A stretch of DNA of 64,000 bases from Pseudovirgaria hyperparasitica (taxonomy: Eukaryota): NCBI GenBank assembly GCA_010093815.1, contig ML996570.1; one strand, given 5' to 3'. Position 1 is the first letter of the stretch. Every line of letters begins with the position of its first letter. A program made the translations under genes and the position numbers. The notes under the pieces were generated by a model. It had not been told where the DNA came from. It was given only the letters and a program-made list of their open reading frames with translations, and made no database searches. Shown piece by piece: positions 1 to 64,000 of this stretch.

Positions 1-76
1 CGCTTCGACTTATATCGTTCGTGGGAAACAACCAGAAGGCCTGGACAGGCTCTGGGCATTATCAACATTCGCCACC

Positions 77-3000
77 ATGGCTACTCAAGCCCAGGGCTTC
101 GGCTCAAGGAGGTCAAACCTGCAAGAGGATGAGAGCACAAGGATTGGAGATTTCAGGAAACTGGAGAATATCGGCAAGGGAAGCTTTGCCATCGTCTATC
201 GTGGAGAGCATGTTGTACGTAGGGAGATGAAGCCCGACCCAAAACAGCTTGCTTTGGTCAGCAAGAGTGCTAATGTATACCTTGATAGAAAAACAGAGCC
301 CTCGTGGCCATCAAGTCCGTCCATCTTCAAAAGCTGAATCGCAAGCTTAGAGACAATCTTGTCACCGAGATCAATATTCTACGAAGCCTCCAACACCCGC
401 ATATTGTCGCCCTAATTGACTGTCAAGAGTCCCCGAAGTTCATGAATATCGTCATGGAGTTCTGCGAACTGGGTGACTTGTCGAATTTCATCAGAAAGAG
501 GCATCATCACATAGAGCATCCTGCTACAAAGGATATGGTGACAAAATATCCATGCCCACCAGCAGGCGGCCTGCATGAAGTAGTCGCTCATCATTTCAGC
601 AAACAAATAGCTAGTGCTCTCGAATTCCTTCACGCCAAAAACTTCATTCATCGAGATTTGAAACCACAAAACCTCCTACTAAACCCGTCGCCGCGCTATT
701 ATCATCAGTACAAGCCAACCGAGATGCCTTACATGCCCACGAAGAACTCCCTTGTTCCTGCCACTGGTGTCGAATCACTCCCCATGTTGAAGGTGGCCGA
801 TTTCGGGTTCGCTCGGTTTCTTCCCCAGACGTCACTAGCAGAGACATTGTGTGGGTCTCCGCTGTATATGGCCCCTGAAATATTACGTTACGAGAAATAC
901 GATGCGAAGGCCGATCTGTGGTCTGTTGGAACTGTCATGTACGAGATGATGGTTGGTAAGCCTCCTTTCAAGGCTAACAACCACGTGGAATTGCTCAAGA
1001 AAATTGAAAGGCAAGAAGATCGAATCCGATTCCCTGAAGACCTTATCATCGGCACACAGATGAAGACGCTGATTAGAGCTCTTCTAAGACGGAAGCCGGT
1101 GGAAAGGATCGGGTTCGAAAGTTATTTCGATGATCCACTGATCAGAGGTCCCATCCCAAATCTTGTTGGTGATGACAGACCGGCATCCGAGCGTGAGACG
1201 ACACCCCCGCCCGATTCAAAAGTTGGTACACGAGCAGAGCAGAAAAGACCGTCGACATCCTCTAGAGCACCGAGTGATCTTCGTCGACAGAGCCTTGATC
1301 ATACACATCCAAAAGGTCCGCAAGGTCAGGCCGTTGTCGGCTCGGCTCCAACGTCACGGCCGAGCTCGAGAGCAACTACAACCACAAAGGCACCTCGCCG
1401 GTTGAGCTATACGCCTACGCCAGACGCAGACCTAGCTCGACAACAACAGCGCCGGCCGATAATGACAAGTCATCCAACCGCACCGGCTCGGCAGACGGTG
1501 CCTTCTCGGCCTGCTTCTCAAAACATGGACAGGCATAGTGGCAGAAATTCTGTATCGCCTACTTCATCTGTACATTTGAAAGAACATCTCGATGCCCAGC
1601 GGATCCCGCGTGGTGCTGAAGACAGAAGCCAACGTGATGGCAGGGATCGCACTGACCAGGAAATTGCCTTTGAAAGAGAATATGTCATGGTTGAAAAAAG
1701 AAGTGTCGAAGTGAACGCGCTTGCTGATGAGATGGCGGCCACTCCAGGGGGCAGACCGAACTCACAGCACAATGCAATGGTTCGTCGGGCCACAACTCAA
1801 GGATCGCCTACTTCGACAACTGGAGCTCATGTCTTACCGTCACGAGCCATTTCCATAGCACAAGGCAAGAGTCGGCCAGACTCGACTCATGCACGGACTG
1901 GCTCGTACGAACGTAGATATGGACGCATTCCCGGATCAGTCTCATCGGCGATCTCAAACGCCCTCAACGCAGTTGCTTTGCGCTCTGGCATGGGTTTGTC
2001 GCCTCCTCTGGGAACTGGACCATCTCCACCAAAGGGATATGCTGGATTCCCGTCTTACCCAACTGCGCAAAGCAGCATCTTGATGATTGGAGATGCAGTG
2101 AGGACTAGCGATCCCAAGGATGAAGAGAGCAAGACACTGAAATTCGTCGAGGACCTCGCGCACCGAAGCAATGTTGTCTACGGATTCGCCGAAGTGAAGT
2201 ACAAGCAGCTTATTCCAGCGACACCGAGTGAAGGGCTTGGTATCGCGAACAAGACAGCCACCAACAATTACGAAGATGATGACGATGACCTGACAGTCGA
2301 TGCAACTATGACTATATCCGAGGAAGCCCTTGTACTCTACGTCAAGGCTGTTGCTATCTTGGGCAAGGGCATCGACATTGCCGGCTCATGGTGGCTTCGT
2401 CGCAATCGTTTGGGCGATCGTTCTTCGCCTTCAAATGCATCAGCCAGTGCTCAACGATTGACTCATGTTGTCCAATGGCTCCGTAGCCGCTTCAACGAGT
2501 GTATTGATAAAGCCGAGTTCTCTGCTCGCAAGCTAGTCGAAGCTCAGAAGGCTTTACCGTCTGATCACCATCTGCATCCAAGCAATCGTCCAGCTGCGTC
2601 TGGCTCTTCCACCAGTATTGGTTCCACCGAAAATATATTTCTTCCAACCGGTGTGACTGCGGAGAAGCTCATGTATGATCGAGCAATTGAAATGAGTAAA
2701 GCAGCGGCTGTCAATGAGCTTGTCGGCGAAGACTTGCCTGGCTGCGAGCTTAATTATGGAACTGCCATTCAGATGCTTCAAGCAATCCTCGATACGGAGG
2801 ATGAAAGTGCTGACAAGTCGGATGAGAATAAAAGTCACAAGTCAGATGCCGATACTTCAAGTAGCCTTGAGTTGGAGGACAAAGAGGCCATCAAGAAACG
2901 TACGTCCAATCACTACTATAGGAAACGTCGCAATGCTAACATATTACAGTCATTGATAGTATGAAATCTCGACTGAAGACGCTACGCAAGAAGATCGAAA

Positions 3001-3107
3001 TACAGAAGGCTCAGAAACGTGCCAGTCTCTCTGCACCAAGAAGACCTTCATCAAACAGCTCGCCATCCACGACACCCAATACGGGTACCACACCTGCACA
3101 GCGCTGA
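77..3107 (+). CDS. ATG1: Autophagy Ser/Thr kinase Atg1; 3 exons (77-214, 289-2899, 2950-3107)
   Basis: GKGSFAIVY Gly-loop splices to KNRALVAIK. HRDLKPQNLL, ADFGFARFL, AETLCGSPLYMAPE and YDAKADLWS motifs present. The C-terminal region (EREYVMVEKRSVEVNALAD, AEKLMYDRAIEMS) is typical of fungal Atg1. Both introns are GTACGT...GCTAAY...AG and restore frame. Confidence 0.96.
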
Positions 3108-4189
3108 CATATTCCACCAAACGTTTCCAGATATTCTACGCCTCCATTGGCCATGTCATCCATGGTCGTATACACCGACTACCCGAGTTCTTTAGACTTC
3201 TGTCACAAATCATGTTCTCGACTGCACACTATATCGCCTGCATACGAGCAAGCAGCTTGTTCAAGACAACACAGCTTGTTCGCGGTTCTCTCGATAATCG
3301 TTCGTGCACCAAATAGCCACCGTTTTTGACGCCGGATTACTTTCTTGTCTTTTAGCTATGGCTTCTACCATCTACTTACCACCATTTATGTTATGTACAT
3401 GATCACGGACCCTCCATACTCAAGGCGTACAGGCAACAATTGAATTTCCGGGCTGGCGCAACGTGTTTCCTTTTTCCTTTACTCGCAAACCTACATCATC
3501 GCGGGACCATGACAGCACGATGAACAAGATCATGACACGCATCATCGCATAATTTTTGGGCATCACTGCACACGGGCGTTTATAGTCTGTACTGGCCGGA
3601 CCACAGTTGCGGCAGGATCACAGGATGACTATCATAATTTTCTTTCTCCTTGTTTTTGCCCTCTTCGGCCGTGTGTTTGCGATGGGTATTGAGCGGGAGC
3701 CTCTGAATTGGGCGATTTCTCGCATGGCGTACATAGGATTATGAGTCTGGGCATCGTTTTAAATCATTTCCATGGGTGCATAGGCGCCATTAAGCTATGG
3801 CGATGGCGATGGCGATGGGATATGCCAATGGCAAGGAAGGGTTCTTATCATTATACATATACTACCTTCCATCGACGGAAATAGACTAAAGTGCACACGC
3901 CCCTGTTGCTATTTTTCCTTAATTGGTCGATTATCCATGTGATTGTGTGCTTCTGATCGTAATGGAGACAGACACGAGATATCCATGTTTCTTTTTACCT
4001 CCTTGTATATATACGCACGTGGTCGTCTCTCATATGCGAATCCCGCCAAAGTTGTAACGGAAAGCCAATATATACTCACCGATATTTCATTGTCTAGATA
4101 CATCGAACCTTCTCCTTTCCTCTCATACTTTCTTTTCTACAGGAACAGGCATTGAAGAACTGGGTTGGTTTGAAAGGATGTGTATTGAT

Positions 4190-4639
4190 ATAGAGAGTAG
4201 ATCAGGTTACTAAGGAGGTGAGTAGGTAGGTAGGTAGGTATGCTCTATCGTCTCTATCTAGACTACGGGTCGAGTAGTATTGATCTTGCTAAGAGAGTAG
4301 TAAATCAGTATCCATGAATTAGAGAGATAGAGTGCACATACAGCTAGTTAATCCCCTTCCTCGAGTACATATATATAGTCTATGTAACATCTACGTACAT
4401 ATACGTGTAAGTATAGGACGGGTTTATCTACTATAATAGTATATATAGAGAGCAGGACTTCTAGTATGTAGGTATATATATAGAGAGCAGGACTTGAAGT
4501 ATGTAGATATATATATAGTCTAAGAACTACTATCACGGACATAGCCATGCTTACCTAGGATTAGTTACATAGTAATAAGTGTCTAATATACCTATGTATA
4601 ATGTATATGGCGTCTAGTACTTATTAGAATTCGTCGTCA

Positions 4640-4708
<69 letters not shown>

Positions 4709-4930
4709 TGGGAGTAGTATATACTTCTACCGCCGGTATCGATGAAGTCATATATACGTACATACACAAACAGTCCTATCAATAAGATCTTATTATACCC
4801 TTATTATACCTGTGATATCGAAATACTACTACGACTACGACTATGAGCAGAGTATAGCATACGATAGTATCTCTCGGTTAAGGGACGCGTTATGTATATA
4901 GCATGTGTAATATGTATATATGACGGTCAA
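4190..4930. other. AT-rich, TpA-rich degenerate island (RIP-like) with internal short tandem duplications
   Basis: Dense TAG/CTA/TAT words with few CA/TG by eye. A ~34-bp unit (tatatatagagagcaggactt..agtatgtag) is duplicated at ~4440-4510, and cttattatacc occurs twice at ~4789-4810. No credible ORF. Confidence 0.55.
4640..4702. repeat. (TAG)21 microsatellite
   Basis: Direct reading of the sequence. Confidence 0.97.
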
Positions 4931-5436
4931 ATGGGTGAGGCTAGGGACATTCATGGTATTCATAGCATTACATGGTCAGCTTGCGAGTATGGATAATGCG
5001 AAAAGGGAGAGGTTAGAATCAACGGGTATATACTTGCATTCTGAGCGGCGAGTGGCTTCTTCGGGTCCAATCCCATGGAGACATCCTTAGGACATAGGGT
5101 GGAGGATCTCGTTTTGATTATGAATGCAATGTAGTGACTTCGAAGAGAGAAATCTCATGGCTGACTTATGGGTATCAGCAGAAAGGGCCACTACGAAAGA
5201 GGTCTGTCTAGACATAAGATGCAGGGCACAGAAAAAACTGATTAATGCACATAGTAGTTCGCATTCTCAAAATTGTGTGTAAGCCGAGATCTATATGGGT
5301 ATTGAGGCGAAGTAGCAGCAGCAGTACATGATGTCGCGCGCTCTTGACCTATATCTGTGCGTCTGTATGGAAACGCCTGAATCCCACTCTCGAGTATAAA
5401 AGCACACTCACGTTACTCATCGTGGCGCGGGCTGTC

Positions 5437-7070
5437 TCACGAATCCAACAGTTCGACCATTACAGTGCCATTCTTGAGCCCGGCATCGCCGATTGTGGTG
5501 TCTAGTGCCTCAATGAGGTTCTTGCCATTGGCGATGAGCTCGAATTCAACCCCTTCTTTGCCCTGCAGCGGAGATGCTTTGAGCCACTCGTAGATTCGCT
5601 GTACTGGCTCGGCTAGGGCGAATCGGTGGATCGTGCGGCCTTCTGGGTGGCGGAATTGAATCCTGGTCGAGTTGGGTGTATTGTCTGGAATGTCATGTGG
5701 TTTGTCTGATGGTATCTTGGAAAATGCTGAGGGCTCGGGAGCAGGAGGCTCTGCCTCTGCCCTCTCTTTGCCTTTGCTAGACGCATCAGGCTGCTTCGTT
5801 AGTTCATCAGGATCCTCATCGCGAGGTCCTGCACCGCTGCTTGCACCCAAGCTGTTCTGCAGGGCCATCTCCAGCATCTCTTCCTCTGTCATCCTTCCGA
5901 CATCAACAGGTTTCTTCTCGGGTTTCCTGGTCGCGACTGGGTTCCGAACGTGAGATTTCAGGCTATATCGATCTAGAAACTCGTGAAGCTGCATCAGGAA
6001 CTCCGGAGCTTTCGGTATCGGAGACCCCGACCATACCTTCACCTGTTCGCCGGTGCGAGGGTCGACGATTGCGATGTGCGGGTACGCGTCGTTGCTGTCG
6101 CGATTTGGGAAATAGTATTGTATGTACTGCTGTCCCTGTGGATCCTCCTTCAGGTATTGCATGAACAGGAAGTTCTCCTTGATTGTGTCTTTGATTTGAG
6201 CATCTTTCCAGATGTCGCGGTTTAGCACTTGACAGTCGAAGATGGCCGAGTCTTGTACGTTCACAATGATCCATTTCTCTTCTGACTTACCCTGATCTCT
6301 GGCTTGATCCCAGGGTAGTCGGCAAATGAGCTCGAAGGGTGGTCGATACATTTCAGCTAGTAAATTGGACTTGCTGGATGCTTCAGACGCGCCGCCTGTT
6401 GCTCTCGACAAGTGACGACGTCGAGTGCCGTTTGAGGCGCTGCCTTCTTCTTCGTCCCATACTGATGATGGCACAGTTCTCTGGTTGAAAATGCCTGCTC
6501 GACTGTCTACTTAGATGTTAGCATACATCATATACATCAACGCTCACGCCAGCTTGTAGGCTTACGTTGGGCAAGTTGCCTTTGGCGAGCCAGCATCTGC
6601 TCCGCTACTGCAGCGTTGAGATCGTCCGGATCGTCCCAGCGCCCCGGCCCTCCTACCAGGGTCTCCGTTGTCCGGGCCATTGGTGCTCTCACCTCTTCCG
6701 GGTCGCCGCCAGCACCAGCGCTGCCATACATTTCTTCTTGCAGGCGACGTGCCATGGCTTCGTCATCTTCTACATTCGCAGGTGGGCGGCTGGCAGCGCT
6801 GGTGCCAGCATCAAAGTCCATATCATCGTCTGAATCTATCGTTATGATATCCTCGTCATTGTGATTCGAAGGACGGGTTCCCGCGGACTGAGCAGGAAGA
6901 GTGGCGGAACTTTGGGCTTGGTTAGAGCCACCCAGATCGAGATCGTTTGAGCCCTCAAAGAATAAGGCGATCGCTTGTTCTAGGTTGTTATCGGTGATCT
7001 GAAGGTACTGAGCGGCTCTGTCGGGATCTGCCGACGTGATGGCAGTGAAGTTTGCTATGTTCTCATCCAT
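5437..7070 (-). CDS. UBX5: UBA-UIM-UAS-UBX Cdc48/p97 adaptor (Ubx5/UBXN7-like); intron ~6507-6565
   Basis: N-terminal UBA-like segment (AQYLQITDNNLEQAIALFF), EEVRAPM motif, UAS domain (FDCQVLNRDIWKD, YPHIAIVDPRTGE), UIM (TEEEMLEMALQNSL) and a C-terminal UBX domain (TRIQFRHPEGR). A GTAAGC...GCTAAC...TAG intron joins the two ORFs in frame. Confidence 0.88.
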
Positions 7071-7808
7071 CTCGGACTGCTCGACACGGCCTGTTCTGGG
7101 GAGGGCTGGAGTGGAAGACGGATGAGACTCTGTAGTCGCAGGTGAGACGAGGTTGGGATCGCGTTCACGACTGCCTGGTCGCGTATTGGTCGCTGGATGG
7201 TGTCTGTTGTTCTGTGATCTTGCGGTGGGACAGTGTGGTGTATGGTCATCGAACCAAGTTGCGCAGACCCAAACTCTGGTGTAAAGAAGAGCGTGCGGTG
7301 GGACTGGTACTGCGGAGACGGGATGATTCTATGTCGATATGAGTGAAGTATCGGTAAGAAGCAGAGTGAGTATGGAAGACGAATGTGGAACAAAACACAT
7401 TGTCCCAAGTGAGTGCAGGTAAATGCTCAGTACATTCGTGGTGGTATTGGCAAGCACGTTTTGGGGGGTAGGCGGGCGCCGTGGGTAGCTAACGTCATCC
7501 CGCGGGGCCTAGTCGAAGCCTGACCTGTCGCTGCCCAGGCTGGCGGCGAAAGCTTAGACACATGCAAAGGTTGTGGCGCGATTGATTTATAACAACATCA
7601 ACATCAACCATTCACTGCTAGAAGCTTGCGACAGCGTTGTCTGCCTATCATATCCATATTTTCTAGCGGCAACACTCACTGAGATCCCGCCGCGTACCTC
7701 TTGTCTACTGCCTACGGTCGCTTCCACCTCAGCATGCCAGCCCACGGGACATAGATAACTCAGTTTGCTTCTACTTTTGAAGCTCAAGATCGCATCCAAA
7801 CTCCTGCC

Positions 7809-10800
7809 ATGGCACCTCAGGTGCAGTCTACCGAAGCCAGGGAATTGTCCCTGGTGGGCAAAGTAGAGATGAAGATAGCTTTAGCAGACACTGACCCTAA
7901 GCTGGAACAACTCTTGGGTACCTACTTAGCTCCGCTTCTCATGAAACTTGGATCAGAGAGTTGGCCAGTTCGGAACAAGGTGAGCCCAAACTCTTTTGAC
8001 TTGGGTCGGCAACATGCAACCGCCTTACGTTCAGGGCATTGCTGATTGCGTCATGTTTCTCTTTAGGTCATTGCTGTTTGTCAACATATCAACACTCGCA
8101 TACAATCACAGTACGGCCGACACGCAATAATCAAGCTGTTGGCTAACACGTCTACAGGGGGATAAAACTGCCTGTGTCTGCTTTGTTGCAACAGTACAAA
8201 GACACATCGACATCCCTGATTCGGCATTTTGACATATTGTACATTCAGCAAAGCATTGACAAACTCGGCATCAGTGAGCGCCTAGAGCTTCTCCCCTTAC
8301 TGCTTGGCGGGATATCTTCAGATGCCACCAAGAACGCCCAACACGGTGCACAGTTGTTTCACCTTGCCCTTCAACTTCTACATCACTTCAAGTTGCCGCC
8401 TAGAGGTACTAAGGAGGATGAAGAACTACGGGCCCAGTTGAAGATCGCGGATGAGGACGCTAAGTTCCTCTCCACATATTTTGGCAAATTAGTCCTGTTC
8501 ACACCCACGCGCTCTACGTCAGGGGTTCCTGGAGGTGTCCGAACGCCCGGCCTAACAGCTGAGGATCATCGGTTTCTGAGCGTCAACGGGAATGCAGAAG
8601 CTTGGGATCCTACCGCAAAGGAGGGAATAAACCTGGTCGAGACAAAGGTAGTTGTCATGAAGTTCTTATCGAGTGGTATCTTCACAAACACAGAACGTTT
8701 CTTCCCTGCTCTATTCGCCACCGCAGATACAAATTCCAGAATAGCAGCTCTTGGGGAGGATATTATCAAACACTCACAATCAGAAACCAACCTCGATGAC
8801 CAGCAAATTGTGGAGCATCTATTCGATTTATATTTCGGAGGTACGCCGCCCTCAGGCGCATATCCGGTACGCATACCACTACGCATCAAGATATTAGGAC
8901 TTCTCGCAAAATCAACGAAGAGCTTAGAGTACACGAAACAAATAACGAGACTCGTCGAAGCCGGCTTCATTAGCAATGAAGGCGAAGACGGCACTGCTGC
9001 TCGAGCAGGTTTGGAAGCAAAGAAGTTTCAAGATGCCATCTTCTCATATATTACCTTCGCAGCTAGGAACGGCAAGCAAAAACACTTAACGGCTATAGCG
9101 CCAGAGTTACTTAACCACCTCAAAGCTTTTGTCGAAGATCAAGGATGGCCTTTGAACACGAGCGGTGACACTCGCTTACGTGGGCTTGCGTATGTCGCTA
9201 TCGGTCTGCTAGGAAAGACAGTCCCAGAAGTAGTTGCGAATGACCCCCAGTCTTCGTTACTCAAGTGGTTATTCCAGTCACTGAAAGAGGACGATTCAGG
9301 TAGTGAGGTCTTATTCAGTATCCAGGAAGCCCTTTCCAGTCTCATGGCGTCTTATCCTCGAGGGTTCGCAGATAAGAATGCTGAGCTTAGTTTTAAAAAG
9401 CTTCTGCTCCGATATATGGCGAGTGAGGGCCGAGTCGGCAGTGAGAATGCTCGTCCAGGTCCCCGTAGAAACGTGCAATACGTCGCCACCCGGTTCGCGA
9501 ACCGCTGTTTGCCTTACGAAGACGTCATTGCACGATGGGTCGATATACTGGCCATAAGCACCGAAGGCACTGACTTTAGAGAATTGGTCGAAGAGGGGAA
9601 GCGGGGTCTGGATCCATACTGGCATGTCAGACTTGAGGGGTCTCTAAGGTCTGCAACAGAAGTCGCACCTGAAGTTTCCAATGTGCCTAATCCTGATTTC
9701 GCTGGTCTGGTTGAGTTTCTCTTCCGAGGCTCTATCGATGAGGAAGGGATGGTTGTGGGAGCTGAGAACTGGCTCCAGGGGCTTGTAACGAATTCCAATC
9801 CTGTTGAAGCGATACGAATATTTCGACGGAAATTTCCTGCCACTCTTTGGCCTGCAGTACATTTCAGCAGATTGGTCATGATACGTACCGCTCTCGAAAC
9901 GAGCGGGCTCAAGCCAGACATTTCTGACGACTGGGAGAGGAAATTAGATGCCCTCGTTTCTACAGATCAAGGTTGTCGTGACGCTGTCATGAAGTATATC
10001 AAGACCAATACACAGTTAGGTGGCCGAGTTTCTCAATCAGTAGCAACCTTGCTCCGCGGCGCATTTGATCTTGTCATTACAGAGAGTGCTACTTCCGGTA
10101 TCGGAGCTGCTGAATCATTCATTGAACTGTATTCCTTAACACCAGGAGACGTGTCGCACTCAACCCAATTGACCTCTGACTTCCCGTCATTAGAAGAAGC
10201 GGTCTTTTCGAACGATATACCAACGAGGAACTTTGGAGCTCATGCGTTCGGACTAATTGCCTCGCATCCTGGATGCGATGGCAATGTGGTTGAGCAATGT
10301 CTACAGCGATTTCTCCAAAAAGCAGAGCCTTGGAAGAACGCGATTGGAGCTGAGCTCAACAAGGCGTCTGGGAGTATTCTTGCTCTTGCTTACTACTTCA
10401 GTAGACTTAGCTGGCGAGAACCTAGGCTCGCCACAGCTGAGGCCTTGTTCCAGAGGTACTCTCAAACACTTTTCTCTATGCTTGAATCGTCGCGAGACAA
10501 TGTTGTCCTGAACGCCGTATCTATATCCGTAGGTCAATTAGGTCTGTTCTCAGCAATCAGCCTTGATGATATCAACATGCATGTAACTTTCTCCACCGTG
10601 GTTGATAAGATCGGTGAGATTGCGCGCAAGGGAAGCACAAAGGCCATTATTGCGCTTGGTTATATCTCAATCATCACTGACGAGGAAGATATGGAGACCG
10701 AGGACGCACCTCTACGTCTGGTGGAGAAGAAGCTCCGCGACTTGTCAGACTTGCGCGATGCTGAAGTGCATTTCTCTGTCGGAGAAGCACTCAGTGTCCT

Positions 10801-13679
10801 GGCAGGTGGATGGGGATCTTCGGCCCTCATCAGTCAGTTCGATATCCAGGCAGTATCTTCTGATGACAAAGGCATGCCCTCTCCGCACAATCCCACAAGA
10901 AGTAGCACTATAACTCGGATTATGAAGGAGCTTATCGTTGACAGTCGTGCATCAAAGCCGTCTCTGCGGAAAGCAGCAACGATCTGGCTTCTCTGTATGA
11001 TTCAGTATTGCGGACATCTCAAACCCATACAAGAACACTTACGGCAATGCCAAGTAGCCTTCAAGCGCTGCTTGTCAGATCGCGACGATGTTATACAAGA
11101 AGCGGCCTCGAGGGGTCTTGGGCTCGTGTATGAGAAAGGAGGACAAGATCTTAAAGACGACTTGGTTGCCGATTTGATTGGCATGTTCTCAGATAATAAA
11201 GCACAACTTGCAGGAAACGTCTCCGAAGATACGCAGCTTTTTGAACCTGGGGCTCTGCCGACTGGCGATGGCTCCGTTACGACTTACAAAGACATCCTCA
11301 GTCTCGCTTCCGAAGTGGGAGATTCTAGTCTGGTATATCGCTTCATGTCTCTCGCCTCGAACAACTCGATTTGGTCGACTAGAGCGGCTTTTGGTCGCTT
11401 TGGCTTGGGAAACGTTTTTTCTGACTCGAGTACGGACGGGTACCTCTCGAAGAATCCCAAGCTCTTTCCCAAGCTATTCCGCTATCGATTCGATCCAAAC
11501 ACCAACGTCCAGCGGTCCATGAAGGACATTTGGGATGCGCTCGTAAAAGATTCTTCTGCCACTATCAACACTCACTTCGATGCCATCATGGACGATCTTT
11601 TGAAGAATATACTAACTAAGGAGTGGAGAACACGCGAAGCCTGTTGTGCTGCGATTAGCGATCTGCTTCAAGGCAGAGACTTTGCAATTTATGAAGATTA
11701 TCTCTCACAAATATGGAGCATGTGCTTCAAGGTACTCGATGACATCAAGGAGTCGGTACGAAATGCGGCTGGATCACTCGCTCGAGTACTGACCGGAATA
11801 TTGGTTCGTAGTCTGGAAGCAGGGGGTGCTTCTTCCAAGCGAGCACAAGCGATGCTGGAACAGGTCCTTCCCTTCCTCCTCTCGTCGTCTGGCCTAGAAT
11901 CATCAGCCAAAGATGTCCAGGGCTTGTCGCTGAAGACACTGATGGATATCATCAAGAAATCAGACGGACCTACATTACGACCATTCATCCCAGAACTGGT
12001 CGAAAAATTCATCGCTCTGCTAAGCTCTCTGGAACCAGAATTCGTCAACTACTTGCGCCTCAACGCCTCAAAATATAAGGTCACTGAGCAAAAAATTGAC
12101 GATGCTCGTCTCTCGAGTGTGCGCGGAAGCCCTCTGATGGAAGCTATCGAACGTTGTCTTGATTTACTGGATGAGGCCTCCATGGAGAAGACCATGTTCA
12201 GTCTTCAAAACGCGATTCGTTCGTCACTAGATCTACCCTCCAAGGTCGGTGCCAGTAAGATCCTTGTATCACTGAGCACCAGACACAACTTTCTTTTCCG
12301 CCCGTACGCAGATCAGTATCTCCAATTCATCGAGCGCTTCATTCGAGATCGTAATGACACAGTGTCCGCTTCATTTGCTATGGCTGCTGGATATGTTGCT
12401 CGGGTTGCTTCGGACAAGTCCATAGCTCGCGCCATTGACTTTGGGAAGACGATGTACTTTGACTCTGAGGAGGACCGGCATCGATTGCTCTCCGGAGATT
12501 TGGTTTCGGCAATCTTGAAGCATGCACCCGATAGAGCAAACAAATTCACAACGGACATCCTCCCTTTCGTCTTCTTCGGTAAACAGGATAGCAACGAGCA
12601 AGTCAAAAACTTGTTCAAGGAAATCTGGGAGGAGAATGCTGGTGGGTCAAGAGCTGTGGTTCTGTATCTGAGCGAGATCGTCAGCCTCTCAGCCCAGTTT
12701 TTGGACTCGCCTAGATGGGTCCTTAAGCATACATCCTCCAGGACTATCGCCGAAGCCAGTAACGCCCTGGCCAGTCAGCCAGATGATATCACAACCGCGA
12801 ATGCGGGAAAGGTATGGCCGGCGCTGGATCAAGCCGTTGGTGGCAAGACCTGGGATGGAAAAGAGGTTGTTCTAGATGCCTTTGCTAGGTTTGTGGAGAA
12901 ATCATCGAACTTCTGGCGTGGGAAAGATGATGTCGGCACACAGATCACGAAGGTGAGATGGAGAATGTCGTCCTGTGAGTCACAGCTAACAGTGTATTCA
13001 AGATCATACTACGAGAAGCCAGGAGGAACAACAAAGTCTACCAACAAGCTGCACTACCCTCTCTCGGCAAAGTCGCAGTAGCTCGAACGGATATCGACAT
13101 GAGTGCGGACGTGTTCAACATCATCGACTCTCTCGTTGAAGAATACACAGCAGCCGATGAGGATGCAATGGATGTTGATGGCGCGAAGAACATGTCCAGT
13201 TCTCAGATGTATGTGGAATGCCTTGAACACAATCCATTTTCTAATCCGAATATAGCCGCGAGAACATGCTTATCGGTTGCATCAAATGTGCACTTGCCTG
13301 TATCAACCCGCAAAAGTCACAGGAACTCCCGAGGGTCTTGCTGCACGCACTCGAGCTTATGCTCAAGGCCACAAAATCACAATCTCGCAACGTTCGACTA
13401 GCAAGTTTCGAATCAGTCAAGTTCAACTTTGAACGCTTCGAGAAGGAGAAGAGATCATTTGCGGCATCAGATCTCAGGCCTGTGAAGTCACAATTGTCCG
13501 ATCTACTCCTTAGCCCCCAAATCAGTGACTTGCCTGAAGCCATGCGATCTGAGCGAGCCAAAGCTGTTGTGAACGTAGCGAATCTGTCGGGTGAGCTTAT
13601 AGATAAAGCTGCTTTGGATCGGGCCGTGGGCGAGGAGAAGTCATTGATGTTGAAAAAGGAGCTGGAGAAGGCGGTTTGA
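7809..13679 (+). CDS. ECM29: Proteasome adaptor Ecm29 (HEAT repeats); 5 exons
   Basis: N-terminus ELSLVGKVEMKIALA...YLAPLLMKLGS, followed by KLPVSALLQQY. Conserved TYKDILSLASEVGDSSLVYRFMSLA, SRAAFG-like STRAAFG, PKLFRYRFDPN and EWRTREACCAAISDLL. Introns at ~7980-8066, ~8111-8156, ~12953-13002 and ~13209-13255. Confidence 0.94.
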
Positions 13680-14022
13680 AAGACGATAGAACATTAAATC
13701 ATTAAATATTCAATCAATCCGTACATTGTACAATGAATATCCTCCATACTTCACACTCCCGGAGAGGGGTGTGGTAAGCGCTAAGTTAAGAACTGCATTC
13801 ATCGCTACTCGAAAGTCAAGGGCCAAATTTAGCTCGCAAAGAGAAGTCATTCTCATCCAATAGTTTAGCGATGTCATGCAGCTGTACGGCACAGATATAT
13901 GCATTCAGTTTGTACGCACTACATCCAGTACACGCCTAAGACTATATATGTATGCGAAAGACTTCCATAACTGACTCGGGCCGCTGCTGATTCATTACCG
14001 GAATGTTTCACCTCCCGAGACG

Positions 14023-16186
14023 ATGTGTGGGATAAGCTGTGCAGTCACTTTGAAGTCAGCTACTCGCAATGGTCGAGCTGCAGTCTACGCTCAAGATCAC
14101 CTTGCAACTGAGCGCACATACCTCAGTGACAGACTAAACGAGAGTCTGGAGAAGATCAAACATCGCGGGCCGGATGCTCGCGGCCAATGGATAAGCGATG
14201 ACTGTCGAGTAGCTCTCGGCCACAATCGACTGTCCATCATCGACCTCAGTCCTGAAGCGGAGCAGCCATTCCATGATCCCGAGGAATGCATTCATGTTGT
14301 CGTGAATGGTGAGCTATACGGCCATGACGCCATCCGCGAGGATTTGATTCGCGGCGGGCATTCCTTCAAAAGCCAGTGCGACTCGGAGATTGTCGTAGCA
14401 TTGTACAAAGAGCATGGTCTCTCGCTCTTGTCTCGACTGCGAGGCGAGTTTGCGTTTAGTCTGTATGATTCGAGGACGAAGTTGTTCATGGCAGCAAATG
14501 ACCGATATGGCATAAAGCCCCTCTATTACACGGTCCAGCACGGGCGGCTCTTGGTGGCTTCTGAGATGAAAGCTTTTCTGCCATTCGACTGGACTCCTGA
14601 ATGGGATGTGCAAGCTCTATGGGACAACGCCTGGATCTCGGACAAGAGGACGATTTTCCGGGATGTGTATCGGCTCCGTCCAGGTCACTATCTGTCGTGT
14701 ACTGGGTTCAGCGCCCTGGAACAACAGAAGTATTGGGATATCGAGTATAGAGACAAGGTGAGAGAACACTAGCTGGTATGGCTGCTTTGGTGCTCACATG
14801 ATGTAGCGCGAGTTGGAGACTCGCACTGAGCAGGAGATGATTGAGGGTGTCCGTGAACGTCTCCTTGAAGCGATACGAGTACGTCTGCGCGCCGATGTCC
14901 CAGTCGGGATATTCTTGAGCGGTGGGCTTGACTCGTCTGTCATTGCGGGCATGGTCAAGCATCTGATGGAGACAGAAGGGGCAGAGCTCGGTAGTGCGGC
15001 ATAAAGGATGAATGTATTCAGTATCAAGTTCATGGACAAGGACTTTGACGAAGAGCGTACGTTACTATAGAACAATGCTAACCCCCTACTAACAGTCTTA
15101 GCTATTGCTCAACGCACTGCAGAGTGGCTGGACGTCCAGAAATATGTCGTCGAAATCGACGAAGAAACGATTGCTGCCAACTTCGCGGACACGTTCTGGC
15201 ACGTCGAAACAGCCAGTGCCGATCTGGGCGCCATTGGAAAGTTTGCTCTCTCAAAACTACCTCAAGCACACGGTATCAAAGTGATCTTGACTGGGGAGGG
15301 CTCCGACGAGCAATTTGCTGGTTATTTCGATCTCCAGCCAGATTTCGTCCGCGAGCCTGACCTCTCCTGGCCCTCTCCTTCTAATACACTCCCAGAGTCT
15401 GTCCGCAAGACCCTGCACGATACCTTTGAAAATGATCAGACTAATACAGATGGTTCGCAAATGATATCCAACCGAGTCCATGATCCACCAGAGGCCTCTT
15501 TTGCCAAGCGCCAGATCAACAATTGCGACTATGTACGTATTGTCAGCTATAGTGGCATCCGTAATGCAGCAGCGTCCTGGGTCAAACAAGAGTGCGGTAC
15601 CAATGAACTACGTGCTGTGGCCGTACACCACGCTATCGATGGTACTGCACGCGATAAGATAATGCGCAAATGGCACCCACTGCATTCCTCGCTGTACATC
15701 TGGACCAAGATAATGCTTGCAAACATCCATCTCGTGCAGCTCGGCGATAGAATGGAAATGGCACATAGCATCGAGGGGCGTCAGCCATTTCTAGACCACC
15801 ATTTGACTGAATATGTCAACAATCTTCCGCCGTCCATGAAAATCCGCTACGACCCGGAGACCGGGGCGTTCAACGAGAAGTGGGTTCTAAAAGAGGCTGC
15901 TAAGCCGTTTATCCCAGATGAGATATATAAGCGTACGAAGCACCCTTTTACTGCCCCTATTAGGTTTAAAGTTGATGGGCCAGTGCATGAGATGATGAGG
16001 AGTCTGTTGACCCAGGACGCCGTAGAGCAGCTGGGCTTCATTGACTGGAAAATCTGTGAGGATCTCCTCCATGCGGGTTTCATAGAAGGCAATGCGATGA
16101 AGATGAGAGGCGCATTCTGCATTGGGATGCTGGTCGTCATTGGACAAAGATTCGGAGTGAGGAAAGCCGAACCAGAATTCTTTTAA
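14023..16186 (+). pseudogene. AsnB-type glutamine-hydrolysing asparagine synthetase/amidotransferase with an in-frame TAA at 15002-15004
   Basis: MCGI Ntn N-terminus, HRGPD, LGHNRLSIID, NGELY, DRYGIKPLYY, LSGGLDSS, LTGEGSDE and DRMEMAHSIEGRQPFLD. Introns at 14758-14806 and 15057-15101. Exon 2 contains GCA-TAA-AGG, and family-like sequence continues in the same frame (RMNVFSIKFMDKDFDEE). Confidence 0.8.
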
Positions 16187-16320
16187 AATTAGATGGGTTG
16201 ATTTGAAGACGGCTGTTTAGCTTCACTGCTGGTCAATGGCATGTTCTCTAGTGTTTTGATAGCTGCTTGGGATTGGTTGGGTAGTAGAAGGTTGAGTGTA
16301 GATGCCTCAATATCGTGTTG

Positions 16321-16480
16321 ACGCGTGCTTGTGTCAAATTGAAAGTCTGAAAGCTCAAAGAGGAACGTGCATGGGTGAATTGCCCACGTGGGGTCGTGAC
16401 TGTGCTATGCCCCACGTGGCCTAGTGCCTAGCGCCACTTAGCGCCCCGTTCGTGCGTTAGGTAAACACAAACAAACGCGA
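16321..16480 (+). promoter_or_regulatory. Candidate cell-cycle promoter elements upstream of the condensin gene
   Basis: ACGCGT at 16321 (MCB-like), CCCACGTGG at 16383 and 16411 (E-box), GTAAACA at 16461 (forkhead-like) and ACGCGA at 16475. Function is inferred only. Confidence 0.35.
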
Positions 16481-16585
16481 CGGCAAGCCCGACGAGAGAC
16501 TGCAGCGACATGAGAATAAGGGCCTCAGTTAAGGCTTCTTTAACATCGACAACGGCATCCTGACCTGATCGTGAGAGTTGCAGAG

Positions 16586-19119
16586 ATGCCGCGCTCGCGC
16601 CAATCGCGCCAGTCACTCTATGGGGGCTCAGGCACACCTATGAAGTAAGTGTTGTTTGCCGCACTGCAATGCGATCTGCTCACCTTCAGTCAGGATTCCT
16701 CTCAACGACGACCGACAGGAGAAAGCGAACCGTCTGAAATCACGACAGGCCCAACATGCGGACCAGATCAATCAGATCAAGGCTGCGGCCACGCCTGTTC
16801 GCAACAAGCGATTATCACTCGTAGCGGGTGGAAGCCCACACACCCCGATCGGACGAGACGACGATGACAGAACTCCTAAAGGCATGACGCCTCTTCGAAA
16901 AGTACCGATTTTGGCAGACTTCGAAGCATGGATGAAAATGGCCACAGACAACGTTCGTGGGCGCGATTGTGAGAGATCAAGAATGAGTAGGCTAACCAGG
17001 ACCAGAAAATCAATGCCGCTAACTCCTGGAGCTTTGCGCTAATCGACTATTTCCATGACATGAGATTGCTGAAGGAGGGGGATGGGGTCAATTTTCAGAA
17101 AGCAAGTTGCACACTGGACGGCTGTGTCAAAATCTATACGAATCGCGTGGATAGCGTCGCAACTGAAACCGGAAAGCTGCTCAGTGGTCTAGCGGATAGC
17201 CGGGATAAAGGCCGGAAGGGCGATGACGATGGCGAAGATGGAGAAGACGGCGAGGAAGAGGAGGGCGAAGATGGCACAAAGCGAAAGAAAAAGAAGACGC
17301 AACGATCCTCTGAAGCCACCCTCGTATCATCTTTTGCACAACTACAATTGAAGAAGATGGAGCTGGAATTTTCAGTGGATCCACTCTTCAAAAAGGTCTC
17401 TGCAGATTTCGACGAAGGCGGCGCGAAAGGTCTACTGCTCAACCATCTTGCAATCGACAAAAAAGGGCGAATCGTCTTTGACAGCAGTGACGACGCACAA
17501 GATGCAACCGCCCAAGACACCAGATCTAGTATCGTCGAGTCGAACGAAGAAACAGTAGAGGAGACTTCTGCGCAAAACGAGAATCTCGATACCGACATTA
17601 GTGCTCTAGGTGCGAAATATTTTCCGGATTTGTCGGAGCTGGACGATAAGGACGTCTGCCCTTCGCTCAAAAACGTGGACTTTGGAGACCCTAATGGTTC
17701 GTTGGATCTCCCTTTTCTCAAAGCCCCAGAAGACTGGCGGCAAGACGCACATAAGGAGGATGAAGGTGAAGGCGACCGGTCAGGAGTTTTCATTGATGGA
17801 GAGAACGCTCTTGGTTTCGACGACGACGATGATGATGGTGGGCTTGGGGGCTTTGACCTACCTGCGGATGTTGGTTTTGGCGAGGGTGGAGAAGCCTGGG
17901 CCAAAGAAGCTGCCCTCGAGAAACAAATGCGAGTTCATGCTGTAACGATGATGCACGGAGAAGACGATGGCGATGCCCAGATGGGTGGAACTGAGGAAAA
18001 TGCTCAGTATGCCATTTCAATGGCCAGAGCTGAGGACCATGAGAATGTTTTGAACTATTTCGATCAAGCTTTGCAAAAAAATTGGGCGGGACCTGAACTT
18101 TGGAAGATTAAACGAATAAAGGATATGACAAAGGCTACTACAACACCGGCGCCCAAGAGAAAAGAGAAAGAGCCGTTTGAGATCGATTTCCTCGCTCCTA
18201 TGAGCCAATCACTAGCTGATGCTCTGTACACAAAACCGTCAACTAATGCAGCTATCTCTTTACCCAAAGCACAGTGGAAGTCGAAGACTAGGAATCTGCT
18301 TCCAGATGACAAGCATTTCAACTCGCGGCAACTGCTACAGCTGTTTCTCAAACCCAAAGCTCGCATGGGACCACGCAGAACTGGCTACGGCGGGCACACT
18401 TCTGGCCCAAGTAACGACGTGGTCCCGGAAGGCGAAGTTGGCGAAGAGTACTGGGCTCGCAATGAAGATGCGATCCCATCAACAGAGGGTGAGAATCCTC
18501 AAGGTGATTATGACGCAAACTTCTTTCAAGATGATGGCCTTGGCTTGCCCGGTGCAGGCATTGACGAGGATGACGATGAGTTCGTTGATGCCCCGGAAAC
18601 TTTTGCGCCTCCAATCGAGGGTGGAGATGTTGCAATACCTTTAGATGCGGCATTTCCTGGGTCACAAAGCGGAGCATTCGGAGAAAATCTTATTGCACAG
18701 AGCAGACGGTCCCGACCTGAATATGTGCAATACGCCCGAGTAGCCAAAAAGGTAGACGTACGGAGGTTGAAGGAGAACCTTTGGAGAGGGATTGGCTATG
18801 AAGAGGTAAGCCAGCTTCTGATCACTGGATGACCATTGCTAATATCCTCCAGGTCACTGTCCCACCGACTCCTTCGAAGCAAATCGCTAAACCTATCCAC
18901 AAGTCCGAGGATGGCTCTTTCAAATTCACGGAACTTATCAACAACTTGCAAGACGTCTATCCTAAGCAGCAGATGGACGACATCTCCACATCATTCTGTT
19001 TCATATGCGTGCTTCATTTGGCTAATGAAAAAGGGCTTGAAATCACAAATGAGACCAACTTCACGGACTTGACCATACGGCGGGATCCGTCAATGGAACT
19101 AACGGTGGGCGACGACTGA
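16586..19119 (+). CDS. BRN1: Condensin kleisin subunit Brn1/Cnd2 (CAP-H/barren); 4 exons
   Basis: FEAWMKMATDN|KINAANSWSFALIDYFHDM, NFQKASCTLDGCVKIYTNRVDSV, DPLFKKVSADFDEGGAKGLL, WAGPELWK, LLPDDKHF, AKKVDVRRLK and ISTSFCFICVLHLANEKGL. Introns at 16645-16693, 16953-17005 and ~18806-18852. Confidence 0.95.
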
Positions 19120-20416
19120 TGTTTTGGATCTAAAATGCGTCATGTATTATGCATAGGAGGCGTTGGGTAATGACGGTGGCCGGAGCATACGAGCACAATC
19201 ACGATTGGCGTTGCTTACTATTCTTGTTCATACGCAAGCGATTGTCAGCTTCAATGACATGTTGAAGTCGTGATTTGCTTCCAATCGCTTTGTGAGCGAC
19301 TGAGACAGTCGTCAGCGAAAACAGACTTCATGAGGCTGTAGTGTGCGGCTTACGCTCAGTGGTGGACTCACGGACGATACACTTCCGCCTCTCATACTAT
19401 CGTTCTACGAGTGAACCCGAGAGTCTGACCTTGATCCATTCATTCACTAGTGTTCCTTTATCACGAAGCTCATATACGATGGTCTGATGTGCTGACCTTT
19501 CTTACGCAGGGGCGATTTTCATCCCTGTCAGATCCCATGTCATAACAGCCAAACATCCGATGGATCCCGCTACAAGGGTCAAGTAATGTGCTCAGGCTAT
19601 TCTGAGCCAAGACTTTTCATCAGTTCGACACTGGTATCTTTGGCCTATATCGGTCCTTCAACAAATTTGATCTCCCAGTTGATGCTACACTTGTTTTGAG
19701 ATTGAAACTATTGTGCTCTAGGTGCCAGCTTAAGAGGAGAATGACATTCCGCTATGTCTCGCACGTTTAAGGAGATAGTTGATGCCAGGGTCAATGTGCA
19801 CGGATCCAATCGAATTGGCAGAACCGGCCGAAGAAAGCACCATAGAACGCCTTCGCTTACACCTTGCCTAGCTCTCGGAACCGCATGCTTGGTAAAGATT
19901 CCAGGGGTACGTAGTGAGGTCGGCCAGCTGCACGAAATTTGACAGCCCTCGCATCTGCACAGCATATCTCGACCATTCATATTCTACAGGGATAGATAAA
20001 ACGCTGGTGCATTTGGATAACTGATTTAGACCACCCATAACTGCGAGACGAACGCTGTGCCGCGCATCCCCCATAGGGACGTTGACACAGAGCCACCCAG
20101 ATGCTGCATCAGCGAAGATTAGATACCATTGAGAACGCAACTTCCCTGCCCTCCAAGACCGCCTCAGAGACAAAGTGGCTGCATATCACCGCCCCGTCAG
20201 CTTCTCTGATCCTATGCCAATACAACGGATTGCTGACACCAATAGGTCATCATTTGAGGAAGGTAGGCCTCACTGAACTTCTACAGTTGGTGGAAAATAA
20301 TCATCAGGGGATTGCAAACTGCCGTATATAACATCAACTCAGTCCTAAGAGAAGAGCCTCACCATCACAGCTTCTATCCGCTAGCATTCCACTGAGCCGT
20401 AGCATCCAGATCAGTC

Positions 20417-20935
20417 ATGTATCTCGCAACACTCGCCACCGTTACCTTCAGTGCGATCGCACTCGCCCTTCCCTCCACCCCGGTGCTCACGCAACGAGCA
20501 TGCAAATCCTACGAAACAATCTCGGACCCAGGCTTCTACGCCGCGGCCTCCATCTCCTCCGCAGACTTCCCGGACGACCCAGACTACTTCGAGAATCAGA
20601 TCCTCGAGTGGCAGCCCAACCCCAGCGCCGGCAAGAAGTGTACACTCTTCGGCAACTTTGAGCGCGGTTTCGCCATCCGAGCTACAGGCGACATCAAATT
20701 GGACGTGTATAGGCGGAGTAGCAGTACCTCGAAGTCGTATATTGGCTCGTTGGCTGCGCTGCCTGTGGGTCCCGATGGCACGTTGGAGGACATCGTAAGC
20801 TCGCCAATTGCGAGCTTTCCTTGTGCGTCGGATATCGTGCTGGAGTTTCAGCTTGCGATTAGTGAGCCCGGGACATATGCGAACATTGCGTTTTCGAACG
20901 ATGCGGAGAATGGGTTTTTTATTTTGGCTTGTTAG
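20417..20935 (+). CDS. Small secreted protein, 172 aa, 4 Cys, But2-like C-terminal domain (tentative)
   Basis: Single-exon ORF with a hydrophobic signal peptide (MYLATLATVTFSAIALA). The pattern CTL.....GF.I...G...LDVY...IASFPC.....FQLA...I.F......GF....C recalls fungal But2-like secreted proteins. Confidence 0.75.
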   Translation: MYLATLATVTFSAIALALPSTPVLTQRACKSYETISDPGFYAAASISSADFPDDPDYFENQILEWQPNPSAGKKCTLFGNFERGFAIRATGDIKLDVYRRSSSTSKSYIGSLAALPVGPDGTLEDIVSSPIASFPCASDIVLEFQLAISEPGTYANIAFSNDAENGFFILAC

Positions 20936-21301
20936 CTAGGTTAGGGGCTTGGGTATGGGATTCAGGGTTTTGGGATGGTATAGACGTCTGTGTTCAGCAG
21001 TAGCGAATGATTATAGACTCGTGATGGTACGCGCCCTGATTGTTATGAAGCATTTGTAAGGATATAATATGTCAATACGGAGTAAATTATATCTAGATGG
21101 AATATAGAACAATAAGGTATAATCTTGACTAGGGCCTTCACATGCGCTGAGTAGTAGCTTCCGAGGAGGAGGATTGCTCCGGAAGCCGCCAGGCATCAAC
21201 TAAGGCACCCATCACTGACTAGAAGACAACAATGTTTCGTCACTCCCATTTAGTTCCAAGGATCCAGGATCTACGTTCGACAGTCCGCGACAGCATACGC
21301 A

Positions 21302-24300
21302 ATGCAAAGGTATGAGAACATATCTCAAGTGAGACCCTTACATGCCCGCTAATGTGTGCTCCCCAACGACAGAAGCGTCAGGCGCAATGCGCTTGAGAAG
21401 CTGGCGGCATTATCCACGAAACCGTCACCCCGAGGTTATGTCGACCTCACGAATCTCTGCAAACGATGCCCTTCCGCGGATACGAAAGTCAATGGAAATG
21501 CAAATGCAAATGGCAATCTGAACGGCTCTGTGGGAACGGCCAGGGTTCCGATGGTGAGCTTCCTGTATGGGCATTCATGCCTAACAATGAATGCTAATAT
21601 GACCATGGCAGAAAACCGCGGAGCTCGAAGTTATAATTGCCTTATGTAAAGCCGCACCGCTTGTGAAGTCTCTGGACTCAGCCGAGCAGCTGGCTCATCA
21701 GCTTGGGCCATACTTGTCAGAATCATCCTCCCAAACCATCCCAAGCTCGCCAGCTCTGCGCGACATTGAACCCTCACCGTGGGAGTCGCTCACCCTCCAC
21801 CTCACAAGCGCGCTACTTTCGCTGGGAATAAATCATGAAAGCCTCAGACCGCGGATGGAGGAATGTGTGCGCCTTTATGTTGGTCAATGGGCTCAGACTG
21901 CTAGTTCTCTCTCTGGCGGGCCACTCGATCGAGATGTTGCTTCCGAAGATGCCTCAAGTACGGAGCTGGAAACTATAATGACACTAAACCTATCTATCTT
22001 AGGGTTCCTTGACGCGGCGGCCAAGTATACAAGGTTTTGGTCTGCGCAGGAACGATTACAGCTTGTTTCTGACATCAGAAAAGCCCTTACAGAGAAATTC
22101 ATGGTTGCAACTGAAGCAGCGCAGTCAGTTGTGCGGACTTCTCGATCCCAACAAAAGCATCTGCGAGAATGGAAGAGGATTTCGAAGCACTATATCGCCA
22201 ATGGCCGCCCGCTCGGGTCTATGCTCCTGCATCAAGGCTTTATGAACTTGGTTGTTTCTTCGTCAGCATTGGTCGTCTGCCCAACAGATCCGGAATTCTC
22301 AGTCCCGGTGCTTGACTATCTGCAGCAGTATCCTCAAGGTCATCCGAGTGAGCTAGATCCTGCCGAGAATGCGCTTCTTGAAGACCTTGCCAGTATTGCC
22401 ATCGAAGAGATGGAGTTTGTGAACAGCGCTTCGGATTATCTACAGCAGGTCGGCTCTCCTTACCAACGGCAGATCGCATCCAAAGTAAAGGCAGACATTT
22501 TCAAGACTTTCGTTTGCTGCATGGTATACAATGAAGAAATTTCAGACCCAGATACGCTCCTTGCCTGGCTAGAGGCTACACTTTCTGATCCAGTTCAGCT
22601 TGTTGATCATTCTTTGGCAGCAACGGCACTGAAATGCTTACCCATCATCGCCCAGGCATCTCCAGCGACTGCGGCCAATCTAAGTCGAATTCTGCCTCGC
22701 TTGATTGTGCAAGGTGGGCTAGACCTGCCTACCGCATACGTTGCCGCCGATAGCCTAAGTAGAATTCTCAAAAGACTTCCCGAGGATGCAGTCATAACAA
22801 CTTTGTACAGCCTTGGGAATGTCCTCAGTGGAACGTCTTTGCCAGATCGCAATGGTGCTGTTTCGCCACCGCAGAGCAGTCAACTTAAAGTGACCAATAC
22901 AGGCGATAACACCGGCAGCACAATCTCTCTGTTAGCACAGGATACTGAGGAGCCATCGCTCGTTTATGCTATCGTCATTCAAACTGTCATTGGAATCGCC
23001 AAGAGCAGCAATGACGAGAAAATCATCGCTTTGGCTCTATCTATGCTTGTGCAAAAGATAGGCAAGGTGACACCTGCAGTAGATGCTCGAATTCTGAGCG
23101 AAAGCTCCGTGCTCGGAGCCTATACCGGCGCCAACGAACTCAAGAGCATCTTGAAGCTGTACTCGAAGATCGCCCATGACGCTCTCATCAACAATGATGA
23201 TGTTATTTTACACGCTGTAAGAACATGCACGATCTTCAGGAATACTTTACCACTAACAACAACTCCAGGTCATGAGTGCCCGCATTAAATTGGCTCGTGA
23301 GATCACAATCAAGTCTCCATTGTTCGAAATCCTCATTCGAAGCTTCCTTGATTCGATAATCAGTCAGGGTGACGCCCCTGGAAAGGATACAAAGCACCAT
23401 GGCAACACAGAATTCGCGGCTCAAGAGATCGCTCAGCTCCTGGAGCCGCTCGCGACCCTGGTTGCTGTCAACGCGGACGGACAGGATCACGAGCTCGATG
23501 AAGAGATTCTCACATTGCAGCGTGACGCATGGTTCAACGTGGCAGTCCATGGTTTCCATCCAACAAGCAATCTTGTCAAAAAATACGAGAAGGAACTTCG
23601 AACCTTGGCACAGTACAGTAAGCCACTCATTTCAGAAGAGCGAGCAGACCAACTCGAAAGTGACATCGAGTTGAATACAATTCTACGTCGGGGCAAGAGC
23701 TCAGAGCATACCGATGAGCAGAAGAAAAGCCTCATCAGGCTGCTACCGCAGCAAGAGAGTGCCATAAGATCGCTCAGTTACTCCGAGGTTGTTTTCGTCA
23801 ATGCCGTCTATCTGTTGGAAGATCTTCGTGCTAGCTGTGGTAATTGCACAGCCATACTAACTTACTTTTTGGACCCGAAGCTCCGAAAGGATCAAATTGG
23901 TGAATGTATGGTCGCCTTATCGAAGAGAGTGGTCAACACATACCTTTCACAGACGTTGAAGGGAGAATTCCACGCATTCTCAACGCCATACCTGGCCTAT
24001 CAACTTGCTCAGCTCTTTGCTGGGTGCTGCCATCGTATCGCCAAAGTTCGATCAGTGGCTACTGCATGTGCAGATATCATCATCAATGCTGTACCATCCA
24101 CGCTTTGTCAGAAAAGTGCTCTGTTCGCACTTTTAGAAATACTGTCCATGATGTGGAGTTCGTGTCTCGAGGCCGACACAGACGAATACGAGTGGAGGTC
24201 GACTTTCTCCTCACCCTATGGCGATGTGAAAGTCGAACTCGGTGATGATTACTCGACCCGGAATAGCACACTCGCTGAGTTCCGAAAGCACGCAAGGACT

Positions 24301-27300
24301 TGGGTTTTGAAAGTGATTGACATAGCGCCTCTCGATATCAAAGGACTGCTTCAGGTAAAAACACTCAAATCATGTATTATGGCTTCGACTGACCAAGTAG
24401 ACGTATCTTTCCGAATATGATGACGATGGTGCCTATGGACACGTCTCTCTAGGACGCTCATTCGCTTTAGAGATGGGTTCTGTTGTTCCCACTACTGATC
24501 AGCGACTGGGTAAGGACAAGCCTCCCTGGAATATTTTTATGCATTATCCTTATTACAGATTAGGTGCTATTGAATCTCACGACCTTGACATTAATCAAGC
24601 TTCGGACTTCGTTGCCCAGTACACTACGAGGCAGGAGTACCGGTTTGTAGATGGTTTGGTCGATCAGTACGAAGAAGAGTGGCTGAGGGAAGACAAGAAA
24701 GGTAAGCGCGCCAACCTGCATACGGGACCGAACCATGGCTGACCGATCCAAAGGCTTCCATCGTATCGATAAGCGTCCTACAGTGGATCGCAGTATCGAT
24801 GATGCTACAAAACTCCTCATTGATCTCGAGGTGCGGACTACTAAGAATCGGCATGTTCCCATTGCGGAGCTACGTGATATCCTGCGTAGAGCAGCAGCCC
24901 TACTGTGTCGAGTACAAACAGACCAATGTGCGATTGTACAGCATCTTGTTGGTATTCCTTTCGCTGTATTCACGAAGCAGTCGATCAAGCTTGGAATCTC
25001 TCTGTGGACAAGTGTCATCAAAGAGAATCCCAGAATGGAGTCACGTATGCTCGCGACCATTGCAGAAAACTGGGAAAGCACGATTCGAAAGAAACGTGGC
25101 ATCTTCAACGATAAGTTTACGTAGGTCGTACGATCACCACCGTCAAGATGTTTGCTAACTTGGGTGTAGACAACCAGACCCTTTCTTCGTGAAGCATGAC
25201 TTCGCGCCAACTGATAAGCCTGCCCTCTTGCGTCGGCAGCAACAGGCTACCAATCTTATTGCGCCACACTTCCGGCTTATTCAATTCCTTTCAAGCCACT
25301 TCGCTGCAAGTAGGCTATGCAGTCCGTATATCGAGAGAATATATACACGCTTGATACGCGTCAGTGTAGACGCTGTTGGACATGGACAGACATCAAGCCA
25401 TCCCTTAGCGCGAGAAGTGCATCTGCATATTGTCCTGCTTGCTCTAAGGATTCTGCAGTACAACACTAGTGTGCATGATAAGCAGAGATGGAGACTGAAG
25501 GATAAGATTCTGGGCGCTGCTCTGGCTTGGTTTGCAAGTCCTTTGAAGTTGGTATCATCATTTGAAGCATCTACCGTAGTTGCTAACACATCCACAGATG
25601 GTCCTACGGCGGTAATCGCTTGCAGATGAAAGCCGAAACCCACATACTGGGAGATATCCAAGCAGAGCTGAAGAAGAGTCCTGCAGATGTAGGCTTCAAA
25701 GTCACGACCTCCACTAGATCATTGGAAGATAAACAGAGCCTCCTACTTCAGCTACTCTCGGCCGAGCAGACAAGACTAATGGTGTGGCTGTTTCCGCTGA
25801 ATTACAAGGAAAGACATCATTTCACGGACGGTAATCACCACAAGTTACCTATAGAGGTTTGTTGAGGTCGCTTGCCTATGAGATTTCGAGGTTGCTGACG
25901 ACATCAGGGTGATCTTTCGAAAATGGTGAAGGTTGCGTGGGCAGAAAATCCGGCGCTTGCCGTTCACCTTGCATCGCGATTCCAAGTTCCAGGTATACAT
26001 CAACAAGTCAGGTGGCAGATTCTCAATTTCCCAGAGAAAGTACTCGAGGAGCCCGAAGCACTTGAAATACTGCTAGGCTCCTCACTGCCTAACGACGTGA
26101 TTTTCCAATTGAAGGTAAGATCTATAGTAATCGTATACCATCTGTGCTTATGGTTGACTTTCATAGTACCTGTTGTATTGGAAGCCCATAAATCCAATAA
26201 CAGCAGTCACATACTTCATGCCGGCTTACGGCAACCATGCCTTTATAATTCAGTATGCCATGAGGACGCTGGAAAGCCATCCGGTCGACGTCACATTCTT
26301 CTATGTGCCACAAATTGTGCAAACGCTTCGATACGATGCACTAGGCTATGTCGAAAGATACATTGTCGAAGCTGGTCAATTCTCTCAGCTCTTCGCGCAT
26401 CAGATCATCTGGAACATGAAGGCCAACTCGTTCAAAGACGAAGATTCTGAGATCCCAGACCCTGTCAAACCCACTTTAGACAAAGTCATGGATCGACTCG
26501 TGTCCAGCTTCACCAAAGAGGATCGAGGATTTTACGAGCGCGAGTTCGCCTTCTTCAGCGAGGTCACGAGCATCTCCGGCAAGCTTCGACCGTATATCAA
26601 GAGGTCCAAGCCTGAGAAGAAAGAAAAAATCGAAGAAGAGCTCCGCAAAATTCAAGTCGATGTCGGCGTGTATCTGCCGTGCAACCCAGAGGGTGTTGTG
26701 ATTGGTATTGATCGAAAGTCTGGTAAGCCTCTGCAGTCTCACGCCAAGGCACCTTACATGGCTACATTTCGTATGCGCAAGGATATCGTCAAAGATAACG
26801 ATGACGATGATGTGACGGGCCAAGACTCGGGAAGCCAATCTGTGGAAATGTGGAAGTCAGCCATCTTCAAGGTTGGAGACGATTGCCGACAGGATCTGCT
26901 CGCGTTGCAAATGATCTCCGCATTCAGGAGTATTTTTAACAGTGTTGGTCTCGATGCATGGGTATATCCATATCGTGTCACGGCCACAGCACCAGGCTGC
27001 GGTGTCATTGATGTGCTTCCCAATTCCATCTCTCGTGACATGCTTGGTCGCGAAGCTGTCAACGGATTGCATGACTACTTTTTGGCCAAGTATGGAGGCG
27101 AAGAGTCACCGCGCTACCAAGAAGCGCGGAACAACTTTGTCAAGAGCCACGCCGCCTACAGTGTCATTTCGTATCTGCTGCAGTTCAAGGATCGGCACAA
27201 CGGTAACTTAATGATCATGGACGCAGGCCAAATCGCACACATCGACTTCGGGTTCTGCTTCGATATTGCACCGGGTGGTATCAAGTTTGAACGAGCTCCG

Positions 27301-27633
27301 TTCAAGCTGACGACGGAAATGATTGCAGTCCTGGGCGGTAACAATCCCCCGAACCAATCGTACAGATGGTTCGAAGAGCTTTGTATCAAAGCGTTCCTTG
27401 CGTGTCGTCCGCACGCCGAACATCTGATCCATCTCGTCATCTGTATGCTGGACAGCGACCTCCCCTGCTTTAAGCCCGAAACTATTAAGCATCTTCGGGA
27501 GAGGTTTGTGCTGGAGAAGAGTGAGATGGAGGCCGCAGGGTTCATGAGGGACCTGATTCGAAAGAGTGCCGGAAGTTACACAACGAAGCAGTACGACCAC
27601 TTCCAGCTTCTAACGAACGGCATCCCGTACTAG
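21302..27633 (+). CDS. STT4: Phosphatidylinositol 4-kinase Stt4 (PI4KIII-alpha); about 11 exons
   Basis: Spliced N-terminus MQR|SVRRNALEKLAALS. FFYVPQIVQTLRYD, PLQSHAKAP, FKVGDDCRQDLLALQ, QFKDRHNGN, HIDFGF, FERAPFKLT and the terminal YDHFQLLTNGIPY. Successive ORFs are joined by canonical introns. Confidence 0.96.
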
Positions 27634-28216
27634 GAGGGGATCACACGTCAACACAACATATGTCACCTGTAGGTTTCCAGGCTGCAGCCAATGCTTAGCC
27701 AAACATGCGTACGTAGCTGTTCTTAGGCATCGTTAATACATTCCAATCAATCCAATACCTACATCTTGGTCCAGCTCTCACGCGATGCCACCTTCTCCTT
27801 GCTTTGTCGTCATCCGGCAACCGTCGGGCTCTGGATGGATGTAACTGATTGGACTTACGAGAAGCAGATGCCGAACAAGTAATGGCTGCTGAGGCGGGGA
27901 TGTCGTATACGAGCTGCCGATCCCTTTGATGCGGGGAAGATCGATGCGCCATGCAGCTCTGGCGTTACCCTTCCCTCAGGGAGACTACAGTAACACCGCC
28001 GAATGCACAAACGTCACGATGCTCTGTATTTCCAAATCGAGCGTCAGATCGTGTTGATAAGACCACCGACCCCGTCCGCCATACCCCACTAAGCATTCAC
28101 TTAAAGCCCTCGCTAACTCTTTCATAGCCCTGGCGTTTGACCGGACTCTTCCCAGCAATACCTCCAAAACGAACGCCATTGACCTTCGCGCGATATCTGC
28201 TCCATCAACGGTGGAC

Positions 28217-30016
28217 ATGCTCGTGTCTCTCCTACTCGTCACACTGGCAAGCAGCGCCAGCTGCAGCGTCATTCTTAATACGCGTCAGTCAAACGCCAAA
28301 GTCATCGACCCTGGCGCCACACCCGACGGTGCTAGTGGACCGATCCCAGAGTCCTTTGTGGCTTACAGTATCGAATTCAGCTCGTTTCCCGAATTTGCAG
28401 GCAACTTATCAAGCCCAAACACTTTCTCAAACAACCTACTCGATAACCTGGCCCAGCTCCAAGGAACAAAACCTTACATCCGAGTTGGCGGTAACACACA
28501 GTAAGGTCCTCCGTCGCTTCTCCATTGTAATTTCATCCTTCGTCTCCTTGCTTCTACTTCTCCCTCCAAGAATATACCCGACACAGAGAACACACTCTCC
28601 CTCCGAGCATCAATCACACAACATAACAAGCAGAACCATCATCTGACACCCTCTTCGCGCTGCCCAGAGACTACGCCCTCTACAATGCATCCCTACCCAT
28701 CGCCCTCAACGGCACAGTCATCCCTTCGCGCTCCCCAGACTACCCTTACCTCATCGACATAGGGCCATCGTACTTCGAATCGTATCTCACCCTCCCCGGC
28801 GTCAAGTTCATCCACGGCTTCAACCTTGCCAAAAACTCGACTTCGGATCATGCGCGCTTGCTCGAGTCGGTACCGCTTGTCTGCAAGGCGCTCAGCCACG
28901 GCAATCTGCTGTACTGGCAGCTGGGCAACGAGCCGGATCTGTTCAAGACGGCATCGCAGGGCATCCTGAGGCCGCGGAGCTATGACGAGGCGGCGTATGT
29001 GGCCGAGTGGCAGAATCTGACGACCCAGATCATGGGCGTTGTTGCCGAGGCGTGTCCCGGGCTGAGTAATGAGCAGTGGGTTGCGCCGAGTTTTGGGGGT
29101 GTGGGTAACAGCTTGAGGCAGGTGCCGACGTGGGCTGCTGGACTGAACAGCCAGGGGAAGGTGGTGTTGATTGATTCGCATAAGTGTGTTTTGTTTCATT
29201 CCATATGTGCATTGAATGTGACTGATATGTACAAGCTATATCGGCGGCGCAACTCAGCCCGGTATCTCCCTCCGCGGCACACTCATGAATCACACCCGTA
29301 CGCGCCTCTCCGTCGATGCTCAAGTCGCCGTCAAAAATTCGCTCGCGCAATACTCTCTTCCCTTCATCCTTGGCGAGACAAACTCGCTCTACAACCAAGG
29401 CGCACCCGGTCTGTCCAACTCGTTCGGTGCCGCTTTGTGGAATCTCGACTTCGCACTGTACTGTGCATCACAGGACATCAAACGCGTCCACATGCACCAA
29501 GGCACGAATTACCGTTACCAGTCGTGGCAACCCGTCACCACAGCATTAGGCACAAAGGGAACCAAAGCGCCGTACTATGGAAATGTGGCGACGGCGGCGG
29601 CGCTGGGAGATTTGAGGGGCGGGGATGTGAGAGTGAAGCATATCGCATTGGCTGCCGAGACGGATGCAGGCTATGCGGTGTATGCGAAGGGCGTGTTGAG
29701 GAGCGTGGTCATAGTCAATATGGTACCGTACAATGCGTCGAGTACTGTGACTAGGGGTAGTGAGACGTATAGTGTGAAGCTGCCGGTCGGGTGTACGAGC
29801 GACGCTGTTGTGCAGAGGTTGCTTGCTCCTGGAAGCGATGTGATTGACGGAGCGACGTTCAACGGGGTCAGTTATGATCTAGCGCTGGATGATGGGAAGC
29901 CGGTTGTTGTGGAGGGGATGAAGAGAGACGAAGGAGTGACGGTGGAGTACGATGGAGAGCTTGCGGTCGATGTGCCGTGGTCGAGCGCGGCGGTCGTCCA
30001 GCCTAGCTGTGTTTAG
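28217..30016 (+). CDS. Secreted glycoside hydrolase family 79 (beta-glucuronidase-like); 3 exons
   Basis: Signal peptide, YSIEFSSFPEFAGN, IRVGGNTQ|DYA, acid/base GNEPD, nucleophile ILGETNS, FGAALWNLDF, HMHQGTNYRYQSWQP and APYYG. Introns at ~28501-28667 and ~29184-29235. Confidence 0.9.
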
Positions 30017-30321
30017 GGGTGGTCTGGATAGCGACGCGTTGAGATGGAGTGAGGTCCTGTGGTTTCGATATCAGCTTTTGGTAACTAGCATTTGGGCGAA
30101 TCCTCAACTTCATTTCATATTATGGACACTGATGCATGGGTTTCGCACTCTGACCTCGTCCGCTCATGTTCGCTCTCGGGTCAAAAGCTCAAACTTCCAC
30201 ACTCTCACCATCCGGGAACTGCTGACCTCCGTAGCATCTCGGACAGGGAGATAGGTGTTATGTGAGAACTCAGTCTACGGCGTCCTCTGGACATGTTACG
30301 TAAGTCCCTCCTATAGCTCAC

Positions 30322-31296
30322 TCAGCCAGCTTCATCTTCGCCATGCAGACCCTTGACTACCACAGTAACATCCGCCATGTCGCCAGCCCACAGCAACACC
30401 TCACCCTTCTTTGCCTTCCTCCATTCCGTATGTGGCACGACGCCCACACCCAGTCGTACAAACGTCTCCATCAGCGCCCTCTGTCCACTGCCAATCTCCT
30501 CGTCCCGGATACAAATGCCTACATCCGCAGCGAGCAGACACTCGAGATCAGTAGTGCTATCCCCGACATACACGACAGGGGCCTTGTCTTTCGAGGAGAC
30601 ACCAAAGTAGTGCAGCTTATCTGCAGATGTGTGCACGCCTCGGCCACCGTTTGGTCCCTTAATTACGCCCGTCGAAGTGCCTAACGGAAGACCCTCGAGC
30701 TCGTTCGCAATTATCACAGGGAGCAACTTATCATGATCTCCATAAATTGGTCCCGCAGGCACAGCTGCAGTAGCATCCCTGAGTTCTGAAGGAATTATGC
30801 TCTGGAGAGCGTGCTGTATTGCGACATTGATGAATGTCGCGCTCCAATTTACACTGAGAATACGCACGTCAACTCTGTGCTTCGCAGCGTATGTTAGTAG
30901 TGAGGACCAGCCAACCCGCATCTCGACATCCGCGCTGACATGATGAAGGTCTTGACTTCGGGTACCTTTCAGTGCCTTGGTATCGGCTACGCGTGCGATG
31001 CTACGTGCTTCGACGGATGCAAGACTTGCGAGAAATGCCCTTTCGGCGGCGATGGTGGTACGGGTGGGTGCTGCCGGCATATATCTGTCGATGTGGCTCT
31101 GGAGATCCTGGACGTATGCTTCGACTATGTTTGTCCATTGCTGGGTGAGTTTGCGGGATTCAGTGGGTCGGGCGTGTTTGGCGGCTTGGTGGAGGAGATG
31201 CAGAGTGTCTCTTTTTGTTAGTGTGCCGTCGAAGTCGAGGGTGAGCTGCATTACGGGCAACGCCGAGTTAGGGGCGCGACGGATGAGGGAGTTCAT
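30322..31296 (-). CDS. HAD-superfamily phosphatase (Cto1/TH2-HAD-like); the start may be 31251
   Basis: Motif I LDFDGTLT, motif II ILSVNWS, motif III DK and motif IV YVGDSTTDLECLLAADVGI. Intronless. Confidence 0.85.
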   Translation of the reverse strand: MNSLIRRAPNSALPVMQLTLDFDGTLTKRDTLHLLHQAAKHARPTESRKLTQQWTNIVEAYVQDLQSHIDRYMPAAPTRTTIAAERAFLASLASVEARSIARVADTKALKGTRSQDLHHVSADVEMRVGWSSLLTYAAKHRVDVRILSVNWSATFINVAIQHALQSIIPSELRDATAAVPAGPIYGDHDKLLPVIIANELEGLPLGTSTGVIKGPNGGRGVHTSADKLHYFGVSSKDKAPVVYVGDSTTDLECLLAADVGICIRDEEIGSGQRALMETFVRLGVGVVPHTEWRKAKKGEVLLWAGDMADVTVVVKGLHGEDEAG

Positions 31297-31491
31297 ATGG
31301 GATGAGAAAGATTGAATGTTAGCTGAGATGTGGTTCGACCTACTGGGGAAGGTGAATAGTAGCTATCCACATGCGGCTAGCGGTATGAACATAAACATGT
31401 GACATCATAGCTATTCTTACCTCTCACTGCATTCACCAAGATCCATGTTTATCAAGTACGATTCGCGCCTAACCCAAACCCAGCATCCGAG

Positions 31492-32313
31492 ATGTCAAAA
31501 AACTACCTAATCACGGGCGCATGTCGCGGCATCGGTCGTGGGCTCTCTCGACTGCTCCTAGAGAAAGGCCACCGCGTGTTTCTCCTCGACAACGCCGAGC
31601 CCGAAATCGAACATATGCGCGCACAGCTCCCCAAATGGCTCTCCTCGAAACCAACCATTAAGGACCAGTACCACGTCTTCCGCGGCGACCTTTCCAACAG
31701 AAGCGACATCGACCGCGCCGCGAGCTCTGCCTCTGCATTCTTCGCCGGTCACGTCGACGTGCTCATCAACAATGCCGCAAACACCACCGGCGTCATCCAC
31801 GAGCACCGCATCGACTCCCCAGAGTTCCCGGAGCTATGGGCAAAAACGATTGCTGTCAACCTAACGGGCAGCATGCTACTCACACGCGCGGTGCTGCCAC
31901 AGCTACGTAAGACATCGACGCGCGAGCATGGCGGAAGCGTGATATTCATGTCGTCGACGCGTGCGTACCAGTCGGAGCCAAATAGCGAGGCATACGCAGC
32001 GACGAAGGCGGGGCTGCTCGGACTGTCGCAGGCGCTGTCGTGTAGTCTGGCGGATGACGGCATACGCGTGAATGCGATTCTGCCCGGGTGGATCAACGTG
32101 CAGAACGAAAGTCGGTGGGGCGATGAGAAGGGAATGAGCTGGGAAGATGGGCTGACGGAGGAGGATCACCGATGGCATTTTGCCGGGAGAGTGGGCAAGG
32201 TCGAGGATGTGTTCAGAGCGGTGGAGTATCTGGGGGATGGCAATAGTTGGGTGACGGGGCAGGAGTGTGTCGTGGATGGGGGCGTTACGAGGAGGATGGT
32301 GTATCCGGAGTAG
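31492..32313 (+). CDS. Classical short-chain dehydrogenase/reductase
   Basis: TGACRGIG cofactor motif, LINNAA, catalytic S...YAATK, IRVNAILPGWI and TGQECVVDGG. Intronless. Confidence 0.93.
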   Translation: MSKNYLITGACRGIGRGLSRLLLEKGHRVFLLDNAEPEIEHMRAQLPKWLSSKPTIKDQYHVFRGDLSNRSDIDRAASSASAFFAGHVDVLINNAANTTGVIHEHRIDSPEFPELWAKTIAVNLTGSMLLTRAVLPQLRKTSTREHGGSVIFMSSTRAYQSEPNSEAYAATKAGLLGLSQALSCSLADDGIRVNAILPGWINVQNESRWGDEKGMSWEDGLTEEDHRWHFAGRVGKVEDVFRAVEYLGDGNSWVTGQECVVDGGVTRRMVYPE

Positions 32314-32748
32314 AAATGCTCCTGTGCATGGTAACCTATGCGCCGGACTACGAGCGATACCTCAAGGGCTAGCGACGTTGATTTGATGAGGTTTGGGTAT
32401 ATTAATTCAGGACAGGCGGTCAGGGAGTGCGTCAGGTCAGGCATGCTAGACGTCCAAACATACGAGGACGTCCGGAAGGGTACTGTATTAGTGAGACACT
32501 CCAGCCCAGAGCTCGAATCATATTTATACCACCAGGACGAATCCTCATAAGACGTTATGTGAAGAAAAGTATCGAACATGTATTCCGGGGAAATGTAAAC
32601 AGCTGGAAGTGATAACATGCATCCTCGGCTAAACTTTTCGCCGTCGCTGAACCCTGCCAAGACTACTGATAAGTCCCAAATTATGTTTTTCTACTCCCGG
32701 AAACCGATTTTCGTGCACGAGTATACAACACTGCCCTTGATACTCACC

Positions 32749-33929
32749 ATGGGTCTTGCAGGTCCAAAGAAGTACGTAGCACACAAATCTCCACCCTGCA
32801 ACATTACTCATCCTCATCTAGCCGGTTCAAGATCTCCAAAGACCCGAACAACACCACCTGGTCTCGCAATACCGACCGCTTCGGTCATCGCATTCTGACG
32901 GCACAAGGCTGGAAACCCGGTTCACATTTAGGCTCACAGACGTCTGAGCATGCCGCGCATCACACTGCAGCTTCCTTCTCGCACGTGCGGGTGCTTCTCA
33001 AAGATGATAACCTCGGACTGGGTGCGAAGCGGGGCAGCGAGCGGGCGGAAAACTTTGGTATGGCAGGTTTCGACGACCTTCTAGCACGACTGAACGGCAA
33101 GAGCGAAGAGAAGATACAGGAGGTAAAGAGCAAGCGGCGGGATGCGGACATGAAGGTCTTTGTGAGTCAGCGCTGGGGCACGATGATGTTTGTCAGTGGA
33201 GGGTTCCTGGTGGGCGATCAGATTGTCAAGAGCAAGGATGGGAGGATACCGAGTGGTGGTGGGCAGGTGGGAGATGTCGTGGATGCGAGCAAGCCAAGGA
33301 AGGAATCGTCGAAGAAGAGGAAGCACAGCGAGGAGACGGCCCTTGAGACCATTGATGAGGATCAGGAGCGAAAGCTGAAGCGCAAGAAGCGGAAGTCGAA
33401 TCTACGCGTCGAGCTTGAGCAGGTCACAAGCGAGCCCGAAGCAAAGACGGACAAGAAGAAGTCGAAAAAAACAAAAGACAGTCAATCCGACGAGCGCTCG
33501 AAGAAGAGCAAATCCAACAAGCGAAGACAGAGCCGCTCCTCCAGCGACTCGGAATCCGACAGCTCCCGTAAACACAGCAAATCCGATCCTTCCACCAAAC
33601 CCGCACAAGAAACCGAATCTACCCTCAAAGCCGCCCGCAAAGCCGAGAAGGCAGCCCTCAAAGCCGCCGCGAAAGCCGACAAAGCAGCGCGCAAAGAAGC
33701 CAAGCGGCTCAAGAAATCAAAATCCACATCCACGCTCCCTACGCCCGCGGACACCGCATCGTCATCCGCATCGCCAGCTCCCGCGGTCGAAGGAACAGCG
33801 CCGGTCAGCAACGCTATCCCAAACACTGCTCGACACGCCGCGCGGCGGAAATACATCATGGCGAAGCGCTCTGCAATCATGGATCCGCAGGCGCTGAAGG
33901 AGATTTTCATGATCAAGGGCACGGGGTGA
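32749..33929 (+). CDS. PXR1: G-patch protein Pxr1/Gno1 (PinX1 homolog); intron 32772-32821
   Basis: Spliced MGLAGPKN|RFKISKDPNNTTWSRNTDRFGHRILTAQGWKPG...LKDDNLGLGAK, then FDDLLARLNG and FVSGGFL. Lys-rich tail ending DPQALKEIFMIK. Confidence 0.92.
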
Positions 33930-34887
33930 GCGTCGATTATTGGGCGTTTAAAAGCATTCTCATTCATATGAGCATGAGGGCTCCAGGCGAGGCGTTTTGA
34001 CGGTGCTGTGGAGTACTGAAAACTGGCGGGATGTAGCAGTGAATATATCCTTATATGTCCATGAATCGCTTTTACTACTGCGCGTCTAGGTATTTTGTGC
34101 TAGTGTACTCCGTGGTTTATATCAAAAAGGGTGCGCGATTCAAGTTGCTTTGCTATACAAGCCGCTAGATCCGCTCTACCGCGAAAGAAGCTATGAACAC
34201 ATTGAATCCACACCCACCAACGATACAGTACATACCAAGCAATACAACCAGCCAAAGTATCCCCCCGCGAAATATTCTATGCATTCCCATTGCCTCTGTG
34301 AAACATGGCAACGCCTAAGTCAGAACCCCCTCTATATCACCCCAACCATACTATGATGGACCAAAAGATGCACCAAAACCAACCCGAATACTTATACCTG
34401 CTGCTTCAACCTGCCTTGAAAGTCGCATGTACCTACTACTGCAGCTCCGTATGCAACGGGAAGCACATACGACTATGCACCCAAGGACCATAGTGCATGT
34501 GCCCGGACAATATATGTAGTCCTCCCTTCTGTATCGACAGGCGTACCTTTCGTCTTACGAGCGGGTTATCCAGCTTGCGGCATTGCATATCGTACCAAAA
34601 AGCACAAGTAATGCGACGTATACGGTGTTCGTTGCGCTGTGTCAAAACGACGACTGGTGTTAAGATATCCAGCGTGATGGCCAACAACGGTTCGTGCCGC
34701 TGGGAATTGGTCTGCCCTGCTGATGCACTTTATGCTCTCGAAGACAGATATCCGTCCAGCATATCCGAGAATGGTAGTAGGACTGCGGCCAAAGCAGCAA
34801 ACCCAGTAAGAAGGCTCAAACAAAGCCGTAGTCCGACAGTCTCGCACGGCAGATGAAGATGGATTACCCATCCACGTATACCCCAAT

Positions 34888-35538
34888 TCAATCCTTTGCC
34901 CTTCCCTTTCCCGTCAGAGCAACCTCATACCTGGGCCGAGCACGCTTGCCCAACTTCTTCTTCGTCGCATCGGGATGGCCAGTAGCATCCAGCATAGCCT
35001 GAATCCGCTCATGTTCCTGCAGCCGGCTCTGTCTAGACGTGCGATCGACTACGCTCTCGCCTCCAGCCAAACCACTTCCCCTGCCAGTGGAGCCGCACAC
35101 GTGATCATGATCATGATCAAGATCATCCGCTTCAGTAAAGACCAAGTCGCCGGACGCGCCGACGGTCTCACGGGCAGCCTCCTCCATCAGGATGCCCATG
35201 GCCAGCAGCGCAGTCTCGTCCAGGGACTTGAAGCTCTTCCGGGCTCCTCCCGGACTCAACGCGCCGGCGTAGAACGCAGAGGCGTAGGCGTGGAGTGCCT
35301 TTAGCAGGTCGGAGTCCGGCAGCTTTTGGTCGTCGGGATGGAGCTTGCTGTCGGCGTTGTAGATGTCGTCTTCTTCGTAGCGTTGGGGTGCGCCCTTGCG
35401 CTTGAAGAGGACCTCGTCTGGGCGTAGGGGGATCCCGGTGGAGGCTTGCGGGTCTGTTGGGAGTCTGATTGAGCCGTCTGTGGCGACGCGGCCGGCGACG
35501 GCGTCGTAGACTGTCGCGTTACGGGTGGGTTTCTTCAT
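34888..35538 (-). CDS. RRN10: Probable RNA polymerase I UAF subunit Rrn10-like protein
   Basis: The blocks TVYDAV, PDEVL, LPDSDLLKALHAYAS and LDETALLAMGILMEE occur in the same order as yeast Rrn10 blocks as I recall them (NVYEAC, ADEVL, IPDIDLRVVHYYAT, FDETSLITLGLLIE). Confidence 0.7.
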   Translation of the reverse strand: MKKPTRNATVYDAVAGRVATDGSIRLPTDPQASTGIPLRPDEVLFKRKGAPQRYEEDDIYNADSKLHPDDQKLPDSDLLKALHAYASAFYAGALSPGGARKSFKSLDETALLAMGILMEEAARETVGASGDLVFTEADDLDHDHDHVCGSTGRGSGLAGGESVVDRTSRQSRLQEHERIQAMLDATGHPDATKKKLGKRARPRYEVALTGKGRAKD

Positions 35539-35788
35539 GTTATGGGGCCAGCCAGCGAACTTGGATGACTTTGAAAGTTCAAGAGGAGATGGATGACCAT
35601 ATTAGGTAGATAGAGATGGAGTACAGCACTAGCGCACCAAAGTCAGCCTTCCCCGATCCGGCCTTAGCTCCGGGGATGTCAACCAACATCGCACTCCCGA
35701 AACCTACAAAACAGCAACACTCACCTCAACCCCTTCACGACTCCGGTCGACACCTCGATCCCCATGTCTCGCAGACACACATGGCCGG

Positions 35789-37354
35789 ATGAGCGCCCTT
35801 CTCCTCAACCGCTCGCTCGGCGCCATCAAACCCTTCGAGCTACAGCGGTCCGAGACAACACGGCAGCTATACGCAATCCAGCCGGCCAATGTCTACTTCA
35901 AAGGGCAGAACACCAGTAGCATCACCAAAGAGCAAGGCATCCAGAGGCGCGACCACAACAATGACGACGACGAGCCCATCCCCGCGCACCCCGCAGGCGT
36001 CAACACCATCGCAATAGACCGCTTCGAAGGCAAATACCTCCTCTCCGGCGGCGCAGACTCCAGCATCGCAATATGGGACCTCGAGGACAACAACAACGCC
36101 CACAGCACCAAACACAACAGCACCACCACCACCACCCTCCACCACCCCGCCGGCCACGTCCACCGCAGCACACCCACCCACAAGCCCGGCATAACCCACC
36201 TCTCCTTCTACGCCTTCGACTCCGCCGCCTTCCTCAGCTCCTCCTACGACCACACCCTCAAGATCTACGACGCCGAAGCCCTCACCCCCTCCGCCTCCTT
36301 CAACCTCGAAGCAGCCGTCTACTCGCACGCGATGTCGCCCATCGGAACACACCTCACCGTCGCCTGCGCAACCCAGCACCCCGCCATCCGCCTCGTCGAT
36401 CTCCGCTCCGCAGCCTGCTCGCACGCCCTCGCGGCCGGCCACTCCGCCGGCGCCGCAGTCCTCTCCCTCGCCTGGTGTCCCGTGGCTGAACACACGCTCG
36501 CTAGCGCCGGCGCAGACGGCACAATCCGCTTCTGGGATATTCGCCGCTCTGCCGCCGCCCTCGCCGTGCTCGACATGCATGATTCTCAGGGCGTTGTCGG
36601 CGGCGGTTCCAGCCCCAATCGCACCCGCACCCGCAATCCAATCCACGCCCGCGCCCACCTCGGCCCCGCAAACGGCATCTGCTGGACCGACGACGGACAG
36701 CATCTCATCAGCGTAGGCCACGACGATCGCATCCGCGTCTGGGACGTGCGGCGCGGCGCAAACACGCTCGTCAATTTCGGACCGCTTGTGCGGAATAATA
36801 GCAATGCTGGCGGCGGCAGAAGCTCTGCCACGCTCCTCCCCTTGCTCTCCCCGCCCTCGCTTACCCCCGCCGGCAAGGAGTTGCTTTTCTATCCTAATCC
36901 CAACGAGATTCTGGTGTTTGATTTGTTTGAGGGTGAGTTGGTCAAGAGGCTTCGGGTGTCGTCGTCTTCGTCGATGTTGTCGTCGGGTAGGGAGATGGGG
37001 ATGGGGAGGGGAGGCTTGATGGGTATGAGGAAGAAAGGTGGTCTTGGTGGTATTGGTGGAATTGGTGTGGAACAAGCCCGCAGATCGCGCACGACGGCGC
37101 TGGCGTGGAAGTATCATGACGTTGGGTTCTACTCTGCGCATGCGGATGGGAGTATTCGGGCGTGGATGCCGCGGTCGAGTGCGGATGCGGAGGCGGATGA
37201 GGAGGAGGAGTGGGGGGAAGAGGGTGAAGGGGGTAGTGGTGGTGGTGGTGGTGGTGGTGGGAATTGGAATGGGAAGGGGAATGGGAAGAGAAAGGCAGAT
37301 GTGCTGGATGATATTGTGGAGGGGCTGACGAGGCGGACTGTCACGTTTGCGTAG
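35789..37354 (+). CDS. ERCC8: WD40 transcription-coupled repair factor CSA/ERCC8 (Rad28/Ckn1-like)
   Basis: AHPAGVNTIAIDRFEGKYLLSGGADSSIAIWD, FYAFDSAAFLSSSYDHTLKIYD, VYSHAMSP, IRLVDLRS, GTIRFWDIRRS, AHLGPANG and NTLVNFG. Confidence 0.9.
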   Translation: MSALLLNRSLGAIKPFELQRSETTRQLYAIQPANVYFKGQNTSSITKEQGIQRRDHNNDDDEPIPAHPAGVNTIAIDRFEGKYLLSGGADSSIAIWDLEDNNNAHSTKHNSTTTTTLHHPAGHVHRSTPTHKPGITHLSFYAFDSAAFLSSSYDHTLKIYDAEALTPSASFNLEAAVYSHAMSPIGTHLTVACATQHPAIRLVDLRSAACSHALAAGHSAGAAVLSLAWCPVAEHTLASAGADGTIRFWDIRRSAAALAVLDMHDSQGVVGGGSSPNRTRTRNPIHARAHLGPANGICWTDDGQHLISVGHDDRIRVWDVRRGANTLVNFGPLVRNNSNAGGGRSSATLLPLLSPPSLTPAGKELLFYPNPNEILVFDLFEGELVKRLRVSSSSSMLSSGREMGMGRGGLMGMRKKGGLGGIGGIGVEQARRSRTTALAWKYHDVGFYSAHADGSIRAWMPRSSADAEADEEEEWGEEGEGGSGGGGGGGGNWNGKGNGKRKADVLDDIVEGLTRRTVTFA

Positions 37355-37365
37355 ATTGTTGATGG

Positions 37366-37475
37366 GATAGGATAGGATAGGATAGGATAGGATAGGATAG
37401 GATAGGATAGGATAGGATAGGATAGGATAGGATAGGATAGGATAGGATAGGATAGGATAGGATAGGATAGGATAG
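37366..37475. repeat. (GATAG)22 pentanucleotide microsatellite
   Basis: Perfect tandem run starting 12 nt after the CSA stop codon. Confidence 0.97.
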
Positions 37476-37737
37476 GATACATGCATGTATGCGTTCGTCA
37501 TCAGCACTTGGTTTCCATGTCAGGTCTGGTGTCACAAAAAAGAAAAGAAACAGAGAAGAATGAAGAAAGAACAAAGTATTTTTTGCGCGTCTGTTGCTAC
37601 CACTACTGCGACTGCTACTGCTACTGCTACTGCTGCTGTCTTTTAGAACTGAAGAGGTGGACAGCTGATTTCAATAAGAATATAAAGATGAAGAAGAAGA
37701 TGATAGTTTCCAACCTCTACTTCGGTCTCCGTATGTA

Positions 37738-38110
37738 GAGCAGAGCAGCAGAGCATAGTAGCGCAGAGCAGGACAGAGCAGAGCAGCCAGAGCAGGATGG
37801 AGCAGAGCAGGACGGAGGCTCCGGTGCCAAACGTTGCATCTCGGTGCTGCGCGTGTGTCTACGTCCCTTCACTCGCCATCCATCATCCATTTGCCGTCCA
37901 ACCACCCGCCGTTCGTACGTCCGTCGTCCGTTCGTGCACCGTCCGTTCGTCCGCCATGCAATCATCCACCATCCCATCCGTCCACCATCCCATCACCCGC
38001 CGTCCACTCCTCCCTGATCCACTCCTCCCCAACCCACTCATCCCCTTCACCCCTCACCCCTCATCCCATCGCCCGCCGTCCATCCGTCCATCCGTCCGTC
38101 CGTCCGGCCG
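37738..38110. repeat. Degenerate (GCAGA)n and (CCGT/CCAT)n low-complexity tracts downstream of velB
   Basis: Direct reading of the sequence. Confidence 0.7.
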
Positions 38111-38172
38111 TACGTACATTCGCATCTGCGATTCTAATCAACTCAAACTAGAAGGCACATCTAATAACACAG

Positions 38173-39741
38173 TCAGATTTCGTCGGCATCGTATTCCTCG
38201 CGGTTGGGCACGCTCTTGGGCCCGTCCTTACGAATTGGTATTTTGATTCCCTGGGCGGCGAAGCAGCGACTCAGCTCGGTGCTCTCGACCACGCCCGGAA
38301 ACTTCTTTGCCGAGTAGACTTGGAAGGGGTCTGTAAAGTTGTATGCCAGCACGGGGGCACGGCCTTTGTTGAGGCTACCTTTGCCATCGCCAACGTCGAC
38401 AAAGTTCATCTTCAGTCTGTCGCGGGTGTGTGTGTTAGTTGGGTGTGCGAGCAGGGTTCATGGCAGGACAGGGGAGAGAGAGAGTGTGTGTGTGTGTTAG
38501 TTGGGTAAGCAGATAGAGTCAGTAGTTCTCCGCGCAACATACCGGAATACTCCTTCGGTGCGGACCGAGAGATCTTGGAGGATGAACCAGAGCCCACATT
38601 TGCCCTGGGGGTCCTTCAGCTTAAAGGCATTCACCGACAGGCTTCCAATGAGGTTGCGCGTGTACATGCCAGCAGTACCATGGTGGTGATTGACGGCGGC
38701 GGCGCCCTGAGCAGCTTGGACGGGCTGGCTGTAGTGTACGGCTTGTGGAGGCTGTGAATAGCCGACGGGAGGACTCCATTGTTGCTGTGGATAGTGTGGC
38801 ATCTGACCGCCGTATTGGGCGGCCTGGGCGGCATGAGCGGCATGGGCGGCCTGAGCGGCGTGTGCGGCTTGAGCGGCCTGGGCGGCATGGGCCATAATCT
38901 GCTGCTGCTGGGCATTTGTAACAGTCTGACGCGAGTAGATGACCTCGGGCGGAGGCGGATAGGAAACGGGAGTGGCATTGGAGATGGAGACGGAGGGAGC
39001 GCCGCCATGCGATCGCACCAGGTTCACCTCCTGTTGACCTTCCTTGTCCCACAAGTCCACGCTGAGGACCATGTATTGGCTCTCGATTTCGCTGTAGATG
39101 GTGCATTAGTCGACCGCGCAGGTCTGGTAGAACATGTGCAAACGTACTTGTAGTCTGGAATCTCTTTGCCCGTCTTGGGATCGACGATACAGAGGCGTAT
39201 GCATGGTGGTGGGGTGATGGGTCTTCGATCCTAGGGTTGCGGTTTAGCAGCTCGTTGAGTGTATGTGTGAGGAAGAAGACTCTTTGGCATCCATCGTCCT
39301 CTCTTGCGTGTGAACTCACCTTGTCGCCAAAACCACACATACGGGCTCGCAAAGGACCTTGTGCGACGATGAGGCTGTTTGTAAGATGAAATCAGATTGG
39401 TTCTGGTAATGAGAATACAGAAGACGTACGTATAAAACAAGCCGTCACGCTCGCTGGTCATGCCAAGGCCATCCAGATTGTGGGGTCTGGCAGGGTGAAT
39501 AGCCATGCTGTTTTGTGGTGGGGGCGGAGGCTGTATGTACATGGCGGCATGTGGATGCTGCATCTGTTGCGGAGGGCCAGGAGGATACTGGGCATGAGCG
39601 TGCATGGTAGCGGGCATATAGGAGGTTTGTGAGGTGACGGGAGGCAGAGAGGGCATGTGCGGGACAAGGGCATGGTGTGACTGCTGGGGCCTCTGAGGCT
39701 GTTGGGACTGTTGCAGAGGAGGTTGATGCGGAGGGGGTTGA

Positions 39742-39777
<36 letters not shown>

Positions 39778-39971
39778 GACGTGTGATGCGGCTGAGGAGT
39801 GTGGTGCTGAGGCGGCTGATGCGGAGGCGGCTGGTGCTGAGGCGGTTGATGCTGAGGTTGATGATGCCGAGGAGGTTGATGCTGAGGCAGTTGATGCTGA
39901 GGCAGTTGATGCTGAGGGGGTGGATGCTGAGGAGACTGATGGTATGATGGATGCATCATATTGGCAGCCAT
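38173..39971 (-). CDS. velB: Velvet family regulator VelB; 5 exons
   Basis: [23 protein letters not shown] and VLSVDLW...EVNLVR. The velvet domain is split by a Q/A/P-rich insert, followed by TRNLIGSL...[16 protein letters not shown] and the C-terminal [35 protein letters not shown]. Four canonical introns. Confidence 0.93.
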
Positions 39972-40752
39972 GATGCCCGGTGGCTGCGTAGCTGCAGTCG
40001 AGTCGAGTGGGAACGACCAGTTGTCAGAATAGGGACACGCTCAGACGAGGCGGCACACACGAACCTTATGTGAAGGGCGTGGTGGGTGTAACGAGAGACG
40101 AGCTCGGGATCCCAAAGACGTGGTTTGACAGATGGAAGCACTGCCTGACGGTCGAGAATGCAAGCGAATGTAGGTGAGTGTGACAAGAGAGGAGGAGTCG
40201 AGAAGGTCTGGCGGATGAGGGATATATCTGGATGAGAAAAACAAATATCCAAAGACGCGTGCGAGCGAGTGTTGCTCTAGTTACGCGTTCTTCCAAGCTG
40301 CTGGTTCCCAGAGTCGAGTGTCCCTTGGTTGAAGGGCCCGTCAGGATCCGGGTAGTGGATGGTGGAAGTTGTCAAAAGCAGTCACCGTATCATGCTCGCC
40401 ACGGGAGTAGTATGTAGTGTAGTGGAATGGAGTGTTGTGCCGTGCCGTGTCGTGTCGTGTAATTGTAATTACAGACAGCTGGAGAGAAGGTCGAGACCTG
40501 TCCAATGATGTCCTCTCTTCCTTCCAGAATGCACGTCGAAGCCAAACGTCTCTGAAAAGTAAAAAGACGGTGTTCTGGAGGTACAAGACTGCCCGGTACC
40601 GCGCAGTGCCGCGTCCCTGTCTAGGTTACACGCTCTTTCAAGACCCAGAGTCTCCAAGACCGTGTAGCTTGGTCGACACAAGCAGCAGTTGAGGATATGG
40701 GAGATGTGTGCGGACGGATGGTACGGCGTGGATCGACGACAATTGGGAGGAA

Positions 40753-41230
40753 AAGAAGAAGAAGAAGAAGAAGAAGAAGAAGAAGCAGAAGCTGTGCTCG
40801 GCCACAGATGCGGTGCGTCTTCTTGCTGGCGATAGAAGTCGGATGGTGACACGAATTGAGAGGGACTGAGCGAGTCGATGTGAAGGGCGCAGTCGGCGGA
40901 GGGGGGGAGGAGGGGAGGGGAGAGGTTGGTCGAAGAGATTGGCGGGGAATGGCGAGGAAGTGAGCAAAGAAGGAGGAGTTCGGAGCAATACGGTGTCGAC
41001 ACTCAGCACTCAGCACTCAGCACTCAGCACATTCTGTACAAACGATAATTGTCGAGAAAGTGAAGAGAGAGGGCGGACGAAAGTGTTGAAGGAGTTGACG
41101 TCGGACTTGACTTGGGATGAAGCAGATTGGTTGGTTGGTTGGTTGGTTGGTTGGCGAGAGAGAGTAGTGGAGGATTCCCTAGCACAGTAGACAATTACAG
41201 TAATTAACTAATAAGACGTGAGACGGGTGC

Positions 41231-41265
<35 letters not shown>

Positions 41266-41656
41266 GGATGCTCCACTTGGCGCGCAAACTCCACCCCCGT
41301 GCAGCTAATTACTGCCACTTTACCCTTTTGTTACCTGACAACCTTCGCCTGGGAAGCACGGCCAGCACCGCCAGCACCGCCAACAGCAGCCCAAAGTGCC
41401 CCCCGAAAGCTCCCAAGAGCCCCCAAGAAAGCCCCCCCAAAAGCCGCCGACAGTAGCCCCAGCCCCCGCCCCAGCCCAGCGTCAACGTTCCTCTTTAGCT
41501 GCAGATGGATGGCCGGCTCGATTATCGATTGTCGATTGCTCCTCTATCGTTAATTATTGTCATCACTCAAATCCTCCTATATAACGAATACATCCACATA
41601 CGACTTAGTGCTAATCAGTTGTCATATATACTGCACATATATATATATATATATAC
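40753..41656. repeat. Microsatellite cluster upstream of velB: (AAG)11, (ACTCAGC)4, (TTGG)7, (AGC)11, (AT)~10
   Basis: Tracts at ~40753-40785, 41001-41028, 41127-41154, 41232-41264 and ~41637-41656. Confidence 0.9.
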
Positions 41657-42849
41657 ACATCTTGCTACATAGCTCCTAGTCCATCCAATACATGATGCCA
41701 TGCACCCGTCCCTTACCACCATCACCATCACCATTGCTTGTCTGCCTCCAGTCTCTGCCTGTCTCCCTGTCTTATCCAGCCACGCTGCCACACAGCCAGC
41801 CAAGCTACAACAAATACAGTTAGCACCACCCACACCACCCCATCTGACAGGTCCCCCGCCAATGCAGTGCAATAGCTGCCGTCCAGTGGGATCAGATAGC
41901 GACGTCCCGCGGTGGCTTGATGCATGCAAATGTCCCCGTCTCCCCCCCCAAAATGACGCCCCGGGGGAGTGGCGGCCGACCGTTGTGCCGGTGCTTGGGT
42001 GCTTGGGTGCTTGGGTGCATGCAGTAGTGTGTGTGCCTAGTGTGTGTGTGCCTGCGTGCCTGCATTCCATCCCATCCATCCATCCAACCATGCCGCTCAT
42101 CAGAAAGTCTACTCATCAATACCTACCTAGCATGGGCCCACCAAAGCATACCACATTTCTCCCTTGGAGCACAGCATACTATAGCATACCCCCAAAACCC
42201 AGCATTCTCCAACAAAAAAATACAAGAGCAACACCATACCAAAGCACAGACAGATAACCCTAACCCAGACGACGTTCGTCATCACTCCTCGATTTCCCTA
42301 CTACTAATCAATTACTACGACCGCCCACACCAGAGCGGTCGGAAGAAAAAGTACAGTAATTATCTATGTAGCTATTGATTAGTGAAATCCCCCATCCCCG
42401 GCATCCGATGATGAACCGATGATTCCCCGTCCTTTTTTTATGTCGAATATAAAGGGTACTTGACTTATTCATATGCTTTCGGCCTTAGGCATGTCAGCCT
42501 TAGGCATGCATATACGCTAGCCTAGAAAACAAGAATAGTGCCGATACACGCTATATTACGCGATTCGGCGTCTTCATCGTCAAGCTTGCTTGCTTACTTG
42601 GCAACATACACATACACACACTGATACAGTATAATACTTACCACACCACACCACACCTGCTGAGAAGACCATGATGACATGCATATATATATATATATAC
42701 ATACACAATACAGTATCCATCACTCATCTGTGCACACTTCTACTGCCCCTCCACCACACTCCCTCCACCCACCTGCAAATACGCCACGCTAAATCACCCA
42801 ATCCACCAATCCACCACCCCATGTGCCAATCTCAGATTCTTCAACTTAA

Positions 42850-45330
42850 TTATCCAAAATGGAACAACGTCTGCTTCTTGTTCTTGTTTCCCCCCTTCTT
42901 CCTGTTGCCTGTCGCGCTCTCTTCGCCGCCGTCCACAGGTGTCTGTGTCCCGCCGCTGCTTGATGCTGAACGTGCCGGGCCTGCTGCTACACCACCGCCA
43001 CCACCCCAAGCATTCACTCCTCCCACGGCTGGGCTGTTGACGCGCCGCACTCCGGCTCCGCTACTGCCGGGCATGAATAGCGTGCTGGTTGGTTTTGCTG
43101 CTGCAGGTAATGCTGGGAATGCATCTGATGCCGTCGCTGCTGCTGCCGGCGTCTTTCTGGCTGCGTTCGTCGTTGTCGTTGACGACGACGGACCTCGCGA
43201 GACCTGTGGAGAGGGTGTGGCAGAGGCGCTGGCCGACGTCCATGGTGTCGTCCCAGATCGAGCTCCTCCTCCTCCTCCTCCTCCTCCCCCTCCAGCCCTG
43301 GACAGAGATGCATTCGCCGACGCCAGAGACGGGAAGCTATTCGCCACCGACCCTGCAGTGCCCCATCCACCCTGTCGATTCGCTGCCGATCGGGATGATT
43401 GCGCCGTCGAGCTCTTCAGCCTCAACACGCGAGAGCCCCCACCCGTCTGCTGCCCGACGCCTAATGTCGCTGCCGTCGTCGTCGTCGTCGTCGTCGATCC
43501 GCCGGGCAGTGAGGGATAGTCTTCGTGAATCGCCTTCCACTCGTTCCACGCCCGGATCAGCCCGTCCTTCTTGCTCGCAATCTCGAAAATGTCCGCCAAT
43601 TCTCTGATCAATTTCCCGAGCTCAACCGAGCTGGTGTCGAAGAGCACGAAGAACGAGTCGATAAGCTCCGATGCATTGACTGCCCCCGTTTTGTATGCCG
43701 ACACTTTGGTCTTGAATTCGGCCATCTTCGCTTGCTCTCCCTTCAACAGATTCGTTGCCCGCTCCGTCACTGCGTTGTGACGTAGCTGGCGAGCCTGTTC
43801 CTGGGGTGTCAGCTCACGAGCCGGTTGTTGTGTGGGTGCAGAGCTTTCTGCTGGGAAGGCGTCTGCTCGAGCCGCGCCACGTGGCTGTGTCGCCGTTACC
43901 GTCACAGGCTCTTGCGATCGAGAAGGTGCTTGGGCTGCAGTGGGCGCTGCGCTCAGTTGCCCGCCAAACGTTCGTGAACTGACCGACTGTGCACTGTGTA
44001 TTGCCATTTGTCGCTGGTACGCCAGCTCGTCTCGTCGCAGCGGTTGTGCAGATGACTGTGGAATCGCCTCAACATTCGGGTCACGGCCCCGCCCTCTTCC
44101 TCGTCCTCGTCCTTCTCGCCGTGGCTCTTGGTGTGGCTGTCTGTAGTCAAACCCTGACATGTCAACTCTTCTAGCATCGCGACGAGCGTCCTTGGACAAG
44201 CCATGAGGATGACTTTCCAGTTGATGCGCCTTCAGATCCAGCTCCGACTCGAACACGACAAACTTCTTGTCCAGACAATCTTGTTCTAGGCAGAGGAAGT
44301 GATCCCGCCGGAAGTGTACTTCCAGCGAGTCGTAGTTGGCATAGTACTCCTGTAGACGGCCGTCACTACGCCGGTCGCAGATATGGCAACGCTCGTGCTT
44401 GTCCCTGCAGTGTGTGTACAGTTCATCGTCCCCGTAGAATCTCTGCTTACAGAACCCACACTCCGGATGCCCTTTAAACCCGCTCTGATCTACCGCGCCC
44501 GGATTGTCGTCGCCAAACCGCTGATGCTTGCGCAAGTCGTTGTGTGTAAAAAGCTCATGCTCGTGCGTAAACACCTTCTTATTGCGCGTACACAGATCGC
44601 ACATGATCTTGTGGTGAACATTCTTAACATGCCGATGTAAATCAGGCCAGCCCAAGCATGCCACATCACAGCTCGAATCCGCACAGTTGAACCTCAACAG
44701 CAGCACCGTGTCCTCGAGAATCTCCTGTGCCTCGAATCGTATGCCCAGATTGTCGTCCTTGCGCGTGATTTCGCTATCCGTAAAGTCCTGGTACTGCTTC
44801 GTGCCGTCGTCCGTGAAGATGACGTGGTCCGCGGGCGTCCGACAGTGTGCGCACGACTTTGACTTGTATAACGCTCGGAGCCGCAACGCGCAGATGTGAC
44901 AGGTGCGATGATTGCACGGCGCTACGGCCCAGTGCACCACCGGCGACGCGCAGATGAAGCAGATCTCCCCGTCGCCTTCCTCATCGCCCTCCTCCTGGAT
45001 GTCAGCTTTCGCGGGCTTCTTGGTTGCGTCGGCGACTGCATCTGTGCCGTTCGCCGCCGCCGCCGCCGCTGGGGATGTGCCGTTTGCTGTGGGTTCGTGA
45101 GAGAGTTGTCCGCCGAATCCTCGAGGCCCTTCTTGTCCTCCTGCTCCTCGGCCTTGCCCTCGTCCTCGTTGTCCGCCTCTTCCTCTGCTGTTTCGTTGTG
45201 TGCCGTCTCCCGCTCCTCTCGACGCCGAATTGCTGCCGCCTCGTGGTCCTCCGCCTCCTCTCCGGCGACCTCCTCGAGGAGGAGAAGTCAGGCCGGGAGG
45301 TAGTTGTGGTGCCGCCGTCTCACCAGACAT
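42850..45330 (-). CDS. HEL2: Ribosome-collision E3 ligase Hel2/ZNF598
   Basis: RING domain (CFICA...PCNHRTCHICALRLRALYKSKSCAHCR), C2H2 fingers (GFKGHPECGFC...FYGDDELYTHCRDKHERCHIC), FVVFESELDLKAH and a terminal KKQTLFHFG. First ATG at 45330. Confidence 0.94.
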   Translation of the reverse strand: MSGETAAPQLPPGLTSPPRGGRRRGGGGPRGGSNSASRGAGDGTQRNSRGRGGQRGRGQGRGAGGQEGPRGFGGQLSHEPTANGTSPAAAAAANGTDAVADATKKPAKADIQEEGDEEGDGEICFICASPVVHWAVAPCNHRTCHICALRLRALYKSKSCAHCRTPADHVIFTDDGTKQYQDFTDSEITRKDDNLGIRFEAQEILEDTVLLLRFNCADSSCDVACLGWPDLHRHVKNVHHKIMCDLCTRNKKVFTHEHELFTHNDLRKHQRFGDDNPGAVDQSGFKGHPECGFCKQRFYGDDELYTHCRDKHERCHICDRRSDGRLQEYYANYDSLEVHFRRDHFLCLEQDCLDKKFVVFESELDLKAHQLESHPHGLSKDARRDARRVDMSGFDYRQPHQEPRREGRGRGRGRGRDPNVEAIPQSSAQPLRRDELAYQRQMAIHSAQSVSSRTFGGQLSAAPTAAQAPSRSQEPVTVTATQPRGAARADAFPAESSAPTQQPARELTPQEQARQLRHNAVTERATNLLKGEQAKMAEFKTKVSAYKTGAVNASELIDSFFVLFDTSSVELGKLIRELADIFEIASKKDGLIRAWNEWKAIHEDYPSLPGGSTTTTTTTAATLGVGQQTGGGSRVLRLKSSTAQSSRSAANRQGGWGTAGSVANSFPSLASANASLSRAGGGGGGGGGGARSGTTPWTSASASATPSPQVSRGPSSSTTTTNAARKTPAAAATASDAFPALPAAAKPTSTLFMPGSSGAGVRRVNSPAVGGVNAWGGGGGVAAGPARSASSSGGTQTPVDGGEESATGNRKKGGNKNKKQTLFHFG

Positions 45331-45938
45331 GCTTGCAACAAATTTTATTGCGAGTGATGTCGTCACTGGGGCTGAAATATAATATAGTGGGGGGTGGAGA
45401 AGGGTAAGTTTAGCGAGTTGAAAATAAATAATGTAGATGCGGTCCTCTGATAGTATTATGGATTATAAAGGGATGTAGAAGAGTCACATATGCCAGCGTA
45501 AGGCGCAATTGAGAGTTTGTTGTTTGGCGGTGTGGCTGTGGGTGCGGTATGGGAATGATTCATGCTTGAGTGTCGCGAACCGAAGCGTGCGTTTGTGCTG
45601 TGGCGGTTCTGTGGGTGAGGCTAGTGAGTGACTCAGGCCATCCACCGCCATCCGGATCCATGGATCCATGGATCTGATCTGATCTGGGCAGCACTGACAA
45701 GTCCAAGAGACTGTCACCAACACCCATCACCCCTTTTGCCATATGTGTTGGACTCCGGTGACTACGACATGTTGGCAGTTCTCTCCTCATGCCCTGCGTG
45801 GTCGTACCAAATGCGTACACCATCGAGCTATATTGGTGAGCTACAATTCCACGACAGCTTCATTCACATCGCAGCCCCCTACGCCGCTCAGGTGCATCGT
45901 CCCCAGAAGTACGAACACGAAGCTCTTCGATCTGGCTT

Positions 45939-46667
45939 TCACAGTTCCCTCAAGCTGCCGCTCTCATCATCAAACTCATCTCCATAGCTCTGCTCGAGCA
46001 TCCCCACAAACCCCTCTCCTGATCCCCCGCATTGTGCCTTCAGCCAGCCTTCCATGCTCAAGATATGATCAGTCGTAGATTCCACCCTCCCCTTACAAGC
46101 CTCCACTCGCCCTCTCTTTCTTTCCATCTCAACCGGGTCATTCTGGCTGTAGCCCATCAACTCCTTCTTCAGCTGCTCCACCTCTCTCTTCAACCCTTCA
46201 CTCCTCTCCATAAGCTCTCCTCTATCCATTCCGTCCGCGCCGTCATCCTCTCTCGCCTCACTGGCTTCGTCAACCTTTGCCTGTAATTCCTGCACCGAAG
46301 TCTCAGCCCTCTCAAACTCGTCGCGCGCAACGTCGAGCTGGGCTTCCTTTAGCTTCCTCTCCTCCGAGGGAAAGCTCCAGTACCAATTCCCGCTGCCGAT
46401 CTTCTCCACGTGGATCTGGTTCTCGTCGGCGAGGGCTTGGAGGTAGTCCTTGACGGCCATGCCGTTGATTGAGGCGACGGAGGGGAGGGCCTTTTCGAGG
46501 TCTTTGATGGAGTGCGCTACGCAGGAGTTGCGGAACCATTTGAGGATGATGGCTTGCTTTGCGGCTGGCGGTTGGGTCTTTGGGGCCTGTTTTGCGTGGT
46601 GAGTGGAGGGAAGTGATGTGAGTGAAGTGAGCTAGGGTGGCCGTTGATAAGCATTGTGGCTTACCAT
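45939..46667 (-). CDS. MND1: Meiotic recombination protein Mnd1; the first coding exon is ATG only, intron 46587-46664
   Basis: HSIKDLEKALPSVASINGMAVKDYLQALADENQIHVEKIGSGNWYWSFPS, followed by a coiled coil and TTDHILSMEGW. Confidence 0.92.
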
Positions 46668-47499
46668 GTTGGGCACTTGTGGCAAAGGCTGCGATTAGTT
46701 GCACAGACGAGATGAGTGTGGGTGTGAATTGAACAATGAGTGCGTGAAACAATGGTCAAGAGCTGACACCCGCGGCAGGATGTTCGGCCTCGCATTGTTC
46801 ACGCAAGAGTCACGGGAACTCCTTATCCTTCAGATTTTTGCGTCTCAATCAAGCGGTGCTAATGTGATGCCATGACAGTACAACGTCTATTATTGTATTC
46901 CAGAAGAATTGCAAGTTCGTCCTCTCAAGTAGTGCGCGAATTACTTGCACAATGGCCATCACAGAGCAACCGATAGAGCTATTGGCAGAGCTTCCGGCAG
47001 TCTACAGTCGTAGCCATCAGAGGAGAGGATAGTGTACTCCTTCATACAAGGTGTGTACCAATATCAATTGACGGAGTAAACCATCTCAAGACGCCCTTTG
47101 TGGATGACGAAACATACACGATGGTGAGACGGATACGAAACATTGTGTGTAAGTTTTCTACAATAGATTGACTAATCACCTCGGTATCGCTGGCGTTCGC
47201 CGCCGAATGACTACGATACAGCACATACTCACGGCAACTGGAACGAGGCTTCAAAGGTATCAGTAGTAATTAGTGGTAGTTTTGCATTAGCATGCATGCA
47301 TCTGTGGCTTGCAGGACCAATCCCGGCCACGGATCGGATGGGACGGCTCGCCGCTTACCGGACCTTAAAAACTGCCGCAATGGATGGACGAGTCATAACT
47401 TCAGTATCTTGTAAGACTCACCAAATTTTTTTTTCCTATTATAATTACTGCAAGATTCAGTTCGTTGCTTGTGTTTCCCCTGTCGTACTAGGAACAACC

Positions 47500-48455
47500 A
47501 TGGCACTGTATGCTCTCTTCGAAGGTGCAATTCCCGGAACATTGTCATATGCAATCATCTTCCTCCTCCCGGTACTCTACATTGGCTATTCACTTTACTT
47601 GCATCCACTTGCCCACATCCCAGGTCCCTTCCTAGCAAAACTATTCCCAGTCCCGCTGTGGATCCTCACATACAGAGGAATCGAGGCGAGCACACTGACG
47701 GCAGAACATGAGAAACGAGGCCCCGTGATTCGCATCGCTCCAAATGAAGTCTCGGTCTCAGACGGCGCTGCCCTGGCACCGATATACATATCGAAAGGCG
47801 GCTTCAAGAAGTCCGAGAAGTACGTCCGAACAACCCCTGTCCCAAGATCTCCCTCAATTAACAATCCATCTCCAGCTACACAAACTTCCACATCGAAGGC
47901 CACCCAACCCTCTTCTCCGCCCTCGACATGGACCACCGCGCCCTCCGCGCCAAAGCCGTCCTGCCCATGTTCTCCACATCTTCCATCCGCAAACACGGCT
48001 GGCACACCCTCAAAGCCGCCGCATCCCAATGGGCCGACGTCCTCGAATCCGCGAAACACTCCTCCTCCTCCTCCTCCTCCTCCTCCTCCTCTTCGCCCCG
48101 CCGCATCAACATCCTCTGCTCCGCCCGCGCCCTCGCCCTCGACTCCCTCTCCGCCTACCTCTTCGGCCGCCGCTACGGCGCCCTCGACGAACTCCTGTCC
48201 GCACCCCAAGACACCCCAGACCCCTCCTTCACCGCCGACGCCTTCGTAAACGCCTTCGTCGCCTTCGGCCGCTTCTTCAACCTCCCGCCCCCCCTCTTCC
48301 ACCTCGCCGAGTCCCTCGCCGCACACACCTCCTTCACGCCCCAAATCCACGCCAGCATCGCAGACGTCGACGCCTACGCCGCCTCCATTGTCGCGGACGC
48401 CGCCGGAGCCAACACTGCCAAACCATCCGGTTCCGACCCTCAGTCCGAAGCCGGA

Positions 48456-48490
<35 letters not shown>

Positions 48491-49175
48491 AGAAGGAAAC
48501 ACGTACCAAGCCCGCCTTCTACGCGCAGGTATCTCGCCCGCCGAAGCCGCAGCCCAATGCAAGGATCTCATCTTCGCGGGCACGGACTCGACAGGCATGA
48601 ATCTCGCTACCATCGTATTTCACCTCGTGCGGAATCCGGCCGTGTATGCGCGGTTGCGCGCCGAGGTGCTTGCTATGCCCGATGATGACGATGACGATGA
48701 GGGTGCCGATCTCATGGCCCTCCCGTATCTCTCCGCCGTCGTAAAAGAGGGTCTACGCATCAGCATGGCGAATCCCACACGTCTACCGCGCGTCGTACCG
48801 GTCGGAGGCGTGACGCTTCCGAGCGGACACTTCCTCCCTGCCGGCTCGATTGTCGGGATCGGAGCACATGCGCTGCATATGAATGCGCGGACGTTTGGGG
48901 ATCCGGAGCGGTTTTGGCCGGAGCGGTGGCTTGGAGACGGCGGCGGCGGTGGGAATGCGGAGATGATGGGGCGGGATAGTGTTGCGTTTGGGAGGGGGGG
49001 TCGGGCGTGTGTGGCGCGGAATCTGGCGGGGGTGGAGTTGTATTTGGGGGTGGAGCGGGTGGTGAGACGGGGGGTGTTGGAGGGGGCGAGGGCGGTGGGG
49101 GAGAGGGTGAGGGTGTTGGAGTGGTTTAATGCGAGGGTTGTGGGGGAGAGGATTGATGTTGTTTGGGGTGCGTGA
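47500..49175 (+). CDS. Cytochrome P450; intron 47820-47875
   Basis: N-terminal membrane anchor, HPLAHIPGPFLAK, GPVIRIAPNEVS, I-helix AGTDST, KEGLR (ExxR), PERW and the heme motif FGRGGRACVA. Confidence 0.9.
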
Positions 49176-49271
49176 GGGGGTGGTGTAGTAGCGGAGTGTT
49201 TTGCACATGTAGAATGAATGGAATGGAATGGAATGATCCCGTGACGAGAGTATGGAGTATGGGGAACCTAC

Positions 49272-50904
49272 TTACTCGCTAACACTGCTCTCGTCTCCAG
49301 GAGCATCATCGTCGACAACATCCACCGCTTGACCTCCCGCCTCAGCCGACCGGCCCGTCATGAGAAATGCCTTGAGGCATGTAATCCGGTGCCCAGTCTC
49401 ATAGGTCCCAACAAGCACGCCCACGCCCATGCCCACGCCCTCCTCCCCAGCCTCCTCCTCATCCCCCGGATCCTCCCCATTCGCCTCCGCAGTCTCCACC
49501 TCACCACCCCCCGAGATCTTCGCATCCAGTTCCTTCCTGCCCACGCTCCAGATTCGCACCGCGCCATCACTGCTGCCCGCGATGACCGAATAGCTCCTCG
49601 CTTCACCAGCGCTGGAGCCCGTGTCGTGGCTGATGATCTCAAAGTCCTTGATTCGTCCTGCGATGCCGGCTGCGCGCCCGCCTAGTTCCGCTACAGGGCG
49701 ACATTCCGGTAGTTTCGCGTCGTCGTCGTCGTCGTCGTTGGTGGTGTTGTTGTTGGTGTTCTTGTCGGTATCGTCTTCAGGCGCGGACACCTGCGTTGCG
49801 TAAAAGACGATTCTGCCGTCCTCCGTCGAGACGGCGAGGAGGGGTGCTGTGGTACCTGGAACATAGTGGATTTGGTGAATCTTCGTTCGCGGAGCGGGAA
49901 TGATGACGGCGCGTGGTTTGGAGTCCTGTGTGAGTGTCAGTGTGATGAACGAGAGATGGAGGAGCATGGAGGAGTATGCATACGAGTCCATATACCACCG
50001 CACCGCGCTCAAAGGAGATTGTGTACTCCTCGCCATCGGTGTCCCATGCGATTTTGCGGCCCTCGCCGCTGGAATGCTTTCCTTCGCCGACCTGTTGGAG
50101 GAGCTCGCGGCTGAAGTTCAGCACGCCGGCTTTCTTGGTGGTCAGGAGGTTCCATAGACGCATGCACTTCTCGCCTTTGCCGACGGTGATCATGAGCTTC
50201 ATGCTGGGATGCACGGCAAAGTCGTTGACGCCGGCGGGGACTTCGCCGGGGGCCAGGGTGTCTCCGCTGGGCCGGCCGACTGCTTTCGGGATGGGTGCCT
50301 TGATCGTGGACATTACTGTCCAGTCCTGCGTTCTCTGCGCGATGGCTACGGTGTTGTCTTCTGATGCGGATAGAAGCTTTGACTTGGTGGGGAAGTAGAG
50401 AGCCGTGATACTGGAGGAATGGTGGAGAAGCGATCCGAGCTCGCGATTCTTCGGGTTCTCAGCAGTCGAGATGCCGGAGAGGGAGGGTAATGACGGTCCG
50501 TCCTGAGGCGCTGGAGGCGAGGTAGATAGCTGGTAGAGGTTGATCCGTTCGTCAGTACTTCCACTGGCCAGAATGACTTTGGAATCGTCGGAGCCAAATG
50601 GCGGTGATATGGCGAGACATCGGACAGATGAGGTGTGAGCATTGAAGAGAAACGTGTCTAGAAAGTTGGCCTGTGGTTCGGAGCTGTTTTTCTTGGGTGT
50701 GGTTGGTATCGAAGCGGTAAAGCCATGCAGAGCGCGCTCATATGATCCAAGCACGATTTGTATGGAAGCAGTTTCTTGTGATGACGAGGAGGCATTAGGA
50801 TCAACATGCTCTGCAGCTGATGGTATTGGTGCTTTCAGAACACCATTCTTCTTGATTGACTTGACTGGAGGCTCCTTGACAGCCTCTCGTTTTCGTTTGG
50901 CCAT
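49272..50904 (-). CDS. MAK11: WD40 60S-biogenesis factor Mak11/Skb15 (PAK1IP1); intron 49926-49983
   Basis: IQIVLGSYERALHG, FLFNAHTSSVRCLA, LASGSTDERINLY, VNDFAVHPSMKLMITVGK..CMRLWNL, GRIKDF and YETGHRITCL. Confidence 0.9.
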
Positions 50905-51326
50905 GGGTGAATCTTCAGCTGGTTGTGTAAAGGGAAATCAATGTCCGCTCCAGACACACGCACACAATACTACTGTACCTCTGAATGCTGAAAGTGAGTG
51001 TAGCCTGTAGTCGTATTGTGGTGCGTACCGCGTTGAGTTGCGTGACAGCAAAGTGAATATCAGAAAGTCTGTAGCTATTAGCACCTGGGCAACTTTTTTT
51101 CTGAATGCACTAGGCTACATTGGGACGGAATAGCTGATGATCACGCTAGAATGGAATCGGCTAGCGTACAAACGCGAATAAGCGCGTCGCGGATGCGGGT
51201 GGAGTTGGAGCTGAAAACGCTGGAACCGGCCGGTGAGAAAGGAGAGTCACGTGGTTGATGCCTTACTTGGAAATGTTTGCCTTGACAATCAGTTGATTAA
51301 TTAGCGGGCTATTGGGCTACCACCAA

Positions 51327-51424
51327 TACCGCTCACTAGTGACCGGTTTATCGCTTGTCACAGTACCGCTGATACCGCTGTCTATTAACTCCACGGTAGC
51401 AGCCATACCGCTACCGCTATCGCT
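51327..51424 (+). promoter_or_regulatory. Cluster of seven TAYCGCT heptamers in the MAK11/EAF1 divergent intergenic region
   Basis: Copies at 51327, 51349, 51364, 51373, 51406, 51412 and 51418. Function unknown. Confidence 0.4.
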
Positions 51425-51679
51425 CATACCAGCTACCACTAAACCCCCCCCCGAGAGCGCCTCAGCTAATATTATTATTACTGACTGTTACTGCTAACTG
51501 CAATCCTGGAACTCGCATACTCTGGTGCTGCGATCCGTACTGAGCTTCATCTTTTGCAACCGCGTTTTCATCATCCAGCCATCAACACTCCACCCACGCT
51601 CTATAAATCTGCTCTCGCTCATCGCTCACTTCGCCGTCTGACCGAATGACGGATGTGTTCAGAGTGGTGAGCTTCTCAT

Positions 51680-54600
51680 ATGTTACTAGAACGAAGTCGC
51701 GATGAACTATCCAGGGCGAGGAAAAGCCAGATAGCGTGAGTAGCTCGTCTGTTATTCCCATTCCGCGCATCGTTCGAATGCGCTTGACGATGCGAAAACA
51801 AAAAATCGCTCAGAATTGTTTGTTTCGTTGTGTTGGTGCTGATATTCCATGCAGACATGTGGAAGCTTGGAGGCACGGCAAGCTGCGCGAGTTCTACGAC
51901 GTCTTTACGGCCGTCTCTGAAGCGCGGGACCCGCTAGAATCGCCGCACTCCAACCTCAACGCGCCGCTCCCCCAACCTGGCGACGACGAGTCACGTTTTC
52001 TCGACTCTGTCGATATCAACAAGTATGTCTGTTCATTGCAAAGCATGATGCTTTTGTTTGAACACGTCCGCAATCCTGTTTGGGTAAGTGTCTGTACTAA
52101 TTCATGCATAGAGGTCGAATCTTCAATGAAAACTTATACAACTACCCGTTGTTGTCTGTCCTACAATCCGCAGAAGCTCGCAAACTTCCCCGTGCGACCG
52201 ACTCTGATTCATTGCCTCATGAGATAGATTCCAACAGTAAAGCCGTCGCCGTCGATCCAGTTGCGCCATTTACCAAGTCTGGATCCTCTCTTCCAGCTGC
52301 ATCTCTTACACGACCCGTATCCCCGACTACCAACCCAAATGCAGCTTCCAAAGGTCCTTCGAGCAAGGAAATCTTACCTGTCAGTGAACCAACTCAGGAC
52401 TCTTCTGTGCGCCCAGATGCGACTGTTGAGGCCTCTCGTGATCATGTTGAGCAAGCCAGCACCCAGAGAGCAGACCCTCCAACGCTTCAGCAGGAGCCTG
52501 CAAGCGAATCAGAAATCGTGCGTCCTATCGCAGCTGCTCAAGACGATAGAGTGCGAGACAGTCTTCAAATACCAACCCAACCTTGCGAGAAGGATCGCAA
52601 GGACGATGACCGTCATGTCTTGCTAGCAACGAATCATGCCGACCTGGCATCTTCTCCGTCCTCGACGGTAGGTCCTTATTCCACCCATACGCCTCGTCCT
52701 GCCCAGCAATCGCCGGATACCAGTCCCGAGCAAGAGTCTTTCAGCGCAGACAGCCATGCAATACTTCACCAAACGTCGAATCACGCCCCACAGAAGGATC
52801 TACCACCAGAAGAGCCTTTGTCCTTGCTCCCATCAAAAGAACACCAGCAAGTTCTTCACTCATCTGCACCATTGACACCCTCGGACCAGCAACACCCTCA
52901 TGGCGAGCAATTTGGAGGTACAGAAGCCGTGGACGATCAGCCACAGTCAGGGAAGCCTGGCCAGTGTTTACCATCGGCGCACCGGAGCACGGATATAGGC
53001 TTCGAAATCAGGAAACAACCCACTCCGCCGCCAGATCTCGATATGCCAGACGCGACTAACTCCGTTGTTACGAAGGACCTCGATCGACTGAATGGAATAA
53101 TACCAGTACCAGTCGTATCACAAGCGCAACCCCAAGAACCTGCGAATGGCCAGGTTGCCCTCACTCCGGACTCTGGTGCTCTAGCTCCGCTGAATCCTAC
53201 AAATTCACGGAAACGGAAATGTGATCCAGAACATCAACCATCGAAGCCGCAGAAGAGGCGACAGTCTATGGTCATCTTCCCTCGTAAAGATGCGGATCAT
53301 TACGAGAACATGACGCAAATGTACAGTGACGACTATGCCTCTTTGAAAGGGGCCTCGCTGGACGACGGAAAAGACTATCTGCATGGCCTGTTCACACATC
53401 AAGCTCACATGGCACCAAGATCCACACCGCTTGAACAACTTGTGTACAAAGCAAATAAGTCGGTGACCACCTCCAACTTTTCTGCAGTCAACCGCGATAC
53501 CCAGGACTACAAGATTCTCAAGAGGGTATACCAGCTTCAAAATGCCAACAAATGGTCGTTACGTCAGATGGAGAAGCCACCTGAGCCAGCGCGCCCTATC
53601 ACGCATGATGACTTTCTCCTTGCTCAAATGATGTGGATGCGCACTGACTTCAGGGAGGAGCGTAAATGGAAGCAAGCCACAGCGAGAGCCTTAGCTACAT
53701 GGTGTGCTCACTTTGTCGCAAGTACCGATGAGCAACGCGCTTCATTGCAGGTCAAGCTGTCGTCCAGGGCGAGAGGTAATATGGCACGTGAGATGGATCA
53801 AGATCCGATGGCAGATGCGCCAACTCCCGACCTGGTTGCCTCGAGAGGTCCTGAGTCTCTGGGCGATGATGACAGACCAATGACGCCGGATTCGTACGTC
53901 AATCCAGCGATGCTATTCGACCTGGGATTCGACAATGTCGTGCTACACATGAAGGAAACTCCCGCAAATGAACGCCTCCTCCGCGAAATACCCGAATACG
54001 ATCATATGGCAATACTCCATCAGGTAGAGTATGGTCCAGTAGAACCTACGATCCTAGCCGTCTCCAAGTACGTCACAGGAAAGATCATCAGCAGATCCCA
54101 TGGCCCTCCACGTAAACGAAGTCGCTATGAGTACGAGCAAGAGGACAACATTAGTGACTATCCGAGTAAACGACCCACACCGGAGCACTCAAGACCCTCG
54201 ACACCGGGACGACGACTGCACCGGGACGACCTGGCGCCAGAGAAGACGGATGTGGCGCTGTTCAACTACGAGAACAAACATGTGCGAGACCGCGTACACT
54301 CAAATTCCGTCTTCCGACCACCATCAGAATTTCCTATGCCCACGGTGCCTTTCCTGGCGTCGCGCACACCTTCGCAGTGGCACTGGGATGAAGATCAGAA
54401 GCTGCGTTCTCTGGTGAAGGAGTATCAATTCAATTGGTCTTTGGTGAGCTCCGAGTTATCAATCCCATCACTCTTCACATCTGGCACGGAACGGCGAACC
54501 CCGTGGGAATGTTTCGAGCGTTGGCAACAGTTAGACGGCCTACCGACTGAGATGTCTAGAACGCAGTACTTCCGTACTTGGGCATCACGACAAGAAGAAG

Positions 54601-56032
54601 CTCAGCGCATCAACAGCAATACTCTCCAGCTGCAACAGGCGCAACTACAACAACAAGGCCAACCTGCACCTACTTTGACGCCACGACGGCGCATCCAACC
54701 TTTCAGAGTTGAGCGAAGAAAGGAGAACAGGCACATTTCAATGGTCGATGCGATGAGGAAGCTTGCACGAAAACGCGAATCTATAGCACACAAAGCAGCC
54801 GAGGCTGCCAAAGCCGCTGCGATGAGAAAGGCACACGAGCCTCAGCCACCCAAGACAACTGTCCACACCCCGGCGGAATTCAGTCGGTTGAAGCATGAAC
54901 GCGAAATACAGGCAGAGAAGCGAGAGCAAATGAGGCTAGCCCAGCAGCAAGCGATGATGATGCAACGTGTAAGTTTCCTTACTGTTTCGTACTTGGGCCG
55001 AACTTCACTGACTTCTCCCAGCAACAGGCTAACCTCAACGCCGCTCGCGCAGCTCAAGGCAACGCAAACGCTCAAATGCGGGTGGCCGCCACCCTGGCCA
55101 ATGCAAATGGGGCGTCCAACACTAACGCTGGCCCCACTTCGCAAATCGCTAACGCCGCTTCAATGCAAAATCGTCCCCAGGGAGGTCAACAAGCTGTCAT
55201 GCAGGGTAATATGGCCAATGGATCGAACACGGCCGGTATGAATATGAGCTTGAACGGCATGCCCCAGGCTCAAATGCAAATGCCGTCGCACCAAAGAATG
55301 CCCAATCAGGAGCACCTTCGTCAACACATGCCACATCGTCAATTCAGCACCACTCAGCAGCAACAGTACCAGATGCAACAGCAACAGGCACAGGCGCAGG
55401 CGCAGCAACAGCAGCTTAACAATCCCAACAATCTTGCGAGTGCGCATCGCGCCGGAACGAACATGGCTCTTCAGAACACACCAAACATGGTGGCCAACAT
55501 CGCTACCATGACATCTAAACAGGGTAACGTCAATGGGGCCGCAAGCGCCAATGGCAATGCTTCTATGGCCGGTATTGCGAGAATGTCCGGGTCTCCACAG
55601 ATGGCTCCACAGGTCAACGGAGGCCGTCCTCTGTCAAGTGGAAATGTACCAGTGATTCAGCAGGTGACGAATCGCCTTCGCCAGGCTCATCCGGACTGGA
55701 CAGCGGAGCAAATACATTCGAAGGCAAACGAGGAGCTTACATCTCGCCTTCGACAACAGCAACAATTCCAACGACAACAGGCCGTGCATGCTGCCGCGGG
55801 CAACAATGCGTATCAAAGCCCTGGAACGATGAGCAACGGAACGATGATGGGAAGCGCCTCACCGTCGAATGCCCAGCAGTTTAATCAACAGGCCTACATC
55901 CAGAACATGATTCGGAACAACGCGAACGGCCAGTCACAGACTCAAGGGAGCAGCCCGAGCATGGGTGCTGTCAATCCTGTGAGCCGTAGCGCGACACCGC
56001 AGAACCCTCAACAGCAGCAACAACAACAACAA

Positions 56033-56068
<36 letters not shown>

Positions 56069-56116
56069 ATACAGCAGAGCCCTGGAATGCAGCACGCTCA
56101 GATGGCTCGCCAGTAG
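51680..56116 (+). CDS. EAF1: NuA4 scaffold Eaf1/Vid21 (HSA + SANT/Myb); 4 exons, start approximate
   Basis: KILKRVYQLQNANKWSLRQ, HSA domain (HDDFLLAQMMWMRTDFREERKWK), SANT domain (WHWDEDQKLRSLVKEYQFNWSLVS...RRTPWECFERW), MRKLARKRE, HTPAEFSRLKHERE and a Q/N-rich tail. Introns at 51736-51854, 52023-52111 and ~54969-55027. Confidence 0.92.
56009..56068 (+). repeat. CAA/CAG poly-Gln tract in EAF1
   Basis: About 20 consecutive Gln codons. Confidence 0.9.
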
Positions 56117-56369
56117 AGGCGCATTTTGTACATATATCGACACGGTTGGTTTCATTTGCGGTCACACACACAAACACACACACATGATTGTTCTGTTCGG
56201 CATAAGACAGTTCTGGGATTAGCGAGATTCTTATTATGCTCTCGGGAGCAGCTGTAGTATGAGCACGGTACGGCGTCTGGAGAGGTTATTTTTTTTTAAA
56301 GTTGGTATTGATTCGTAGAGGCACAGAGCCTGTACAGGTTGTGAAGCGACGACCTGGCCTTGGTCGTCG

Positions 56370-56405
<36 letters not shown>
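56370..56405. repeat. (TTG)12 microsatellite
   Basis: Direct reading; lies between the convergent EAF1 and ADE8 genes. Confidence 0.9.
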
Positions 56406-56406
<1 letters not shown>

Positions 56407-56632
56407 CGTCGTCGGCGTCGGCGTCATCGACATGGGAAAGACGATATTTGAGGGAGCCCCGTGTTAGGATAGAGCGCAGCATTGTTGAATGCAAGATTAC
56501 GAGGAAGAAGCCTTTGAAGCAATATTCTAGATCTTCCTCCATCTACACAACTGCCTTTGGTTCTTCTCTGTGCTCCCCTCTCATGTGACAAATCTACCAT
56601 CTATCTCTCCTTATCTCCGCACTGCACCCCAA

Positions 56633-57457
56633 TCACACCTCCTCCCTCTCCCTCTCCCCCTTCCCTTCTCCTTCCCCCCTCCCCCTCCGCGCCCAAAACT
56701 CCCTCACCGCAACCGCCGTCCCCTCAACAATAACCCCCCACTCAACCGCATGCACCCTCTCCTCCACCCTCTCCAAGCCCCCCTCCCCCCGCTCATCCCC
56801 ATCCCCCTCCACAAACCCAACCTCCCTAACCACCAACGGCAGCCCCATATCCACCTCCCGCACAACCCGATGCACCATCACCCCCGTCCTGTCCACTTTC
56901 CCCGCCCGCCAATCCGCATACGCCCGCGCAATCGCGTTCGCGCCGTTATACGCGCCTGGCAGCGCAGGGTGCAGGTTTATGACGTCTATGCCGGCGGCGG
57001 CGATGGGGTCGAGGAAGGAGGGGGTGAGGACGTGCATCCAGCCTGCGCAGATTATGAGGTGGGGTTTTGTTGCTGGTGGGGTGGGGGGGTGCAGGAGGAG
57101 GTGGGCGAGGTCGGCGTCGTAGGCTGCGCGGGCGGAGGCTTTTGCGGCTTCGATTTGGGTTGTTTTTTCGGGGTCTGTGGGTGTGGTGTCGTCGTTGGGT
57201 TTGGGAGTTGGGATGGCGGCGAGGTGTTTGCGGGTGTAGGGGACGAGGTTGTGGTATGTTGTTGGGATGCCGGCGGTTTGGGCGCGGACGAGGCCGTATG
57301 CGGCTTTGCGGTTGGAGACGACGTGGGTGATTGTGCAGTTTGAGAGGACGGAGGAGGGGGATGCGCAGGCGTCGATGAGGGCTTGGAGGTTTGTGCCGTT
57401 GCCGGAGATGAGGACTGTGAGGAGGGTTTTGGGGGTTGTTGGGGTGGAGGTGGACAT
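56633..57457 (-). CDS. ADE8: Phosphoribosylglycinamide formyltransferase
   Basis: VLISGNGTNLQALID, VVSNRKAAYGL, ICAGWMHVL, catalytic INLHPALPG, TGVMVHRV..EVDMG and EERVHAVEW. Confidence 0.95.
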   Translation of the reverse strand: MSTSTPTTPKTLLTVLISGNGTNLQALIDACASPSSVLSNCTITHVVSNRKAAYGLVRAQTAGIPTTYHNLVPYTRKHLAAIPTPKPNDDTTPTDPEKTTQIEAAKASARAAYDADLAHLLLHPPTPPATKPHLIICAGWMHVLTPSFLDPIAAAGIDVINLHPALPGAYNGANAIARAYADWRAGKVDRTGVMVHRVVREVDMGLPLVVREVGFVEGDGDERGEGGLERVEERVHAVEWGVIVEGTAVAVREFWARRGRGEGEGKGEREREEV

Positions 57458-57772
57458 TGGGATTGGATTTTTGCGAGGGGGATGTGCGGAGGATTGCAGA
57501 GTTGAGTGAGAGATTGATGTGTGTGTGAGAATCGATTGTGCCTTTTCTGGTTTTGTGTTTGTGAAAAGTGGTGGTAGTGGTCAGAGGTTTGGGTTTTTTT
57601 TCATGCGTCGCGAAAAGTCGCGATACTTGGGCAAGCTGCCCCACTGTGGGGTAAATTCACGCAGCTCGAGCTTTGAGTCTACGAGGTACTTGGGCAGACA
57701 GTGAGTATTCAGGTCGTGTCTATTAATTATGCGTACCGTCCTGTCTCTAAAATCTATATCACGCATGTACAT

Positions 57773-59168
57773 TCAATCGCTGTCGTACTTGTTGGTATCA
57801 TAATCGCCCAAAAGGATATCGTCTGGTGCAGGGCCGCGATTGTTTCGCACTATATCTCTGTTAGCCACTGCTCGTGCAACCCGTTCTCTGCTCACTTACC
57901 CCATTCCGTCTCAACTCTGAAGAATATCCACACCCATCGCCTGAAGACTTCCAAGGCTTCCATCAAGAATATGCCGCCTTCTAAGTCGTTAAAGTGATCC
58001 AGATGCGGACTGAGCTTGAAACTCCATGTACATCGCAGCATAAGGTCCATGATAATCACACTGTAATACAGCTCTTTCGCATAAAAGTATCGATGGCGTC
58101 GCAACCCGAATGGATGTTCCGGGTTGTCGCGCTCCTTTGAGAAAAGGGTGAGGTCCCAATCCTTGGCAACATCCCAGTAAAAGGAATAGAAAGAATTGAT
58201 AAACACGGCCAGGAGCCTAGGCAACGTCTTGTTAGTTGACAGCTCACCAAGATTGTCAAATGATCCTACCACAGCCGAAAAAGTCCTTTCTCGCTCATGT
58301 GAAAGGTTGCAGGGTCATAGCCTCTTTGCATGGCACTCAATATGATGACTGGAAACGCGGTGGAATATTTCAGCGCGTTGGCCAAATGCTGCCCTCCCCA
58401 CCCAGCGGCACCAATGCTACCTGATGGCTTATTCGCTCTTCTAACTCTCAAATACTCAATCAAACATTGTCGTAGTCGTATTAAACTCGGTATGCTGATA
58501 ATGAATGGGACGAGGAACGCGCCTCCGCAAGTTCGGTCTGGTCGGCTTGTACTGCTGCCCTTTCCACTGACAAACATGCAAAGCGCGACGAAAAGATCAC
58601 CCATAACTTTTGCGTAGCTCGTGAGCGCATCAGCCATCAGAATATCTCCAAATTTTCCATTATCTGCTTCCGCGATGCCACCTATGCTTATGCGTCGGAG
58701 GGTGAGGAGGAATCGCGACCGGCCAGATGGCGATACAGACGGAAGCGGAAGGGCAAACACAAGTATTACTACGATTAGGTATAGATTTGGAAGCAGCGAG
58801 TATTGCTCTACGAGATTGGCGTGGCCCCGCGTGAGGACCCAGAAAAGGAGGAGGGAGATGGCCAGCGGAATGCTGAGCAGGGTGGCGAGTCTATATGTTG
58901 AGACATGGTGTCGAGGCTGATGACTATGCGTTCGCGCGGGATATCGTATTAAAGATGGTACGTCCTGAAAGACAGCTTGAGTTAGCACTGTGTTCGCGAC
59001 GATGGCGGCTCACGGGAGCAAGCATACGATTTTGACGAGAGAGAGGTAGTGCAGATTGGCACCCCAGGCCCAGATGCCAAACACACTGATTATAGCGACG
59101 CGATATGGGAGAGGAAGCCACAAACTGAATGTGTCTAGGATAGGGTCGACAGCCGGATCGCCGTCCAT
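57773..59168 (-). CDS. ERD1: EXS-family membrane protein Erd1; 4 exons
   Basis: LPLPYRVA...WAWGANLHYL, FGDILMADALTSYAKV, IRLRQCL, HLANALKYSTAFP, NSFYSFYWDVAKDWDL, LRCTWSFKLS and EVFRRWVWIFFRVETEW|VRN. Confidence 0.9.
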
Positions 59169-59892
59169 ATTGATGATGGACGCAGCAGCCTTCTCCTTTC
59201 TACCAGTCTGGCCACACAGCAGGAGTCTTCGTGCTCGACATACAGCTGAGAATAGCTGATATTGTAGGTGGGATGCTTGATACCAGCCGCAACAGTGCGC
59301 AGCGGAACAATGACTCGCAAGAACCCAGAACGAAGAAATGTAAGCTTGAGATGAGAAGATGCCAGTGTATGTGGTGTATGTGCCAATGTGCCAAGCGATA
59401 CTTTTCTTTGGCGGCAACGTAACGCGCTTCCCCCTGGCCTGGGCGCTTTGGGGGTCCAACCGCGAGATTTTCCGGCGGTGAAACGCGCTACTCAGCCCTA
59501 TGACTGCGGCTCCATCGGGGCTGTCGATCCATGCTAACGTCCCTCTCGGTTCTAGTGCGAACGAGTGTCTGTGATGATGATGCCTTAATAATGGTGACGT
59601 TTACATTCACAATCGGCGCCTCTCGCGGGCTGTTTTGCCCCAGAATCCAAACGCGGATGCAAACTTTAGTTGTCTGTGCCTGCCTTGGGGAACATGACGA
59701 CATTTTCGGAGATGATACCGACATCTTTCGTCCTGAGTGAAACTGCTGTAAACTCCCATCCCATCTCGTTTCTTCTCTCCTCCAATACCCAATCCGGATT
59801 GCAAGATACAAACTGATATTTGCATTGCTTCCCTCAGCACAGCCTTTCCCTCTCTGTTTCCTCTCAATCAATTAATCTCCTTTCTCCCAGCC

Positions 59893-60436
59893 ATGTCTCG
59901 AGCACTTTTGCGTCCACGTAACATCGCCATCGCTGTCGGTGCATCACTCGGTGCCTACTATATCACCTCCAATTACAATCCTGCTCGCACAGCCGGTGTA
60001 AAGCGAATCGAAGACGCTTATACCAAAGGAGGAGGCACCCCAACGCATCTACCTGCAGTTGCTACTAAGCTTGGAGACAAGGATCACATCACACCACCTC
60101 ACGAAACCCAGGGTGGAGGCGGAGGTGCGTGAAACTGCATTTGGTCATACTTGAGCTCTGTTGACTTACCTCCGTGGAGGCTCAGGCGTTTCATCCAAGA
60201 ACTTCAAAGAGAACCTGGCAGACCAAAAGACAGCTCCTGTATGTCATCCTCACAGACATGATACCCCAAAACACGAACAGTCGTCTCTGGGTGCTGTGAC
60301 TGACATGAATACACAGCAATCTGCGGCGTCGAAGAAGTTTCACGAAGCGATGTATGGTAAGGCAACCGTTCTCCTCTTCTCATTCAATGGAGTCCATGTC
60401 TAATGCACCACTCCAGGTCAGGATAAAGGCAAATGA
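59893..60436 (+). CDS. Small 4-exon protein of unknown function (~116 aa) with an N-terminal basic + hydrophobic segment
   Basis: Exons 59893-60124, 60180-60238, 60317-60356 and 60417-60436 splice in frame (351 nt) through GT-AG introns with branch sites. The product ends ...SKKFHEAMYGQDKGK*. Confidence 0.75.
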
Positions 60437-61390
60437 TCTGGTCAATTGGTAGAGCAATCAAACGTGGTGTCCATCGTCTGTCTCGGAGTCTGAATGCATA
60501 AAGCGGCGTCGTTGATTTACAAACCAAAAGAGTTACACGTACACGCATAATACATAATAGAATTCGACTACTTACACCTTGAATACCAAAGAGCTCCGTG
60601 TATGAGCATGCGATCGTCAAAGCGGACCTACAACCTGTCATGTCTCTTGAGCTAAATCCTTCAAAGTCAGTTCTGTATGGCCGACCATTGCCTACTCGAC
60701 ATTCTACCAGGAAACGCGATGTTGCTTCATGTACCTCCGTAGCCTTTACTTCCTTCCCAGTCAGAGGTTCCATTCTAAGTCTCTCCATACTAGAAGAGCG
60801 TGTCGATGTTGTAATGGATCTTTACATCACGTAGATGATCTGACTGGAAGAGACGGGACTAGCCAGAGAACATGTCGCTTGTAAACATTTGATTACGATT
60901 CGCTGTTGACATCCAAGTAGAACATCCGATGAGTACAGGGCGAACTCCTGAAGAGCGTATGGATTGATACATTGTAGCCTACAACGAGATGTATTGACAA
61001 AGATGACACGCCAGAGAGTTTGGTAGAAGAAAAGGGTTAGTATTGACTCGGCCCGACCTCGCTTGAGGGCTCTTGGTCCCTCTTTAGGCCTTCAAAGGAG
61101 ATATCGAGCATCAAGTGTCTGTTGGTACAGGATGAAGCTGAGCACTAGAAATTGACTTAGTATCTGCAGCTCTAGGTCTAGCCCGTAGTCATACCATCAG
61201 TCTGCTACAAATTGTAGGGTGAAGACAAGTTTGATATTTGCCTGGATCGGTTGCCGTCGCGGTTGCCGCCGGCCGAGTGCTAGCTTTTACGGCTGCCAAG
61301 CCGTTTCCATACCTCGCCCGTTTAACGCTGCGCAATCTTCCCTCTTCTCCTGCACCAACGATCACCGTATCCTCTTCACTACGGCCCAAG

Positions 61391-62747
61391 ATGTTCTCAC
61401 GAAGCTTCGTTGGAGGCCAGCAGGTTAGTGCGACCTCAATTCCACCTCCATCATGACTATCAAGCCCCGCCGTAGCTAACCCACTTGCGTGGTTTAGGCC
61501 GTTAAAGCTTTGCGAGGATCAGCTGTCGCTCCACGATGTCTCGCTGGACCTTCCACAGCTACGAGATGTGAGTCGTTGCATTGGCAGACATTGCAGAATC
61601 TTACCGAACGCGAATTGACTGGATAATCAGCGCTGGCGACACTCTCATCAGACATCTTCAAGCCGACCAAGTTCGGCGGAAAGTACACCGTCACCCTCAT
61701 TCCCGGTATGCCTCCAAGCTCGCGGCCAATCTATAGAAACTAAGAAGTGTGTCAGGCGATGGTATCGGTGCCGAAGTGTCTGAATCGGTCAAGGAGATCT
61801 TCAAGGCCGACAATGTACCAATAGAGTGGGAACAGGTGGACGTCTCTGGTATGGAGACTGGTAACAAACACTCTGAAGAGCTCTTCAGGGAATCAATTGC
61901 TTCATTGAAGCGTAACAAGCTTGGCCTGAAGGGTATTCTCCACACACCAGTCGAACGATCCGGTCACCAGTCCTTCAATGTCGCGCTCCGCCAAGAGCTT
62001 GACATCTATGCCTCAATCGTCCTTATCAAGAACATTCCTGGTTACGAGACCCGCCACAAAGATGTCGATCTTTGCATTATTCGTGAGAATACTGAGGGTG
62101 AGTACTCGGGCTTGGAGCACCAGTCGGTCAACGGTGTTGTCGAGTCTCTCAAGATCATCACCCGGGCCAAGTCGGAGCGCATCGCCAAATTCGCCTTCGC
62201 TTTCTCGCTCGCCAACAACCGCAAGAAGGTCACTTGTATCCACAAGGCAAACATCATGAAGCTTGCCGACGGTCTGTTCAGAAACACTTTCAAGAAGGTT
62301 GCTGAGGATTACCCGACACTGGAAACCAACGACATGATTGTCGACAACGCTTCCATGCAGTGTGTGTCCAGGCCACAACAGTTCGATGTCATGGTCATGC
62401 CCAACCTTTACGGAGGTATTCTCTCGAACATTGGTGCTGGTCTGGTTGGTGGTGCAGGTGTTGTCCCCGGCTGCAACATGGGTCGCGATGTCGCCGTGTT
62501 CGAGCCTGGATGCCGCCACGTCGGTCTAGATATCAAGGGCAAGGACCAGGCCAACCCTACAGCTCTTATCCTCTCCGGCTCCATGCTACTGCGCCACATC
62601 GGGCTCGATGACCATGCCAACCGCATCTCCAAGGCTGTGTACGACGTGATTGGCGAGGGCAAGCACAGGACGCGTGACATGGGCGGCGAGGCCACCACCC
62701 ACCAATTTACTCGAGCTGTCCTTGACAAGATGGAGGCGTCCGCATAG
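61391..62747 (+). CDS. IDH1: Mitochondrial NAD-isocitrate dehydrogenase subunit 1; 4 exons
   Basis: Presequence MFSRSF..., KFGGKYTVTLIP|GDGIGAEV, SFNVALRQELDIYAS, IRENTEGEYSGLEH, IHKANIMKLADGLF, MIVDNASMQ, MPNLYGGILSN and FEPGCRHVGLDI. Confidence 0.96.
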
Positions 62748-62954
62748 ATTTATCAGCATTTTCAGATTAGATGGTCCCCTTTGTTTTAGGTTCACGACGG
62801 AAGGAAGCGATGATCGATGTGACTGATGTATTTCTAGGCCGTACATAGCGCCGTACATAGCGTGATGCATTTAGACCTTTGGATCTTTCCCAAACTCCAG
62901 ACGCCATGCTCATAATGCAATGTGACCTGATCCCATGATGCTGGAAAGCCCACC

Positions 62955-63908
62955 TCAGAAAGCAATATTCCTTTTCCGGCCGGTGTATTTCGAGTTCGGC
63001 TTCACTACCTTGCCCTTGGCCTCCATCTGCTCCTTTTTCCTCATGATCCACCCCTTGCTCCCCTTCTTCTCCACGACTCCCCGTTTCGAACGGTCTCTCC
63101 CTTGTGCTCTCCGCCGCGAATCATCCACATCCACACCTTCCATCCCACTAACCACACCCGTAATATCCCCACCATTCAAATCCCCGCCCCCAACCGTCAA
63201 CACCAGATACGTCTTCGCACCCTTCGTCCCCTCATCATCAATCAGCAGCCCAGCCCCAAACCCAGCCCTAATAGCCGCCTGACTAACCATACCCCTCTGC
63301 ACCTCATTCTTCGGATAAAACTGACACACCGCCCTGCCCCCACGCCGCAAACTCGCATACAACCCATCGAAAAACCGCTTCAACCGACCCCCCGCACTCT
63401 CCTCACTACTCTCCACATTACACAGCCACTGCAGCGCACTAATACTGATCGCGGCATCGAACGTGCCCGGCCGGAACGGCACGCCCTGCCCGGCGTCCGC
63501 GAGGAAGAGGTCGCCCTCGACGTCGCGCTCCAGCGCGACTGCTAGCATCGACGCCGAGATGTCGAGCCCGATCCAGGTGTGCGGCGGGGCTTCGGCGGAG
63601 AGGATGCTGCCGGATAGGCCGGAGCCGCAGCCGATGTCGAGGATGAGGGAGGGGTGGCGCAGGTCGAGGAGGTCGAGGGCGCGGTGCGTCATGCTGGCTT
63701 GGATGTGCTGGATGCGCGAGGAGGTGGTGTATTTGGCGGATTCGGTGTCGTTGTAGAAGAGGTCTGGGGGTCTGTTTGGGGGGGTTGGTTAGGAGGGTGT
63801 TTTGGAGGGAGTGTGATGGGAAGGTGTAGAGAAATGGTTGTGTGGGCTTCGGGGGTGTGCGGGGATTTGTGTGTGTGGAACTTACAGTATGTCCTCGGGG
63901 CGCGACAT
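62955..63908 (-). CDS. BUD23: 18S rRNA m7G methyltransferase Bud23; intron 63772-63885
   Basis: MSRPEDIL|PPDLFYNDTESAKYTTSSRIQHIQASMT, the SAM motif LDIGCGSGLSG, FRPGTFDAAISISALQWLC, CQFYP and the C-terminal SKYTGRKR. Confidence 0.96.
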
Positions 63909-64000
63909 GGTGGAAGTGTTGGGAGGTGTTGACTGCTAGGTGTGGGTATATGCGATTGAGTGTATTCTGGTTGTCGTGTCGTGTAGAGAGCGCGCAAGGT

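Follow-up and report, generated by a model that had tools for sequence, protein, structure and literature searches.

Step-like C/A-to-G/T strand skew bound to individual genes in a 64-kb stretch of the Pseudovirgaria hyperparasitica genome

The stretch of DNA analysed here (the window) comprises 64,000 nucleotides of contig ML996570.1 from Pseudovirgaria hyperparasitica (assembly GCA_010093815.1). A previous sequence-only reading of positions 20417..64000 proposed thirteen points at which the + strand changes from C/A-rich to G/T-rich. Blocks were called with a 3-state HMM in which M is A/C-rich, K is G/T-rich and the rest is neutral. The genes are listed below with M and K given on the + strand, and each re-estimated switch point is followed in brackets by the position first proposed.

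304..27633: ATG1, ECM29, asparagine synthase, condensin Cnd2 and STT4, internal controls, all without HMM blocks
7092-7246: start (5' end) of a UBX/UBA gene; the sole block that the HMM calls before 28 kb
20417..20935, + strand: small ORF for a secreted protein; keto skew at third positions -0.44 (5' half) and +0.44 (3' half); switch at 20,698 (20.7 kb)
28217..30016, + strand: GH79 gene, two C/A-to-G/T units; predicted introns 28503-28667 and 29184-29235; unit 1 is M 28562-28753, then G/T-rich ~28990-29235; reset at intron 2 (cumulative maximum 29,230); unit 2 is C/A-rich 29236-29583, then K 29584-30065; switches at 28,841 and 29,576 (28.9 and 29.57 kb)
30322..31296, - strand: HAD-like ORF; coding 5' end C/A-rich (K 31045-31243), 3' end of the coding strand weakly G/T-rich; switch at 30,779, ~0.2 kb further left than proposed (31.0 kb)
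31492..32313, + strand: short-chain dehydrogenase (SDR) gene; 3'-end K 32114-32302; switch at 31,967 (31.9 kb)
32749..33929, + strand: PXR1-like gene; predicted intron 32773-32821; two units within one exon; C/A-rich to G/T-rich at ~33.0 kb, by sequence reading only (33.0 kb); C/A-rich again from ~33.43 kb (M 33509-33782), a reset with no intron at that place
34888..35538, - strand: RRN10-like ORF, named by the sequence-only reading and without a match in Pfam; coding C/A-rich 5' part is K 35281-35547; switch at 35,279 (35.28 kb)
35680..37366, + strand: WD40 (CSA-like) gene, CDS 35789-37354; M 35680-36472 and 36609-36673, K 36912-37366; GC-rich, unskewed core 36473-36911; zero C in the 100 nt directly 3' of the stop; switch at 36,898 (36.9 kb)
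38424..41173, - strand: Velvet-domain gene region; + strand G-rich over ~2.8 kb, hence a C-rich coding strand; K 38424-38506, 39478-39953, 40856-40957 and 41083-41173
45939..46666, - strand: MND1; predicted intron 46587-46663 (coding-strand GC skew -0.64); coding C/A-rich 5' part is K 46410-46640, 3' part G/A-rich; switch at 46,409 (46.4 kb)
47500..49203, + strand: cytochrome P450 gene; exon 1 47500-47819, unskewed; predicted intron 47820-47875; M 47826-48428, mixed core 48429-48892, K 48893-49203, extending 28 nt beyond the stop; switch at 48,619 (48.6-48.9 kb)
49272..50904, - strand: MAK11-like WD40 gene; intron 49925-49982 from an RNA-contig joint; coding G/T-rich block is M 49407-49570; RNA contigs extend to 49070-49112, within the P450 K block; switch at 49,612 (49.7 kb)
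51539..62747: EAF1 (51.5-56.1 kb) and the EXS gene (57.8-59.9 kb), unskewed though adjoining skewed genes, and isocitrate/isopropylmalate dehydrogenase (IDH, ~61.3-62.7 kb), unskewed beside BUD23
56530..57601, - strand: ADE8 (GAR formyltransferase), CDS 56633-57457; coding strand almost without G/T from 57601 to 56957, almost without C/A from 56956 to ~56530; switch at 56,933 (56.97 kb)
62955..64000, - strand: BUD23; exon 1 63886-63908, intron 63772-63885 (RNA-contig joint); coding C/A-rich part is K 63576-64000; CpG-rich core 63430-63575; coding G/T-rich part is M 63111-63429; final ~150 nt of the CDS weakly skewed; switch at 63,575 (63.55 kb)

All 13 proposed switch points are recovered at or near their places, mostly to ~0.15 kb. 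They lie inside genes, as had been noted, but "mid-gene" is loose, with positions from 0.35 to 0.79 of gene length. A C/A-to-G/T change at each listed locus holds in general, except that PXR1 is reversed over its ORF, which contains two units, as does GH79.

In 200-nt windows, the GC skew changes sign along four genes: ADE8 (-0.83 to +0.76), BUD23 (-0.66 to +0.63), the P450 gene (-0.52 to +0.80) and the WD40 gene (-0.50 to +0.83). The 31 HMM blocks of the whole window cover 7,867 nt (M 3,476 nt, K 4,391 nt), and 30 of them lie within 28.5-64 kb. Nineteen of 20 first-order Markov nulls have 0 nt in blocks and one has 91 nt. Extrema of the cumulative keto skew number 25 at a prominence of at least 100 (null mean 3.3, maximum 10, in 100 simulations) and 13 at a prominence of at least 150 (null mean 0.7, maximum 5). 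The observed skew is confirmed as real and far above chance. Its profiles are plateaus, not gradients, and the change from C/A to G/T is often a step: in ADE8 it is complete within ~20 nt, where the gene encodes the conserved NLHPALP motif. On the coding strand, the K-type zone occupies the last 200-480 nt of the gene. The density of G-quadruplex motifs per kb is 2.7 in K blocks and 8.9 in M blocks (template strand), compared to 0.05 in neutral DNA.

The third codon positions of the 5' and 3' halves differ in 11 of 22 gene models (p<=0.0002 with shuffles of codon order as well as of synonymous codons; p = 0.0005 for the 11 with shuffles that preserve the protein). In ten of the 11 the coding strand is first C/A-rich and then G/T-rich, five of these genes being on the + strand and five on the - strand, and PXR1-like is the sole gene of reversed sign; the earlier remark that codons end in C early and in G/T late is borne out. 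In about half of the genes the upstream part is nearly devoid of G/T and the last part nearly devoid of C/A. ATG1, ECM29, STT4 and EAF1 had been described as unskewed, and their keto shifts are indeed not significant (p 0.07-0.95).

The skew operates on DNA and not via the choice of codons or amino acids, since it is present in introns, UTR-like flanks, 4-fold and 2-fold sites, and even in amino acids. The 4-fold sites are C429/A88/G47/T15 in M blocks (C 74%, A 15%, G 8%, T 3%) and G253/T73/C38/A17 in K blocks (G 66%, T 19%, C 10%, A 4%), while base usage is near-uniform in neutral DNA. At 2-fold sites A:G is 76:39 in M blocks and T:C is 108:24 in K blocks, which shows that the skew overrides a preference for GC. 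The base compositions of M and K mirror each other. Introns within M zones have GC skews of -0.81 (the BUD23 intron, 63772-63885, coding strand, as claimed before), -0.57 and -0.64, compared to -0.31 to +0.44 for the 11 introns of genes without a significant half-to-half shift. The skew extends 100-150 nt past start and stop codons, then ends; it is present in both flanks previously singled out (49176-49205 and 57458-57607).

Codon positions 1 and 2 shift too (in ADE8 the change in GC skew is -0.97 to +0.95 at position 3 and -0.63 to +0.61 at position 2), and ADE8 homologues encode a G-richer 3' part even when their silent sites are unskewed, as would be expected of a by-product of amino-acid composition or translational codon preference. 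As a sole cause this is refuted by the shuffles, which the half-to-half difference outlasts in 11 genes, and by the 4-fold and 2-fold sites, introns and flanks, and we give it practically no chance. The sequence-only reading was right that tRNA-driven codon choice is insufficient; it had also named a loss of the skew at synonymous and intronic sites, or a match to a null, as outcomes that would speak against it, and the skew persists at these sites and exceeds the null models.

The span 20417..64000 (43 kb) contains 15 switches, about one per gene, 13 of them inside genes, and 14 resets, of which 12 are outside coding regions and two in introns. Skew strength is correlated between the two ends of the same gene (rho 0.62, p 0.002, n=22); no correlation is found between the abutting ends of neighbouring genes (rho -0.04, n=21). 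The switches are thereby shown to be a property of individual genes, not chromosome sites, and each transcription unit carries its skew autonomously. A simple 5'-to-3' rule nevertheless falls short, because PXR1 and GH79 have two units each and one reset is inside an exon. The orientation independence that had been noted is uninformative: reverse-complementing a C/A-then-G/T pattern gives the same pattern again, and a gene-relative rule, with a coding strand that is C/A-rich upstream and G/T-rich downstream, looks identical for genes on either strand.

The sign of the flips (C/A-rich to the left, G/T-rich to the right) is the classical sign of an origin, and each could be imagined as a bidirectional replication origin of the bacterial kind. 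Origins in yeasts are spaced by tens of kb, far less densely than these flips. The flips are gene-bound, the skew ends shortly past gene ends and is missing in neighbour genes, the switch cores are GC-rich (0.60-0.68), and the same ADE8 codons carry the flip in unrelated fungi. Origins are not supported, considering also that resets occur between genes and that the ends of one gene co-vary when the abutting ends of neighbours do not; this proposal is highly improbable.

ADE8 was compared across 80 metagenome loci, 66 of which have an uninterrupted frame. The third-position polarity is shared by 55 of these 66 (median +0.38), and HMM blocks are present in 28 of the 80. In 22 of 24 strongly skewed rows, which are spread over separate branches of the tree, the switch is on the same conserved codons or ~35 codons upstream; the proteins of these fungi are ~50% identical. 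The G/T-rich half of ADE8 in the window has gained 10 "G/T-coded" residues and lost one, lineage-specific inserts share the composition of their block, and the tree branch is long (1.0, compared to a median of 0.13). Polarised substitutions between two close relatives number 21 in M and five in K, too small a set to reveal a direction.

The recurrence of this polarity in many fungi, at conserved positions, would fit selection that acts on transcripts or on transcription itself: for an unstructured C/A-rich 5' part, for a G-rich 3' part that aids termination, for pairing between the 5' and 3' parts of the mRNA, or for a polymerase speed set by CTP supply, an adaptive idea raised in the available part of McLean & Tirosh. 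The C/A-rich part of ADE8 alone is predicted to be near structure-free (-0.114 kcal/mol per nt), and the whole region is predicted to fold better than global shuffles (z = -3.8), with 272 of 324 predicted pairs bridging the two parts. Compared to shuffles within each part, no pairing beyond composition is found (z = -0.87), which goes against the specific 5'/3' mRNA pairing suggested earlier. Moreover, one of the most strongly skewed sequences is an intron, which is spliced out, two states of mirror-image composition are not what an RNA function would predict, a conserved enzyme has been recoded, and half of the genes, IDH included, lack the pattern. Selection is therefore an unlikely cause.

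Recombination hotspots, in which strand-polar substitutions would add to GC-biased gene conversion, can be thought of in two versions. Meiotic double-strand breaks might form at gene-flanking nucleosome-free regions, with damage on the resected 3' tails, or breaks might form at the switch cores, with errors of fill-in synthesis or unequal mismatch repair. The half-lengths of the blocks (0.2-0.8 kb) are similar to those of resection or conversion tracts in yeast. The blocks are GC3-rich and skew strength increases with GC3 (rho 0.46 in 202 windows of 50 codons), resets are in intergenic DNA or introns, and the sign agrees with gene-end breaks and tail damage. In bacteria, the same G+T and C+A skews are tied to gene conversion in GRINS, according to the available part of that work (PMC8256042). 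On the contrary, an intergenic break should mark both neighbours, and IDH by BUD23, and EAF1 and EXS by ADE8, are unmarked. Hotspots are disfavoured because skew strength goes together at both ends of a gene but not across the abutting ends of neighbours; the step-like borders and the conservation of the ADE8 switch codons also argue against them, as does the failure of GC3 to predict skew across the 80 ADE8 loci (at GC3 0.97 the shift is 0.18, at GC3 0.40 it is 1.35). We consider this cause quite unlikely, still a little more so than selection.

The pattern belongs to the known fungal 5'-C/3'-G gene skew, of which it is an extreme form with on/off behaviour, acting at the DNA level and autonomously in each unit. 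Its most likely cause would be a strand-asymmetric bias of mutation or repair that is linked to transcription, anchored to the transcription unit and self-reinforcing. In each zone, one strand would lose the amino bases (C, A) and gain G and T, as is expected of a strand that is repeatedly left single-stranded. On the exposed strand, deamination may turn C into T and A into G, and where C is inserted across from an abasic site the damaged strand would gain G. Near the 3' end the exposed strand would be the non-template one; further upstream it would be the template.

As a possible but doubtful working model, RNA-DNA hybrids formed during transcription, or G-quadruplex structures, would displace the G-rich strand, through sense RNA in the 3' zone and antisense RNA in the 5' zone; both strand exposure and antisense transcripts are assumed. 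The bias would in turn reinforce itself, which would produce two stable states and sharp borders. The protein code might seed the state of the silent sites: along ADE8, the skew that 79 homologous proteins imply for positions 1+2 follows the silent-site state (rho 0.62, p 0.018). The same correlation is not significant in BUD23 (rho 0.34, p 0.17), which counts against seeding.

Several observations count against a transcription-linked bias. The IDH gene and all the long genes are transcribed and yet without skew, there are two units in PXR1 and in GH79, with one reset within an exon, and the correlation of skew with GC3 would also fit a recombination-linked cause. The weak published correlation of fungal skew with expression (R about 0.07-0.1 in the available part of McLean & Tirosh, PMC3315797) is a further point against it.

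The closest known description, as far as its available part goes, is that of McLean & Tirosh (2011, BMC Genomics 12:638, PMC3315797), who reported that fungal genes have opposite GC skews at their 5' and 3' ends, in a data set that included filamentous ascomycetes. The earlier statement that there is no established explanation has to be divided: the description is published, but McLean & Tirosh favour a transcription-linked mutational cause without a settled mechanism. In both cases the coding strand is C-biased in 5' and G-biased in 3', the bias is present at fourfold-degenerate sites and reaches promoters and UTRs, and amino-acid usage is shifted. Instead of the genome-average ramps of that paper, we observe on/off behaviour per gene (11/22), plateaus, steps within ~20 nt and third-position skews of up to +/-0.97. 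Their A-T skews are flat and A goes with G (a purine-type link), whereas at silent sites here G is coupled to T and C to A, in the window and in the 16 of 18 strongly skewed ADE8 loci of other fungi whose third-position T-A skew increases. GC skew falls with GC content in their data and its strength increases with GC3 here. Two units per gene and conserved switch positions are absent from the available part of their paper. What is new compared to the published fungal bias is the coupling of G with T and the on/off, step-like form.

The bacterial GRINS (2021, PNAS, PMC8256042), again from the part of the paper available, also have intense, correlated GC and TA skews, abrupt switches between G+T-coded and C+A-coded DNA within 1 kb, effects at third codon positions, and proteins recoded to Gly/Val or Pro/Thr/His/Gln. 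By definition GRINS are duplicated regions (longer than 500 bp, with more than 80% identity), and they are linked to gene conversion between paralogous modules (PMC8256042). Unlike them, the fungal blocks follow gene polarity in ordinary single-copy genes and are not mutual repeats, their sole matches being low-complexity sequences of 22-50 nt.

Mammalian promoters and terminators that form R-loops are reportedly GC-skewed, as Ginno et al. are said to have described in 2012 and 2013. These genes resemble ours in having G/C strand asymmetry at the ends of the transcription unit and a G-rich non-template strand in 3', but at the mammalian 5' end the coding strand is G-rich, when it is C-rich here. 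The hybrid-prone regions of budding yeast have no GC-skew signature in the available part of Wahba et al. (2016, PMC4911931). Budding yeast has little gene skew. Bacterial origins and vertebrate mitochondrial heavy strands have an excess of G+T on the strand that is single-stranded for longer, which is the same keto/amino coupling. Their asymmetries are weak to moderate and extend over whole replichores or genomes, whereas those of the window are gene-bound, 0.2-0.8 kb long and near saturation.

The window comes from a filamentous ascomycete. It contains genes with Pfam matches to ATG1, a UBX protein, ECM29, asparagine synthase, condensin Cnd2, STT4, GH79, a short-chain dehydrogenase, a WD40 protein, a velvet protein, a ZNF598-type RING protein, MND1, a cytochrome P450, a MAK11-like WD40 protein, EAF1, ADE8, an EXS protein, isocitrate/isopropylmalate dehydrogenase (IDH) and BUD23. 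A protein identical to that of BUD23 is labelled Pseudovirgaria hyperparasitica. The coordinates of two of these genes are:

35789-37354, + strand: CSA-like WD40 gene (hereafter the WD40 gene)
56633-57457, - strand: ADE8, coding sequence of GAR formyltransferase

The coding strand of ADE8 is nearly devoid of G from 57601 to 56957 and nearly devoid of C from 56956 to about 56530. Read directly from the sequence, the change is completed within about 20 nt, and the GC skew passes from -0.83 to +0.76 (200-nt windows); comparable swings are seen in BUD23, the P450 gene and the WD40 gene. The sequence-only reading had described such switches from C/A-rich to G/T-rich sequence at 13 loci, and all 13 were found again at or near where it had placed them, most within about 0.15 kb. 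A three-state HMM (neutral; M, A/C-rich; K, G/T-rich, on the + strand) defines 31 blocks in the window, for a total of 7,867 nt, and 30 of these blocks are located at 28.5-64 kb. Markov simulations under the same HMM yield 0 nt in 19 cases out of 20 and 91 nt in the other one. The cumulative keto skew has 25 extrema with a prominence of at least 100; the null averages 3.3 and, in 100 simulations, never exceeds 10. Blocks and extrema are thus far above the simulated nulls, and the switches exist beyond chance.

Long open reading frames are also present on the strand opposite two of the skewed genes:

35867-37507, - strand: open reading frame of 546 codons, opposite the WD40 gene
56570-57343, + strand: open reading frame of 257 codons, opposite ADE8

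Neither has a match in Pfam. Both seem to result from the skewed composition, through the loss of stop codons that it entails, and could lead gene finders astray.

The pattern had been called orientation-independent. It does have the same appearance on the + strand for genes of both strands, but a C/A-then-G/T arrangement is its own reverse complement; a rule defined relative to the gene therefore looks alike on the + strand for either gene orientation, and the term is uninformative. Along the coding strand, the change is from C/A to G/T in 10 of the 11 genes with a significant shift (five on the + strand and five on the - strand), and M precedes K in all four genes which have both types of block. 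In the span covered by the sequence-only reading, 13 of 15 switches are inside annotated genes, while 12 of the 14 resets (returns to C/A-rich sequence) are outside coding regions and the two others are in introns, in GH79 and in the EXS gene. A negative-to-positive flip of the GC/keto skew is also the sign expected of a bidirectional replication origin, which had been proposed as a cause. However, the skew around an origin spans many genes regardless of their borders, whereas here it is reset at nearly every gene border and is gone about 150 nt past the gene ends. Since the flips occur about once per gene, the skew stops at gene borders and the cores described below are GC-rich, replication origins are not supported.

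The skew profiles consist of plateaus with steps, and 11 of the 22 gene models have no significant shift. K blocks measure 160-480 nt and are found at the 3' end of the gene or close to it; the lengths of the M blocks vary more. In the P450, BUD23 and WD40 genes, an unskewed core with a GC content of 0.60-0.68 separates the blocks. The ratio of observed to expected CpG is 1.24-1.47 in these cores and 1.09-1.14 in the blocks, and decay of 5-methylcytosine is rejected on this basis. GH79 contains two units, the reset lying at its second intron. PXR1 has two units within a single exon, its lysine codons being AAG before and AAA after a point near 33.43 kb, where there is no intron; this is why it is the only gene of reversed sign. 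Units based on exons were considered and rejected: the reset of GH79 at an intron is in favor of them, while the reset of PXR1 within an exon, and the M zone of BUD23, which covers exon 1, the intron and exon 2, argue against.

The third-position keto index was compared between the 5' and 3' halves of the 22 gene models. It differs in 11 of them (p<=0.0002), and shuffles restricted to synonymous codons, which keep the protein, leave the same 11 genes significant. At 4-fold sites, the counts on the coding strand are C429/A88/G47/T15 in M blocks and G253/T73/C38/A17 in K blocks, and they are about uniform in neutral DNA. At 2-fold sites, A:G is 76:39 and C:T is 208:11 in M blocks; T:C is 108:24 and G:A is 135:19 in K blocks. 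The asymmetry therefore opposes amino (A+C) to keto (G+T) bases, rather than C to G alone, and at these sites the skew overrides the GC preference. GC3 is 0.7-0.9 within blocks compared to about 0.5 elsewhere, and the strength of the skew increases with GC3 (rho 0.46, 50-codon windows, n=202). As regards a source at the centre of the gene versus its ends, the third-position skew stays flat in all four alignments, whichever of start, stop and switch the distance is measured from.

The intron of BUD23, which is confirmed by the joint in an RNA contig, has a coding-strand GC skew of -0.81, and the predicted introns of the P450 gene and MND1 have skews of -0.57 and -0.64; in 11 comparison introns, taken from genes without a significant half-to-half shift, the values range from -0.31 to +0.44. 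The skew reaches about 100-150 nt past the start and stop codons and then ends: the GC skew is -0.71 at -150..-1 of ADE8, +1.00 at +1..+100 of the WD40 gene and +0.76 at +1..+30 of the P450 gene. The skew is thus present at 4-fold and 2-fold sites, in introns and in flanks, it persists after synonymous shuffles, and the nulls give far fewer blocks and extrema. Codon or amino-acid choice is not what the skew is, and the earlier view that tRNA-driven codon choice is insufficient holds, as does the distinction from an amino-acid effect only. Conversion from the 3' end by cDNA was considered because the genes with blocks are intron-poor; it is not the sole cause, the introns in blocks having the composition of their block. 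In the 100 nt that follow the stop codon of the WD40 gene (37355-37454), C is absent and the fractions of A, G and T are 0.38, 0.39 and 0.23.

It had also been suggested that pairing between the 5' and 3' halves of the mRNA is selected. The folding of a transcript-like ADE8 region of 1,072 nt gives an energy of -414.6 kcal/mol, compared to -379.3 +/- 9.2 for global mononucleotide shuffles (n=20, z = -3.8) and -405.2 +/- 10.8 for shuffles within each part (n=20, z = -0.87). As many as 272 of the 324 predicted pairs join the C/A-rich and G/T-rich parts, and the C/A-rich part alone is predicted to be nearly free of structure (-0.114 kcal/mol per nt). The arrangement therefore allows pairing between the parts, by composition alone, and the within-part shuffles give no sign of selected complementarity in ADE8. 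Selection on the transcript is further weakened by the skew of the intron, by the mirror symmetry of the two states and by the recoding of a conserved enzyme. Indeed, compared to 59 homologues, the G/T-rich half of ADE8 has gained 10 residues that can be coded with G and T (G, V, W, F, L, C) and lost one, while the C/A-rich half has gained 14 residues written in A/C and lost seven. Lineage-specific inserts share the composition of their block. In the databases used, the closest outside match of the protein is 58% identical, and its terminal branch is the longest in the tree (1.0 versus a median of 0.13). A public protein of 213 aa (P0001) is identical to 78% of the 274-codon ADE8 open reading frame (56633-57457, - strand); the deposited gene model seems to omit part of it.

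The skew is either on or off in a given gene. It is absent from ATG1, ECM29, STT4, Cnd2, EAF1, the EXS gene and the IDH gene, their last 75 codons included; the first three and EAF1 had been noted as unskewed from the sequence. Some of these genes are unskewed despite a skewed neighbour: IDH adjoins BUD23, and both EAF1 and the EXS gene adjoin ADE8. Within a gene, skew strength at the left end correlates with that at the right end (rho 0.62, p 0.002, for 22 gene models, eight of which have one approximate end; rho 0.42, p 0.13, when the 14 models that are defined at both ends are taken). Where neighbouring genes abut, their adjoining ends show no such correlation (rho -0.04, n=21 pairs; rho -0.10 in the 13 pairs that are defined). 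This favors a determinant borne by the gene over one borne by the spacer.

RNA contigs, spliced and unstranded, from two runs of one sample provided the intron joints; they display no transcript ends, and no letter in them differs from the window, hence they reveal no polymorphisms. Single contigs span neighbouring genes:

46664-47819: MND1 into the P450 gene
49070-49275: MAK11 into the 3' end of the P450 gene
56843-57849: EXS gene into ADE8
62050-63771: IDH into BUD23

The transcripts of neighbours therefore overlap or abut, and the genome is compact.

Similar skews have been described in bacterial polyketide synthase genes. According to Nivina et al. 2021 (PMC8256042), GRINS combine intense and correlated GC and TA skews, abrupt changes and protein recoding, as observed here, but they are duplicated regions of more than 500 bp at more than 80% identity. 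The fungal blocks are not repeats: an all-against-all comparison of the 19 blocks of at least 150 nt gave nothing beyond low-complexity matches of 22-50 nt. This precedent is one of the reasons why recombination hotspots, also put forward in the sequence-only reading, are a possible cause. The enrichment in GC3, which resembles the local increase in silent-site GC at hotspots of GC-biased gene conversion, the scale of the blocks and the positions of the resets are also in their favor. On the contrary, the effect of a hotspot is centred on a site and common to both sides, whereas abutting gene ends do not co-vary, and the ADE8 switch is conserved at the level of codons.

This conservation was observed in a single metagenome scan, which gave 80 ADE8 loci; 14 of them have in-frame stops and were excluded from the polarity count, and the frame is uninterrupted in the other 66. 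The 5'-to-3' change in third-position GC skew is positive in 55 of the 66 loci (median +0.38), and it amounts to 1.08-1.39 in eight of them, versus 1.48 in the window. The third-position T-A skew increases in 16 of the 18 strongly polar loci. HMM blocks are present in 28 of the 80 loci and cover 4.2% of bases, compared to 12.3% in the window, and M-then-K pairs occur on ADE8 itself in the metagenome loci L004/L006, L030, L043, L050, L056 and L059. The step is within the invariant NLHPALP codons in the window, L050, L056 and L059, and the K block starts there in L004 and L043. Among 24 rows with a strong step, 13 have it at -13 to +14 codons from this motif, nine at -41 to -24 and two elsewhere, the two ranges having been chosen after the data were seen. 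Switch sites are common to fungal lineages with only about 50% protein identity. In a quick maximum-likelihood search with IQ-TREE, the two types of switch are interleaved in the ADE8 tree: six changes are needed for each, and well-supported branches force at least three and at least six changes for the near-motif and upstream types, respectively. Altogether, these data show a strand-asymmetric substitution bias that acts on the DNA and is autonomous to the gene. It has two states, mirror images of each other with sharp borders between them, is tied to transcription units and is widespread in fungi.

In McLean & Tirosh 2011 (PMC3315797), this polarity is described as an average over the genome; the authors also see it in amino-acid usage, at 4-fold sites and in UTRs, and leave its cause open. 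As in the window, where PXR1 is the exception among 11 significant genes, the 5' end is C-biased and the 3' end G-biased; the skew is seen at fourfold-degenerate positions and reaches the promoter/5'UTR and the 3'UTR, the flanks being skewed here until the effect fades beyond about 150 nt. The two differ in several respects. In their data, the A-T skew is flat along genes and A goes with G, whereas here the coupling is of the keto type and T-A flips with G-C: the third-position T-A skew passes from -0.89 to +0.58 in ADE8 and from -0.68 to +0.68 in the WD40 gene. The positive link to GC3, the on/off and step-like behaviour and the two-unit genes are other differences. Their three-line model has gradual ramps at the ends and an intermediate middle; the profiles of the window are plateaus with steps, and three of its genes have an unskewed core. 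We found no description of this step-like, on/off, keto-type form in the literature searched, subscription journals being largely outside its coverage.

Regarding the mechanism, the G/T-rich strand would be the one which loses amino bases, as a footprint of repeated single-strandedness. Deamination would convert C to T and A to G, and the insertion of C opposite abasic sites would result in a gain of G on the damaged strand; such bypass could accommodate the excess of G over T (66% versus 19%), so that a conversion bias would not be needed. G-quadruplex motifs occur at 2.7 per kb in K blocks (coding strand) and 8.9 per kb in M blocks (template strand), against 0.05 in neutral DNA. Because of this 50- to 180-fold excess, we propose that the G-rich strand is displaced in RNA-DNA hybrids. 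The template is the G-rich strand in the 5' blocks, and its displacement in an R-loop would require an antisense transcript; the displacing RNA would be sense near the 3' ends and antisense further upstream. The bias might then reinforce itself, which would produce plateaus, steps, on/off behaviour and conserved borders.

A more specific version, which we hold only tentatively and judge rather unlikely in full, is that the coding strand has two self-perpetuating states, C/A-rich and G/T-rich, each kept by composition-dependent, strand-specific mutation (the displacement of the G-rich strand in hybrids of sense and antisense transcripts would be an example), with borders whose seed would be the protein-imposed skew at codon positions 1 and 2. 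The borders would behave like inherited domain walls, and seeding would account for an ADE8 switch located at the same codons or about 35 codons upstream. Thirty-three weakly skewed loci show two rises in the skew of positions 1 and 2, near -45 and near +15 codons relative to the motif, which roughly match the two favoured switch sites. The skew that 79 homologous proteins imply at positions 1+2 follows the silent-site state of the window along ADE8 (rho 0.62, p 0.018); no such relation is seen in BUD23 (rho 0.34, p 0.17). The mutation process would be strong enough to recode conserved enzymes, and it may be the eukaryotic counterpart of the GRINS skews.

The fungal gene skew published in 2011, for which no mechanism was given (McLean & Tirosh, PMC3315797), is weak and average; in Pseudovirgaria hyperparasitica the same polarity is nearly all-or-none. 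Adjacent skewed and unskewed genes, steps of about 20 nt and introns within blocks offer clean contrasts for its study. If a transcription-linked, self-reinforcing mutation bias is the cause, local mutation pressure can prevail over codon preference and reshape even proteins that are conserved. This would be relevant to codon-usage tests, selection tests and phylogenetics of such fungi, and to gene finding, because of the long spurious antisense frames. A link is also possible between fungal gene skew and the G+T / C+A skews of bacterial polyketide synthase genes, which are equally unexplained.

Two close pairs of fungi, L056/L059 and L004/L006 (91.5% and 98.9% DNA identity), have ADE8 blocks in both members. 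The substitutions between L056 and L059 (91.5% identical), polarised by L046 and L048, are too few to judge their direction (21 in M, five in K); in M, the per-site rates, based on small counts, lean the expected way (T>C 4/70 versus C>T 5/168; G>A 3/74 versus A>G 2/121).

Lastly, some other features of the window were noted. In 38424-42900, the + strand is G-rich over the first 2.8 kb or so, which comprise the velvet gene with its upstream part, and C-rich over the next 1.7 kb or so; the flip near 41.2 kb resembles a divergent promoter. A (GTT)n microsatellite on the + strand between EAF1 and ADE8 (56360-56421) is labelled by the HMM as a small K block. In the P450 gene, (TCC)n and (GAA)n runs at 48052-48105 and 48442-48503 code for poly-Ser and poly-Glu; one is within the C/A-rich block and the other within the core, and the RNA contigs break at both.
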